A stretch of 64,000 nucleotides of DNA. Origin: Pseudogymnoascus verrucosus. Taxonomy: Eukaryota. This document shows, one piece after another, positions 1 to 64,000 of this stretch. Positions within the stretch are counted from its first letter, which is position 1. The number at the start of each line of letters is the position of its first letter. Made by a program: the position numbers and the translations under genes. Below the pieces are notes generated by a model, which worked only from the letters and a program-made list of their open reading frames with translations, was not told the origin of the DNA and made no database searches. The stretch lies in the NCBI GenBank assembly GCA_001662655.1, contig KV460242.1; one strand, 5' to 3'.

Positions 1-524
1 GGAGGAGATCTTGGTTCGATGTCAACAGGTCGCTGCAGTCATATCCGAATCCAAGTTTGAGTAACGCTCTGGGGCAGGAATCCTGACCGAGCTAGAGAAT
101 GTGTTCCCTGGCCTATTGTGTTGATCGGAGCTTCCGGAGTATGTTTTTTTCACCTGTTGTTTGGTATGGGCGTCCGCAGGAGGTGTCAGGTGTCCTTTAT
201 TCCGCGGTATTTGTCTGGTGCAATGCTGAAGTGCTCATACGTCCTCCTACTTGCATTACCGAGGCAGCATTTTGCTCCCTAACCAGGGCCTCTGGTAAAT
301 ATGAAACATGAATTGGAGTTGATAATCTTCTGTTTTTCTCATGTGTGAAGCTCTGACTGACATTTTGATGCCTTAATCACAAAGGGTTCAACAAAAGTGA
401 TCTAATCTGCAGAACCATAGCTTGATCACACCCCTTCTAGCTCCAACCCCCAGGTTAACGACCTCACCCTTTCTGCTTCAACCTCCAAAGCCCCTTCACA
501 TTTCCCAACGCCAAGCCCAAACCC

Positions 525-1043
525 CTATTCCTCCTCCCCCCTCCTCTCATACTCCCTCCAAACCCTCCACACCTCCTCCCCAACCTCCACCAGCGCCTTC
601 CCCTCCTTAATCACCACCTTCTTCTCCCCCTCCACCGTCCCCGGCCCAACCCTAAAAATATGCTCCAGCGCCGCACTAATCAAAAACCTCTTCTCATCCA
701 CCAATATCACCTCCCTATAATAATCCTGTTTCCACTTCGGCAACGTCGACGGCGCATCAAGGACCTCCTGTGGCGGCATGCCCGCTACGCCGTCCCAGGC
801 TGAGATGTCGAGGTTGGGATCGGAGGTCGAGAGGGGGGCGTGTATCTGTGTTTGGTTAGCGCGGTGTTGGGGTTGGGGGGGGGGGGAAGGGAAGCGCACT
901 TGTTCGTAGTGTTGGATTCCGGAGTGGAGGAAGAAGGGGATTACGAGGGGGGCGTGGACGTTGTACCAGTGGTGGGAGAATTCGGCGGGGGTGAGGGAGG
1001 GGTTGCGTTTGAGGAGGCCTTGGTCCATTTTCTTGATATCCAT
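525..1043 (-). CDS. EthD/Dabb-family protein, 2 exons (in-frame 54-bp intron 899..846)
   Basis: LLKRNPSLTPAEFSHHWYNVHAPL, WDGVA and DEKRF are EthD-like motifs. Intron GTGCGC...GCTAAC...CACAG read in the sequence. Confidence 0.8.
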   Translation of the reverse strand: MDIKKMDQGLLKRNPSLTPAEFSHHWYNVHAPLVIPFFLHSGIQHYEQVRFPSPPPQPQHRANQTQIHAPLSTSDPNLDISAWDGVAGMPPQEVLDAPSTLPKWKQDYYREVILVDEKRFLISAALEHIFRVGPGTVEGEKKVVIKEGKALVEVGEEVWRVWREYERRGEEE

Positions 1044-1706
1044 TGCGTTTGTGACTGAGGTAGTATATGATATATATTTTATTGCGGTTTTTGTTGGGAA
1101 TTATCTGAGAAAATATTTGGGATTTAAATTGTTAAATGGATTCTATATGTAGACCTTTATAATTAACTTTACCTGTATAGTTTATGGCTCTGATATCTCA
1201 AAATAACAGATATGCCAGTTCTAAGTGCTGACAAACGAATGCCTTCATGGCGCACTTGTGAGGCGGGATATCGGCAGCATCGGTAGTTGGAAAGGTTCCG
1301 CTACAACTACCAAACAAATATAAAGCGCCGAGAAAGCTAAACTTTAATGACACGTCTGAACAATAATTTACCCGCGAAAGAAGTACCCATGTGGCTATAT
1401 AGTAGCTTATATGATGCAATATTTCATGAGATATGATTATAATTACAAGACAGAATAAACAGTTTGATTCATGTATAAATAAGTCGTAATAAATTCGCCT
1501 TTCGAAGTGGCATTGATATTTATTCTATTTACCGAATCGCATATATTTCATAACATTGCCTTTGGCATTCATTTACTCACATGTCCACATAAAATCTTAA
1601 CTACCCCAAACTAGATCACGATCGAAATCGATGAGAAGAAGAACTCTCAAGCGCGCAGCTTAAGGCAGCAGCGCCATTCGGCCCCCCCCCTCGGCATCCT
1701 CAACAC

Positions 1707-3639
1707 CTACTTCTTGACCCTGCACAGCTTTCCGTTTCCGCTGGGCAGCCCATCCGCAGTGACGACCTGCCAGAACTCACTTCCGACAGCAGTCTGCGCG
1801 AAGAAGACATCCTTGGGATCGAGCTGCTTCTTGAGCTTCAGAAGGCGGGGATACGCCTTTCCGTAGAAGCTCTGCTGGAAGTTCGGCTCGAGGATGTCGC
1901 TCTCGGCGAGGTATGAACCCGCACCGGGCGACACGTCACGCCAGCGCTGCATGGCGCCGAAAGTGAAGTTCTGGCGCGTCTCTTTCTGGAACTCGGCGCT
2001 GGCACCAAGAGGCCAGGACACGGACTGGATCATGTGGGAGTAGGTGTTGCGCCAGGCGGAGTTGACGGCGTTGTCGGGTGGGGTGGCCTGGGCGGAGGGA
2101 TCGATGAGGAATGCGATGATAATGAGGCCAGCCTCGGAGGAGGTCTTGATGGCGTTGAACATGGCGTCCAGAGACTCCTTGTTGGCCCAGTTCTCCTTGG
2201 GCCAGAGGCGCGAACCGCTGGCGACGTGGGTCTTCTCAACGACCTCAAGGGGGAAGGAAGCCTCCCATCCAGTGAGGAAGTTATCGTAGTTAGTGGTCAC
2301 GGGCGTGACGTGGATGTTTAATGCGGCTAGCTGGGCCAACCAGGGCGCGAGGAGAGCGTTGGTTTCGTCGGCTGTCTTGCCTGGTGCCAAGAAAGGCATC
2401 ATCTTAAAGGTTGGGCCGGTCTCGCCGGCAAGAATGAACCAGTAAGCGTAGATACCCTCAGCGGCAAGGGAGGGGAAGTAATCCAAGTAGTTTCGGACGC
2501 CGATCCAGAAGTTCTCGAGCGTGACGTCGCCTCCAACGGCAAAGCTGAAGTTGGATGCTGTGACTTGCATGTCGGGGTACGCCTTGATGATGAGAGAGGT
2601 GACAACACCGAAGGTGCTGCCTCCACCACCACGGAGGGCCCAGAACAAATCAGTGTTCTGCGTGAAGTCGGCAGTGACGAATTTGCCATCTGCTGTGGTG
2701 ACCTCCATGGAGAGGACTTGATCAGCAGCAATGCCGTAGAGAGACGAGAGAGGTGAGTGACCACCGCCCTGCATGTAACCACCCATGATTCCAACAGTCT
2801 TACCCTCGCCGCCGAGAACCACCAATCCCTTCTTGTTTGCTGCCTCGTACATTTCAAAGGCTTGGGCACCGGCACCAGCCTTGAAGGCGGGGCCGGTGTA
2901 GGAGGTGCCAGGTGCGGAGTAGCTGGGAATGTGCTTAATATTCTTCAAGTTGTGAGTCCAGATGCTGAGGGACCCAGCACCACCCGACTTTCCAGAGAAA
3001 TCATGGCCAGTGTTCTTAACAACGAGACGGATGTTGTTGTTTCTCGCGAAGTTGATTGTCAGTTGGACCTGGGCAACCGTCGAGATATTGACGGCGTAGT
3101 AGGGCAGGGCACCCAAAGTGCAAGACTGAGTAGGGTCCTCAGTTACTTGACAGGTTAAACCCTGGTACACTGGCGACATCATGGAGGTAGGATCCGCCAT
3201 ACTAATGAGAGTCAGCGAGGCCCTGTGATATCATCACGTGATATAATTACTGGAGGAAGGAGTTTGTCCAGTTGGCAGTCAACGCGTCACACTTGGCAGC
3301 ATCGTATAGCGGGCCATTGTAGCAAGGAGAGGCCAGAGGGACGGTCTTGATCAAAGCACCAGGCCCAACGGCCTTACCAAACTTTGCCCACGCGGCATCA
3401 GACGGCCACGCGCTGTCTCCTGGGAAGACCTTGCAGTCGGCACCAGCTCCACGGCCATTGAGCTTCACGTCATCGCCATTATCGAACTGGAAAACATCGT
3501 CCAACTTAGAGAGGATGTCTTCTGTCAATTGAGCCTTCTCGAAGTCGAAGAGCTTCGCGCCGTTGGCAGTGACGGGTCCCTGTGGATACGCGGCGGCAGA
3601 ACCGACGATGCCGGCGAGGAGTAAGACACGGCGCATCAT
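1707..3639 (-). CDS. Secreted FAD-linked oxidoreductase (VAO/berberine bridge enzyme family), 2 exons (intron 3250..3202)
   Basis: Signal peptide MMRRVLLLAGIVGSAAA; CKVFPGDSAWP; KNTGHDFSGKS FAD-attachment His motif; GGGHSPLS; DLFWALRGGGG; C-terminal BBE segment FYGKAYPRLLKLKKQLDP. Confidence 0.93.
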
Positions 3640-4733
3640 ATTCCCGCGTGGCAGCAAGGGATATTACGGTTCGGGAAGGAGGATATTCAGCTCCGATGGG
3701 CGAAAGGAGAGCGTCTCCGAGGGCTGGGCACTCAATGAGGAAATGAGGAGCGGAGGAGCGTGAGTTGTGCCGCACACGAAACGTGGTTGGAAAAGGAGGA
3801 GGAACGCATTGTTTAAGACATATAAGACATCTTAATCTGGTCCTGCACAGGCAGACGAAAGAGGAGTTAGTAAGGGAGTAGTAAGGCACATCTCTCAAAT
3901 TGGCGGGCAATGATCAGTGGGTCGTAGTGGTGACGATATGGTGCTGCTATGGTGCTGATGTGGTACTTACCATACAGTGTAATACTCTAGCAAGGTGCTG
4001 GCAGCGCTGGCGTAGTGATGTGCAATGATGCTGTACTGATCCTGTTAGGAGAACATCATGCTATGTGGGCCGGGATGTCAATGCGTACCTGCACGAACAT
4101 ACAGCGGCAGCTGCGATTGAAGGGATATTTGAAAGGATGCGGCCTTGACCCTGTTTGTGCCTGCCACGACCTTGCCTCGATCCTTCCACGCCGACGCTTT
4201 GATGTCCAATGATGTGTCGTACTATGCTCGTACTATGATTTAACGTGCGGGAGAAGATGCCAGGATCGGCCAACGAGGCTGGCATTGGCTGACATTTGGC
4301 TGGGCATGGCCGGAACGAACTGTCTGGCACTGGCTGAGAATGATTTGAGTATGGCTGACAATGTCCGAAAATATGTGGGTGACATTGGCCGGCAATGGCT
4401 GGGAATCCCTGGCGATAGCGGGCAATGGGTTGGGTCCCGATGGCCGATCCACCCCCGAACCGGCATTTTGTTCACGCCGAGCCACCATTCCGAGAACCTG
4501 GGAAAGGAAGGGATATGCATGTTGCAGAATTTCTTTGATCTCATAGCGTAATCTTCCACCTGCATGATCCCCGAGCGATCTCCAAGCGACGCGGGCTTTG
4601 ATTTTTGGCTTTTAAGATGTCCATCGCCGCCGCCGCCGGCGCCCTCACGCTGCCCCATCGCTCTCCATGATCCGCTACATGGCACAGTCGATTGCCAACG
4701 TCGATTTATGCACTGTGTTGATACCTCGTGAGC

Positions 4734-6281
4734 ATGGTTGATACGCTGCAGCCGGCCGCGTTGGCCATAATAGGGGTTTCGTTGTTCCTCAGTACAGTCT
4801 TTTTTGCTCTACGCATCGGCGCGAGAATCTTACAAGTGAAGACGGAGAGGCATTACGACAAATTAATAAAGTGGAGTAAGTCATTCTCATCTGAAGTTTG
4901 GATGTGCTGGAGTCACGATTTACGATCTTCATCGTGTGCCTTCACTCCGTTGGGGCCGGGCAGCTTGTGCTATCCCGTGCCGTGTGATATACCGATCAAC
5001 AACAATGAGTCTCACTCGTGCCGCGCTGTGCTTTGGAAATACTATTCCAACCCTTCCTGTATGGAGAGCTGACGAACTATAGGTGATGGCTTCCTCCTCG
5101 CCGCCTATGTAAGCTGTCTGCGCGAGCCTAGAAATAACATAGATCCTAATCAAGCCAGGTTCTCGTCGCCGCCGAATCATGTGTTATTATAAGATGTATT
5201 ACAACACCACACCCCATCGCTCACCACGAGACATACTGACCATCACCAGATACCCTCTACACCTGGCAGGGTTACCACAAAGCGGACATCCCGCATCTTA
5301 GCATCGAGCAAAAAGTCACAGGCGGGAAGTACAACATCGCGAACCAGCTGCTCTACAACCCGATCCTCTCCCTCGTCAAGGCCTCCGTGATCTTCTTCCT
5401 TCTCCGAATCGGCAACACGCACCGCATCGCGCGGATCTCTCTGTGGGTTGCACTCGCCCTAAACCTCGCTCTCGCAATCGCCATCGTCTTCGCCTGTGCC
5501 TTCCAATGCACCCCAGCGCGTTATGTCTACGCCGCGGCCCAGATGGACTACGATGCTCAGATAGCAGCTGGCGCGGATAGCGACGGCAAGGTCAATGGCG
5601 AGGTGGTAAAAGGAGGGCACTGCTTTCATCAGGTCCAATTCTTCCTTATTAGCGCAGGACTTGCCGTCCTGACCGACCTGATTGTGCTAGCTATCCCGAC
5701 GGTCATCGTCTGGGACCTGAAGATGTCACGGAGGAGGAAGCTTGTTGCTATTGGCATGCTAAGCGCTGGCGCTATGTAAGACCGCATCCCAACCTCTAAT
5801 TACAAACAGCTCCGCTAACCTACCTAGTGTAACTGCCGTATCCATCGCCCGCATCGTCGTCTACAACTGGCGCTTCTCCCCGAATAACCACGACCAGACC
5901 TACGGTGTCGGCTACACCATCTCCTCGATCGAAGCCAATCTCGCCGTAGTAACCGGCAGCATCCCCGCCCTGAAACCCCTCGTCACCCGCTTCGTCCCGC
6001 GCTTCTTCTCCAACGACAAGGACTACAGCGATCGGCCGTCGGGCTACCCGCGTGGACACAGGAGTAAGAGTGGACCGAAGAGCGACAAGGACCATCATGC
6101 CCTCGACACATTCGGCGCGCAGGTTGGCGGCTGGAAGGGGTCGGGGCGGCGGACTGAGGCGTGGTCGAGCGATGAGCATATTCTCACGCGGCCGGAGGAG
6201 ATTAGGAGGAATGTGGAGGTGGATATTACATTCAGCGAGGCGACTTCCGATGACGGGAAGGGGCCACAGAGTCTACGATAG
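4734..6281 (+). CDS. PTH11-like (rhodopsin-domain) integral membrane protein, multi-exon
   Basis: First TM segment ending [61 protein letters not shown]. Introns seen (e.g. GTAAGT at 4876, GTAAGA at 5776). Stop TAG 6279-6281. Confidence 0.82.
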
Positions 6282-7580
6282 GGCAGGCTCTAGAGATGGG
6301 TTGAATGAGGTTTAAAAAGACCCCTTTGAGCTTTGAGGGTGGCGCTTGGTAAGGGGATGGAACAGATATACCCTATGGCGCTGATGCTGGCGTTTCCATC
6401 GATATACATCTTATCGAACTTACACATGTTTTTCGGACGTAATGGGACTGGCTCTTAGTATTGGAGTTTTGGAATGAGTTCAGCGACCCCCCTATACCCA
6501 CCCATTGGAACTTGTCCAGCCAAGTTCTGGGGCGCAAGAGGTGCTAGGGGAAGTGCAGCACACAGGATGTGCAATCAGCACAGAGGAGGACGACGATACC
6601 CGTGCGACCCAAAGCCCATGAGGATGGCTTGAAACCCCATCTCTCCATACATATTTACGCGGCAACTACGACCAAATAGAAGCATTTAATTACCTATAAC
6701 TATAATAATAACCATTTCAGACCATTTTCGACAAGCTACTCACTCTAAAATGATTCAAATACGTTCTATCAGCTCAAGTTGCAGTTCTCAAATCCCCAGC
6801 TATCCACTGCACTTCAATCCCCATAGTCTTAGGCGCCACCCGTACATCCCGCCCCCTAAAACAATAGCTGCGGCATTTGCTTTGAAGCCATCGTATCCCG
6901 CGGCACTTGTATACGAGCCTGTGGTGGGGATCCCGGCGGCCCCGAGTCTGAGCGCAATAACGCCAAGGGAGGGCCTGCCAGGGAAGTTGCCCGCGTCCTG
7001 GTACTTGGCAGTCTGGGGTACGCCCCATTTCATTGTCGGGCCTATTCTGAGACAGGAACGCCCATGTTTGGTACTGGAGGGAAGCGATCGATTCGTCGTC
7101 CTTATTTGAGTTTTGGGGTAAACTCCGCTGGGATCGGAGGCTTCGGAGGGCCTGGAATGTGTCACTCGGAGCGCACGGTGATCTGCAGATCGTAATTTTT
7201 GCGAATAGTTGCTGTTGAGGCCGCCAGAGATGACGGACCTTGGCAGAGATCTCACGGAGATCTAGGGGCGGGTGTGGGCTGTGGGGGAAATTGGCAGTAT
7301 GGGGCGATACGGATACAACCGCTTTCCGTCAGACGGCGTCGATGAGGTCCCTCCCAAGCAAATTCGATGAAGCTATATTCTACACAGGAGGCTCTTCTCG
7401 GCGTACATTCTGCATTCGAACTCTGACGGCTACAGATCTGCCGAAGCGACAGGGGGCATTGTAATTTACGTACGGTCAACGACATCACCAGCTACGAGTG
7501 TAAGCTCACAACGAAGTTACAGATATTCAGGATATATAGATTTAATATTACTATCCTCTCCGTCCCACAATTCGCTATAT

Positions 7581-10367
7581 TCACCTCTTCTTGTTCTTCC
7601 CGCTCGGCCGAGCGTTCTTCTCCTTCTTTCGCTGCTCCAACTGTCGCTGCTTTCTGATATCCTCCGTGCTCTTGATCTCCCCCTTGCCACCGCCATCTCT
7701 GAATCTCCCAACCCGCTTCTCCTTGGCTTCATCAACCCTCTTCTTTCTAACATGGTAATCATCACGGTATTTATCTGCCTCCTTCGGTGCCCTCTCTTGC
7801 TTATGCTTGTACCTCGTCCCCATGCCTCTTCCAACTGAAGCACCCACTCCACCAGCCCGCTCAGCCTCACCAGTCCTCGGTAGGCGCTCCACCTTGTGCG
7901 CTTTGCGCCACCTGTCGAAACGTCCTGACTGGAACGACGCCGCGATCTTCTGTCCCGACTCTCCGCGGATCATCTTCGCGCCCTTGGATCCATCCTCGTC
8001 GTTAGCACGTGCAACGTACTTGCTGTTCTTTTTGTCCCATCTCATTCCCTTTGCCTGACTGGGCTCTGCGAAGCTCTTCGCACCATCATCGTTCGTGAGG
8101 TCCATAGTCACACCGCGAGCTGCCTCCACGAAATTGGAGTTTTGGCTTGCAGTGTTGTAGGAGCCTGAGTGGACACCGTAACCGCGTTCCTCAGCTGCGT
8201 TTAGGTTCTTGGGCGTGTAGGACATGAAGTTCTCCGAGTCCTTGTAGGAAAGGGTGCGGCCCTTGCCCTTCTGCGCGGACTTGGAGAAGGTGATTTCTAG
8301 CTCGTCCTCTGAGGCTTCGGCCATGTCGACGTCGTTGCCGCCCGAGATGGTAACCTCCATGTCTGAATCATCGTCGTCGTCATCAACTGGCGCGGCCGTA
8401 GAAATGCCTTGGAACGTGTCGTCATCGTCGGTGAGCTCTCCGGCCTCAGCCTTGGCGTCATCGATGGCCTTCTGGCGACGAGGAATGATTTTCTGTCTTC
8501 GAGCACGCATAACCTCTGCAGCTTCACCGTGTCCGGCCTTGCCCTTGTAGCCAACTTCGAAGACGGTTTCAGTAGGGCGGAAACCGGCGATGCGGGCCAG
8601 CATGTCGATGCGTGCCTGCTCATTGCTGTTCGTCTCGGTGTTGAACAGCGGGTGGAGTTGTATCCATTGTGCGGATGCAACCGACTCCTTTGCTCGCTTT
8701 GCACTCTCGCTTGAAGCAGAGTTACGAGTCTTGAGATACAGACGCTCACCCTTGACGGAGACACCGCGGAGGGCAGCGAGATCATCATCGTCACGGAGAA
8801 GCTTGTTGATCCATTCTTGGTTTGTTTCAAGCTTGTCGCGTACTACCGATCCGACAACGACATCTTCAGCGTAGTTTGGAGAGTCTCCACTCTCACGTCC
8901 GAGAAGTAAGCGCCGTCCAAGGAAAAGCTGCAAATCCAGTAGATAGGGTGCATCTGTCTCCTTAACGAGACTGTAACTCCAACCGCGCTGGCCAGCTCTG
9001 GCAGTTCTACCAACACGATGGACGAAAATTTTAGGTTGTGGAGGGAAGTCGTAGTTGACCACATTTGCCAGCACAGGAATATCGATACCTCTGGCAGCGA
9101 CATCCGTGACGACCAAGATGTTGGTCATGCCAGTTCTGAAGTCCTCAACTTGCATCTTTCTAGCCGTTTGGTCCAGAGAACCATATGCGTGAGACACAGC
9201 GAAACCAGACAGACGTAGCAGGGATGCAAGGTAATCGACGTGATGCTTTGTGGCCGCGAATACAATCGTAGAGTGTTCTGTTGGCTTGTGCTTTGGGCCT
9301 CGTCCATCATCACCACGCTTCCTCTTCTTGCTTGCCTCTGCAGCCGCAACTGCGGCTGGGGGTGGCCCAGTTGGCATCTTAATAAGATCATGAAGAATGT
9401 GGAGGAGCGCGCCCTCTTTCTCTTCGCTCTTGATAGTGAAGAAGGCACTCTGGAGATCTGGCGAGATCTTACTCTCGGCGTCTAAACGCACGAGGGAAGG
9501 CTCTTCCAGACCAGCTCTTGCGAACTCAACCAGCGATTTCGGTAGCGTAGCAGAGAAGAGCAGCGTTTGCCTTGATGACGGCAATGCGTACAAAATTTCC
9601 GTAAGCTGAGCGGCGAAACCCATTTCGAAGAGGCGATCTGCCTCATCAAACACGACGTACTTCATAGACGACAGATCCAATCCCATTTCGACCTTAAGAT
9701 GGAGGAATCGACCAGGTGTAGCAATGACAATATCCGGATTGGATGCCATGAATCCAAACTGCTCCTCGAGACTGTCTCCACCCACCAGTAACACACACTT
9801 CAAGTCTGTGCCACGGCCAAATTGCTTGACAACCTGCAGAGTCTGCAGTGCCAACTCACGAGACGGAGATAGAATCAGCGCTCTCGCTCCAACCTTCGCG
9901 CTATGTGCCTTTAGTTTTTCGATCATGGGGATGACGAATGCCGCCGTCTTTCCGGAACCAGTCCTAGCCATACCGACAACATCCTGGCTATCGAGAATAA
10001 GAGGAATGGCCTTGCGCTGAATGGGTGTTGGCACAGAGAATCCTTTCCGTCCAATAGCTTTGAGCAGATGCGAATTGAGTCCCATAGCCTGGAAGCCACC
10101 GCCCTTCTTAACACTCTTGCCTTTAACATTCGAAGACTTTCGGTTCGAAGCTGCCAACTCGGAAGCAATAAATGCTTCGTCGCCTTCGCCGTCGCTCTCT
10201 AGAGCCATATCTAGGACTCCATCCATGGGTATATCAGTTTTTTCTCCCGCGACGCCGAAGTTATCGTCGTCGGACTCGACATCCTCATTGAAGAGGGATT
10301 TCGTAATATCGAACTCATTTTCTGACATCGCAGGCGATGCCGCCCGGCGATTGTTTCTGGGAACCAT
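7581..10367 (-). CDS. DBP10: ATP-dependent DEAD-box RNA helicase Dbp10 (60S biogenesis)
   Basis: [40 protein letters not shown], and the DBP10 C-terminal motifs MRWDKK and [10 protein letters not shown]. Confidence 0.97.
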
Positions 10368-10571
10368 TCTCCGTTGCGTATTGTTTGCGGAGTGGTGGAG
10401 GGCTTATCGAAGCTTCAGATTCTCAGAGATGGGAACTTTTGACATGGGACCCACCAAATTAATTTCTCACCGCCTCTGGCAGAACCTTGTGCTAGCGCCA
10501 AATCCCATCGAAAAGATTATTCGAGGCTGCACTGAAAACCGCAACATCGCATCCGGCTTTGCGAAATAAAG
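10368..10571. promoter_or_regulatory. Putative bidirectional promoter shared by DBP10 and DBP4
   Basis: Only 204 bp separate the two divergent start codons. Confidence 0.65.
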
Positions 10572-13036
10572 ATGGCGCCTCCAAATGGTCGTAAAACGGC
10601 TGGCAAATTTGCGAAGCCAAAGAATGATGCTCGTTCGCTAAAGAGGAAAAGGGTTGTGGATGACCACGAGCGATTAGAGAAGGAGATCAAAGAACTGGTA
10701 CATCCCCATCACTCGCATTGGGAGGCAGGAACAGTGCTAATCGCAATCTACAGGATCCCAAAGTCGCAGACATTAAGGACTTCCAACACCTTCCCTTATC
10801 GGAGCCTACCTCCAAAGGCCTCGATGCTTCGCATTTCAAAACCTTGACCGATATTCAATCGAAAGCGATACCGCTCGCCCTCAAAGGCAAAGACATACTT
10901 GGTGCTGCAAAGACAGGCAGTGGTAAAACTCTGGCCTTCCTTGTCCCTGTTCTTGAGAACCTATATCGCCAAAAATGGACCGAGTTGGATGGGCTAGGTG
11001 CCCTAATTATCTCGCCGACGCGAGAGCTGGCCATCCAGATCTTCGAGGTACTGAGGAAAATCGGGAGGTACCACTCGTTCTCGGCCGGCCTGGTTATTGG
11101 TGGTAGGAGTCTACAGGAGGAGCGTGAAAGGTTGGGCAGGATGAACATCTTGGTCTGCACGCCTGGTCGAATGCTGCAGCACATGGACCAAACGGCCGCG
11201 TTTGAAGTCGACAATCTGCAAATGCTGGTACTGGACGAGGCAGACAGGATCTTGGACATGGGTTTCCAAACCTCCGTGGATGCTATCCTGGACCATCTAC
11301 CCAAAGACAGGCAAACGATGCTATTCAGTGCGACGCAGACAAAGAAGGTGTCCGATTTGGCAAGACTGAGCTTGAAAGAGCCGGAGTATGTGGCGGTGCA
11401 TGAAGCTGCTACAAGCGCCACGCCTACGACATTGCAACAGCACTACATTGTCGTACCTCTGGCAGAGAAGCTGAACACCCTGTACAGTTTCATACGGGCG
11501 AACTTAAAGGCGAAGATAGTTGTTTTCATGTCATCTGGAAAGCAAGTACGATTTGTCTACGAAAGTTTCAGACACATTCAACCCGGTATTCCACTGCTTC
11601 ATCTTCACGGACGACAAAAACAAACGGCAAGGCTAGATATCACATCGAAGTTCTCGTCTTCTCAAAATTCTTGCTTGTTCGCAACGGATGTTGTAGCTCG
11701 TGGTCTTGATTTCCCAGCCGTGGATTGGGTTATTCAAATGGATTGCCCTGAAGATGCCGACACATATATCCACCGTGTTGGCCGAACAGCCAGGTATGAA
11801 AGAGCAGGTAGAGGTGTTATGTTTTTGGACCCAACCGAGGAGGAGGGCATGCTTGCGCGGTTAAAACACAAGAAGGTCCCGATCGAGAAGATCAAGGTCC
11901 GAACAAACAAACAGCAAAGTGTTCAGAAGCAGCTACAAGTTATGTGCTTTCAAGATCCAGAGCTCAAGTACCTCGGGCAGAAGGCATTTGTCAGTTACAC
12001 TCGATCCGTATACCTACAGAAAGACAAGGAGATCTTTAAGATCGACGAAATTGACCTCGAGGGATTTGCCTCTAGCATGGGTCTACCGGGTGCACCCAAA
12101 ATCAAGTTCCAGAAAGGTAACGATGCGAAGAAGCTCAAGAATGCGCCTAGAGCTACCCTGGAATCAAGCGACGAGGAGAGTGGTTCTGAGGCTGGTGGGA
12201 AGAAGGCCAAGAAGGAGGTACGCACCAAGTACGACAGAATGTTCGAGATGCAGAACCAGAATGTTCTTTCGGGTCATTACACGAAGATGATCGCAGAGGA
12301 CGAGGAGAGTGCCGATGGTGAGGCGAATGTTGGCTCTGATGAGGATGGCGACTTCATGTCCGTCAAGAGGCTCATCCCAGTCGACAGCGAATTACCTGAG
12401 GACATGGAGGAAGTTGCATCTGCTGGTCCTCAGCCAAAGATTGTCAAGGGAGCGAACGATACGGAGCTTGTCATCGACTCGAAGAGACGCGAGAAGATGC
12501 TCAAGTCTAAGAAGAAGATGTTAAAGCTGAAGGGCCACGGAACCAAGACCGTGTACGACTCTGATGGCAACGCCCACGACATTTATGAGCTTGAGGATGA
12601 GGATGACTTCAAGGCTAGAGGAACTGCCGAGGCACAGCGCGCTAGGTTTGTCGAGGAGGAGGCATCGAAGGTCAAGCAGGCAGATATTGAAGATAAGCAG
12701 CTGGCTAAGGATAAGAGGAGGGAGAAGAAGGACAAGAGGAAGGCGAGAGAGAGGGGTGATATGGATGAAGACGATGAAGCGCCAGCGCTACATGATGCCG
12801 GCAGCGACGCGGAAGATCCACTGGAATTCCTCAAGTCATTGCCAATGGGTGATGAGAGTGAAGCAGAAGAAGATGAGCGACCACAGAAGAGAGCCAAGAA
12901 GTGGTTTGAGAATGATTCGGAGGATGAGTCCAAGGCGGCCGCCACGAAGAAATCTCGTCGCCACATCATCGAGGCGGCAGACGAGCCAGAGACACTCGAA
13001 GACCTCGAAGCTCTCGCATCCGGATTACTGGGATAG
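10572..13036 (+). CDS. DBP4: ATP-dependent DEAD-box RNA helicase Dbp4/Hca4 (18S rRNA processing), intron 10698..10753
   Basis: [45 protein letters not shown] and RTKYDRM. The 56-bp GTACAT...CTAAT...CAG intron joins the 10572 ORF to the 10718 ORF in frame. Confidence 0.97.
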
Positions 13037-13347
13037 CTTTTGTTGTAGAGTTCATAAAGTAGTTAGAGCCTCAAAATTATTATACCCCATTTCAGAAATC
13101 CAGTCCACTTTTTTCACCCACAGCTACTCAGTACTACCCCTCACTCTGTACCTCGCTTACCCCTACTGTTCAACGCCGACACGCCGACCGGACCGACGCT
13201 AGTCCCCACCCCGCCACATGCACCCCCGGCTGTGAATAATAACCCACCTCGGAACGCCGATTCACTCACTTTCCAGCCGCATCCATCGCTTCCTCTTGAA
13301 TTGACCAGATCGCACATGGACAGCACCACACTCCGCTGACATCCGCG

Positions 13348-14330
13348 ATGCCATCGAGCGCTCCCGCTGTCGCTACAGTGACCCAGAACGACGCGCCCAA
13401 GCTGGCCAACGGCAATGGGGATACCAGCATTAGGCCGCTGTGCGCGCAGCTTGCGTCTAGACTAAATGCTTTCCTGGCTGCCGAGCCTGAGTCCGAGATG
13501 CTGCGTGGGGTGCAGGAGCAGACGAGGACGGCGCTGGGGGTGATCACCACAGCGCTCGAGAAATACACGTAAGCCTTCATTCTCCCATCTGTCCAATTGC
13601 CGAACACAGGAGGGCAAAGCAATGGAAACCGGAGATATTGTACAATGGCCACAGAACACCACTGACGAGAACACTCCACAGATTGGAGGAAATATCTATA
13701 TCCTACAACGGCGGCAAAGACTGTCTCGTCCTCCTCATCCTCTTCCTCTGCGCCCTGGCGACTCACCCCGCCCCGCTTCCCGCCCGCCTACAAAGCGTCT
13801 ACATTATCTCCCCCCACCCTTTCCAGGAGGTGGATGACTTCGTCGACGAGTCAGAGGCCGATTACTCCCTGGGGCTCGCACGGTATGCGATGGATATGAA
13901 GGCGGCGTTTGCGAAGTACCTGGAGGACGAGCCGAGGGTGAAGGCGATTTTTGTCGGAACAAGGAGGACAGATCCGCATGGAATGCTGTTGACGCATTTT
14001 GATCCCACAGATCAGGGCTGGCCGGCGTTTATGCGGGTGCACCCGGTGATTGATTGGCACTATGCCGAGATTTGGGGGGTGAGTTTCTCTTTTTTCTCGA
14101 TTTCTTGGGTTGCGGTCTTAGGCTAATGCTGCAAATAGTTTATTCGAGCGATGGAAGTGCCATATTGCCGGTTATACGACCAGGGCTATACCTCGTTGGG
14201 GGGGACTACAGATACGCACCCCAATCCGGCATTGAAGGCAGATAAGGGAGATGGGACAAAGGACGATAAGTTTAGACCCGCGTATGAGCTGGTAGAAGAC
14301 AAGGCGGAGAGATTAGGTAGGGAAAAATGA
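13348..14330 (+). CDS. FAD1: FAD synthetase (PAPS reductase family), introns 13569..13681 and 14079..14138
   Basis: SYNGGKDCLVLL, GTRRTDPHG, MRVHPVIDW, YCRLYDQGYTSLGG, HPNPAL and ERLGR motifs. Start codon tentative. Confidence 0.9.
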
Positions 14331-14606
14331 GGGGTGGCGGGGAGGGAGGGTGACTCATGAGATGCATAGAATAGCGACGCCGTTTTGTATATATTTTTCG
14401 CGAAGCGATCACCATAGAAGCATTTTTAGTCCCTAGAGCTATGAAAATTGGGTATATTGCTCGACTCGCTGTTCTGTATATCCAGTCATTAATAATTGTC
14501 CCCTCCATGGTATAGTATCCCTTTTCCCTCGCATGTATAATTCCCACCGCGCCAAAACGCCGTAACCAAAAAGCCAACCTATAACTCATAAGTTTATCTC
14601 GGGATA

Positions 14607-15552
14607 TCATGAATCCTTTGTCGAATTCGTAGCCAGGAACAGGATGCACACGGCTACTATACTTGCTGCCACCAATCCAAATGTCTAATCCTCCGTCAGC
14701 GCCAACTCGATATCCTCCGGGGTATTTAGGACTGACAGTCTGTGTTTTCCAACCTGATTGCACCAGCGCCACTCGCTTGCTATATAGCGTCATCGTCTTG
14801 ACGTAATTTCCAAACCCGAGCACGAGGCATAATAGCCCGAGGCACCAGAAGACGATGCCGAGGGGTAGGGCCATGCGTAGTTCGAAGTCGGAAGGTTCGT
14901 CTTTGAGGTGGAAGGAGAGGATGATGGCTATGGAGACTACCGACATATAGACCGAGAGGCGGAGGTAGGAGAGAAAAGCTGCAAGTGGGAAATGTTAGCT
15001 GTGTTATAGTATGGAAGGTGGGGAAGGAAGGAGCAATGCGGAATAAGTGCAATCTGCGGAGGAAGGCACGATGGTGAATATAGTAAGTCTGCGGAAGGAA
15101 GGCACGACTCGGAAAGGCAGGAATTTGCTAAGGAAGGCGCGGCCGAGCAACTGGAGGGTCTCCAGAAGGAAGGCACGACTCGAAACGAAGAGAACCCTCG
15201 AAGGAAGGCACGACGGAGGGGAAGGAGCGGCAGAGGAGGACGTGAAGCCGCACAAAGGAGGAGCGACGGGGGAGGAAAGGAAGCTGCGTACTCCTCTCAT
15301 TTGCACAGTGGTCGCGAGCATCACTGCTGTCATTCTCGAAAATCAACGGAGTCCACCACGGCGCATGGGCAAAGGCGGAGCCCCTGCGGTATCTGTATCA
15401 TGCACCATCAGCCTCAGGTCTCGGAAAATTCGAGGCAAGGAGCCGCTTTGGACGTACGGATCGGCGTTGCAATTCCTCGAGCGAAACGGGAGATACCACG
15501 GTCGATACGCGCCAATCCTGTGCGCGTCTTCCGGGTCTGCCACTAGGGACAT
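14607..15552 (-). CDS. DUF202 (YidH-like) small membrane protein, multi-exon
   Basis: ENDSSDARDHCANER spliced to FLSYLRLSVYMSVV across a ~310-bp intron; TM segments; ALVQSGWKTQ. Confidence 0.8.
15057..15216. repeat. Intronic cluster of GGAAGGCACGA(C/T) repeats
   Basis: Copies at about 15061, 15097, 15168 and 15204, plus related GGAAGG runs, all inside the long DUF202 intron. Confidence 0.7.
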
Positions 15553-16348
15553 GTTTCAGTCGCAAGGCGGGTAGTACATATATATATAGAAAGAGAGATC
15601 GTGGCTTTCGTCGCTTCAAAGTTGCTTTTTCTTGGTGGTTGTCGCTTCAGTGGCTGAAGAAGGGACGAGCTTTTGATCATCGGTCATCGGTAACCTTTTA
15701 GTGAGACAAAGGGCGGCGCGGCGGTGGTTTCTCCGAGCGGGGTCGTGGGATTGTGGGATTTAGTGGATTTATAGGATGAAAGAGATGGGGCGATTGAGTG
15801 ATAGCGCCACAATAGTATGTGCTACTCATGTGCTTGTATTGTAGTATGGCGTAGATAGTGAGCATCTGGTCGCCTTCGGTATCGGCTCGCCCTACCCCAT
15901 TGGAGATTACCCCACAGCTAAGACCATGACTTACCGCAATGAAAAACAAGGGTCTCTCATGAAGGGCGAAGGGTAATCTAGTGGGGTGTCTCAACGGCGT
16001 ACAACGGTCGGTGACTGTTGCCACCTACACTTTTTTCCTTCCCCTTCTCCCATACTATGCTACGTTGCTTTATATTTGCGGAACATTGGCACATAGTTGA
16101 ATCTGCTTTGCCTGCTAGACATTTTCTTAAATATACAATTCATACGTCCTAATTGGCAGGGTATTGTTATATAGCCTCGGGATCTCGTTGTGCAGATCTT
16201 TCCAAGCTTCCTGACAGCTCCACCAAGCTACGAGAGCGAAATAATTTGGCTACAGTCATATATCAGCATTAGCAGCTGCATTCAACTCCCTTTAACCTTA
16301 ATTTACATTCTTGCTCGGATATAAGTACATAACGAAATCAATTCGGCA

Positions 16349-18457
16349 ATGAGGTAAGTATCGTGCCATATCTGGCTAAGAACGTCTCAGGGGTGCCGAG
16401 TACTGACCAAGACGACAGTAGAAACACGGGGAGCTCATCACGGCCCATTGCTGGTACATCAAGCCAACGCAGTGGTTCTGCTGGCCACTCGCACTTTGGC
16501 AGCTCGTTTCGATCAGGTTCGCCACTGGCACAGGAGTCAATCGCTCGAGATATCGCGGAGAGCTCCGGCGGTGACGATGCCGCCAGCATAGACTCGTGCG
16601 GGGATGGCGAGGGCTCCGACAACGAGTCCGAGGCCTCCACACTTCGCCCAACTCACCAGATGTCAGGCTCCTATAGGCGGCCTAGCTTCGTTGCTTTTGG
16701 AGGAGGAAACAGGCCCGCTATAGCCCCACAGCATCCGGAAATCGATCATCTCAGCAAGAGAGAAATTGCGCAGGCAAGGAAGGAAGAAGAGAGCCTGCTG
16801 CGAGACAATCATCTCGCGCCTCCAAAGCACCCACGGTCAAAGGATGAAGCGTTACCATCTAGGATATATCGTAGCATATTCAGTACGAAAGTACCAAGAG
16901 CCAGAGGTGACGACGAGGCCCCTGAGGCACTCGCTCCCGGCTTCACAGCCCAGCCAAGTGAAACCTCTCCTTTGCTCTCACATGGTGCGCCCGAGTCGGC
17001 TAGGGATATCCACGAGAGGTTGAATAGGCTATGGGAGGATGCAGTTCGCGAAGGAAAGATTGAGACGACATGGCAGCGAGAAGCAAAGACGCTGGCGCAA
17101 TATTCGGCCCCTCTGATTATTACATTCCTCTTGCAGTACTCCCTGACGGTGGCGAGTATCTTTACTGTTGGACACATTGGGAAGATCGAGTTGGGAGCTG
17201 GTAAGATATGGCATGAAATCTTAAGTGAAATACGCTGACTTGTTGCTAGTCTCTCTGGCTTCCATGTCGGCAAATATCACTGGTTATGCCATTTTTCAGG
17301 GACTGGCAACCAGTTTGGATACGCTATGTGCCCAGGCATACGGTTCTGGGCGCAAGCACCTAGTCGGTCTTCAATGCCAACGAATGGTACTATTTCTATG
17401 GTCTCTCTCCATTCCAATTGGGATTTTTTGGCTTTTTTCAAACCGAATTCTTGAAGCCATAGTCCCGGAGAAGGAATCAGCAGACCTAGCTGGCCTATAC
17501 CTCCGCGTCCTAATTTTTGGGCTCCCAGGGTATGCGCTCTTCGAGAGCGGCAAGCGTTTCGTCCAGGCGCAAGGTCTTTTCAGCGCGACGACATATGTCC
17601 TCCTTATCGCAGCGCCATTGAACGCCTTTATGAACTGGCTCTTCGTCTGGCGCTTCGAATGGGGCTACATTGGCGCCCCAATCGCCGTTGTAGTGACCCA
17701 TAATTTGCTGCCCATCCTCCTTTTTCTCTACGTGTACTTCATCGACGGCCACCAATGTTGGAATGGCTTCAACCACCGCGCCCTTAGCAACTGGGGCCCA
17801 ATGGTGAAGCTCGCTCTGCCAGGTCTCGTTATGGTCGAAGCCGAATTCCTTGCTTTCGAGGCCCTCGTCCTGGCATCCAGCTACTTCGGCACCACGCATC
17901 TCGCTGCGCAATCGGTCCTCGGAACCGTCAGCGCAATCACCTTCCAGATCCCGTTCCCCCTATCAATCGCCGCCTCGACGCGTGTTGCGAACCTCATCGG
18001 CGCCACATTGTCGAGCGCTGCACGCACCTCAGCCAAGGTGGCCATCTACGGCGCCGTCCTCGTCGGCCTCTTCAACGTCATCTTGCTCTCGACTCTGCGC
18101 CACCACATTCCCCAGCTCTTCACCGACGACCCGGAGGTTATCGAGCTCGTCGCGCGTGTCCTACCTATCTGCGCGGCGTTCCAGCTCTTTGATGCGCTTG
18201 CCGCTCTGTCGAATGGGCTCTTGCGTGGCCTGGGGAGGCAGGAGATAGGCGGCTATATCAACTTATTCTGTTACTACGTTATCGCGCTCCCGATTTCGTT
18301 CGGGACGGGGTTTGGCCTTGATTGGAAGTTGGAGGGGCTGTGGGGCGGTGTTGCGGTGGGGCTGGGGTTGGTGGCAGCGGGTGAGGGGTTCTTCCTCGCT
18401 ACGACGGATTGGGATCGGGCGGTTGAGGCTGCGGCGCATAGGAATGCGCATGCGTGA
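16349..18457 (+). CDS. MATE family efflux transporter (Erc1-like), 5-nt first coding exon, introns 16354..16418/16421 and 17201..17249
   Basis: GLATSLDTLCAQAYGSG, KRFVQAQG, AASTRVANLIG and LRGLGRQ MATE motifs. ATGAG|GTAAGT micro-exon. Confidence 0.92.
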
Positions 18458-19430
18458 GTGACGGCGGGCTGAAAAGTGTTGAGAAAGGAAGGGGGCATTC
18501 AGTTGCGAGGTACTCATGTCGGCGTTGACGTTTGTTACGAATAATATATGGGCTTGTACCAAACTACAGCGCAAGGAGAGTATGCGACGGTTACTTTATA
18601 AGAACTCAAATCTGCAACGTGCTTGGCCGGACACAGTGAGACCGTACCTTTTATTGAGAGTATACTCTCATTTCCCTTACTGTAGTTGCTAACGCAAGTA
18701 GAATTTTGGGTCAGGAATCAAGTTGGTACTGTGGCGACCGGGCGGGGCGTTTTCTGAAGATGGATTGTTTCGCCAAGGATTGCCACTGGCATTGAGATGA
18801 TACAACCACCCCTCATTTGAGTTCGAGATTAAAGCACCTTGCCTTCGCAACACCCAGAATATGATAATATGCAGCTATACAATTCCAAGAGACTGAAAGC
18901 CTCGATAGTATTCACAGTCGCTATGAACGCTCACAGCGACACTGAGTCTTATGGGCAACCCCTAGGCTCTGTCAACAACTCTGATCCCATGCCCCCCACA
19001 AGAGTATCTTCTAGTCATTTTATGGTGTCGAGCATAAAAACGGCATCATTCACAAAAAGCGTAACTGTCTCAATTCACCCATGTTCACCTCAAATGATAC
19101 GATGGGAGTCCTTTCTTGGACCCTGCTAGCCGCACATCAAAATTCATAACTACGGGAATAGTAGCGCAGCCCCTCACGACCGGTCTGACAGACTTACGGG
19201 CGAACTGGGCATTCTGCGAGATCTCGCAGATTCTAAGGCTGGCAGAACATCGCAGTATCCCACTATCGCGGGATACAGCGAGATGTTTTTCTCTAAGACG
19301 TGTAGTTTGGACCCTTCATTATACAACAACTATCCAGATCATCACTTTCAACTACTAAGGCTATCTAATTATCAACTCTCATCCCTCATTGCGGAGGAGC
19401 GCGCTCCTGCAACTCGCCAACACCAACACC

Positions 19431-22057
19431 ATGGCTGACGTTCTTCCATCAAGCCGGAGGAACAATGTTGGACAACTGGTAAGTGGATACCGCAATGGAT
19501 TTAATTGAGAAGCTGACAGAGATTCGTAAAGAAACTATCTACGGCGCGGGCCGCCGTGGCCGCACCACCATCACCGAACAGGGCGAAGTTGAAAACGACA
19601 GCCCGAAAAGCTTTGTCGAGCCTAAAAGCATCCACAAATCGAGCGAAACGGTTATATTTCGAGGATATACCACATCGAATTAAATGTTACATAGTTTCAG
19701 CAAAGGACGACACCGACGTCGGCCGCTCTCATCGGCCTCACCGACAACACTCCATCAATCATGGGCCCAACAACGGTTTACGGTATGACAAACCTATCAG
19801 CATCAGAGGTGCATCGACTGGCCACTATTCCTTTTGCGCTTTGCAGGACTCCAAGTCATCCGTGCCAGAATCTCCATTTACACGATCGGCTACTCCTCCA
19901 CAGCCCGCATTAAAGGTATTACGCCTCGGCCACCTCTCAGTCATCAAGACCAAAGAACCTACTCTGGGTCATCTCCTCGCAAGTAAGTATTTCAAGGACT
20001 TATCGACCTTCGTAACGGAGATTCTACGCGGAACCGCAATCGGAAACATCACAGTGCGTCGTCCTGAGAAGAAAGGGTGGAGCCTCTCGCACGAATCGGC
20101 GATTCCAATTCCACTCAACGACGTGCTACTCCGGTCACTAATTCCAACGAATAGTCGAACTATATGTGGCAAAACAGATGGACCAGTCTTGGAGGGTCTC
20201 ATTGCCATTGAGGATATAGATATGACTCCATTACGGCTTTGGGACGATGCCGATTCTCAAGTAGCTGTGGATGTGGATGGCAAGGACGTTTCTTCAAAGT
20301 GTCCTGCCTCCGAAGAGATCCTCGTCCCCAAGGTTCCAAGCTTTAAGCTTCTGGAGTCCATACCGGAATGCCCTGACGAGACTCACGAACAGTGTGGAAG
20401 TTCAACAACTACGCCACCTCTCTCAGACACACCGGAAGGCGAACCCAGCCGGGACACTGGGAGTGGAAGCTTCAACGCCACCGGAAATGGCGGTGCAACA
20501 CCCTTTGAAGGCCAATCTTCTTCACCTAGCAGAGGCACAGACACAGAGAACAAAGATCAAAACGTGTTGGCCATAGATTCTCACGAAGTTTTACCTGCAG
20601 AGGGTTTTCATCATCTTCCCTTGCTCTGTATTCATGCGGCAGCGAGATATCCGTGTTGTAATGGGAAGGGGCATTGGGCACCCGAGTTCCGGCGTTTGTG
20701 GAGGTATGTCTTCGAATCGCATAATATAATATATGCTGACAACTAACTAGCGACCACTACCTGAATCACCATATACTCTATGAGGAATGCCAGCGCTGCA
20801 AGCGCTTATTTGAGGATGAGTGCTCTTGGACGAAGCATGAAGAGCTGCTTCAATCGCTCACTCCTTGTGAGAAGCTAAGCCATCGTGATCTTCAAGCTCA
20901 AAATGATAAACCAAATCGGAAAGGGATAACTAAAGCTCGGAAGAAAAAAGTCGAGGAAGCTATAGAGCAATATGCGAAGCATGGAATTGCATCTAGCGTA
21001 TGCAATAAAGACGAACACGACAAGTGGGTTGATGCTAATCTCAAGCTCTACATCAACCAGTCTAGCACTACAGTAGCAGCAGCGCGACTTGAACTGGGGA
21101 AGTGGCTAGTCGCCTGGTACATCATATTTCCTGACGTCGAAATCCCTAGTAATCCATGTCAGTATACCCTCTAGCTCCATTTATAGCTTTTGCTAACCAT
21201 TATTAGTTACGGTGACTATTTCGCATCAGGAACTTCTTGGTCGCGTTTATGGCGAACTTGTTAACCAAGCAAGGATGGGAAACCTCCCTTATTTCAATGA
21301 ACCGCAGCGCATTCTCCTCGCACAGATTTTCCAGAAGGGGATAGGTCAATGGCAACTTGAACAATTACAGGCAGCACAGACACCAAAGACAACACGTCAA
21401 CCGCCGAATAGTTCAACGGCGAAGCGCCAACTGGCGAAACGTCCAGCAGCGAAGCCTCAATTGGGGAAGCGGAAAGCGATCAAACGCCAAAAGATTGCAG
21501 AACCCGAGCCTACTCAGGCGCAGCTAGAACCTACAATGAGTCCACCAGCGCAACCGCCCTCCTTTGTTGTCTTTGGGCAAGACCCTAGGTTCGGTACCAC
21601 AGCGAGCTCGTCTTACACCCCTAACCCTTGCGATGGTTTCTCTTTCGGTAGCTCCACCCCGACCGATCCTACCTCTTACAACGATAACGGCGCCCCTTAT
21701 GATGATAATGACCCGTTGGTAACTGTAGCGAAGTTATCAGAAAACGGGGGTCAGTCTAAACAGGGAGAAGGGCTAGGACCTAGTTCCATGGATTTGAGCT
21801 TTTTTGGGGCTCAGCATAATCCCCAGATTTCCCCTCAAAACGCCTTGACGGGTCCATACTTCGCAGGAAGCAGAGATCCGGCGACATTAGGGGCAACATT
21901 AGGGGCAACATTAGAGGCAACATTAGAGGCAACATTAGAGGCATCATTAGAGGCAACATTTGAGGCGGCATTTGAGGCGGCATTTGAAGCGACGTTGGAG
22001 GCGCCATTTGAGGTGAAATTTAGAGATTGGGTTGACGAAGACTCCAGATTCAAGTAG
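19431..22057 (+). CDS. Uncharacterised fungal protein with C2H2-like zinc-finger segment, about 4 exons
   Basis: ORFs linked by GT-AG introns (GTAAGT 19479, GTATGT 20704, GTCAGT 21158). HYLNHH..ECQRCKRLF...H and WLVAWYIIFPDVEIPSNP motifs. Confidence 0.6.
21881..22012 (+). repeat. Coding 12-bp tandem repeat x11 (GCAACATTAGAG consensus; A-T-L/F-E)
   Basis: Read directly: ATLG ATLG ATLE ATLE ATLE ASLE ATFE AAFE AAFE ATLE APFE. Confidence 0.93.
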
Positions 22058-22254
22058 CCTAGTTCATTTCATGTTAACGGACGTGGGAGTTTCGTGTATA
22101 TAAATTGCAATTTTGTTTTTGATTCAGGTGCTAATGTTCTTTCTTGAATATAGACGCTTATATAATGGAGTTTCTGAAGCATAAATTACGGTCTAATTAA
22201 ATAATCCATCATTCTAAATTCTAACTGATGCGGAGTACTACTCAAGTCCTGTTC

Positions 22255-24063
22255 TCAATTACATCCCCAGCCCCAATCCGTTCGTTTCAAGCTGACCCTG
22301 AACGCTTCTGGTCTGACCTCTTCAACATTCCCATCCGATCCAATCTTGAATACAAAAAGCGATATCCCAATGCCACCATATGTGGGACTATCGAGGAGAA
22401 TCCAGTCCGCGGCGAGATAGCTCATCGATGTGAACAACCCCTTGGGTGCCTCTGCGCTTGGTGGGATCGGCGCATCAAGAGATGCGACTAATCTGAACGC
22501 CTCAGTTCCCGACTCCGAGTCTGAAATGGATGGTACGAGCCGGTATGGGCCCGGTCCAAGTCTTGCTGGCAGCGCGGCAAGAACGTCGGTGCCGTTGCTG
22601 GTCCAAGACGATATCACTATACCCGGCGCAGCGCCCACAGTATGGTTGACCGACAAGGTAAGTGACGACTCTAGCCCTGGTATGGTTGAATTGTACACGC
22701 CTGCGAACTTCTTCTCCGCTTCTTTAGCAGCCTGGGCAGCCAAAGCGGGTACGATAGAGTCAGTGATGACTTCCGCGATCTGCGCCACGACACTGAATCG
22801 CAGCGATGATATACTGCCTGACAAAATCGAGAAACCCGCATTGTAATCTGGTAAGAGGACGATAAAACCGCTGTATGCGCCCGAGTCGCCCAGCTTGGTG
22901 TAAATATCCGTGATAACACCCGATGCGTGCGTGTAGCGCAAGATCTCCCACGGGCGGCCGATTGAGTACTCGAAGTGCGCGGTGTGCGAGACGGGCTTAA
23001 GCCACTTGCGCGTCTCGTCATCGGGAAGAAGAGTGGAGTTGAGGATGCCGACGCCAAACTTGGCCATATCGTTGGTGGTAGAGAGGAGGCCACCCGACGA
23101 GGTTAGGATGCCGGCATTGATGTCGAAGGCTGTGAGGTCGGGGATGACAGAGTGGTGCCACTCGGATTTGGGTGGCACCGTGGCGTTGGATGATTTCATG
23201 CCGAGGGGCTCGAAGATGCTCTCGCGGTACACATCTGCCAGGGGTTTGCCGGTGATGTTTGCGATTGCGACGCCGAGCAGCACAAAGCCGGTGTTTGCAT
23301 ATGCCGGGCTTGTCCATGGAAGGAGCGTCGGGGGTCGGTTCTGGATGCTCTCGATGGACGGTATTTCGTTACAGGCACTGTCGGTGCTATTATAATTCTC
23401 GGGAAGTGCGCATGGCGGGAGACTCAGGGGGTCGTTTGGATTTAGAGGTGGTAGGCCCATGGCCGTTATTTTTGCAGGGTCTATAATTTCTCCAACTAGA
23501 AATGGGTCGCGAGGAACCCCCGCAATCTGAGCCGCAAGAGCACTGAGAGTGACTTTACCCCATTCAGTGATATGAGTAGGATCATCTTCTCCGGGTGTAT
23601 TTTGAGTATAATTGGCAAGTGTAGGAACAAAGTCGGTGATAGGACGCTCCCAGTGAGTGCTGTTCAGTTCCAGCAAACCTGCAAGGACAGTGAAGGCCTT
23701 TGTAACGCTGGCCATGCGGTAGATGGTATCTCCATCTACCTTGTTTGTACCGTTTGGCGCATTCGCAATCTCAGGAGAGGTGTAGTGGAACTGCATTTTG
23801 CTGGCAGCAGGGTCATTCACCGAAAACATGCCGACTGAGAAGGTGATATTCTTCATTGCAGCTATGGCAACCGGGACTCCGTCTTCGTTGCCATCACTGA
23901 GGTATTTATGGAGGGTTGCCGTAGCATTCCTCCATGCTACAGCGACAAGGCTTTTGTTGCTGGCTATGTCCACGGGGGGTTCGTAGCTAGGTACTAGCAA
24001 GTCTGCCAGTACTGATCTCGAACATGTCGGGATGAGAAGTAGGTTATAAAGTGGAAAACGCAT
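22255..24063 (-). CDS. Secreted beta-lactamase-like serine hydrolase (S12/alkaline D-peptidase-like)
   Basis: Signal peptide; SxxK (ASVTK); YxN (YAN); KxG (TKLGD); IFEPLGM; GGLLST. Confidence 0.9.
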   Translation of the reverse strand: MRFPLYNLLLIPTCSRSVLADLLVPSYEPPVDIASNKSLVAVAWRNATATLHKYLSDGNEDGVPVAIAAMKNITFSVGMFSVNDPAASKMQFHYTSPEIANAPNGTNKVDGDTIYRMASVTKAFTVLAGLLELNSTHWERPITDFVPTLANYTQNTPGEDDPTHITEWGKVTLSALAAQIAGVPRDPFLVGEIIDPAKITAMGLPPLNPNDPLSLPPCALPENYNSTDSACNEIPSIESIQNRPPTLLPWTSPAYANTGFVLLGVAIANITGKPLADVYRESIFEPLGMKSSNATVPPKSEWHHSVIPDLTAFDINAGILTSSGGLLSTTNDMAKFGVGILNSTLLPDDETRKWLKPVSHTAHFEYSIGRPWEILRYTHASGVITDIYTKLGDSGAYSGFIVLLPDYNAGFSILSGSISSLRFSVVAQIAEVITDSIVPALAAQAAKEAEKKFAGVYNSTIPGLESSLTLSVNHTVGAAPGIVISSWTSNGTDVLAALPARLGPGPYRLVPSISDSESGTEAFRLVASLDAPIPPSAEAPKGLFTSMSYLAADWILLDSPTYGGIGISLFVFKIGSDGNVEEVRPEAFRVSLKRTDWGWGCN

Positions 24064-24820
24064 GTTGAATCTTCCAAGGCTTTACAGCAAAGGAGTACTG
24101 TAAGCTTTGTTATACTGGATGTGTGCTGGTCCTGGAACTTTGGAGGGCGACATGTTGTTCGTTATATAAATTTTGTCTCTCATCGCCAGTCGCAGATCCA
24201 CGGGGTTCCAATATCGCAACATGACGTATAATAACCCAAGTGGGTTCAATGTGCCGCTGCTGTCAACACGTTGTGGCTTCGTAAGTTTCTCAAACAAGTG
24301 ATGATTTACGCCGAGACCTGGGGCGGCAAGTTGATGGTGAGGCTGAAGCGTCGCACCGTCAGCTTAAAAGTGAAATCCGGAAATGATAGAACAATATCAA
24401 GTTGTTGATGGATGTTACTATTCCCAATTCGGCTCAATGTGCCGCTGGATTCCCAAAAATAAGCAGGGTTGAGCTGCTAACCACGCTAACCCAAGCAGGA
24501 CCGACGTGGCGCGGGGCTTAGCGTTCTCCACCCGATCCCAATGCCGATCCCCATCAGTGCGGAACGCAATCTGGGGTCCAACTTTAAAAATCACTCGTTC
24601 AGTTGCTTCGGTGGCCCCGTAATCAGCCCCGTCAGCAGCGATTCATGTGCCGAAGGGAGGGGTTGTTATGGTCCACAAATTTAAAACGTACTGGCACAGT
24701 TGCTTTGGCAGCCAGTCAGCCGTAATTAGCCATCAGAGGCACAGTATCCGTAGATGTCCTCGCAGCTTTGAGTGACGGGGAATGCAAAATAATATAACAA
24801 TATTTATATTCCTTTCTTTC

Positions 24821-25055
24821 TTACCACAACATAAAAAGACATAGCTTCATAAACTCGCTTTCCTCAAACGGTCTATCTTTGCTTTCAGGTCTCAGTTTAT
24901 CTCTCAGAGAAATAGCGCGAGCTTTACAAGCTTGGCTCTCTGAGAGCATATCTTTCTCGCCATACAAAACACTCAGCTTGTAGTTGGCTCGCGCAAGCTG
25001 CCCTTCGGCCTCGGTTAAGGTCTCTGATATAGCTATAAGCTGTTTGAGGAGCTCG
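24821..25055 (-). pseudogene. C-terminal fragment of a TPR-like protein (possibly NB-ARC/NLR)
   Basis: Translates as ELLKQLIAISETLTEAEGQLARANYKLSVLYGEK...FMKLCLFMLW*. No upstream body is visible. Confidence 0.4.
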
Positions 25056-25251
25056 CTATTTAGCGTTAGCCTCCAGTCTCTGTGTATTCAAACAAGCTGA
25101 GAGAATCTGAAACTTACATAGCTGAGGAAAGGCGCCCTTGTCGGACAAGCATATCTGCGACATCGTATAGAGAATCACATGTTTTGAGTCTGTTTCCTTG
25201 TAATTTCTGACGGAATGTGAGAGCTTTGGATGCAAGCCGCATTGTGTCATC

Positions 25252-25923
25252 GAGACGGCCCTGTCGCCTGCTTATTTTAATGCCTACATCCTATCTTCGA
25301 TTGGCGATGTGGATATTGAATGGGTCGACAGCCTGTCGTGTCATATGGAGTTCGATCCATACTTGAACAAACTCTTTCTCTTTCGATATCCCTCATTTTG
25401 CCTCGCAAATATTCCTTCAGATGATCCTGGACAGTCTGAAAACAGTACTATATATGCGTGTGCTACTTCTCGGGATGTCACTGGGGGACAATAGGCCACA
25501 AAGGCCGACGTTGCCCATATGCTGCAAGAGATAATCCTGTCATATCGCCTACTGTTCGGGCAAAGTAAAGCAAGCCGTCAACTGTTCCAGACTCTCACAC
25601 CATTTGAGAATATTCCAGAGAATGGAAAAGATACATTTCTTGAACAGCTTTGTTGTCGGAAACAATACCAATCTAATCCCAACGGTCCTAAGCAAGAGCG
25701 AGAGACATACGATCTATCCCATGATTTTCCCATTCTTCGGAGTCGATTATTGCCGCTACTACGACACCTTGCGTCGAAGAAGCCACGCACCTGGAAGCAA
25801 TTATGGGAGGATAAGCGCGACTCTGCTTCGTGGCTCACATTCTGGGCTGTGATAATAATTGGTGGGATGGGCCTTATTTTGCTTCAGACTGTACTCCAAA
25901 TCGTACAGGTTATTCAGCATTAA
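25252..25923 (+). pseudogene. 3' fragment of a conserved fungal hypothetical membrane-anchored protein with a premature stop
   Basis: IEWVDSLSCHMEFD, SYRLLFGQ, DFPILRSRL and LWEDKRD...TFWAV motifs. In-frame TAG at 25492-25494. No 5' part. Confidence 0.65.
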
Positions 25924-25946
25924 TGCCTCGAGGTCTTGGTAGAGCA

Positions 25947-26790
25947 TTACACCCTCCGCTTTGCCCAGCTTTGGATGACGCCTTCGTCGGTCGCATCATA
26001 CTCTCGGATGCGTACTTGATCTCCATGGAGGAAAGTGTTCGCCTGGACAAACACCCATTTCGGCTCCTTATTCGCAAGAACTATATCCCGCCATTCGAGG
26101 TATTTGCCATCTACTTTTGACAATTCTTCATAATACGTGCGACATGACTGAATGTCAGCTGTACAACGATATATGTGAAGTCTCAACAGCATATTTCGAA
26201 GGGCTCGTTTGCCATGAGTACGGATCTTGGAACGATCCACCTGAACGATTAGACTTTTCTCAGTTAAGTCACACTTAACAGACATAAATCCGTTCCCGTC
26301 GGTCACTAGGCATTTCAACATTGCGAAATGAGCCTTCGATGATTTTTTAGTATCATATTGTCAGTACGCAGAAATGAGGCTACTTACTCTGCTATGCGCC
26401 TGGCCCCATTTCTAGAATCGGAAGGTTAGCTAATTATTGTTAATAACAGTATATCTGAAGGAACTTTACCTTATTGTCAATGTTGAAATTCTGTAGCCCT
26501 CGAAGGCCATCGACACCTAGTTGGAGATACAGGATATATGTAACTAATTATGCATTAGAGTAGCTGTAACATATGTTAGACTGTGAAGGAGACTCATGGT
26601 CATCGTTTGTAATCTCAGAGTCTGTTGTGAAACCAAAAAGCGAGAGTAATTCAGGATCGTCCATGAGATATGCGCCGACAAGCTCAGCCCTGCATTCATC
26701 AACTGTGGTTGCCAACTCTCCAAATTGGCTTGTCCATGTTTGGCCCGGCTTGTACCAACAGGTGATGGCTTTTCCCGTGAGGGGGAGAAT
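25947..26790 (-). pseudogene. Dipeptidyl-peptidase III (M49) C-terminal fragment
   Basis: TCWYKPGQTWTSQFG, DECRAELVG, WGQAHSR/AHFAML, LHIYRCTAD and FVQANT motifs. The upstream HELLGH zinc motif and N-terminus are not found. Confidence 0.8.
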
Positions 26791-27359
26791 ACCGTGCTCT
26801 AGTGCTGTTATGGTAAGCAGATGTGATCAAAGCCACCATTAGGACAAATGTATGTTCTTCTATCCCGTAACGACGAAGAGAGCTAGATTGGCCGGAGTAT
26901 CCCCTCGTAGCTCTAATATGAGCTAGGTTTATTTCCATATTTAGATAATGGTACTTACACATCAAGGTTTGGGATTCTCCGCTATGGGTTAACGTTCGGC
27001 TCACTGCCTTGCCACATTAAACAGCAGTCGGAGTTAAGCGGGTCCTTCTAGTTCGCAAAGTAACCAGCATACTATTTTCCCACACAGACCAAGGCAGGCC
27101 ATGGCCTAGCTGGTTTCACCATGGGTGATGACGTAGAAGAATATAGAGGTGGTCTGTAAGAATCAGACAGAGCGGCATCAACACTCGCTTGCAGTGGCTT
27201 GCCAGAGTGCTAGGAATATACGAGTTGTTTGATAAGTACGCTGATGTTCGTCATACACCACTCATCCGGACAGCAGGCTCTGGCCATCTAGAGTTATCAT
27301 CTCGCCGGATTATATTGCACTCTGCACGATAATCTCTCAACAACAAAATACTCGCTGTC

Positions 27360-28293
27360 ATGTCGTCGACACACGTAGCTGAAGTCAGCAACATCGTTAA
27401 CAATGGCACATTCCGTTCCGAAGTAGGCCGGAAGCAACTGACGCTTGCGCTGGGGGGTCTATATATCGCCTCGACTACCGTCACTGCAAAGCCATCTCTG
27501 GTCTGGGAAACCGAAACTGGTTATCCTCGGTATTACATTCCTGCAAAGACGCTCCACAAGGATATCAAGACAGACAGCCCCAACGAATCAGTCAGCCTTG
27601 CTCCAGTTAAGACGGTCAAAGGAAAAGATGGCCAGCCACATGCTATCATCGAGAGCCTGACTGTGGGATCCAAGAAGACAACATGGGCGAGGTTTGTCGA
27701 TGGACCACTAAAGGGATATATCAGATTTGACCGGAGCGAGCTTGGTAAGATAGCCTTTGCTTTGTCCCCCCATCTATTCAATGCTGTTCCAATGGCATTG
27801 AAGCTGCCAAAGTCGTGATCTGAGACGGACACAGACGCCTGGTTTGAGAACGGTGCTCTCGCCAAGGCCATCAAGAACCCCTACAAGCGCATCGACACCC
27901 ACGCCGTCACCCACGATATTGTGATCAAAGTCAACGGGGAGATAGTCGCGCAGTCAAAGGTGGCTGTGATTCTCAACGAGACTAGAGCTAAGGGAGTATA
28001 CTACCTCCCCGCGACGAGTATCCTGGACTGGGGAAGCGTGGAAAAGAGCGATCTGAAATCGGCCTGCCCGTATAAGGGAGAAGCTTGGTATGGCGGCCTA
28101 CGGAGTTGGGTTGAGCGAACAGCGCTAACCAAGGCTTGACAGGTACTTTTCGTTGACTGTAAAGGGCAAGAAGTACGAGAATCTGATCTGGTACTACCCG
28201 TATCCCACGCATGAGAGCAGCGCTATAGAGGGTCTGTTCAGCTTTTACAACAAGGAAGGCGTGGATATCCTGATTGATGGGGTGAAGGTCTAA
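27360..28293 (+). CDS. DUF427 (NTP_transf_9) domain protein, 2 introns
   Basis: LVWET..YPRYYIP; DAWFE; KNPYKRID; SACPYKGEA-YF; NLIWYYPYP. Stop TAA 28291-28293. Confidence 0.88.
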
Positions 28294-28311
28294 TACTGCA
28301 TGGCCTAATAC

Positions 28312-28698
28312 TGTTACGGCTCCACCCCATCATTAGCGCCGGACAAGGGATTGGCTGAGAAGCTGCATAAGGGAAACTACAGTCATTAGTCGAAAGGAGG
28401 TTATGAGAACCCAGACCACGTGATCCCGATCCTTTGTGATCCAGGATCGTATGAGGAGCGTCTAGGTATCACCTAGGGATCGTCTAAGTAGCAGAGAAGA
28501 TCCATTTGGCAAGACGCCACTATATAAGTAGATAGTTAGTTCTTAGATAGGAGCTTCGTGCTCAACTTAATATAGTATTTGTTATATACTGTAACGTGTT
28601 TTAAGAAAGCCTTTGTGTCTGATCCCCTGCCTCCTCTGATAAGTAAACCAACGTAACAAAACCTCTGTGAGTCTTATAGTTTAAGACCCAGCGTTACA
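28312..28698. mobile_element. Solo LTR (Ty3/Gypsy-type termini), 387 bp, 5-bp target-site duplication
   Basis: Starts TGTTACG and ends CGTTACA. AATAC flanks both sides (28307-28311, 28699-28703). Internal TATATAAG and GATCC repeats. Confidence 0.88.
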
Positions 28699-28739
28699 AA
28701 TACTTCAGATGAGCGGGTTCTGTGGAAGCCGGCTTGCTA

Positions 28740-28802
28740 CTAAGAGTAAAATCCTCCGGCATGGCCAGTGCCACCAGTGATAAATACAAGGTCGTTTGCC
28801 AT
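28740..28802 (-). pseudogene. 20-codon relic of an NAD(P)-binding epimerase/reductase N-terminus
   Basis: MANDLVFITGGTGHAGGFYS* contains the Rossmann TGxxGxxG motif and then stops. Confidence 0.6.
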
Positions 28803-29837
28803 CTGAGTATACATATATACACAGAGATGAGGAGGGATTATTCAGTGGCTGAGGGAACCATGAAATTGATACCAGCAATCTAATATTATCAAGGAAGGAG
28901 TGTGTAAGCAGCAATGTGAAGCCACTGTAATTCCTGCTTTCAAATCATTTAATGGTCCACTGTAGTCTATCGCCACGGGGTCTATTCATCAGCAAGGAGA
29001 CTAAAGTGGCAGATAAATCGCCATCCGAAGTTATGCTTTAGCGATGATTCAAACTGCCGACGTGAGTTAACATTCAGAATTTCCTAATTTAGAAAATGGT
29101 AACTAATTACTTAATCAATGTTTTTTAGACTAGACCGTAAGAGTAATATTTTAACATTCTGAGTGGATACACTACAGTAGTGCGTTGACAGGGATAAGAT
29201 GGAGCTTATTCCATTTTTATTGGAGCGAATTCCCTAATTTGGAAAATGGTATAGTGCTTACTTAACCGAATTTCAGAGGACGCATTAACTTAAGTAGCGC
29301 GTGTTACATAGGCACCCAGTGCGAGCCTCGCAGCGAATGCGAGTATTACCCTTTTCATACACCGCCTTTTAGTGTGTTTCAAGCCCGTATTTGACACATC
29401 CCTAGCATGAAATCAATCAATCCTTCAATCAACTCTCAACAACCATTTTCTATGGAGCTCTCCGCACAAATCGACCATATGATTTTGATTACTAAATGTT
29501 GGCTTGCGGTGAACGTTTCTTTAGGAACTACTCCACAACACCAAACCTTTTATCAGCTAGCACGCTACGATAATCCAACCCATGTCCAAGAATATGGGTT
29601 AGATTACACTAACAAAGAGACGAATTAACTACGTACCAACTTGAGTTGATTATGAATGCACTCGAGACGAACATATATAAAGAGTGTGAGGATAACCTCC
29701 TGGGTCATTATATTCATCGTCCAGCAGGGAAAGCATAACAACACGGTCAGCTCCTGACTGTTCCATCACGAGTAATCTATTATAAATTCGAAGCCTTATT
29801 TCCCAAAGCTCCTAGTCCAGCCCTGGCTTCAGAAGTC

Positions 29838-30707
29838 ATGACGACTTACAGCACAGCCGAGCCTCAATACGTCGAGGTCAATGGCACGCGCTTCGCATAC
29901 CTTCGTTTCGGCTCAACAGCTAAGACCGACGTCCCTCTAGTGTTCCTGCAGCATTTCAGAGGCACCTTCGATCACTGGGATCCAGCGCTGATTGATCCCA
30001 TCGCTGCTGTCCGCCCGCTCATTCTCATCGACAATTCAGGCGTTGGAAAGAGCAGTGGCACAGTTCCCGGAACGTATGCAGAGTGGGCTTGGAACGTCGT
30101 CGCGGTCGTTAAGGCCCTGAACATTCCCCTGATTGATGTATTGGGCTTCTCTATGGGAGGTTTTGTGGCCCAGATGACAGCCCTGAATGCACCAACTGTC
30201 GTTCGCAAGCTCGTCCTGGCTGGCACTGGGCCCAGCGCTGGTGAAGGTGTCGAAGGTGGTGACCCGCTTGCTACTCAGCGCTTGGCCACCGCGTCTAATG
30301 AGCAAGAAGCGCGCGATGCTTTTTTGACAGCTTTCTACTCGCTGACGGCAAAAAAGCAAGCCCTTGGCGACACATGGTGGAAGCGCATGAACGCTGCTCG
30401 CTCGAATCGCTCCGACTACGTTGGTTCTGAGGGTACCAATGCTCAGATCGGCGCCGTCATCCGGTGGGGGAGTCGTGACTTCGCGTCTGAAGGCTCCTAC
30501 GACCGTCTACATGAACTTAAGATCCCCGTTCTCGTCGCAAATGGCGACAACGACGTTCTCATCCCGACAGTCAACAGTTGGGTCATTTTCAAGAAGTTAG
30601 CCAATGCGGATGCCCACCTACACTTGTTCCCGGACGTCGGACACGGGTTCCTGAACGAGTATGCGGACCAGTTTTCGAAACTGATTAACGTATTCTTAGA
30701 TGCTTAA
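29838..30707 (+). CDS. Alpha/beta hydrolase, intronless
   Basis: LQHFRGTFDHWDP; nucleophile elbow GFSMGG; NGDNDVLIP (Asp); GHGF (His). Confidence 0.92.
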   Translation: MTTYSTAEPQYVEVNGTRFAYLRFGSTAKTDVPLVFLQHFRGTFDHWDPALIDPIAAVRPLILIDNSGVGKSSGTVPGTYAEWAWNVVAVVKALNIPLIDVLGFSMGGFVAQMTALNAPTVVRKLVLAGTGPSAGEGVEGGDPLATQRLATASNEQEARDAFLTAFYSLTAKKQALGDTWWKRMNAARSNRSDYVGSEGTNAQIGAVIRWGSRDFASEGSYDRLHELKIPVLVANGDNDVLIPTVNSWVIFKKLANADAHLHLFPDVGHGFLNEYADQFSKLINVFLDA

Positions 30708-32349
30708 GTATCAAATGAAGGCAGCACACTGGATACTAGTGGAATGAGACTGGATCCTCTTGAGGGGATGCTATTTGTTATAGAGTTGGTCTTGAGAAGA
30801 TCTGTCTAGTCGAGATCTATTCAGTCTTAATAGCCCTTCTATAATATTATCAGCAAATACCTCGTATACCACAACGAGGTACTTTATTTCTTATATACTG
30901 CGAGTTTTTCTTACTGAGTATCTCATATACCACAGCGTATATAAAGTGATATTTGAGATATGTAATCAATCTTATTGCTATTATAGTAGGGAAATCCGGT
31001 GATATTACGGAGTCAGGTGGCTTAGGGGAGGAAGCTTTGGTCCAACTCCGTAGCAAGCTAGCCCCACTCCTTTGGACCAGTAGCTACGAGGGTGTCCGCA
31101 CTGAAAATAGCTGACCTTGTGACATTGACTTTCAATGGGGACCGATTTACGCTGTAGTTGTTACTTTCCCTACTGACTTTTTAACGGAGCTTGATTCGAG
31201 GCGCAGATAACCACTCGTAGCTCTAAAATGGGGCCACGATGTCAGTGTGGACATGATGACCTACCCCTGTTGGCAGGCTTTGAGAAACGGACTAGGACAT
31301 TTCAGCGGCCGAGGTTTCCAAGAGTGGAATAACAGAGAAATAAAGCTCGTCAATGGGGGGGTGGTAGTAAGCTATTCGCTTCAGAGCGGCACGATAGAGC
31401 AACGGCTCAAGGATAATAGGCGGGTGCATCTAAAAGCGAATCTATTCCATGCTCATATAGAGAAGTAGAAGGTCTAGAGCGACAAAGGTCGAACATATCT
31501 TTAGTTCTATAATATAATTAGGTCTCTCCACATCTTTGCGTTCTTGGCTATGTTTACTGTGCACAATGTGGATAATACAGTCAGCTTCAAAATCGGATTC
31601 CTCTTTGTAGACTCTTTAATATTTGTTTGAGCCACAATGCCAAGACATTGGAGTCATTACTAGAGATATTCTGGTTATTTAATTTTGTCATTATTGTAGC
31701 CTAAGCCGCCTTTGAGACTCGATGATGACCATGTCTTCCATGATATTCTTTAAGATTCGATTCAATGCTAACCCTTTCTTCTACCGTTTCCTTTAAGGCT
31801 CGATGATGAGCCTTTACATAGACCGTGGTATGCATGTATTCCCCGAAGGCAAACAGCTCTCTATAGTAAAATTACAATGATATTCAAGGGTTTAACATTT
31901 GAAGTTTTACGCTCCAGCCGCAGTGCACCATCATCCGCTAGCACCATTATGGCTAGCTAGAATTTATCCATAAGGCAAATGTGCGTTTCAATTATAAGTC
32001 ATCCGGATCTAGCGTACACCAGCGCCTTTCCAGCATAGCAAAACACCTCAACTAATCCCAAAGTTAGTGTCGACCCCCTTATAAAGGCATCACTAATATT
32101 TTCGAGGCAGGACAGCCCATCGATGTTCGAATAGGGGACATATTATCCTACATTCAAGAAGAAATGCCAGAGGAACGACCGCCGTAGACATTACTGTCAA
32201 TCTAAGTATTGCTACATCCGTAAGCAACGATACCCCTCTACTGCCTACGGCTCTTTCGCGAGCGCTTCCCACCCGCTACCAGGCTAAGATACTGTCGAAA
32301 AATACGCCCGATTGTCGCTAGACATTAGCAAATTATGCTGTTTAAGGAG

Positions 32350-33400
32350 GCGTCAGAGTTAAAGGAGAAGGGCAATGAGGCCTACAGACAGAAGAACTAT
32401 ATCGCAGCATTTTAGACTTATTCAAGTGCCCTCCATATTCTTAATGGCAAAGACACATCTCCAGCTTAGATTCAGCTTCAGCTCGATCTCCATTCCAACT
32501 AGGTCCAAACTTGCATCAAGATGAGTAAATATGATGGCCAGGAACTTATGGACATGAACAAATTTGCGCTTCGGCACAAAGATAACATGGACAAAAACAA
32601 GATGTCTAAGGCCCTTTACAGATGTAGTTGCTTTTTTAAAAGCGTCAAGGACCTAGTAAAAGCATTAAGGACGTATCAAACTGCTCTAGATTACGATCCA
32701 GACAATGTAGAAGCTCAGGCTACGTTGAAAAGAGTAAATATAATACTGTTAGGCCTATAAGACCCTACGCTTCAATATGCTACCGACCGTGGGCTTTTCA
32801 AGAAAGGAACTACTGAAGTCCTTTCAGTAACGGGAGAGTGTTCCATTTGTTCAGAACAAATGTATTTAGAAGACCCGTGCCTTTTGCTAAACTGTTCGCA
32901 TTCGTCTCACCAAATGTGTATCATAACATGGCAACGCGACATGTTACTCATCATGGGCAGATACAGAGCATTTCACTTGTTCTATATGCAGAAAACTGCT
33001 GAAGTAGCTTGCTGATAAGCTTAAAATATACGACCAGACGAACCCATTAGATAAATTGTATACCGAAGTGACTTTACTAAGCTTTCTTCTAACTGTTTAC
33101 ATAGCTACGGAACCTACATGATACCGCAACAGAAGAAGAAGGAAGATCTATGGCGAATATATTTGAGAGGTTTAAAGGAGGAGGGTGTCGGCTGCAGATG
33201 GTAGTAAGAAGAAAACAGAGGGGAGTTGAGGTCCGTCGAAGTGAGAGTTGTCGGATTAGTGTGGGAGTGCAGAGGAAGTGATTCAGGGTGTTATTAGGAA
33301 AAAAGTCGAATATTGAAATCATGCGAAACGTTTAATATAACTGCCTCTGCTCGCAGTTTGTGTAGCAGAAGGGAAAATGTCCTATGTGTGACGGCAAACT
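32350..33400 (+). pseudogene. Degraded TPR + RING-finger protein
   Basis: ELKEKGNEAYRQKNY, KALYR and ALDYDPDN TPR motifs; CSICSEQ...NCSHSSHQMCI RING motif; CPMC near 33380; multiple TAG/TAA stops. Confidence 0.65.
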
Positions 33401-33909
33401 TGTAATGGCTCTAACTCTACCTGCTGCCCCCCGTCAGCTGCCATAAACGGGGCTTTCGCAGACATACAATACAGCTTCAACTGTGTTGTAGTGCTCTCTG
33501 CTATACAGTATCGAGATGGTCATTAGTGGTAGAGAGTGCAGCGGACCCGACCTAGCTCCCGGAGATGAGGGCATGTATGGTAGAAGTTTTTGAAGATACG
33601 GATGGCCATGTTTGGGAGTTGATGTGGTCGGCCAATCAGGAGTAGATGGAGAACGCGACGGCTTATGAGAACGAAGCAAGTGAAGTGCTTGTGAAGTCTC
33701 GTGGTGGGAAAGGCATACGTCGAGACCGAACATAAGTAGTGCTGCAATAAATTGTTCAGGTTCCGGGAACTCACTGACAAGATTGGCTGTTAAGTTCCAT
33801 GTGACCTATGGAATAGACGCTCAAATTGCAGGTGCGGTTGCCAAATGTGGCTGAAGAAAACCCTTGATAATGTGGCAAGTGAGTCAAAATGAGATTGTCT
33901 GGCATTATC

Positions 33910-34121
33910 CAGATCGGTTTTGTCCCTGCTGAATCATATTCGTAGCCCCTCAGTAAGTTGGGGGCCGCGCTAAGTTGGGGAGCCGCGAATAATTAAGGAT
34001 CCACTCAATATAGTTCTGACTACGCAGTACGGAGAAGTGTACTATTTGGTGGGTCCTCGGGAAGCATGGCTAAATGTGATTGGTCAGTAATCACCATTAT
34101 CCCAGTTAGGAAATATTCGAT
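33910..34121 (+). repeat. Dispersed repeat family R1, copy 1 (contains CArG-like box)
   Basis: Reverse complement of 44250..44443. Shares AATGTGATTGGTC..ACCATTATCCCAGTTAGGAAATATTCGAT with 48408..48455. Confidence 0.88.
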
Positions 34122-34353
34122 TTCTGCTTGGGTTAGTTAGTAAGTATCGTCGATTGCTAATCGATTTTTCTCTCCCGTAAATACGTAGACTGTCTTTATC
34201 AGAATGGGGCACTAAGATCTGGTCCCTGACGCACCGCATGGCATCGCCATTTGGAGATTATCCTTATGTCATGGTAGGTGTTACTAATGTGAGCACAGGA
34301 CGACGGCACAGCTGAGGCGAGCGCTTGTTGGCTCAGGAGTTGTTGCGCGCCAT

Positions 34354-34369
34354 TTTCCCGTTTAGGAAA
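34354..34369. promoter_or_regulatory. Mcm1/ECB-type CArG box upstream of the SDR gene
   Basis: TTTCCCGTTTAGGAAA fits the yeast ECB consensus TTWCCCnWWWRGGAAA. It lies about 250 bp upstream of the ATG, with TATATAA near 34478. Confidence 0.6.
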
Positions 34370-34624
34370 TATTCATCCCCATCACCAACCAGGCTTAACT
34401 TAGAGGGCGTAGATAACCAAAAGCACGCTTTCAAGTATCCCCAGAGACAAAGCTGGTTTTAGCCACCAGCCTTCGTCTATATAACACTGACTTCATACCT
34501 ACCTTTCGTGCACCATCAACCGCCCAGCCTACTCGCAAAAATAGCATCAATACGAACAAGAAAACATCCATCCTCCCTCTTCTACCATCAAATCACTACA
34601 TAACCGCAGGCTTTCACCCTTGCC

Positions 34625-35439
34625 ATGTCGTCAATCTGGCTTATCACTGGCGCGAATCGAGGGATCGGCAAAGGAATTCTCTCCCAAGTCCTTTCCCGAC
34701 CCAACACAACCGTTATCGCCGCTCTCCGAGACATTTCTGACTCGACTGCGACAGAACTTGCTGAAGTCCCTGTTGCTAGTGGAAGCAAACTCATCGTTGT
34801 CAAGGTCGATGCAAGCTCCGATACCGATGCTCAAGATGCTGTGGAATCACTCCAGTCACAGCATGGTATCAGCCATATCGATGTCGTCCTGGCCAATTCC
34901 GGTATTCTCACGCAGTGGGGCCCGGTCTCTGAGGTGACGCCGGAAGACCTGCGAAAGCATTTCGAGGTTAACACCATCGCTCCGATCAAGCTCTTCCAGG
35001 CCACGAAATCCCTTTTAGAGAAGTCGGAGAACCCCCGCTTCTTTATCACCTCATCAACTATCGCCAGTATCGGCCTCATGGACACTATTCCTATGCCGAC
35101 TATCGCCTACGGCCTCACTAAGGCGGCCGCCAACTACGCCACGTCCAAGATCCATTTTGAGAATCCAAAGATCAGCGCGGTTGCTCTGCATCCGGGCTGG
35201 GTCCAGACACGCATGGGTGAGCATGCGGCTGACATGGCGGGTTTGGCAGAGATTCCGGTTACTATTCAAGATAGTGCCTCTGGTTTAATAAAACAGGTAA
35301 GCACAGATTGTTCAGATATGCCACTCACTCCATGTTTTTGATGAATGATATCTAATAGTCGTTATAGATTGACCAAACTACAAAGGAGACCCTGTCCGGC
35401 AAGTTTGTGGGCTTTGATGGCAACCCTGTTCCTTGGTAG
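34625..35439 (+). CDS. Classical short-chain dehydrogenase/reductase (Nor-1-like ketoreductase), intron 35297..35367
   Basis: TGANRGIG; ANSGI; YGLTK catalytic motif; HPGWVQT; C-terminus GKFVGFDGNPVPW*. Confidence 0.92.
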
Positions 35440-35580
35440 AGAATGCATAGAGCCTTGGAATATAGCGTAGATGTCATAGTTTGCGTCTCGCCGAGAATTA
35501 GATTTCGATCAAGTTTAAGACTCACGTCATCCACCTGTATTATGACTTTCTGAAGTGCAGATCACCATACTGGAACGATC

Positions 35581-35703
35581 TCTGTAGGTTGTCAGCATTA
35601 TCCTAGTTAGGAAATATTTGATCCAATAATATTGAAGTCCGCCGCGCTTCAATAATACTGGATCAAATATTTCCTAACTAGGATAATGCTGACAACCTAC
35701 AGA
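35581..35703. repeat. Near-perfect palindrome: 57-bp arms (2 mismatches) with 9-nt loop, built from R1 repeat
   Basis: 35581..35637 is the reverse complement of 35647..35703, with the first 45 bp perfect. The right arm continues as an R1 copy to about 35750. Confidence 0.95.
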
Positions 35704-35876
35704 CAAATCACATTTAGCAATGCTTCCCGAGGACGCACCAAATAGTACACCAGAAGAAGACATCGCCCCCGAAGACCCGCTATCCTCCATCCTCAACCGC
35801 CTTCCCATTTGTTCACGAGACTGCCGCAAATGCAGGAATCCTGAACCCCTTAGTAGACTCAGCTGATACTGCTAGA

Positions 35877-38766
35877 TCACGGTCTCGACATCGATATCAA
35901 CGAGAAAACCTCCAAGCTCACAGAACTCCTAAAGCCAGCTTTCGAGCACCACCATGATAACATCATCCAGCAAGTCCACGAATATCTCACTCACGGCGTC
36001 AACGAGAAATGCCCAGCACTGAATGCAGTCATCCAGATCGTCGGCTCCCGAGGTGATGTCCAACCTTTCGTTTCCTTGGGCAAGGTCCTGCACGAGAAGT
36101 ACGGTCACAGAGTACGAATTGCTTCCCACCTAATCTTCAGATCCTTAGTCGAAGAGAACGGTCTCGATTTTTTTAACATTGGAGGCGATCCTGCTGAACT
36201 TATGGCTTTCATGGTCCATAATCCTAGTCTTATCCCAGATATTGCAACTCTTCGAAGTGGAGAAGTTGGAAGGCGTCGACAAGGAACCCATGAAATGCTT
36301 GTTGGATGCTGGAGATCGTGTATCGAGGCAGGAGATGGCACTGGAGACCCAATATTTGAAGCTAAACGACAAGTAGAGGACGGCATTCCATTTATTGCAG
36401 ATGCCATCATTGCTAACCCACCGTCATTCGCCCACATCCACTGCGCTGAGAAGCTTGGAATCCCTCTTCATCTCATGTTCACGATGCCCTGGTCACCAAC
36501 AAAGTCCTTCCCACATCCTCTAGTCAACGTCCGGTCCTCCAATGCTGACGGCGACCAAACGAACTTCCTCAGTTACGCTCTGGTGGAAATGATGACTTGG
36601 CAAGGTCTTGGCGACGTGATCAACAGGTTCCGTCGCACCATTCTCAATCTTGCATTCATCTCTCTCATGTGGGCACCAGTAATGAACAGCAGGCTACGAA
36701 TCCCATTTACGTACTGCTGGTCGCCTGCTTTGATTCCAAAGCCGAAGGATTGGGGACCACACATTTCCATCTGTAGTTTCAACTTCTTGTCTCTTGCCTC
36801 GTCATTCACACCTGCGCCTGAACTTCTCAAATTCCTTGCTGACGGCCCACCACCTGTGTACATTGGCTTCGGATCTATCGTCGTTGACGACCCTGATGCG
36901 ATGACCACCATGATATTCTCTGCTGCTAAGAAACTCGGGATCAGAGCCCTCGCACCTAAAGGATGGGGTGGCCTTAGAGGCGAGGCTTTGACAATTCCAG
37001 ACAATATCTTCATGCTTGGCAACGTTCCCCACGACTTCCTCTTTCAACACGTTTCTGCTGTGGTTCACCACGGTGGAGCTGGTACTACTGCCGCAGGTAT
37101 TGCTGCAGGTCGTCCAACTGTTGTCGTCCCATTGTTTGGCGATCAGCCATTCTGGGCAAAGATGATTGCCGGAGCGGGTGCTGGGCCAGAGCCAATTCCA
37201 TTCAAGAAGTTGAGTGTGGGTAACCTGGTGAAGCAGCTTGAGTTTGCTCTTAAACCAGAGACCCTCATCAGGGCGAAGCAGCTAGGAGAGAAAATGCCTA
37301 AGGAGGATGGTGCGGGAGAGGGAGCTAAACTGTTCCATGCGCATCTTGGCGACGAAATTAGATGTTCTGTGCTTTCAGATAGACCAGCTATATGGAGAGT
37401 CAAGAAGACAGACGTCAGATTGAGTGGACTTGCGGCCACTGTTTTGATCAATCAGGGGCTGGTTGATTTGAAGGATCTCAAGCTGTATGTTACCCTTTTT
37501 GTCTCTTATCACATGTTCTCATAACTGACACCTCATAGTTACCGACCACGAGAATACCAACTCGAAGACGGCCCTTGGGATCCAGTTTCCGGTGTCACCT
37601 CCGCTCTCATTAGAGCCCTTGGCTCCCTTGCCATGGGCGTCGCCGATCTCCCCACTGAATTCTATCACGGCCTAAAAACGCAAATTGACAACCACGGCTC
37701 CCGGGGCTCCCTTTCTGGCACCGCCAATGACTCCTTGACTGATCTCAACTCCAGAGACTCATCCTCCACTTCCCTCCCCACCGGTAAATTTGAAACTATC
37801 GGCGCCCGGCGCCCTGCCTCGGAGGCCATCAACTCCTCCTACCCCTCCATGCACAAAGCAAGCACCGACACAGCCTCCATCACCAGCACCACCAGCACTA
37901 GCACCGAAAAGGAGCCCAAGCCACACTACGCAAACATGGACGCCATTAACAACATCCAGCTGTCCCCAGAAATCCTCCCAAAGCTCAAGAAAGAGGAGAA
38001 GGAATTTGTCGCTAAAGAGCCATCCCGATCCTCTGATATACTGGATAGGTCCGACCCCGCCTCCCCCATCTCGCCGCACCAGCTCATTAAGCACCGCCCT
38101 ACGCACTTGAAGAGATTCACAGCCCACGCCGCCGAATTTCTGCTCAAAGCACCTCTCGACCTCTTCTCCGCCTTGTCAGGCGGCTTTCACAACGCACCAA
38201 AGCTGTACGGCGACACCACGGTCCGCCACACGGCCCCGATCTCGAGCTTCCAATCTGGTCTCCAGGCTGCTGATAAAGACTTCGCCCTCGGCATCATCGA
38301 CGGCGTCTCCGGCCTCGTGACGCAGCCTGTGCACGGCGCTCAAGAAAACGGCATCGGGGGCGCCATGTCCGGCGTAATAAAGGGCGTTGGCGGCCTCGTC
38401 CTCAAGCCCGTCGGGGCCGTGACCGGTGTACCAGCCAACCTGCTCAAGAGTATCTACAAAGAACTCGAGAAGTCGACTGATTTCTGCCTGCAGACACACG
38501 TCATGCTCTCGCGTGTTGCTCAGGGTCTTGAGGAACTGCTCATCTTGCAGGAACGTGGCGGGTATGAGACGGTCGAGAAGGAGATCATCGGGAGCTGGAG
38601 AGAGGAGATGCGCAAGGCGGACGACAAGAAGAAGGGCATCGCGTGCGTGGTGAAGGGGAAGAAGCACACATGCTCGCACGGCCTCCACTTCAGTAAGCCG
38701 CGGCACATGACGTTTGCAGAGTCTGCGCTCGTGGCGCAGGAGTCGGGGCTGCGGAAGCAGGGGTGA
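35877..38766 (+). CDS. Sterol 3-beta-glucosyltransferase-like (GT1, Glyco_transf_28) protein, intron 37485..37538; 5' end unclear, possibly degenerating
   Basis: IQIVGSRGDVQPF, HRVRIASH, AIIANPPSFAHIHCAE, YIGFGS, VVHHGGAGTTAAG and GDQPFW motifs; Gly-rich GLVTQP C-terminal region. Confidence 0.85.
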
Positions 38767-40608
38767 AGCCCAAGGGGCGGTTCACGAACCATCACAGTTG
38801 GTATGACAAGGGGAGCAGGATTGCGGTGGTGCCGGAAGAAAATTTGATGGATGGGGTGGATGATCGGGGGTCGATTGGGAGTTCGAGGAGTAGCATTATT
38901 AGTGTGGATAGCGTGGGGACAAAGATGGAGGTGCATGTTGGGATGGGGTGTTGATGCGGAAGTACATGACGATTCATGAACTGGTGCATCGGCTGAAGAG
39001 GAATAGTGGGTGAGAGGCTATGTTTCGGAGTCCGGATAAGAAGTAAAGAATCCTGTACGGGAGTCGTAACAGTACATTCCACAAGTATAATGGCTACCAA
39101 GGCACCAAATCATACGCTTGAACTATAATTGTGATTGCTCGTGACACTGTCTTACTTTTGATACGCAGCAGAAACCCTACGACACCCCTATTACGCTTTG
39201 AGTATATCGTGGATGTTATTCACGGCCTGGTCCTCATTACTGAGATGTGCAGCACGCGTGATAGCGGCTAGGGCAATTGTCTGGTACTGACTATCCTCCA
39301 ATCCGACCCCATGCTGTCTACGGAATCTACTCCATCTCTTCAATGGAGGGTCTCCGTTTTCTATGGAATTTAAACGGCCGACTGTGTGCGTCTAAATGGT
39401 GTGGACTAGCTAACAGAAGTCGTGTCATCAAGGGCATGCTCTTCAGCCCATTAATGCAGCGGCCGGAGAACAACAGGTCCATCGCAGCTGCCTTGCCCCC
39501 AGGACGACAGCGCAGAAGTAATGAAGGGAATTTCCAGGAACTGTAAAGAAGGTCTGCAGTTTGACACTTACCCAGTGCATCGGATCGGCCTTAGTCCAAA
39601 TTGAAAATTATAATCTGGTGGTCGGCATATTTGCAAACCCAAATATTCAGAAACGATATCTTTTCGAGTCTTCAAATGAAGGTCGCTATGCGTGTCTGCC
39701 AGGTGTCCGGCCAAGTTTGTAATTGCAAGCCTGCTGCGCGTCCACTATTTTTGAGAACCCTAAGGACCCTAATGACTAAGCCGTAACCCTGAGGGTTTGA
39801 CGATGTCAGCTTAGGGCCGCGCTGCTACTAAGGTTAGGTCCTGCGTAATTCCTTACATGAGGTAATTAGGATCTTAGTGGAATCATGTTTTACTTATAAC
39901 ATAACTTAGATTAATATTCTTTAGTGTAATATTCTTAATATTAATTAGTTTATTATCTATTAGGCATAGGCTTAATATTTAAAATATAGGACAAACCTAG
40001 TGTAGAAGGAGTTGGATTTAGCACTAGCTTTCCAACGGCTGCGGTATAACTCAAGCTCGCTGCCCCTGTTCGACGGCACACTGAGGCCACGACGTCTCTT
40101 TTCACACATCTCTAGTTCCTCATCTTCGGGGCAATTGATATCATCGAATAGATAGTCGTCCATGCGATGGCTTGCACAGGGTTTAGATGATGGAGGCGGT
40201 TGCGTGGCCAACGGCTTTGATTCACTTCGCTGGCTGGAGATGGTCATTTTGCCGCTTTGTTATGAGGGTTCCGTGATAAAGCTTTGATCTACGATTCTAA
40301 TTTGCAAGAATCCTGAAAGAGAAGAAAGGAAAGGTGTCGACAGAGCTGGAAGTTAAAGACGTGTTGTCAAAACCTTGTAGCCTCGTTGCTTACATAAACC
40401 AATGGCGGGGATGGACGGCCCCGACCAGGACAAGCTCCACGCCTTCCCATTTAGCCATCACGTGCTTATGGAATCAGAGTTAACGCAAAATAAATGCATT
40501 ATGTCACCATGTTAAATCAGCATTAAAGCCCCAAATACTTTGAGACGCGCAGTCGGACAATATTTTCGGGTTTAGAATTGACCAAGACGATACAAAGTTA
40601 GATTGAAA

Positions 40609-43130
40609 ATGAAGTCATCAAGTGAGCCCTTTCCTATGATGTCTCTCTGTTGGACTGTGGCAGAAGCTAAGGGAAAGCAATTCAGCGGTGCGAGGTCCAG
40701 ATAGGATAACGTGCTCAACACCGAGAATCGTTGATTCTGAAGCAAGTCTTGGCCTACAATTCGTGAATACAACTAGCACGACGACAATAGATGACTCGGC
40801 TAAACGAATAATTCGAGAGAACGCCTCTCACTATGGCCGCAGAGCTAGGGCGCCTTCACGCAGAGCTTGCCCAAAGCCTCCATCAATGAAGCGTACCGAT
40901 GGTTCCACGACGGGCCAAGTTCACCGATTCAGACTCGGCCCAGAGGGTCTGAAACTGACGTCGAATAAACGAGCGAATAAACGAGGCAAAAGAAGCCTGA
41001 ACTTCACGAGTCCATCCATCGGTTCGGACAAGCAGCCTTCGGCGGTCAGAGCATCACCAGCGCTCCAACGTTTGGCTGGAACTTCTCGCCTGGCAGTGAC
41101 GAGGCCAAGGCAGAGAATTATAGCTAGGGAAAATGAAGAAAATAAATTATTCCCAGAATCCAGCTTTAGGACTGCAATCGGGCCACCACCAGATGATTCT
41201 AGTCAAGAAAACGTCGCGGAGCTCGTAAGATGGACCAAAGAGCAACAGCTAACCTGGTTGAAAACACTGCTCTACCCTCGAGGTAGTTCCCTATACGGCG
41301 TAAGTTCTTGCGCTATGGATCCGTTTGACGCCATGTCTTTGAACATCACCCCTCGGGAGCAGATCTTGATTCGCGACTACTGTGAGTACAAATCCAAATA
41401 TGGAGTATGAAATATGAATGCTACCCTCACAGTTCTCTTTTTTGTTGTCTCAAGTGGTTTTATGCAATGATTTCCATCATTATCAATAGCAGTTGGAGCG
41501 TTGAAGAATTCCAAAGCTTCCGCCCCCAAAGTAAAATTCTGATGATGTGCCTGATTTCCTCTATCATTATATTGCTCGCTCCATGCCGAGACTTTCATTT
41601 GACGATTCACAACATATTTCAAATTACTAACTTAACAACAGTTAAAGATGATTCACCTCTAATACCATACTGTAAAGCCTTCTTCGGGCTTGCAGTTCAA
41701 GACGAGGCAGCATTCCAGTACGTAATCCGGCCTATAGTTTTCCTAGTCGGCATTGGTTCATGAAATCAGACCCTAAATATATCTTAAAATATGTTGGACG
41801 AAACACGCCGGATAAGACGTGTCTTCGCAGCTCATCAACTCTGACTCTGTTAGCTAACTGAACGATGCTGATTCCGAAATTCCTAGTGCTGTGCTCTCTC
41901 ACTACTCGGCGACCTTTCGACTGAAGTGCCGATACGGGAGTCCAGTAGAGAGCCTACTTCACCTTTCGAGTGCAATCCAGATAATCCACGAGAGACTTCA
42001 AGACCCGACGGAGAGTTGCAGTAATGGTACGATGAGTGCAGTTGCCACTCTGATCATATATGAGGTTGGACTCCCCTTAATTAAAGTGGGTGTATCAAAT
42101 GACGCAAAACCGCTGACTATTATGCCAGTCGGCCAATGGATCACTTCCTAATATAGAGCTTCACATGAGAGGTTTAAAAGATATGGTGACGAGGCGCGGT
42201 GGTTTCGAACGGGGGAACTTTCCCCTCGACCTAAAACGATTGATTACTTGGTAAGGGATTGAGTCACCCTGGTGGGCTTCCACTGCCGTCATATATCCAG
42301 CAAGAGCTTGGAGCAGAGGTGAATATATATGAGTTGCGGACAAGTGTTGCGCTCCTTTTCGAAGCCAACTTCAATGTTCTGAGAAAGCAGCCTAACATAC
42401 TCTACTAACTCAAACCAGGGCAGATTTGAACACGGCCAATGACTTGTGGCAGCCTCCACGCTTTCCCGCCTTTGAGCCCCCGCTCGCCGTACTCCCTCCT
42501 ACGGAAACACGTTTCTGCCACCAGGAAACTACACAATTCGGAGTGCCATCGTCCATCATGCCTTCTACCAAACCAAATATTGACACCGTCATCGATGAAC
42601 TCAGAACCTTCGCCACCGAACTGGCAGTAGTAAGCCGATCCCTCAGTCCTCTCAACCGTTCCCGCATCCAAATCAGCGACGAAATTCAGCACATGGAACG
42701 CAGGATTTTCGACCTGATTCACAACCCTCCCGCATTCAAGAACCCGCTCGACCATTCCTGTGCCATTGCAGCTCTGATATACTTGCGTGCAAATTTGCGA
42801 GACAACTTCTGCAACTTCGGCGTTGTCAAAACGAGCAAACTCCAAGTTGCGTTGCAATCAGTCTTTGAGCTGGCTGATTTGTGGAAGTGGGGCTTGGATG
42901 TGCGGAGTCGAGAGAAACTTGTCTGGGCGGTGGGATTTGGCGCGGTGTCTAGTGATGGTGGACCTGAGAAGCCGTGGTTTGTGAGACTGTTTAGGGATCT
43001 TTGCGACACATTTGAATTGCGAAGGTGGGAGCGTGTGAAAGATATTTTCAGAACTGTGTTGTGGCAGGACGAACTGGATGATGAGGGCATTAGACTTTGG
43101 GAGGAGGTGCAGAAGACTCGGTGTGGGTAA
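40609..43130 (+). CDS. Fungal_trans_2-type transcription factor-like protein without Zn2Cys6 cluster, multi-exon (first intron 40622..40685)
   Basis: N-terminal LQFVNTT...AKRIIRENASHY; MDPFDAM; AIQIIHERL; HMRGLKDMVTRRGG; LITW/ADL; W..VKDIFRTVLW. No CxxCx6C upstream. Confidence 0.8.
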
Positions 43131-43329
43131 TAATACAAACACCTGGGCGTCTGAATATCATGCAATACAATATTGGAATTGAGTATTGCAATATTAACCA
43201 ATGTTCTCAATAGTACGCAGTATTTCTGTACAAACCGTGCAGTATCGTCACCAGGCGAAACACCGTCTGAGTAAAAATGTCTTCTGCTCTTCTAGCTCAT
43301 GTTCGAACCGTACAGTCTCACTTTTCAAC

Positions 43330-43790
43330 TTGTAGTTTGAGTGGGGTAAAGAGGATAGGGGAATCCTCGTAATCTGTCTCCATTCTAGTGAATATCTTGC
43401 AGAGCAGTTATAGCTGTTACAGACGACTATGGTATTACTCCTGCAGTTTTTACTATCACTCGTGATAACGCTTCTGCAAACACTAGCATGCTCTTAGAAT
43501 ATGAGAACTTAGCATGCAAGAACGAAACTACATTACAGCAACCATAGGCATATACAACAAAAGAAGGCGATGTTAGATGTATTAGACACATTATAAACCT
43601 TGCTGTTCAAGCTGCTTCAACATCGTTAAAGGAAGTACCAGCAGATGAGCCAAATGCATACCGTATGGAGCTGCCCGAGTTCCATCACTACCAGAAAATG
43701 AGTTAGTAGCTGCTCTTAGCAAACTTCGGCGTCATATATGTGTTTTGCAACCGACGGCAATGGAAGAATGCTTTAAAAAAGGCAATGTGA
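43330..43790 (+). mobile_element. Degenerate hAT transposase fragment
   Basis: TITRDNASANTSM (catalytic D-N-A) and DVRCIRHIINLAVQA (CxxH motif), interrupted by stops. Confidence 0.75.
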
Positions 43791-43899
43791 AGCTGCAAAT
43801 ATTGAGTTTAAGCGTCCATGGTCTTCACCGTTTCTTGGTCCCTAGCGAGATCGAGCTTCGAGGAGAAGTTGTCCACTACCTGTGCTACGTATTAGTTTC

Positions 43900-44180
43900 T
43901 GCAGCTCCATAGGTTACAGTCTGGTATTTTACTTTGCTGTCCAGACCTTTCATGCCGGAAATCCCCTTCGCCTCTTAGAACGAGTGTACTTTGATAGCGC
44001 ATTTGGCAAGTATAGTCTTAAACTCCCTATGAATATTATCCAAAACCTCATCGTTGACTTCAAGAGTTTGTACAAGCCGTTTGTTTGAGTCTTGAAGGGC
44101 TAAGCTCGCTAAGCTTGATGCGATCATCCCCCAACCTACGTACGTGCTTCCTCGATGTGGTGTCCCGAGAAAAACATTCA
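43900..44180 (-). pseudogene. Fragment of a SesB/DUF676-like lipase domain typical of fungal NACHT/NLR proteins
   Basis: FLGTPHRGS...LASLALQDSNKRLVQTLEVNDEVLDNIHREFKTIL...HSF*EAKGISGMKGL. Confidence 0.7.
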
Positions 44181-44222
44181 GCTTTGTCCGTTTGCATATT
44201 GTCTCCGATCGACTGTCGTAAT

Positions 44223-44443
44223 AGGCGCGGCGGGCTTCAATAATATTAGATCGAATATTTCCTAACTAGGATAATGGTGATTACCGACCAATTACATTTA
44301 GCCATGCTTCCTAAGGACCAACCAAATAGTACACTACTCTGTAATGCTCTGTCAGAACTATATTAAGTGGATCCGTAGGTGCGCGGCCCCTTAACTTAGT
44401 AAGGGACCGCAAATCCTATTTAGTAGGGGCTAAACGGATCTAG
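44223..44443 (-). repeat. Dispersed repeat family R1, long inverted copy
   Basis: Matches 35642..35750 directly and 33910..34121 as reverse complement. Confidence 0.88.
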
Positions 44444-44939
44444 TTAGTGTTTCTACATGTGATAGGTAGTCCTAAGCTTAGGATTACGCCACCCTGTCTT
44501 CTTAGCGCTATAGTGGTTAAAAAACAAAGGATAGGCACCTCTATTCTTAGATGGAAAAGACCCTTTATAAAGCACAGAAGGATACGAAAGATAGGATAGC
44601 ACAGAATAATAGAATAGACAACTAAAACTAATTACTTACTAAATGTGCTTACGTTATGATAGACATTGAGATAAACTCTCTAGGATTAGTAGCAAACCTA
44701 CAGAAGTAACCGTTTTTTTAGTCCTGTTGGAGAAGCTAAAATATCCTGCATTTACACTTTACAGAGAGGATATACTCTGTGTATGTCTACTCAGGATTTA
44801 ACGCCCAGGGCACTAATCGCAGTGTCTCTCCAGCGCTGTTGCAGTTATATACCACTACCACCATGTCTCACATATGAGAGTCGTATTAGAGCCATTTTGG
44901 TTAGGCATTAAGCCTCCTGCCTAACGATGGAAATTTCTG

Positions 44940-45230
44940 CTCGCAAGAAGCTTACGTAGCATATTAATTAATTAATCAATTTATAGTAGCCAGCTACGTC
45001 TACAACTAGGGGGTTTAATTACAGCAGAGGAAGCCTAGGCTTTACAGGTGTCTAAAGTAGAGCGGGATACCTAGAAACAGCTAGGCAAAGAAGCCTAGGC
45101 TGCTGATGTAGCTACTGCTAAAGCTAAAAAGCAGCTGTACTAAGCTAGAGTTAAGGCCTAGAAGCTAGAGCAGTTAGGGAAAAAGAGGGTAGCAGCTCTT
45201 TAAAAATAGCGTAGCGAGGGTTAGATCTAA
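44940..45230 (+). mobile_element. RIP-like degraded Fot1/pogo transposase C-terminal relic
   Basis: RLQLGGLITAEEA-like segment followed by a K/R/A-rich stretch with heavy TA enrichment. Confidence 0.35.
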
Positions 45231-45403
45231 CGATTACGCTATAGTCTACATGTAACGTTATAGTACCAGATATAGAAAGAAGAAAATCACACATTACTAG
45301 AATTACATTATAAGGGCACATTGCTCTATAAGATAATAAGATTAGCTTAAGCAAACGTCCCTATATTTATAGCATGTACTTTATAAATAAGAGAAGATAG
45401 AAC

Positions 45404-46165
45404 ATGTTTTCTAAGATTATTATAGTAGCGGCTTTATTAGCTGTTAGATTTATTACTAAAGCTACTTAGAGCTTTAGTAATGTAGGTACGCTCTCTAGCT
45501 TAGATGCTTAGACAATGGAGGATAAGGGATCTATTAAAGTGGTTACTAATGTTGTCTATAAAGGCACTACTACTCTTAAGATGACATAGATTTACAACTC
45601 TAGCTAGACTAGACGCTTTCACTTAGAGAAAGCAAAAACTAGCGTCTATAAGCTTAGTAAATAAGGCTTCTATAGATTTGCTTTCTACCTATAGTAGGAC
45701 TAGTAATTCTCTCCTACTTAGTTGTATAACCTGGGGTAATTTATTACTAACTTTACTAACATAGGATATAATAACTAGATGCCTATATGTATAGTATAGA
45801 TTATTAGAGACTAACTATACACCTGCTTAAAGTATAGGACTATCTACGTATAGTAGATTTACACTTTTAGTAACATTATAACAGTATTAGTAGGAGTCTA
45901 GCATAGAGTCACTATTTAAGCAGACTAGCAGTTAGACAGCACGGGATACTACAAACTCTAGCTTAATAGCGTTAAAGTTGTTAAGATATATAATGTCCTA
46001 ACGATAATTAATGACAGCTATGCGTTTAATTTCCACGTTAGTCTCTATGCGAATAGATGGCATGATGACGGCGGCATGAAAGGTACCTAAGGTACTCGCT
46101 AGGTATGGTATAATGAGATATCAGTCGGTACCACCTTTTCAGATGCGGATCCTACGTCTTGGTAA
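45404..46165 (+). pseudogene. RIP-like inactivated polysaccharide lyase family 20 (beta-1,4-glucuronan lyase)
   Basis: Signal-like start; NVVYKGTTTLKMT*; FYRFAF; DSTGYYK; SLYANRWHDDGGMKGT*GTR*VWYNEISVGTTFSDADP matches my recollection of the PL20 C-terminus. Many CAG/TGG-to-TAG changes. Confidence 0.85.
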
Positions 46166-46229
46166 AAGGAGCGCAGTACAGGATATCACAGGGAAGATCG
46201 GGTTGGGGCGAGGTGGCCTAGAAAATCTT

Positions 46230-46620
46230 ACCTTGCTGAGATAGGCAGCCGGTAACAGCTTATAGCTAGACATGAAATATCCAGTCTGAATATGCGACAC
46301 CTTCTTCGCCAAGCTAGAATACTTCTCATTGATATAACTAGGAAAGACATCGGCCTTCGCATCAAAATGATAAAGCTCTGTGAATTTCCCCTTGCTACAC
46401 GAGCCTGCATGGCTCAAGGTAGAAGTAATGAATCATTTTCTTCGAGCGTGTCTATGATCTTCATAGCAGCAGCCGCAATGTTCTTTCCCAGCTGCACCTC
46501 TACATCATACGCATACTTGCGACAATCGATACCGAGCTCCTGAGCTTTAGCACGGCAGTCGGGTCGGAAAAAAGCTCTTAGTAGTTGGTCACACTGAGGA
46601 TAAGATCAGCGCCTGCGAAT
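46230..46620 (-). pseudogene. NmrA-like (HSCARG-type) gene fragment
   Basis: SVTNY*...YDVEVQLGKNIAAAA...GKFTELYHFDAKA...IQTGYFM, with a stop and a frameshift. Confidence 0.72.
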
Positions 46621-47173
46621 GACGGTATTAGAGTCTGTGGATCGTCGAGGTTGCCAACTACGAGGGTGGGACATGGCGGTCGTGGCTTGGGATAACTTTG
46701 GAGCGCCCACGGTTGTCAATTTTGCAGGATCGAGCTCAAAAACATCCCGTCACCGAATACACTGGTTTTCGCATTCGAGAACTCTATGGAGTGGGTCAGC
46801 CCACAGGGACGCTAACCACGGCGGACTAGACTACTCAGAAAACTACTTCCAGGTAAACGGGAATGCGAAAACCCATTATCCTTGATCTTTTACGCTTAGA
46901 TCCAAGGAGCCGCCGCAGCATATAATAGACAAGACAGTACATAAGATTTGGAAGAGAAGACGGGTGGCATGCTGATGTTAATTCTAAAAATATGGGGTTT
47001 CTAGTAGTTGTCTTGGCAAGCAATGTGGCAAGATGGCAGCCGTATATGGCTAACTAGATGTTACCCACGCAGAGGGAATCGGATGATTGAAACTGTCTGG
47101 GATTGGCAGAAGTATCTCAAAGTCAACAGCAAAGGCACTACTAGTATTGGTTTGAAACAAGCTGCAATTCCAA

Positions 47174-48026
47174 TTAAAAAGTATCGTATAGGTTGTTCAA
47201 TGGCTGTACAGCCTCCTTCCAAGCTGGTCTTTCGCTAACTGTCTCCCACCAGTGTTTTAGATGCTTCCTCTCTAGTATTAACCCTTGATACCCCACCTTT
47301 AGAAGCATGTGTAGAAGAGGCATGTAAAATCCGTCAACCAAGGAATATTGCCTCCCTGCCATGAAACTCTGCTTCGAAAGAATCCTATCAATAATATCCA
47401 GATTGACATTAAGAGTCTGAAGGAGAGGTAAAATTTCGTCCTCAGGGACCACTTTGCCTTGGAATCTGCTCGTTGCATACATTAGCCAGTAGTTTTTTTA
47501 AGTAACGCGTCAAATCCACTTCCGCTACTGAATCAATGACTGACCTGGCAATAATCTCCTTAAGAACCAGAGGCTGAGCAAAGTGGTCAAATTGTGTAAG
47601 CTCTATAGAAGCAGCTTCTTCAAAGAGTGCGATCGACCTGCTATTCTCCACATCCGGTATTAGAGGCTTCCCGAGGCTGCTGTATTTCCAGGCAACGTAT
47701 CGAGCTATGGCGCGTGATTCTAGCTAGTGGTATCAGCAATTATTACTCTGAGACTACTCCAGGTCTTAAACAGTACCGAAAAGAGTGAAGTCTCCTTCAG
47801 TTAAGACGGGGACCTTGCCAAATGGATTGAGAGCTAGGTAATCAGGTCTCTGCTTGCAGTTAGTCGCCAGCTCTGATATTTTCATATGGGAAGAAATAGA
47901 GACCTTCTGTTCTTGAGCCGACAAGTTTAATGAAATTTCTTCCACAGTCATTCCTTTCTCAAGAAGTGCATGACGAGCACGGAGCGTATTCCAAGAGCTT
48001 ACCGCTCCGTATAGCTTGATAGACAT
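47174..48026 (-). CDS. Glutathione S-transferase, 4 exons
   Basis: IKLYG; EQK/RPDYLALNPFGKVPVL; LF/ESRAIARYV; FMAGRQYSLVD; WWETVSERPAW. Confidence 0.9.
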
Positions 48027-48407
48027 GGTTCCTCCAGCGAGATGTCGTGTGTTATTTGCAGACCGAACGCAGAGGTCGACCACAAAAAAGAGAGTATATA
48101 TATGTATGTGTGTATGTGTATGTGATCTCTTGTGAAAGAGCTACAATAGTTCACCTGCGTCTTGTGCTGCTGAATATATACTCCTCGGCTAGACCAGCGA
48201 GCAATGCGTTACTTGGCGCCGAACACAATTTGACTGTAGTACCTGTACGCGCATTGTTTCATCAATAATGAGATGACATCATTGTCTAAGAGCGGGAATT
48301 TTTCCAAGTTAGTCCTTCTCTACTTGGATTAGCTAACCTTTGTGCGAAGCTAAAAAACATTGTTAGAAGAATGGCACAGACGACCGTGGCATTTGTGCTG
48401 ACACGTT

Positions 48408-48482
48408 AATGTGATTGGTCGGTAACCACCATTATCCCAGTTAGGAAATATTCGATCCAATATATTGAACTCCGCCGCGCCT
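48408..48482 (+). repeat. Dispersed repeat family R1, short copy between GST promoter and TF 3' end
   Basis: AATGTGATTGGTCGGTAACCACCATTATCCCAGTTAGGAAATATTCGATCCAATATATTGAACTCCGCCGCGCC matches the other R1 copies. Confidence 0.88.
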
Positions 48483-48631
48483 CATCTTGTGACGACATTG
48501 AAGAGCAGAAGTAAAATCAAGGGAGATATAGAAGCTTCTTCGAGCGATTTATATTCGTAAGCCGTTTAACTCGTATTATTCATCCGAATCCTTCGATATC
48601 ATCTATCTAACGTCGTTCCAGTCTCCCTCTT

Positions 48632-50438
48632 TCATGATGTAGCCGTCATTTCAGCCCAGACGATGGTAAGATACCGATCGCTAATATCATCAAACCAGGC
48701 GAGTTCTCTGAGTTGATTCCTGAGTTGATCCTTGTCTTGAATTCCCAGAGTTTCCAAGATTAGCGCCAGAAGGTTGATGAAATAATCGCTGCTCTCTCCT
48801 GGAGGGCTTGCTGCGGCCCCTAAAAATATCATCCATACAACAAATCCCAAGACCTGTCCCTCGATAACCTGGGTAGTAAATGCGCACTTCACAAATAATC
48901 GAAGTCTTTCCGTTAGAGGGAGGTGAATTCTTGCCATTCTTGGGATCTCCCGTATTATCAAGTGCAGATATAGGATCGCGGCGACCGAAAATGCTTTGTA
49001 CAAACTTGAAGCCTCACACGAGTTACATTTCGCGAGGTCCATAAGCAGACGGTGATTGACAAGATATATGACATGGCTAATGGTCTTCCTCTCCTCCAGT
49101 GATAGTTCACTCGCCTTCGCCTTAGCTGCTGAGATTTGTTGTAAAGTTTCCCATACATCAAAGTTGATATGTTCATTGAGACTAAACATGCTCGGACCTT
49201 CTTTATATTGTGCGATAGGCAAGTACTTGATTGCGATATCTTCGAGGATAACCGCCAGAGGACCAGGGTGAAGTTGATTTGGAGCAATACAGGGTTTGCT
49301 ACCCCACATTGTGGCGTATAGTAGATCGATCCTGGCACTGCGTGTTAGCAATAATGTAACGCAATTTGTCCAAATTATTAACTCGTACCAAGTTAACACT
49401 CGCAAAAGAACTTGGTTGTGCATTAAATTATTCACACCACCTCGAATCCTAAGCATCTCCATGAGTCCTTTCATATGAGGTTTTGATGCGTCTGATGTTC
49501 CATGCAAGGTCTGAGAATCAAATTAGTTCCCATGTGGCTAATTAGAATCAGTCATGATTGTTAGGTGCAAGAGACTCACCTCGAGTTTTATTAGCACAGC
49601 TACTACGGCGAGATTCTCGTCGCTTGGCGGTTGACCAGATAGTAGACGACTATTGATAGCATGAATAGCTTGTCCTTTGTGAGTCAAGGAATCCGCAGAT
49701 GGTTCACGGTGGATGAGAAGATCACGATGAAGCGCAACGACGCCAAGGGTAGCATGGAGCAGTGCTGGGTCTTTGAAACTGAAAGAGATCCAGTTTCCCT
49801 CGGGGTTGAGAGCAAAGGAGTTGATTGTATATGAGGTGTTGTCTGTACAGGAGGTAAGTAACTATCATTCATCCTCGGAGAGCAGGAAGTAAAGGAAAAT
49901 TAAGATACTCACAGTGGTATAAAAGTAGCCGCGTCTCCCGTGTGGTTGGTATTGAAAGACTTCCATATCCGTGTAATATGGTGTCGATTGGCAGTAAGAA
50001 GTGAGCACGACTGGAATAGATGGTCATTACATAGCATCATACCTGAAATTTAACTTCCGTTTCTTTTGATATCCTTGCACCAGATTCATCCGGTGCAGAA
50101 GAAGGGTTATTATTCTTGGGACTCTTTCGAGACCAAGTAGAAAGTTTGAATTTTGTCTGGGAACTTTTAGCTGTAACTGGGGCAGCTCTTGACGAGGCTG
50201 TTTCCGTCTTCTTGGGGCTGAACGTCGACTCTTCTCGCTTTGCGCGCAGGAATGATCTCATCGCCTGGGTTCGAACAACATGGGAGTATGTGGCCTTGGC
50301 CGACTCTGGCCGATCAGTGACGGTAATAAATATCAGTTGCTTAGGCTGGGCCACAGCTTCTGATTGGTTTAAGCTATCTGCTACGCCTGGTTCCCTGCTG
50401 CCTTCCGGCCTTCCCTGGTAAGCATAAAGCCAATACAT
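48632..50438 (-). CDS. Second Fungal_trans_2-type transcription factor-like protein without Zn2Cys6 cluster, multi-exon; start uncertain (50438 or 50566)
   Basis: QLIFITVT...SHVVRTQAMRSF; DPALLHATL; HKGQAIHAINSRL; HMKGLMEMLRIRGG; VLTW/IDL; WMIFLGA; LRELAW. Confidence 0.8.
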
Positions 50439-50811
50439 ATATTACCACCTTGGTTACATCCGCAAATGTTTCCTTACCTAGTTGGTTGAACGCCATAAAG
50501 AGATGTTGAAGGTCCTGTGACGACCCCAGGCGCCACCTGATGATCCTTGCCAGATTGCGAGGACATGCTTCACCCGGTACTTAGTCAACCATTAAGGAAT
50601 TATTATCGTAGAGAATATTGTAATTGAAGTTAATAGAAGCTTTAAACACGCATTTAAAGAAGCAAGTTGTTGACTTACAAGCAGGAAATGATGCTGAATA
50701 ATTATCTACGTCGTCTTGCTAGTGTATGTATACTATGTCGCATAATACGTCACTCTGACTAAGCTTAATTTCGATTAGTCACTACTCCCTACCTCTGTGC
50801 GTATACATATA

Positions 50812-51150
50812 CAGTAGAACCTCTTTAAGACGATGTAATCCGTCCTGTGGTTTAGTATCGTCTTAAAGAGGATATCGTGATATTGGATATACATAAACTA
50901 CTTATTAAGGTTAGTCTGAACTGAGCTATTAATCTCTACCAATTATAACTCGCTAATTTTGAGGAACTAGGCTATATATAGTAATTATTTGGTACGAATT
51001 ACCAAAATATCCTACGATAGAGCGATATTTCTACGTTTTGGACCAATATCGTGGATATCGTACGTTATATGGGAATTTAATTGGTTCCGAAAAAAATCGT
51101 AATATCGAAGATATCGGTTAAAGGGGTATCGTCTTAAGGAGGCTTTACTG
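50812..51150. mobile_element. Tc1/mariner (pogo/Tigger-like) MITE, 339 bp
   Basis: TIRs CAGTAGAACCTCTTTAAGACGAT and (reverse complement) CAGTAAAGCCTCCTTAAGACGAT, 23 bp with 3 mismatches. TA on both flanks. No ORF. Confidence 0.88.
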
Positions 51151-53453
51151 TATAGTCGTAATCACGTGGTTTTAAATGTTTTTCGCCACATAACCACTCT
51201 ATTCTCTCATTGATTTTGGGATAACAACCACTACAGCTGGTCATCACTACGCCTTATTTCCTGAAAGTCCGAAGGCTAGCACTCTCGTGATTTTATGATC
51301 GCCTTACATTTTTAAACTGTACTAGTACTATTAAAGCTAGCTCCACTATATCCCTCCATTAGCTTACTACCCCTGCTCACACGTTACAATTTTGGCTGTC
51401 GTCGGCTCTGATCATAGCTCACCAACCTATGCGGCTGGCCGAGGATAATCGTCGGATCGGAAGCTCGCTTCGCTCACAGTCGGTTGAAGCAAGTTCGCCA
51501 GCAGGAGCTACTCCGACATCATTTGCTCCTTTATCGTAGCCATTAAACCCCGTGAAGCTTGTAGACTGTCCGTAGACCTTGAATAGACCTTTGTACATAA
51601 TTCCAATGTTGTATGAGCCGTTGCGAGCGATAAACACCCCACACGAAGTAGATTATACGAGGTAGATTATGCGAGGTAAATTATAAGAGATGATCGAATG
51701 GCGGACAAAAATTCGAAATTCATACTAGCAGGCTCGTTTCGTACAAAATATAACTCTAAAAGGAGCTTCGGGTTAGTCTCCAGATAGCGATTTATCAGCC
51801 AATTTATGCTACAGCGATGATTGATGAGTGGCGTAGGTTAACGACTTTTAGAGTTCTGTTGACCGAGGTAGGTCTTCTTGTGCATGAATCGTATTTGGAT
51901 TGATTGATTGAAGAGCATTATAAGAATGCCCTTATTCTGAAGCTACAGGGGTTACGGCGTAGCATCGCCTAATAAGGAAACAGCGCCTTGGCTAAATACA
52001 GGGGTTGAGTCTAACAAATTCCCTAATTTAGAAAATGGTGTGATGTGCCCCTTATCTCATTAGTACTGTATGAAGCGCACGACCTACTTACTGAGTTAGG
52101 CTTAATCTTTCTTCATTTTTCGGGGTTAAGGTGTATGATGCTTTCGGGCGTTAAAGCACGCCTTCATCAAATCATACGAGCCATAATTTGCTACTTGCTA
52201 GGTAGATGGCCACCAGGAAACTAGCACAGAATTGGAAATCAAGAAAACACTAGAGCGGAAAGCGGAAAGTAGACCCAGTTTCAACGCCGCAGCACATAAT
52301 TGATCACGACGACGGCTGCACGGCACCGGCTCTCTGTTTGGACCGCATTGGCGTATTGCATTTTGTGAGACCAGAGGACAAGCTGCCACTCGTCCCCGTT
52401 GACAGTTCTGTCCTCAAGCGGTTAGGATTAGAATCAAGTGAGGATGGAGATCGTGACGGCTAAATAATGGATCAAAGCTCGGGTTGCTGGAAATGTGAGT
52501 GGAAAGAGCGGTGCAAGCGATGCAGGAGAACAAGAGGTTATTAAAGGGAAGACGATGAAGTATTATGACTAGGAGTTCAAATGACAATTTTTTTGTTGTG
52601 CTGAGATGATCGTTCGACTGTAGTAAAAGATCAAATTCTTCACCTACCCTTTTACCGTGATTCTACTTTAGACTTCTATAAGAGGCTTCACATACTAGCT
52701 TCACCACCCAAGTGGTCGGAGCGAACACGGACGATTATCGATTAACGCATGACGTGCTTGAAAAGACCTCCCATCTCCCCACTCGCTTACCCCGCTCCTT
52801 AATCACCAGAGGAACACATCATCGTCATTTGAAACCAGGAAAAAGAGCCACTATCATCCCCGTAACATTTATTAACAAAGGAACGCGTCGAATATGTCAA
52901 ACACTATGAGAGAGACAACGTTCGATCGCGTTAGGAGAACCATCGGAGACTGGTGGCGGCAGACCATGCTTACAAAGCCTTTAAGCTCTCGAAATGCACA
53001 ATGCTTGTAAAACGAATATCTCATCGGGCTAGTTACTGAATTGCCCTTCTGAGTATCACCGCGACTACTCTTCCGATTGTGGATCTTGCGGCTGCCCGCG
53101 TGTAACGGACGGTCTAATATTGCTAACGCTAGAGGATATAACACGGGAGGCATTGAGGCATGCTCCATTAGTGAGGTCTTTCGGCATTTACGTCTAAAAG
53201 TTGACTGTTACTTAAGGTGGCAGGTACTAAGTTATATGCAAAATAATTATTTCGATAATCTGTAAAAATCTAGCGAATTATGGCATCCATGGGTTTCCAA
53301 AGCGTTCGGTTCATCACATACCTTGTCATCACATACCTTGACATCTCAGGTACAAATCGCACCACTCTCCTATATATGTTCCCTAGTGCAGATGCGCCAG
53401 ACCATCGATCCTAGTTAAAGACACGCCCCGATAGGTCAACATTTCTACAGGCA

Positions 53454-54780
53454 ATGTCGAGGCAAATCTAGCTCTCCGAGCCATCGACAGTTAGACGTTC
53501 TCACTAAAAATGCGCGTTAATGCGGCTGCTCTAGAATCAAACAGACTTGTTCGTGCTGAATGGCAGGACAAACTTGCATCATACGACCATGATAATGGTT
53601 TAGGTTCGGAATTAGAAGGTTTCGTCTTAGAGTTCCACAGTACAAAGCCCTGTCGAGTTATGGAAACATTTAAAGGCGCCTTAAATTATTGCTTTAGGCT
53701 GCACTTCGACATGAGCGACCATAATGACTAGCTACTTCACTTCCCTATACCCGGCGATATTACGTACCTAACGGAGAAGGTCAATTAGGAAGTTGTCGTT
53801 ATGAAATTTATTAAAGAGATAACTAAAATTCTAATCCTAAAAGTTATGGCGTCTAGAAGAACTAAGGGACAATTCGCTAGATTAGGACCTTTTACTATTA
53901 TAGAATTCATCTAAGGGAAACGTTTAGATGAGGTTCTTTATTAGGACAGTAAGATTAAACCTAAAATAGACCAGTCTACTTTAGATTTCATTTATAAGCA
54001 GATGGCGAAAATCTACTCAGAGCTGTCTAAACATAATTTTAATCAGATAGGTGGATTATTAATGTTGTTAAACAGTTGATCTTAGCATGATAAATCCAGC
54101 CTGTTAACGTTAAATACGAATGAAGGTTAGAGACTAACAGGGCTCTATGTTTATAGTTAGAATACCTCTTACTACTACTACTTAGCTCTATGTTTAATTT
54201 CTCTATAGATATTAGGGAGGCTTCTATAATAACTACAGTATACCTTAACAAACTTGTTAACTAGCATACACTCCTTCTATATAAGAATCCTAAGTCTATA
54301 TTAGACGACGTTAAGTGCTAAGAAGAATACTACTGTCTTTAAACTATTAAAATGCTTATAAGGTAGCTTATAAGCTCTATAGACTATAATAGTCCTTTTA
54401 AGTTATTTCTTAACGATCTACGATCTAGAAACATACTTATAGATTCTAAAACATTTGAGATAAAGGCGCTACTAGATTAGGAATTCTATTACGTAGCACT
54501 ACGTCAATTTTATTAATGCTCCTCCTCCGTAGCTCATACTAAATCCTAATCCCTAGGACTAGACAGCTAAGGAGATAGAAGTGTATAAGGTCCATTTTAT
54601 GAAATTCATAAAGGTGTTGTAGGATAAAGAAACGGTATTAGGAAAAGACTATAGTTTTTCTGCCTAGATGTAAATTTTACTTAAAAATGGTACTTTTCGG
54701 TATATCTAGGCTTTGCGAGAGCTATGCTGCTTAGAACTTCTGGAAAGGTGGTCCGCTGAGGTTAGGAAACCACTAGAGAT
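53454..54780 (+). pseudogene. RIP-like degraded aminoglycoside-phosphotransferase-like kinase
   Basis: GALNYCFRLHF...FPIPG...EVVVMKFI; FKLFLNDLRSRNILID...ALLD*EF. Many TAG/TAA stops and TA enrichment. Confidence 0.75.
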
Positions 54781-55099
54781 GATTTCGTGGCAAGACGATT
54801 CGAAACTCCCACTCTCGAATAATAGTGGACATGTTTTGTAGCGTGGGGTTATTTGTTAGGGTATACAGAGATATTTAGGTCATGAGGGATGCTATAGCTA
54901 ATGAAAATTATGAAGGCAGAATATGAAGATTTAACTTTCAAGGAGCGAAGAGTCATATCACATTTTATCTAAGCGAGGTGCACGTATCGTGTAGTCTTGC
55001 CTTGACAATGCTGCAGTTTCGATTTTCGGAGATTTGTGCCTAAGGCTAAAATGAAGGGCGTGGATCTCATTCGATGTGAATCTCAATATTGAGGGGGAT

Positions 55100-55720
55100 C
55101 ATCAGTATCATTAGGATCATTGTTTTGAGGCCACTAATCGTTGACTCAAAAACATATTGTTTATTGCGCATGGCTAGAGGCGTAGGACTTCTATAAATAC
55201 TACTACGACAAGTGCATTCCTGCGAGGTAAATATCCACTACCGTCTACCATCTCTCCTGTGGAGGTAGGTCCTCTCGCGCTGCTAGAACTAGGTGTCGCC
55301 TATAAAGGCAGCCGAGTTGCGATCCTGCTGGAAACCCGAGCTTAGGATGGGGGTGGGTATTAGTGAGCAGCCTCTCTCTCATCTAAGACCTGTGAAGCGT
55401 GAAGGATATCGTCAAGCTAGGACTGATTATAGCAAACTAGCAATACTGTAACAAACCTCAAAGAAATTAGGAGCCTCGGGATGTGAAAGCGCTAGGAATA
55501 ATCATAATGGAATTAATGCAGGAGTACACCTAGGACAATGGAGCAGCCGGCGTAGAAAACTTAAATCGTTAGCCTTCTAACTTTGCAGCTATTCCAGCTA
55601 TGTCACCTAGAACAAGCTAACAATTCAAGTTAATTATATCAGAATCTGCTTCTTCAACTAGACTCTTTATCGTTGTGGCGATTACAAATGGAAAACTTTC
55701 TAGCAACATTATGCTAAGGA
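55100..55720 (+). pseudogene. Possible degraded protein-kinase-like fragment
   Basis: PRDVKALGIIIMELMQ resembles kinase subdomain IX. The rest is highly decayed. Confidence 0.3.
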
Positions 55721-56066
55721 ATATCGAACTAGCGAGACATGTAGCATGAAACTCATTATGAACTGCCTCGAGGACATGCGTGATCGGGCGAAGAAATATG
55801 CAACGGTTGGCTAACTGAGCGGGCACTTTCTCAGGCACATCACGAAGCTGCAGATGGGAAAGCAAATTGATCTTCTAATTTGTAACGTGAGAGGGGTGCA
55901 TTCAATGCATCTACAATATCATGCAGAGATGTGCCGCGACACTATTATGCTGATTGAAAAAGCCGCTAAAATGATCTGAAGTGTCGTCGGAATACGTAGA
56001 GAAAAAGAGCGATGCAGAGTCACCCGAACCCTGACCCCAACAAAATCTAGGGACCCAAAATACCCC

Positions 56067-57177
56067 TCACAGATCGAAGTACTCTAGTGCCGTCTGCAAG
56101 TCCTCCACTAAGGGCTTCTGCGTTGGCTTATAACCCAATGTCTTCTCTGCCCGCTCCGACAAGAAGAGTTGATCTCTAGACATGAGCATCGCTAGCTCCC
56201 CTCCATCATCAACATCTTCCCGCTTGATCGACTTGGGAATTGGAGAAGGGATCAGGCCCCTAGCGTGGAAGACCTCTGCAAACTTTGCGCTCAGTTCAAT
56301 CCACCTGTTCAGGTTTGCCCCAATGATGTAGCAGCGCTCGTAGACGCTACCTTGAGGCGTTTCTTCTTGCAGTGACAGGTCAATCATTCGGAGTAGCGGG
56401 GGGATAATGTCAAGGACATGCATCTAGGCTGGTTAGATTATGCGTGGAAGATTAAGAGACCCGCATGGGTTGGAATACTTACGGTGTTGAAACGGACAGT
56501 TCCATCACCAATATAGGGGACATAGCCAAGCTCCTTAGCCTGCCGAATCATGAGGCTCTGAATTACGCCAGGGCTCTTCACCGGTCCAGTGGACCGGCCA
56601 TACAGAGCTGTGGGAAAGAGGATATACGTTCCAATCTTGCCCTCTTTTCCGGCGTTGAGGATACTGCATCACATTAGTGTTTATCTAGTATCGGAATCAG
56701 CCTTGAAAGGCTCACACTTCGTCGGGAGCACCGTTAAGCATTCCTGAATTGATCAGTTCCATGTCCTTGACGTTGGAGTCCTGTTCATGTCAGATACTTC
56801 ATCCATAAAAACTAGAGATGTTCACTGACATTCCACACTTTGCAGTTTGGATTCGCGATGCCAGTGTTTGACTCAGTGTCGACGAAATTTCCAGCTCCGC
56901 TCATATGTATCAGTGTTGACTTGACACCCGCAGGTCTCTGATTAAGGCCGGCCAAAATGGCACGAGTAAGAACCGGATCAAAGGAAGACCCTACATTGAT
57001 AACAATATCATGATCCTTTGCCAAGGCTGCTAATTTCTCGGTTTCCTCAAACGTCCCGTAGACGATCTTCTGAACACCGGCTGTCTCATACAAGTACTTC
57101 TCAATGCTTTTGTTACGCAGATAAGCCGTAACAGGGAAAGTGGGATATTCTTTCTTGAGGGCGATGACTAGGTGCGC
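56067..57177 (-). pseudogene. NAD(P)-binding epimerase/dehydratase-like gene, multi-intron; first exon (TGxxGxxG) not found
   Basis: VTAYLR; HDIVIN; LIHMSGAGNF; TYILFPTALYG; PYIGDGTVRFN; HVLD; SERAEKTLGYKP. Downstream exons look intact. Confidence 0.6.
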
Positions 57178-58626
57178 TGCAACACAATGTCAGTCAATCT
57201 CAACTGCAGTGTTAAGAAAGCGCTTAGTAATCTCTATGAGTTCGACATAGCAGAAGCAATATCAACGGAATGACGGACACCGAGGCTTTTGGTGAATCCG
57301 ATAGCAGTCGAATAGATCGATAAACCAAGAGACTCAGAGACCTGTATGTGTGGTTCTCTGATCTTAGAATAAAGTGTGGGAGAGCTCTCACGACGACGTG
57401 CGGGCTCGGGAGATAAATTCACGTTACTTACAGCCCACGCAACCGGTAGCACCCAAAAGCAGGATTGAAGGCATCGTAGAAGGCGACTCAGTGTTATAGG
57501 ACTTAACGCGGTGGTGACGGGTTTTGGAAGTTCAAGATCCTTTGTACTAGAGGAATGTAGTTGTGCTGAACATTAATCTCTGCTTACTATCTCGTGCCTT
57601 TTATAATGGACAATATGGAGTAGTAATCCAACACTTGGCGTTGATTACCAAATGACCTAATTTTTCTATCATCTCCGACGTGCCGATGACATGGGCAATT
57701 CTCTCTTATTTCCACTTTAGGGAAGTCTTAACTTTAGTCTTCTTCTTGATCTTGTTATCGGTCTCCTAGAACCCTGCATGGCTACTAGCTCAGCAATTTA
57801 CCTAATCTGGTGATTCTTCCTCTGTTGCACGTCATGGTCCCTGCATATTATTCTACACCTGTCTACATACCTTCAATCTTAATATGGTTATGATGATGAT
57901 TCTATTTAACGTCTGTGTTGCTCTAAGTGCCTCTAATTCCAAAGACAGGACGCCAGGAGTAAACGCCCTCGAGGTAGAGGTCGCATTTGGGTTATCATTA
58001 ACAAGTGCATACAATGATCCATATTCTAACCTGGCGAACTGGTAGTACCACTAGAATTTCTAAAGTGGATATTGCGTAGAGAGCTAGAGTCGCGTAGTGC
58101 ATCAACACAAGAGTGGCTTGTGGTACTATAGATGTCGGTTAACCATCTCATTATATTTCTACTTTAAGAAAATGGTGTCAATTTTAAAATCCCTCGCTTA
58201 GTCTCATGTACAGTCAAACCTAGATACACCGAACACAAATAATTTGCATGGGGGAGAGGAAAAAAATCCGTTATAAGGAGGAATTCCTGTACATTAATCC
58301 CTGCTCCTATACAAATTATCCCAGCTCGGTTTTGCTGAGTTCTCCCGCACAAGGAGGGAAATCTAAGAAGTGGGGTATGTCGCTAGCCGAGCTAAATCGC
58401 ATTGCCTGAACCACTTCAGGTTGGATTACGGAGTTCACACCCAAAACTTGCCCCGCAGTACAACTGATCAAGATGATGCCTAGTAGATGCTTACATATGT
58501 TTGAAACTATTACCGACGGATGCGTGTAAGTTCATATTTCATATTAAACTTCTCACGATCCTAAGCTCTTCAACTTCATTCTAGACGTCCATAAACCCTT
58601 TCATATACTTAGGAACTAGGTCCATA

Positions 58627-59956
58627 GGGTTGCTCTACGCCATGGCCAATCCCAAGTCAAATGTTACCTAAGTCATGAGACAAGGTTTAAGTATGTACAA
58701 CTTCGTAGAATTTCCAGGGCTTAGCTAGTCAAAGTCTCCCAGCATATGCCGGTCTAACCGCCATTAAGTCTAGCTACTTTTTCACAGAAGACTAAGTCTA
58801 TGTAGGCCTATACGCTACAAAATATTGCCTAATTAGGAAAATGCGGCCCACTCCGCACCTGTTAGGGGCTCTTTCCTGCTAAGTCCAGGTCTGGGCATCT
58901 TCGATTCATAGTGGATAGTAAACAACACAACCAACTTTAGGTGCACTTAAGTCTAGTCCGCGGCGACTTGAGTGGCGGATGCTACTACGGCCCTATAACC
59001 CCACGTTTATAAGCACTATTAATGCCGCACCAGTCCGCAGTGTGATATCGATCAATAGGTCCGCTTTCAGGCCCCTAGTTAAATTGGTCAAAGGTCTTTT
59101 CTAGGAGGAAATTATACGATAAGTCATACGCTCAGAATTTGGACTTGGATTGAAACTCACACCTTTGGAGGAACCCATTGCGCAGATAAAGCTTATAGTA
59201 TCATGCGCAGTAGAGAGATGGTGTAAGCGATATAGAAATGGTCAGTTTCATAGATGAATGATGAAAGATAACGCGACGACGTCTACCAGATGGAAATTGA
59301 CTCCGCACTACTAAAAACCCCTTCTTGGAGCCTGTAGGGCCAAAAGTCACGGCTTACGTGACGTCGTAACCTGTTTATTAGTTCTCTGAATCGAATTGCT
59401 CCGTCGCCGAGCACTCACTGCTCGTTCAGACATAGAGGCACCCATATCACCACGTATACTATTTGTTTAATAATCAATTATAATCTAAAACAGCAAAATC
59501 GCTTTGCAAACTTCCTAAATAGACTTAGCGATTCCACTTATCCCCTCGTCCGTCTCGGAGATAAATGGCTTATGCAGCAAATTGTTGATCCTTTGGTTCA
59601 GTTATATTTTTCGGGACGGCAGAGCCACTCTGTAGAATTGGCGTCGGAATAAATCACCCCGCCCGCTAGCTGAACGCTAGTCGAGCCACATCCAACGGTG
59701 AGCCCCTGTTCGGTGCGGAGTAGGCCGCATTTTCCTAATTAGGCAATCTTTCGTGTATTAGACATGGCGTACCGGCCGAAATAGACTCAGGCTTCTGTGA
59801 AACAGCAGCTAGACTTTATGGCGCTCAGACCGGCATATTCCGGGAGACTTTGACTAGCTAAGCCCTGGAAATTCTGCGATGCTGTACATGCTCAAACCTT
59901 GTGTCATGACTTAGGAAACATTTGACTTGAGATGGCCAATTGGCGTAGAGTTGCCC
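58627..59956. repeat. ~245-bp inverted repeat pair (58627..58871 and 59700..59956)
   Basis: Long colinear reverse-complement match, e.g. GAATTTCCAGGGCTTAGCTAGTCAAAGTCTCCC vs GGGAGACTTTGACTAGCTAAGCCCTGGAAATTC. Each arm carries a CCTAATTAGG box. Confidence 0.92.
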
Positions 59957-60296
59957 AAATTTTGTGATCTACTAGATGACAGTGTTTACCAATAAAATTT
60001 GCCTAATTAGGTTTCTTCCGCCCCACATTTATAGGCATCTCGTGACGGACGAGGGGATAGTTCTTCTGGCAGTCGGAATTATGAGGTCGTTGCCTCCTCC
60101 GTACGCCGCAATGAAGAGGGAAATAGGGAGATGGAGATACGGGCTAATAATTCGTCCGGATCTAACGGTCTCCGCTCGGGAAAGATATAAGATTGTCCCA
60201 CACCTACCGCCCTTCGTATTTACTGATATTTCCCTTCATTGTCTTTGCAGTATAGCTTGCCTTCCACAATTTCAATTTCTTGGACCTTTACCAAAA

Positions 60297-61322
60297 ATGG
60301 TTTCTGGGAATCGATTGAGAAATGTTGCTATCGTTGGCGTAGGTCGCCTAACCGAACTCTTGAGTTCTCACTTTCCGTCGATTTTCTAACAGCACATATA
60401 GGCGGGAGGCAATAGCGGCCGAGGCATAACAGAATATCTGCTCAAAACCGGCAAGCATATTGTCTCCGCTATAACCAGACTGGACAGCACCACCCCGCTT
60501 CCGAAAGGTGTGAAGGTCACAAAGGTTGACTATAACAATCATCAATCCCTCGTCGACGGTTTTCAGGGCCAAGATGTCCTCGTTATCACCCTTCATCAAT
60601 TTGTGACGCCAGATATCCAGTCCAAACTCATCAAGGCCGCGGGTGATGCCGGGGTACCATGGGTTCTTCCAAACGAGTGGAGTCCAGACACTGCCAACGA
60701 AGACCTAAGCAGGGACGTCTCAGTATTCCGCTCCAAGCGAGAGGCCGCTGAGGAAATTGCCAAATTGGGCAAAAGCTCTTACATCGCTATTAACACTGGC
60801 TTCTGGTACGAAATGTGCCTTGCTAACCCTCTTGCCTTTGGCTTCGACTTTGAGAAACAGTCTGTCTCTTTCTATGATGATGGCGAGACTTTGGTCAGCA
60901 TGAGCACCTTCGCCCAAGTTGGCCGTGCTGTCGCTGCTCTGTTGAGTCTTCCGGTCCAGCCAGAAGGAGATGAGACGCGCTGCTTAGAGCACTTCAGAAA
61001 CCGGAACGTGTACGTTTCGTCTTTCACGATCAGCCAGAAGGATATCCTTGGATCTGTCTTGCGCGTCACTGGAACAAATACACCGGACTGGACGGTCACC
61101 AAGGTGTCTTCGGGAGAGCGTTATCAGACAGGTCTCGACGAAATGCGAGGGGGAAATATGGCTGGATTTCCGAAAATGATGTTCTCCAGAGTGTTCTATC
61201 CTGACGACTCCGGGAACTATGAGAAGATCAGAGGCACGAGCAATCAGCTTCTTAGATTGCCAAAGGAGAGCCTGGATGAGGCTACGGAAACTGTTATCAA
61301 ATTGATAAAGGCAGTGAAATAG
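60297..61322 (+). CDS. NmrA/isoflavone-reductase-like oxidoreductase (CipA-like), intron 60339..60401
   Basis: NVAIVG|AGGNSG Rossmann motif; LIKAAGDAGVPWVLPNEW; GFWYE; QVGRAVAALLSLP. Confidence 0.92.
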
Positions 61323-61649
61323 GGCTGAGTCCTCCAGTAGAGAGCACCACCGTGATGCGACATAAGTTATATAATAAATCACTATTTATTAGCATTCTTG
61401 AATAAAATCAGCTCTAGCAGAAACCCTTATCACAGAGTGGCACACCAAATAATACATACCTTCCAAATGATCTCTTTACTATACTACCCTCTACCTCCTT
61501 ACCTAGGACCTTATTACGCCTTAATTCATATATACACCACACACATATACTTTTGAATACGGCGCTTATCCCAGTGGTGTAATCGCTGCAATTAATGTGA
61601 GTAATAATACCGTGTTGGGAAGTGCCTCTCTCCCGCATTTATCTTTCAC

Positions 61650-62645
61650 GACCGGGAGACCTTAAGCCATATAGATCGAGGCCCATTCAAGAACGATGAT
61701 GAATATTATCAGGCGCTGATTTCAGTGTTTCTTGTTCATGTTCAAGAGCTCAGGCTCTAACACAACGTCTCTTTTGCACCGATTCCATTTCTCGAAGGCT
61801 TCGAAACTTCTCAAAGCAGACGTTCTGCGGTTAGTCGATGGCAAGATTTTGTCAAGATCGGTGGTAAAATTGACAGTGGTCAAAACAGACTAGACTATTG
61901 CACAGCTGGCTAGTTTCTGCAACAAATGATTCCATTTCTCAGTGGAGACCTAATTGAAGCACAGTTAAGGCCAACAATTAATGGGTTTCCGCTCTGCCAT
62001 CCTGATCTCAGTGCAAGTAACATCTTTGTCGATAATGACCTTAATATTACTTGCATCATTGACTGGGCATTTGAATCTACCGTTCCTGTCTCCACGGCTC
62101 TTATGACGCCAGGTCTACCGCATCCTCGGGATGGCACAGAACCGTACCTCGACTCAGCGTTCAAGTCTGGTTTCATTACCAACGGCATCTACAACGAGGC
62201 AAAGCTCGATTTCAGGCTATGGAAATGCACTCGTAGGGCATGGCTCTTTACCCGCCTAACTATTCTCAATGGCATACAGGATTACTGCTATTTTAAGGAA
62301 CTGTACACATCGGCCTATAAACCAGCAGAGGGAATCAATATACCTGCTCTTTTCAAAGCATCGCAGAAAGGCCACAAGCTTATTGAGCTTGCTAAAGAGC
62401 TGGCAGATGACGAAGAATGGGCACCTGAGATCCTGAAAGACGAAGAGGACTACTTTTCTGTCATTGGCAAGATGGAGACACCTGATGTGGGGAGGAAAGA
62501 AGCTGCCCTAATAGGCATTGAGAGACGTGCAATAGCGAGGAAGATCACCATGGTTTCAGGACTAAGCCAAGATTTTGTGGCGGACGAGAGGCTTTGGCGC
62601 TGGATTGAGAAAATGAAGAGAGACCGGTCAATTTATGCCACTTAA
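61650..62645 (+). pseudogene. 5'-truncated APH-like (choline/aminoglycoside) kinase pseudogene
   Basis: DRGPF; HPDLSASNIFVD; CIIDWAF. In-frame stops at about 61758 and 61910. No N-lobe. Confidence 0.75.
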
Positions 62646-63045
62646 GCCTCTTTATATCCCATCTACTCTATCGTGTGTAGAAGTTTTGTCAATCGCTAGC
62701 AGAAGGTTAGAGTTCGTTAGTCACTGGCGAAATTCAAGTTATTTGTAAGAGAACAAAACTTCAACAGTGCATTATGAGAGCTATCCCGTCCCTTGGTATC
62801 TCATGGGATCCAACTATAGTATACTAAAGTATAACACGCACACCTGCCCGCCAGCCCGTCAAGGGAATTGACAAGGATATAAGTGACTTAAGGCACTGTC
62901 GACGCATTTGGTGCTTCTAGTGTGTGCCATGCTTTTTTCTTCTATCGATTTCTCTCCACAATTATATTTAAATTAGAAGTCTAGAAGTAAATTAAAAAGG
63001 TTGGCAGCTTAACATTGAATTTAAAAGGATGGACACTCACACACC

Positions 63046-64000
63046 TCACAATGCTGGACGCGGAACGTTCCAGAATAGATCAAATGTATGTCTCGGAGTT
63101 AAAAACTTCTCGAAATCAATTTGTTTTCCTTCGTACGCAGCTCTGATAGACCCTGCTTCGAATTCCACAGGAGTGTATGGATAATGAGCATCAAATCTAT
63201 GATAGACATGGTTCGCATATCTTGGATCAGATAGATTCCGACCCTCACCCAAGTCCAGCCAACGAGTTAGTATCAATGCTACGCCATTTTTCAAAAAATT
63301 CTTGACGTCAATTTGGAACTCAGTAGGGCAGATGTCGCACTGGAATAGGCCCGAACATGTCGGACACCTGGAATTCAGCCACAAGTCATCCCAGTGGCTT
63401 ACTCGACAGGCTATCTTTTTATCCAATCTTGAGGGCCTATAGTAGTTGGAGTGCCAATGCGGACAGACATTGCTGGGTATCATTTTGGGGACTATAACCG
63501 CGTACCGGACTGGGAGCAGAATCCAAAGCTGATGGCGTAAAATAAAATGACCATTTACAATCCGAGGTGTAGACTCCCATCGGTAGGTATACCCGAAGCT
63601 TATTGAGGATCGAGATTTGGTCAACATGGAAAGATGCACACTGGAGTCGAGGCCATGACGATGAAGCTTCATAGCCGACTGAAATGCGATAGAGCTGAAT
63701 CCCCTATAGATATTGATGTGCACATCTAAAGACATATCTTTCAGTGTACACTTCGCTCGTTTTGCACCAGACCATCGGGAGTCGTATCGCCACTTTGTAC
63801 TGCTATGAAGCAACTGACAGTCGTAGCACAAGATTTGACGGGGTAGATCCCTTCCTAAGGGTTCTAAGAATGCCATTCGATCAGGTTCACGGCCCTTGGC
63901 ATTCAGCCGATCAAGATACTGGTTTCCCAAGATATACCAGACTGGCCGACATGTCAGGGTAAAAGAGGCTGCGGCTTGGAGAGGCAGGAATTCCGCAATG
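63046..64000 (-). CDS. F-box-containing protein (5' end beyond window)
   Basis: IAEFLPLQAAASFTLTC F-box tail at the window edge; CYDCQLLH; CDICPTEF; TRWLDLG. Confidence 0.72.
   Translation of the reverse strand, partial: IAEFLPLQAAASFTLTCRPVWYILGNQYLDRLNAKGREPDRMAFLEPLGRDLPRQILCYDCQLLHSSTKWRYDSRWSGAKRAKCTLKDMSLDVHINIYRGFSSIAFQSAMKLHRHGLDSSVHLSMLTKSRSSISFGYTYRWESTPRIVNGHFILRHQLWILLPVRYAVIVPKMIPSNVCPHWHSNYYRPSRLDKKIACRVSHWDDLWLNSRCPTCSGLFQCDICPTEFQIDVKNFLKNGVALILTRWLDLGEGRNLSDPRYANHVYHRFDAHYPYTPVEFEAGSIRAAYEGKQIDFEKFLTPRHTFDLFWNVPRPAL

Follow-up and report, generated by a model that had tools for sequence, protein, structure and literature searches.

The window analysed here, a 64,000-nucleotide stretch of Pseudogymnoascus verrucosus contig KV460242.1, contains an island of ∼35 kb in which a CArG-like core abutted on one side by CAT (CAT+core) recurs among genes for reductases, transferases and a hydrolase. 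Two PF11951 regulators that lack a zinc cluster, TF1 and TF2, are also encoded in the island; an earlier note on this DNA had overlooked TF2, the likely partner of Mcm1. The features are as follows.

26930..26951, minus strand: looser CAT+core site, ∼410 bp upstream of the DUF427 gene (PWM, 21.8 bits)
27360..28293, plus strand: candidate target gene of the DUF427 (NTP_transf_9) family, with PF04248 matched by two exons (Pfam)
29078..29099, minus strand: CAT+core site 1 (pattern and PWM)
29228..29249, minus strand: CAT+core site 2 (pattern and PWM)
29838..30707, plus strand: intronless alpha/beta hydrolase, candidate target (PF00561, E 6e-19)
33970..34121, plus strand: copy of local repeat R1 with site 34094-34115 (repeat comparison)
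34350..34371, plus strand: CAT+core site beyond the R1 homology, ∼270 bp upstream of the SDR gene (pattern and PWM)
34625..35439, plus strand: short-chain dehydrogenase (SDR), candidate target (PF00106, E 2e-21; end from sequence reading)
35581..35750, no strand assigned: R1-derived hairpin at the glycosyltransferase 5′ end, bearing a plus-strand site at 35595 and a minus-strand site at 35668 (self-comparison and fold)
35720..38766, plus strand: sterol-glucosyltransferase-like gene (PF06722, PF00201, PF03033)
40700..43130, plus strand: TF1, PF11951-like regulator without a zinc cluster, divergent from TF2 (start not fixed)
44223..44399, minus strand: R1 copy with site 44256-44277, adjoining a gene fragment and RIP-like AT-rich DNA
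47174..48026, minus strand: glutathione S-transferase (GST), candidate target (GST_N, GST_C)
48408..48482, plus strand: R1 copy with site 48429-48450, ∼180 bp past the TF2 stop and ∼400 bp upstream of the GST gene
48632..50566, minus strand: TF2 (P0001), PF11951 regulator without Zn2Cys6, proposed Mcm1 partner
52017..52038, minus strand: CAT+core site ∼1450 bp upstream of TF2 (pattern and PWM)
56067..57474, minus strand: NAD(P)-binding oxidoreductase-like gene, candidate target (PF13460; start from sequence reading)
58154..58175, minus strand: weak CAT+core site (PWM 15.1 bits; simulation gave 19 matches ≥15 bits per 2 Mb)
58633..58871, minus strand: left arm of an inverted duplication, with site 58823-58844 (84% to the right arm)
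59700..59950, plus strand: right arm, with site 59727-59748; beyond the arm, at 59999, is a core-only site
60297..61322, plus strand: NmrA-like oxidoreductase, candidate target (PF05368, E 3.5e-13)

The sites had been described as lying upstream of intact detoxification genes; at 44258 (44256-44277) no intact downstream gene was found. By frame reading, the glucosyltransferase-like gene at 35720 has an irregular 5′ end with its putative ATG inside an R1 copy. An Rfam search of 24-64 kb returned nothing. The region is unstable, with an inversion and insertions in run X5 and RIP-like stretches in the window; the ends of the X5 inversion (about 33.7-33.8 kb and 40.2 kb) do not coincide with sites.

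CArG-like 16-mers were found at all 13 coordinates given in the earlier note, and after orientation CAT lies directly against the core in 11 of them (the exceptions being 59999 and 57798), which bears out its statement that most sites share asymmetric flanks. The spacing between core and flank is fixed, since CAT abuts the core in these 11 sites, in the looser site at 26930 that was absent from the original list, and in the metagenome contig L109, for which the search pattern demanded abutment. Another core-only site occurs at 51965, near the site at 52017. By matrix score, all 11 CAT-flanked sites conform to the looser 16-bp yeast Mcm1 pseudo-palindrome, TT-x-CC-N6-GG-x-AA, and three of them (29230, 58825 and 59731) fit the strict CC(A/T)6GG core. 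A symmetric Mcm1-type matrix, which six of the sites helped to train, scored all 11 at 16.5-24.7 bits and found two matches of at least 16 bits in 690 kb of control DNA.

Scanning the genome against scrambled controls located the element almost entirely in the island. The eight sites that fit the earlier consensus, CATTWTCCYNNTTAGGMAA, are its sole eight matches genome-wide, and a looser 21-letter pattern, CATTWTCYNNNTTAGGVAA, matches exactly at 12 places across the 30.2 Mb of the genome, of which 11 fall within 29-60 kb of the window; with one mismatch it has five matches outside the window. The reversed pattern matched once genome-wide, a letter-permuted control gave no exact and four one-mismatch matches, and the reversed version of that permuted control gave 10. 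Leave-one-context-out PWM scores of the sites were 20-28 bits, a level reached by no match in 2 Mb of simulated DNA, and nothing above 14.5 bits was found at positions 1-24 kb, where the earlier note had likewise seen no such sites. The lone exact match outside the window (L009) is flanked by exons of an M20 peptidase-like gene, where it looks like the 3′ end of an intron. A genome-wide regulon was considered and rejected on the basis of this single exact match and of one-mismatch matches at control level. The element is a local module of one ∼35-kb island, and the “detox” label attached to the island is a matter of family names only.

Seven of the 11 sites lie in two local duplications whose shared part is centred on the motif. 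Five site contexts have no common flanks and 26930 is a sixth, so that the five or six independent contexts uphold the earlier estimate of at least three unrelated ones, with the qualification that seven sites are copies in two repeats. The arms of the inverted duplication (∼240 bp, 84% alike, 828 bp apart, the intervening DNA lacking any ATG-started ORF of at least 90 aa) differ at none of 21 motif columns, compared with 41 of 231 others. Each R1 pair shows one difference per 21 motif columns, and motif conservation there is only suggestive. The R1-derived hairpin at 35581..35750 has 57-nt arms that are 96% complementary (DNA fold z −20), and sites 1 and 2 have just 39 bp in common, at 85%. 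Genome searches with 33950-34420, 58560-60060 and 33380-33990 found no copies outside the window; the 29/52 kb contexts were examined for copies by self-BLAST of the window. The suggestion that all copies might be internal pieces of one transposon family is disfavoured by R1 and inverted-repeat copies that occur only within the window and by several sites that share no flank.

TF2 matches PF11951 at 52.3 bits (cut-off 21), the only Pfam domain found in it, and a TF1 exon falls just below the same cut-off at 20.8 bits. Pfam recognised no DNA-binding domain in TF2, and an ESM Atlas search with residues 45-130 gave no match ≥0.9. The N-terminus of TF2 carries a LIFITV strand, followed by a basic helix, modelled as long, at residues 65-92, and a KFKL motif; that of TF1 has an F-strand, a helix and RFRL motifs. 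Among 86 full-length TF2 homologues, none has a Zn2Cys6 pattern in the first 200 residues, 66 have the F-strand pattern, which a control stretch shows in six of the 86, and strand plus helix occurs in 53, compared with none for the control. F57 is invariant across 60 rows chosen for possessing the N-terminus. PF11951 proteins without a zinc cluster form a large ascomycete family, with 900 representatives at E ≤0.001, and the L-x-F-V-T stretch of the TF2 family resembles the Mcm1-binding LVFNVV of yeast MATalpha2; so short a hydrophobic strand is weak evidence for a specific partner. Foldseek with the TF2 model gave no match at E 0.001; in a structural ranking the Upc2 ligand-binding domain (4N9N) came fourth (Z 9.7, rmsd 3.9, 134 aligned, 15% identity), among helical repeats and within the score range of unrelated ones. 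The genome holds a conserved SRF-type MADS/Mcm1 gene (L156, at G000:C85), and P0152, a protein close to its product, matches 1MNM chain A at E 7e-41. Complex prediction for a dimer of P0152 residues 54-138 with TF2 48-127, with alignments not used, scored 0.14 and 0.05 against a mark of 0.34, a result that weighs on neither side.

A blind DNA-pattern scan of metagenomes recovered at least one independent fungal contig with the site, L109 (L129 is the same site). L109 encodes a homologue of TF2, 31% identical over residues 138-497 (E 1e-52), with the N-terminal strand LKFVTT; its site lies ∼205 bp past the stop of that gene and upstream of an NmrA/epimerase-family NAD(P)-dependent reductase, which follows ∼645 bp beyond. 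At E <0.001 the contig matches the window DNA twice only, in the site region (31 bp, 94%) and in 39 bp encoding the KFKL motif. Among nine N-termini compared, that of L109 is closest to TF2 (score 111; next 60). Of the other metagenome matches, 115 of 117 listed loci had no similarity to the window and were mostly in long ORFs of prokaryote-like contigs; 37 of the loci listed offered 621 bp of sequence or less.

All six TF2-type paralogues found elsewhere in the genome have an SDR or epimerase-type reductase within ∼6 kb, and the promoters of these reductases tend to carry an Mcm1-like core with different flanks. Core scores in the paralogue-target promoters exceeded those of 20 control SDR promoters with three matrices (p 0.047, 0.001 and 0.002), in a test chosen post hoc with slightly GC-richer controls and with p ranging from 0.0008 to 0.08 across versions; the shuffle-corrected version with the window-trained matrix gave p 0.08. 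A partial pass, in which the pattern failed to capture two targets and 11 of 16 fetched controls, compared four targets with nine controls and gave no significant difference (p 0.10-0.93). Core enrichment in the whole 10-14 kb regions around the six paralogues was not significant either (9 observed, 5.7 expected, p 0.14). Scans of five motif-bearing paralogue regions and an additional PF11951 region gave no CAT-type site above 16 bits; at the sixth paralogue (L221) the scan covered the core only.

The earlier note had read the element as a composite of Mcm1 and a cofactor that defines a detox regulon. The composite part gains support because the flank is fixed, L109 repeats the arrangement beside a homologous regulator and reductase, and copies of the tested repeats occur nowhere outside the window. 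“Detox regulon” claims too much, because the element is confined to one island and “detox” reflects family names. TF2 is the best candidate for the cofactor. We lean, by a little more than an even chance, towards a model in which Mcm1 occupies the core and TF2 docks on Mcm1 and reads the CAT flank. From its likeness to the known Mcm1 site, the 16-bp core would be bound by an Mcm1 dimer; TF2 would dock through its N-terminal L-x-F-x-T stretch in the manner of MATalpha2, the basic helix after the strand would read CAT, and the helical C-terminal domain is probably a small-molecule sensor. The complex would then activate the adjoining reductases, GST and hydrolase, and perhaps TF2 itself, for which the site at 52017 makes autoregulation possible. 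Short local duplications carried the site to new genes, where it may have the same function.

Three other explanations have to be weighed. The sites may be functional Mcm1 sites, with Mcm1 itself or some unlinked partner reading CAT and TF2 being a mere neighbour. Canonical Mcm1-like sites do occur elsewhere in this genome (10 matches, 1 in the control), and Mcm1 is described as acting with many partners (PMC2253631) and Aspergillus McmA, its filamentous-fungal orthologue, as binding cooperatively with ClrB (review PMC5468973). An unlinked partner would not account for a CAT form that the rest of the genome lacks but that turns up in L109, 205 bp from the TF2 homologue, and we regard this explanation as unlikely. 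It is distinctly unlikely, in our view, that TF2 or a TF2/TF1 pair binds the pseudo-palindrome alone through the basic helix, with the likeness to Mcm1 sites incidental. The site tracks the TF2 subfamily, the modelled helix is long and basic, and eight of 11 cores deviate from strict CC(A/T)6GG; against this, the core at 58825 and 59731 is one base off the palindromic Mcm1 site cited in the earlier note, a one-sided flank suits a core-binder with a one-sided partner, and paralogue targets retain the core but alter the flank.

Finally, non-regulatory by-products (decayed mobile-element ends or pieces, or recombination sites) could have been spread by local rearrangement, as might be expected from the motif-centred repeats, the instability of the region and the resemblance of the 58.6-60 kb arms to terminal inverted repeats. 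We consider this very improbable, given that neither repeat is copied outside the window, several sites are without any common flank, the X5 inversion ends away from sites, L109 retains the site without the repeat, and the inverted arms have kept the motif intact amid divergence.

The preferred model, Mcm1 with TF2, resembles MATalpha2-Mcm1, and also Yox1-Mcm1 and Fkh2-Mcm1, in its Mcm1-type core with a fixed flank, here known from sequence. Unlike those homeodomain or forkhead proteins, TF2 lacks any recognised DNA-binding domain, CAT abuts the core where their partner sites stand apart from it, and the candidate targets are clustered neighbours. Unlike Upc2, which combines Zn2Cys6 with a sterol-binding domain, TF2 is devoid of a zinc cluster. 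Arg81, which senses a ligand and contains a PF11951 domain, carries a zinc cluster, and ClrB is a Zn2Cys6 protein. The island is comparable to S. cerevisiae ArgR-Mcm1 (Arg80, Arg81, Mcm1), a metabolic regulon under Mcm1 plus partners; unlike the TF2 family, Arg81 has its zinc cluster and requires Arg80. Yeast alpha2 binds Mcm1 through LVFNVV, residues 114-119 (PMC4591686), to be set beside LIFITV in TF2 and LKFVTT in L109 as a likeness of sequence; Mcm1 partners use short aromatic peptides that occupy one pocket (PMC3566586); and Aspergillus nidulans McmA-ClrB at the CeRE element pairs an Mcm1 orthologue with a pathway-specific factor (PMC5468973). Unlike that pair, which acts on cellulase genes, the island has a different flank and different target families.

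A literature search, conducted mostly outside subscription papers, found no paper on the CAT+core element or the TF2-type N-terminal module. Many fungal “transcription factor domain” proteins have no recognised means of DNA binding, and this locus offers a candidate site, a candidate partner (Mcm1) and a mutable residue (F57), which turn the matter into a gel-shift and knockout question. More tentatively, with somewhat less than an even chance, ascomycete PF11951 proteins without a zinc cluster may as a family be Mcm1 cofactors, in which an N-terminal module (F-strand, basic R-x-H helix, FKL motif) would replace the zinc cluster, docking would be alpha2-like with a subfamily-specific flank, each regulator would run an adjacent reductase or GST module, and site duplication would recruit genes. 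If true, this would add a widespread class of Mcm1 cofactors together with a rule predicting their target clusters, and would mean that a small regulon grows by copying promoter pieces of 75-250 bp.

The window corresponds to C37:248001-312000 of the 30.2-Mb assembly. The earlier note, which proposed a composite Mcm1 element defining a detox regulon, listed CArG-like 16-mers at 13 positions. One is present at all 13, and the asymmetric flank claimed for most holds in 11, with CAT abutting the core everywhere except at 59999 and 57798. In the same orientation these 11 sites read (C/G)CATT(T/A)TC(C/T)-N3-TTAGG or TTTGG-(A/C/G)AAT. Scanning the window with a matrix built from six sites added 26930 (21.8 bits), absent from the earlier list, and a weak site at 58154, and no site in 1-24 kb scored above 14.5 bits, in agreement with the note, which had noticed none there. 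The claim of at least three unrelated contexts is borne out, with 29080/29230, 52019, the local repeat R1, 34354, the inverted pair and 26930 being independent. When matrices were rebuilt leaving out one context at a time, each omitted context scored 20-28 bits, a level absent from 2 Mb of simulated DNA.

The pattern CATTWTCYNNNTTAGGVAA, derived from the window sites themselves, gives 12 exact matches genome-wide, 11 of them inside the window; the one outside separates exons of an M20 peptidase-like gene and appears to be an intron end. Five further matches with one mismatch all lie outside. The reversed control gave one match, and a letter-permuted control none exact and four with one mismatch (10 for its own reversed control). 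Because CATTWTCYNNNTTAGGVAA was derived from the sites, we take the genome count as evidence of confinement and the leave-one-out scores as evidence of non-randomness.

The sites have also been copied locally. R1 holds five (34098, 35599, 35670, 44258 and 48433) and an inverted duplication two (58825 and 59731), and a genome search found no copy of either repeat outside the window, so the sites are not all pieces of a single dispersed transposon family, as the earlier note had allowed they might be. The inverted arms differ at 0/21 motif columns vs 41/231 others (P ~0.017, post hoc); three R1 pairs each differ at 1/21 motif columns, and motif conservation there is only suggestive.

Comparison with four other runs over 28850-36000 reveals that the region is unstable. 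In run X5 (organism D) the SDR and glycosyltransferase block is inverted relative to the window at ~33.8-40.2 kb (33727-40190): one contig connects 33726 with minus-strand sequence, and at 33803 a loose end aligns to 40190 on the minus strand. The inversion ends do not coincide with sites. The same run has ~440 additional bases at 35837-35843 and an insertion with inverted ends at 29100-29103, beside site 1, whose end resembles a Fot1/pogo-type element. The stretch 33542-33960 is multi-copy in organism G (run X9) and single-copy in the P. verrucosus assembly, and a sharp boundary at 33819 is common to runs X5, X7 and X9; in relatives, R1 may lie next to a repeat. More broadly, 24000-62000 is a lower-GC island (0.45 vs 0.52). 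It contains broken genes: the remains of a peptidase M49 gene near 26 kb, a fragment at 43.2-44.1 kb and, as we read the sequence, a kinase-like remnant near 53.5-54.7 kb. RIP-like DNA occurs at 44-46 and 54 kb, and to the right of the window core-type genes begin again. At 21868-22011 a 12-nt unit is repeated in ten tandem copies within ORF 21275-22057.

The genes concerned are as follows.

DUF427 gene, alpha/beta hydrolase, SDR, GST and NmrA-like gene: sites 270-760 bp upstream
Second NAD(P)-binding gene: weak site 0.7 kb upstream, another site 1.35 kb upstream
TF1, 40.7-43.1 kb: PF11951-type regulator without zinc cluster
TF2, 50566-48632: PF11951-type regulator without zinc cluster; site 1.45 kb upstream

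Site orientation relative to the gene is variable. The proposed position upstream of detox genes stands for the hydrolase, SDR, GST and NmrA-like genes and fails at 44258, which was not found to precede any intact gene. The hairpin sites, the other exception, lie at most ~130 bp from a putative glycosyltransferase ATG, itself inside R1. A "detox" role is suggested by the family names of these neighbours.

Protein record P0001 (source label Pseudogymnoascus), which matches TF2, is probably the window gene's own and not independent support. The 21-letter pattern matched at least 117 loci in metagenome contigs; among the matches listed, the majority fall within long ORFs of prokaryote-like contigs, and two that represent one and the same site, L109 and L129, resemble the window. 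L109, the single outside example among the matches listed, is a contig with introns that encodes a TF2 homologue (31% identity, E 1e-52), followed by a site ~205 bp past its stop codon and an NmrA/epimerase-type reductase ~645 bp beyond, a layout matching TF2, site 48433 and GST, with a different enzyme and the site in opposite orientation. At E <0.001, its DNA matches the window only in the site region and in 39 bp coding the KFKL motif of the regulator. Only one gene in the P. verrucosus genome is as close to TF2 (next paralogue 23%), so a chance fungal match would rarely fall beside one.

No Zn2Cys6 pattern occurs in the first 200 residues of any of 86 full-length homologues. The stretch (L/F)-x-F-(V/I/L)-x is present in 66 of them, against 6 in a control region, and in 53 it precedes a V/I-R-x-H-type helix (control, 0); all 60 rows selected for the alignment have F57. 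In the predicted TF2 model, residues 65-92 form a basic helix, alongside an extended stretch and a helical domain; for the last, the Upc2 ligand-binding domain ranks fourth among structural matches, at a Z-score also reached by unrelated helical proteins. The stretch is LIFITV in TF2 and LKFVTT in the L109 homologue; MATalpha2 is described as contacting Mcm1 via LVFNVV (PMC4591686), and Yox1, Fkh2 and SAP-1 as occupying that pocket with short aromatic peptides (PMC3566586; PMC3649975). The genome encodes a conserved Mcm1 (C85). The strongest MADS-box match is on C57; three more lie at C20:461562, C26:35155 and C44:113116, one of these three with an internal stop.

We lean towards a joint reading, in which Mcm1 would bind the core, TF2 would dock through its F-strand and read CAT with its basic helix, its C-terminal domain would sense an inducer, and neighbouring genes would be activated. 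Mcm1 might act alone or with an unlinked partner; an unlinked partner would leave unexplained both the confinement of the CAT form and its co-occurrence, in a second fungus, with a TF2-type gene, and we think this reading rather unlikely. That co-occurrence would also fit TF2 acting on the site alone, a reading that treats the likeness of the core to an Mcm1 site as incidental and that we rate as unlikely. Local copying in an unstable island is what non-functional repeat debris might look like; set beside the independent contexts and the L109 layout, debris seems to us quite improbable.

The joint action of Mcm1 and TF2 would resemble that of alpha2-Mcm1, ArgR-Mcm1 (PMC2253631) or McmA-ClrB (PMC5468973), but TF2 lacks the recognised DNA-binding domains of those partners. 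In the portion of PMC12774827 available, Mcm1 is named solely as a recovered motif. No paper on the CAT+core element or the N-terminal module appeared in the literature searched, which was mainly open-access. The sequence element is real, and its putative function would be Mcm1-cofactor regulation of a new variety.

Searching regions around P0001 and PF11951 matches identified six further regulators with the module in the genome, and in every case an SDR or epimerase-type reductase gene lies no more than ~6 kb away. No CAT-form site was found in five of these regions scanned with the CAT matrix, and Mcm1 cores were not enriched across whole regions (9 vs 5.7 expected, p 0.14). In a small, post hoc test, the paralogues' reductase promoters exceeded 226 ORF-upstream kilobases in core score (p 0.0009-0.012); they also scored above the promoters of 20 control SDR genes (p 0.047, 0.001 and 0.002, or 0.0008 by simple count; with per-promoter shuffles p 0.08, 0.005, 0.007); a first partial pass, with 4 targets vs 9 controls, was not significant. 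At L178:8200-8700 (C73), three tandem ~188-bp copies lie upstream of the SDR beside a TF2 paralogue, two with Mcm1-like cores (19.6 and 12.6 bits) flanked by GATT(A/G)G; here too, such a site has been amplified locally. In the promoter that a TF2 paralogue and an SDR share at L176:7150-7500 (C19), AAACAAT, which may be the flank belonging to that paralogue, follows four core-like stretches. The L109 regulator, which has the CAT flank in common with TF2, is also closest to it at the N-terminus among the nine compared. The promoter test suggests an Mcm1 core common to the whole regulator family, with each member having its own flank.

What the first reader, a model, noticed from the sequence alone, without database searches (positions are those of the whole stretch)
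40609..50438. Two Zn-cluster-less Fungal_trans_2 regulators with a MATalpha2-like strand plus basic helix: candidate Mcm1 cofactors
Seen: neither protein has a CxxCx6C cluster. Each has a short N-terminal motif: GLQFVNTT-x7-AKRIIRENASHYGRRAR (about 40751-40850) and QLIFITVT-x10-SHVVRTQAMRSFLRAKR (about 50340-50235). Established, from memory: yeast MATalpha2 docks on Mcm1 through the beta-strand GLVFNVVT, and Arg81, a regulator with a related C-terminal domain, works in a complex with Mcm1/Arg80. Inference: these proteins may use the F-containing strand to dock on Mcm1, the basic helix to read the CAT flank of the local CArG boxes, and the C-terminal domain to sense a ligand. That would make a sensor + Mcm1 box + detox enzyme cassette; TF2, an R1 box and the GST are directly adjacent at 47.2-50.4 kb. 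I am not aware of this being described.
Basis: inference. Interest (0 to 1): 0.82.

Follow-up and report, generated by a model that had tools for sequence, protein, structure and literature searches.

The report
Zinc-less fungal regulators beside P-box elements
Two neighbouring fungal genes encode regulators that lack the usual zinc DNA-binding cluster but share a conserved N-terminal module, and they sit among enzyme genes whose promoters carry a repeated Mcm1-type DNA box, which makes a regulator-box-enzyme unit testable although binding to Mcm1 is not shown.

Summary
Both genes (TF1 40609-43130 +, TF2 50566-48632 -) are intact, intron-rich paralogues of the Fungal_trans_2 (PF11951) family in a Pseudogymnoascus-like genome. 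No Zn2Cys6 motif is encoded in any frame nearby. The short N-terminal motif is real and is a family hallmark: in 25 aligned sequences F is kept in 20 of 20, T in 25 of 25 and the helix Arg in 25 of 25. Two more conserved modules follow it.

The Mcm1 reading is only indirectly supported. The TF2-GST box is not a strict CArG box. It belongs to a 25-nt element, AatATTtCCTAA.T.GGAaAATGgtG, whose core resembles the yeast Mcm1 palindrome. The window holds 12 copies against 0.33 expected, most of them upstream of enzyme-like ORFs. A metagenome scan for the element alone returned two independent fungal contigs. One carries a clear TF2 homologue with the same N-terminal motif; the other carries a weak PF11951-like C-terminus.

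Resemblance to the MATalpha2 strand is uninformative: about 45% of random 7-mers work there, and that interface arose only in the Saccharomyces clade. No complex could be predicted.

Most likely these are local regulators acting through this element (about 0.45). Mcm1 partnership has odds of about 0.2-0.25.

The parts
40609..43130 (+). TF1 gene, 598 aa. Exons: 40609-40621, 40686-41381, 41642-41717, 41887-42064, 42129-42250, 42419-43130 (stop TAA).
   Evidence: The model was built by eye and guided by homologues P0019, P0029 and P0035. It gives an open frame and all introns are GT..AG. The last exon scores 20.1 bits against PF11951, just under the cut-off of 21. blastp against TF2 gives E 5e-17 over 345 aa. 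The only RNA cover is 42974-43124. The start codon and intron 1 are inferred.
40751..40850 (+). TF1 module A: GLQFVNTT, an 8-residue spacer, then the amphipathic basic helix AKRIIRENASHYGRRAR.
   Evidence: AlphaFold2 predicts a helix at exon residues 36-54 with pLDDT 76-83. The F-containing segment is coil with pLDDT about 49.
40922..40960 (+). TF1 module B: HRFRLGPEGLKL, a predicted beta-hairpin.
   Evidence: In A1, F is kept in 23 of 24 rows, R in 21 of 24 and G in 19 of 24. AlphaFold2 predicts strands 80-84 and 87-91 with pLDDT about 71.
41318..41381 (+). TF1 module C: DPFDAMSLNITPREQILIRDY, the entry to the PF11951 domain. A phase-1 intron follows at the same position as in TF2.
   Evidence: In A1, P is kept in 22 of 22 rows, F in 22 of 22 and Y in 21 of 21. 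Shared intron position.
48632..50566 (-). TF2 gene, 539 aa. Exons: 50566-50478, 50409-50043, 49991-49913, 49842-49580, 49510-49389, 49331-48632.
   Evidence: The frame is open. Three introns are seen as joints in a soil metatranscriptome contig. The protein is identical in aligned parts to P. verrucosus VE01_07982 (P0001), which scores 52.3 bits against PF11951. The start codon and intron 1 are taken from the P0001 model and are not seen in RNA.
50235..50339 (-). TF2 module A: QLIFITVT, a 10-residue spacer, then SHVVRTQAMRSFLRAKR.
   Evidence: The homologous motif in L003 matches at E 6e-10.
50118..50156 (-). TF2 module B: TKFKLSTWSRKSP.
   Evidence: L003 has GRFKLSSWSRKS at the matching position.
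49913..49991 (-). TF2 exon 3, encoding PIDTILHGYGSLSIPTTRETRLLLYH(Y), which is module C. Three annotated orthologue models skip this exon.
   Evidence: RNA contig X1 record 5 joins 50043 to 49991 and 49913 to 49842. P0001, P0042 and P0043 all lack this exon.
49992..50042 (-). TF2 intron 2, 51 nt. It contains an in-frame TGA at 50039-50037. Its ends in the window are GT..TG, so the 3' end is non-canonical.
47174..48026 (-). Glutathione S-transferase gene downstream of TF2 on the same strand. Its intron at 47466-47544 is confirmed.
   Evidence: GST_N at 1.2e-11 and GST_C at 5.6e-8. RNA joint.
48408..48463 (.). It has a CCAAT box, the core TATCCCAGTTAGGAAA at 48433-48448 and a CCAT flank. It lies 407 nt upstream of the GST ATG and about 185 nt after the TF2 stop codon.
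   Evidence: The same 16-mer occurs at 34098.
33994..34121 (.). Element copy (core at 34098-34113) upstream of the SDR gene. It is the left arm of a 128-nt inverted repeat.
   Evidence: I1, 89% complementary.
34354..34369 (.). Box TTTCCCGTTTAGGAAA, 271 nt upstream of the SDR ATG at 34625.
35581..35750 (.). Two element copies back to back (cores at 35599 and 35670). They form a 57-nt palindrome, 96% complementary, upstream of the glycosyltransferase ORF that starts at 35857.
   Evidence: I3, I5, D4, D5.
44225..44377 (.). Element copy (core at 44258-44273), 1.1 kb downstream of the TF1 stop codon. It is the right arm of the 128-nt inverted repeat that brackets the SDR, glycosyltransferase and TF1 genes.
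   Evidence: I1, I2, I4.
29080..29245 (.). Two boxes (29080 and 29230), 758 and 608 nt upstream of the alpha/beta-hydrolase ATG at 29838.
51965..52034 (.). Two boxes (51965 and 52019), about 1.4 kb upstream of the TF2 ATG.
58642..59940 (.). Inverted duplication about 230 nt long, with arms 58642-58871 and 59700-59940. Each arm carries TTGCCTAATTAGGAAAATGCGG. It lies between two NmrA-like genes.

Best explanation
TF1 and TF2 are paralogous members of a zinc-cluster-less branch of the fungal Fungal_trans_2 (PF11951) regulator family.

In place of a Zn2Cys6 cluster they have a conserved three-part N-terminal module:
- Module A is Q-F-[VI]-N-x-T followed by an amphipathic helix that ends in an Arg/Lys cluster.
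- Module B is an H-R-F-R-L-G beta-hairpin.
- Module C is DPF...LL.YY, which leads into the helical C-terminal domain.

The most likely role is local regulation. They would control neighbouring redox and conjugation enzyme genes (GST, SDR, glycosyltransferase, hydrolase, NmrA-like) through a shared 25-nt promoter element, AatATTtCCTAA.T.GGAaAATGgtG.

The core of that element matches the Mcm1 palindrome, and one side carries a fixed extra flank. The most likely specific mechanism is therefore this: a MADS protein (Mcm1) occupies the core, and the zinc-less regulator is recruited beside it, touching the AATGG flank through its basic N-terminal module.

Shown: gene structures, family membership, absence of a zinc cluster, conservation of the module, over-representation and positions of the element, and recurrence of the regulator-element pairing in one clear and one weak independent contig.

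Inferred: that the regulators act through the element (about 0.45), that Mcm1 binds the core and partners with them (about 0.2-0.25), and that the F-containing segment is the contact (about 0.1).
For: Family and structure:
- PF11951 matches.
- TF1 against TF2 gives E 5e-17, and they share intron positions.
- No Zn2Cys6 is encoded nearby.

Conservation of the module:
- There are 24 database relatives.
- Column counts.
- Several relatives start with Met directly before module A (P0021, P0022, P0024, P0031).

The element:
- 12 matches to TTTCCTAATTAGGAAA at 3 or fewer mismatches, against 0.33 +/- 0.53 expected; 0 of 100 shuffles reach 12.
- All 12 lie in 29-60 kb.
- For eight of them (29080, 29230, 34098, 34354, 35599, 35670, 44258, 48433) one search places them about 130-760 nt upstream of an enzyme-like ORF. 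The 58825 and 59731 copies lie between the two NmrA-like genes, whose starts are not defined. The 51965 and 52019 copies lie about 1.4 kb upstream of the TF2 ATG and have no enzyme ORF assigned.
- AATG follows the core at fixed spacing in 13 of 15 sites.
- A published table lists the 16-mer as the Mcm1 consensus (PMC1779545).
- Fixed, non-overlapping spacing is described as typical of cooperative Mcm1-cofactor sites (PMC2253631).

Co-occurrence elsewhere:
- The metagenome scan for the 21-nt pattern alone gave 8 loci.
- Four look fungal and represent 2 organisms.
- In L002/L003/L008 the box lies about 215 nt after the stop codon of a TF2 homologue (31% identity, E 2e-51). That homologue has modules A and B (E 6e-10) and no CxxCx6C. 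An NmrA-like gene follows the box on the same strand.
- In L004 the box, a perfect 16 of 16 match, lies about 170 nt upstream of an SDR gene. The SDR is convergent with a PF11951-like C-terminus, E 4e-6 against TF1.
Against: - No binding of any kind was tested.
- Five of the 12 window boxes (34098, 35599, 35670, 44258, 48433) share 46-128 nt of flanking homology, and two more lie in a 230-nt inverted duplication. The count is therefore inflated by local duplication; roughly 6-7 origins are independent.
- Neither regulator has a box within about 800 nt of its own start.
- The cross-genome support rests on 2 independent contigs, and one of them has only a weak match (no Pfam hit at 0.01).
- The other 4 of the 8 metagenome loci have no such gene. 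They look non-fungal, with GC 0.315-0.386, and are probably chance matches.
- The pairing could reflect retained synteny rather than function.
- Type I cores (TAACTGG, TAACTAG) break the A/T-only rule of CArG boxes.
- TF2's second intron ends in TG in this window, so TF2 may be impaired in this strain.
- The full-length AlphaFold2 model was unusable (pLDDT 41), so the relation of the N-terminal module to the C-terminal domain is unknown.
Confidence: 0.45

Rival explanations
1. The F-containing segment adds as a beta-strand to the Mcm1 MADS dimer in the way the MATalpha2 linker does. The basic helix reads the CAT flank, and the C-terminal domain senses a ligand.
For: - The numbering of that strand (G113, F116, N117) agrees with Fowler et al..
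- A helix follows the segment.
- The element has an Mcm1-like core and a conserved AATG(G) = C(C)ATT flank.
- Arg81 with Arg80 is a known Mcm1 cofactor pair (PMC2253631).
Against: - The alpha2-Mcm1 interface arose only in the Saccharomyces clade. About 45% of random 7-mers work there, with no position specificity, so resemblance carries almost no information.
- In that system the strand works because an adjacent homeodomain positions it on DNA. No known DNA-binding domain is found here: Pfam gave no hit on the N-terminal exons, and a PDB profile search gave 0 hits at E<=10.
- The segment is not predicted as a strand.
- F in 20 of 20 rows and T in 25 of 25 is far tighter conservation than that interface requires. 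Fowler et al. do note that the natural alpha2 sequence is also conserved, without explanation.
- Ligand sensing was not tested.
Confidence: 0.1
2. The N-terminal module (basic helix plus beta-hairpin) is itself a new DNA-binding module. It reads the 25-nt element directly, perhaps as a dimer on the palindromic half-sites, without Mcm1.
For: - The module replaces the Zn cluster at the same end of the protein.
- It is basic and conserved.
- The element is palindromic in TTTCC/GGAAA and is unlike the CGG triplets typical of Zn2Cys6 sites (that comparison is recalled, not tested here).
- The regulator-element pairing recurs.
Against: - Modules A, B and C are separated by variable, low-complexity linkers.
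- AlphaFold2 does not pack them into a domain (pTM 0.24).
- No structural match was found (best Z 3.1 among 48,161 chains).
- The core is a near-perfect Mcm1 site, which Mcm1 would be expected to occupy.
Confidence: 0.15
3. There is no functional link. The element is a locally duplicated promoter fragment used by some other factor, or a repeat. The regulators lie near it through shared duplication history. In this reading the N-terminal module serves nuclear import (the Arg/Lys cluster) and intramolecular or partner contacts unrelated to the element.
For: - Copies share up to 128 nt of flanking homology, and inverted-repeat pairs bracket genes.
- The basic tail after the helix resembles a monopartite nuclear localisation signal (read from the sequence; an inference).
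- Neither regulator has a box in its own promoter.
- Cross-genome evidence is only n = 2.
Against: - Within copies the 16-25-nt core is better kept than the flanks: D1 is 73% identical overall against 88% for the core.
- In L003 and L004 only the box region (31 nt in L002/L003/L008) is similar to the window. The rest of those loci does not align. This is the pattern expected of a constrained site, not a recent repeat.
- Different enzyme families follow the box in different genomes.
Confidence: 0.25
4. TF2 is a decaying copy in this strain. Its second intron has a TG 3' end and holds an in-frame TGA, so correct splicing may fail.
For: - The intron ends are GT..TG.
- Three annotated orthologue models avoid the exon that follows.
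- TF2's module A and module C are more divergent from the family consensus than TF1's.
Against: - A metatranscriptome contig from a close relative (4 mismatches in 417 aligned nt) shows exactly this 51-nt intron removed, which keeps the frame.
- The rest of the ORF is intact.
Confidence: 0.15

Closest known systems
Zn2Cys6 regulators with a Fungal_trans_2 (PF11951) C-terminal domain. Examples seen in papers: SocA of A. nidulans (PMC6952808) and MoAfo1 of M. oryzae (PMC8053852). Arg81 and Upc2 are recalled as members, not checked.
   Same: They share the C-terminal helical domain family. They are fungal, and the family is large, with 60 proteins in B. cinerea and 86 in T. atroviride (PMC8637145).
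   Different: Those proteins carry an N-terminal Zn2Cys6 cluster. TF1 and TF2 and their relatives have none, and carry modules A and B instead.
MATalpha2-Mcm1 cooperative complex of S. cerevisiae
   Same: Both involve a short hydrophobic, Phe-containing segment next to a basic region. Both involve a DNA element with an Mcm1-type core plus an adjacent, rigidly spaced flank.
   Different: - alpha2 brings its own homeodomain, and the interface is clade-specific and degenerate.
- Here no DNA-binding domain is known.
- The flank lies on one side only.
- The organism is a Leotiomycete.
- Interaction was not tested.
Mcm1-Arg80-Arg81 control of arginine genes
   Same: A regulator of the zinc-cluster class works as an Mcm1 cofactor at metabolic genes (PMC2253631). 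This is the nearest precedent for the idea.
   Different: Arg81 has a zinc cluster. The targets and the element differ.
Cluster-specific regulators next to their target genes in fungal gene clusters (general knowledge)
   Same: The regulator gene sits beside enzyme genes that share a promoter motif.
   Different: - The motif is Mcm1-like, not CGG-based.
- The regulators lack a zinc cluster.
- The enzyme partner varies between genomes: GST, NmrA-like or SDR.

Membership tests
Fungal_trans_2 (PF11951) | Profile match at or above Pfam's gathering score (21 bits). | tested here: met
   For TF2, the exon at 49538-49861 scores 21.9 bits, and the orthologue P0001, identical in aligned parts, scores 52.3 bits at E 5.5e-14. 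For TF1, the last exon alone scores 20.1 bits, just under the cut-off. TF1's membership rests on blastp to TF2 (E 5e-17 over 345 aa) and shared intron positions. The spliced TF1 protein could not be submitted to the Pfam tool.
Zn2Cys6 binuclear cluster regulators (Gal4 type) | The pattern CX2CX6CX5-12CX2CX6-8C near the N-terminus. | tested here: not met
   The window has no full pattern, and 38-53 kb has no CxxCx6C in any of six frames. The one CxxCx6-8C is on the wrong strand. The L003 homologue has none either. Several relatives begin with Met directly before module A. An exon outside the window or a cluster split by an intron is not strictly excluded. RNA does not cover the 5' ends.
Mcm1 cofactors (alpha2, alpha1, Yox1, Fkh2, Arg81 type) | Physical, cooperative interaction with the Mcm1 MADS dimer on DNA. 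| not testable with these tools
   No Mcm1 sequence could be obtained within the session.
Mcm1 cofactors (alpha2, alpha1, Yox1, Fkh2, Arg81 type) | An own sequence-specific DNA-binding domain placed next to the Mcm1-contacting segment. | tested here: inconclusive
   The N-terminal exons give no Pfam family. The profile gives no PDB sequence match at E<=10. The best structural match is Z 3.1. A new kind of DNA-binding module is not excluded.
Mcm1 cofactors (alpha2, alpha1, Yox1, Fkh2, Arg81 type) | A composite DNA element: an Mcm1 core with a cofactor site at fixed, non-overlapping spacing. | tested here: met
   The core is within 3 mismatches of TTTCCTAATTAGGAAA at 12 window sites, and is a perfect match in L004. 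AATG follows directly in 13 of 15 sites and AATGG in 9 of 15. Which proteins bind is unknown.
CArG / SRF-type box, CC(A/T)6GG | An A/T-only six-base core between CC and GG. | tested here: not met
   The TF2-GST box core is CCCAGTTAGG, with 2 non-A/T bases. Strict boxes number 11 in the window against 4.4 +/- 2.35 expected, and 2 of 100 shuffles reach 11. None lies in 47.2-50.4 kb. Sites with 2 or fewer core mismatches occur at 1.44 per kb. The extended 16-25-nt element, not the strict CArG rule, carries the signal.

The most novel reading that the evidence does not exclude
A Pezizomycotina-wide class of zinc-less PF11951 regulators uses a dedicated N-terminal module (QF[VI]NxT, a basic helix and an HRFRLG hairpin) to join Mcm1 on an asymmetric P-box-plus-AATGGTG element. 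This would form a portable 'regulator - box - enzyme' unit that is copied next to different detoxification or redox genes. It would be a new family of MADS-box cofactors and a new way for Gal4-family domains to reach DNA without a zinc cluster.
Probability: 0.2. Interest if true: 0.85.

Novelty: new variant of a known kind. Interest (0 to 1): 0.6.

Why it matters
Fungal genomes hold dozens of PF11951 proteins each (60 and 86 in two species; PMC8637145). Those without a zinc cluster are annotated as hypothetical, and it is not known how they would reach DNA. My searches for PF11951, Fungal_trans_2 and IPR021858/PTHR37540 returned 20, 11 and 9 papers. Nothing in the listings, or in the passages of four of them that I read, describes this N-terminal module or links the family to an Mcm1-type element.

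This locus offers a concrete handle for experiments:
- a conserved module with invariant residues that can be mutated;
- a defined 25-nt element with separable core and flank;
- neighbouring reporter genes (GST, SDR, glycosyltransferase).

If the link holds, it would explain a large orphan class of fungal regulators. It would also add a case of Mcm1-cofactor innovation outside yeasts.

Tried and rejected
- **Homologue searches outside the length range.** The search for homologous proteins with 'longer' on the TF2 last exon, and on alignment A1, returned nothing. The length windows (519-2000 and 645-2000 aa) miss proteins of 500-600 aa. This says nothing about absence.
- **Full-length model.** AlphaFold2 of P0001 with 14 aligned sequences gave mean pLDDT 41. 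It is unusable and no fold search was run on it. MAFFT alignments A2 and A3, meant to add depth at the N-terminus, were misaligned and were dropped.
- **N-terminal model against PDB.** VIA-align against 48,161 PDB representatives gave a best Z of 3.1, single-helix matches only.
- **PDB by sequence.** The A1 profile gave 0 hits at E<=10. P0001 gave one chance hit at E 0.91.
- **ESM Atlas.** No usable hit.
- **Complex prediction.** The queue was full each time, and the tool was finally declared unavailable. Nothing was folded.
- **Own genome.** It is not held, so Mcm1 and paralogue counts could not be examined.
- **Earlier findings.** Nothing for this place, this sequence or these words.
- **RNA cover.** No contig covers either N-terminal motif or most of TF1. 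This is not evidence of silence.
- **X2 loose end at 44250.** I first read it as a rearrangement. It is more simply a contig of the 34.1-kb element copy laid on the 44.25-kb copy.
- **CArG box at 41394-41403.** The one strict CArG box inside the finding lies in TF1 intron 2 and is taken as chance.
- **Other motif readings.** The GATA-like GGATAA inside type I boxes and the CCAAT box beside them are not conserved in type II boxes or in L003/L004, so they were not pursued.
- **Ribbon-helix-helix reading of module A.** I considered it and dropped it. Only one helix is predicted, and the strand has no clean polar/apolar alternation.
- **Mead et al. 2002 (PMC133914).** The paper is not held.
- **Supplements.** No paper supplements were consulted.

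Full report
**What is there**

The window comes from a Pseudogymnoascus-like fungus. The last exon of the minus-strand gene is 93% identical, over an ORF that includes an intron, to P. verrucosus VE01_07982 (P0001). My spliced model is identical to P0001 wherever the two align.

TF1 (40609-43130, plus strand) has six exons and encodes 598 aa. TF2 (50566-48632, minus strand) has six exons and encodes 539 aa. Both frames are open. All introns are GT..AG except TF2 intron 2.

A soil metatranscriptome contig (X1, record 5) shows three TF2 introns removed: 50042-49992, 49912-49843 and 49579-49511. The first is 51 nt, contains an in-frame TGA and ends in TG in the window. The exon that follows encodes the conserved DPF-like module. 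That exon is skipped in all three annotated orthologue models (P0001 and P0042, 500 aa; P0043, 519 aa), so those models are wrong at this point.

RNA does not cover either N-terminal motif, and covers TF1 only at 42974-43124. Both 5' ends are therefore inferred.

**Family**

PF11951 is matched by a TF2 exon (21.9 bits against a cut-off of 21) and by P0001 (52.3 bits, E 5.5e-14). TF1's last exon scores 20.1 bits. TF1 aligns to TF2 at E 5e-17 over 345 aa, and the two genes share two intron positions and a 122-nt exon. They are the only members of this family in the window.

**No zinc cluster**

No full Zn2Cys6 pattern is present in any frame of the window, and no CxxCx6C is present in 38-53 kb. 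The only CxxCx6-8C in 37-53.5 kb is on the wrong strand, in a short ORF.

**The N-terminal motif**

phmmer of the TF1 N-terminal exon against 1.84 billion representatives found 24 proteins at E<=1e-3. Most are fragments cut at introns. Aligned with both window proteins (A1, 25 rows), they show three conserved modules separated by variable linkers.

| Module | Consensus | Conservation in A1 |
|---|---|---|
| A | [LP]-Q-F-[VI]-N-x-T, five residues, [LI]-D, then a helix carrying [IV]-R..[AV][SM]R...R | F 20 of 20, N 20 of 25, T 25 of 25, D 20 of 25, Arg 25 of 25 |
| B | Q-x-H-R-F-R-L-G | F 23 of 24, R 21 of 24, G 19 of 24 |
| C | DPF..MSL.IT.R.Q.LL..YC | P 22 of 22, F 22 of 22, Y 21 of 21 |

Four relatives begin with Met directly before module A.

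AlphaFold2 on A1 (mean pLDDT 58) predicts four elements:
- a hairpin at 80-91 (pLDDT about 71);
- a helix at 173-195;
- the module C helix.

The F-containing segment itself is coil at pLDDT about 49. The motif is a hallmark of a zinc-less branch of the family, not a peculiarity of these two genes.

**The MATalpha2 comparison**

Fowler, Leon and Johnson 2023 (PMC10334809; I read the abstract and introduction, part 1 of the Results, and the Discussion) place the interface at G113-M123 with a critical F116. Three of their findings bear on the comparison:
- The interaction arose only in the Saccharomyces clade.
- About 45% of random seven-residue sequences work as well as the natural one.
- Hydrophobic and aromatic residues help at any position.

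A 4-of-8 resemblance therefore says almost nothing. The strand also works there only because a homeodomain holds it beside Mcm1. No known DNA-binding domain is detectable here.

**The DNA element**

Strict CC(A/T)6GG boxes number 11 in the window against 4.4 +/- 2.35 expected (2 of 100 shuffles reach 11). None lies between TF2 and the GST gene. The box there, CCCAGTTAGG, has two non-A/T core bases, and sites that loose occur at 1.44 per kb.

The longer palindrome TTTCCTAATTAGGAAA gives a different picture. I recalled it as the Mcm1 site, and a published table lists it as the Mcm1 consensus (PMC1779545). At 3 or fewer mismatches it has 12 matches, against 0.33 +/- 0.53 expected, and none of 100 shuffles reaches 12. 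All 12 lie in 29-60 kb:

| Box positions | Distance and neighbouring gene |
|---|---|
| 29080, 29230 | 758 and 608 nt upstream of an alpha/beta hydrolase |
| 34098, 34354 | 527 and 271 nt upstream of an SDR |
| 35599, 35670 | upstream of a glycosyltransferase |
| 44258 | upstream of a short minus-strand ORF that is convergent with TF1 |
| 48433 | 407 nt upstream of the GST |
| 51965, 52019 | about 1.4 kb upstream of the TF2 ATG; no enzyme ORF assigned |
| 58825, 59731 | between two NmrA-like genes |

Oriented alike, 13 sites give the consensus AatATTtCCTAA.T.GGAaAATGgtG. AATG follows the core in 13 of 15 sites and AATGG in 9 of 15. This is a one-sided flank at fixed spacing. Tuch et al. 2008 (PMC2253631, passages only) describe that feature as typical of cooperative Mcm1-cofactor sites.

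The copies are not all independent. Five share 46-128 nt of flanking homology that includes a CCAAT box. A 128-nt inverted repeat (33994-34121 and 44250-44377, 89% complementary) brackets the SDR, glycosyltransferase and TF1 genes. Two further copies lie in a 230-nt inverted duplication. Within copies the core is better kept than the flanks.

**Co-occurrence elsewhere**

Four of them have GC 0.315-0.386 and no similarity to the regulators. I take these as chance matches.

The other four have GC 0.465-0.483. Three of those are one organism, 98.9-99.4% identical. In that organism:
- The box lies about 215 nt after the stop codon of a TF2 homologue (31% identity over about 405 aa, E 2e-51; PF11951 at 2.3e-8).
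- The homologue's N-terminal exon reads ELKFVTTT...VVRSHAMQAFLREKK and GRFKLSSWSRKS (E 6e-10 against TF2), with no CxxCx6C.
- An NmrA-like gene follows the box on the same strand.

This is the same order as TF2 - box - GST in the window. Outside about 31 nt around the box, the DNA does not align to the window.

In the fourth contig (L004) the box is a perfect 16 of 16 match. It lies about 170 nt upstream of an SDR gene that is convergent with an ORF resembling the TF1 C-terminus. That resemblance is weak: E 4e-6 pairwise and no Pfam hit.

The enzymes in these contigs are not homologues of the window's enzymes.

**Reading**

Identity is secure: these are zinc-less PF11951 paralogues with a conserved three-part N-terminal module. 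I put the odds that they act on neighbouring enzyme genes through the element at about 0.45. The support is the shared promoter element, the neighbourhood, and the recurrence in a distant relative.

I put the odds that Mcm1 binds the core and that the regulators join it at about 0.2-0.25. That is the single most likely specific mechanism, and it is wholly inferred.

The main rivals are direct DNA binding by the module (0.15) and no functional link (0.25). Separately, TF2 may be impaired by its TG splice end (0.15).

**What is in print**

Searches for PF11951, Fungal_trans_2 and IPR021858/PTHR37540 returned 20, 11 and 9 papers. From the listings and the passages I read, none describes this module or an Mcm1-type element beside such genes. 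The characterised members I saw (SocA, MoAfo1) have zinc clusters.

**What could not be done**

Noticed in passing
window 49992-50042 (minus strand): TF2 intron 2 is 51 nt, holds an in-frame TGA and ends in TG rather than AG in the window. Even so, a close relative's transcript shows it removed exactly. Three public gene models of the orthologue skip the exon that follows.
   Followed up: partly
window 33994-34121 and 44250-44377: A 128-nt inverted repeat, 89% complementary, brackets a 10-kb block holding the SDR, the glycosyltransferase, an unassigned 413-aa ORF (37525-38763) and TF1. It could mark a duplicated or mobile block. No target-site duplication was looked for.
   Followed up: partly
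window 58642-59940: An inverted duplication of about 230 nt (86-87% complementary) lies between two NmrA-like / NAD-binding genes (56815-57572 minus strand, 60402-61319 plus strand). Each arm carries CCTAATTAGG with the AATGCGG flank. A third partial copy is at 59994-60011.
   Followed up: partly
window 44400-46200: This is an AT-rich stretch (GC 0.378 in 44-46 kb) without long ORFs. It has no cover by the contigs of run X2, whereas its surroundings are covered. It may be an insertion or a degenerate repeat region.
   Followed up: no
window 43975-44265 (minus strand): A short ORF carries an FLGTPHRGS-like motif that resembles the lipase/esterase-like N-terminal domains of fungal NLR-type proteins (recalled). 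Pfam gives no hit. An element copy sits at its 5' end.
   Followed up: no
window 1-28000 versus 29000-64000: The left part (GC 0.49-0.55) holds housekeeping-type genes: two DEAD-box helicases, a MatE transporter, an FAD/BBE oxidase and a beta-lactamase-family protein. It has none of the 12 boxes. The right part (GC 0.38-0.48) holds the enzyme and regulator genes and all the boxes.
   Followed up: partly
window 41394-41403: The only strict CArG box inside the finding (CCAAATATGG) lies 13 nt into TF1 intron 2.
   Followed up: no
locus L001 4001-4030: An AT-rich metagenome contig (GC 0.315) with no regulator homologue also has the box followed by AATGGTGAT. This is probably chance, but the organism was not identified.
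   Followed up: no
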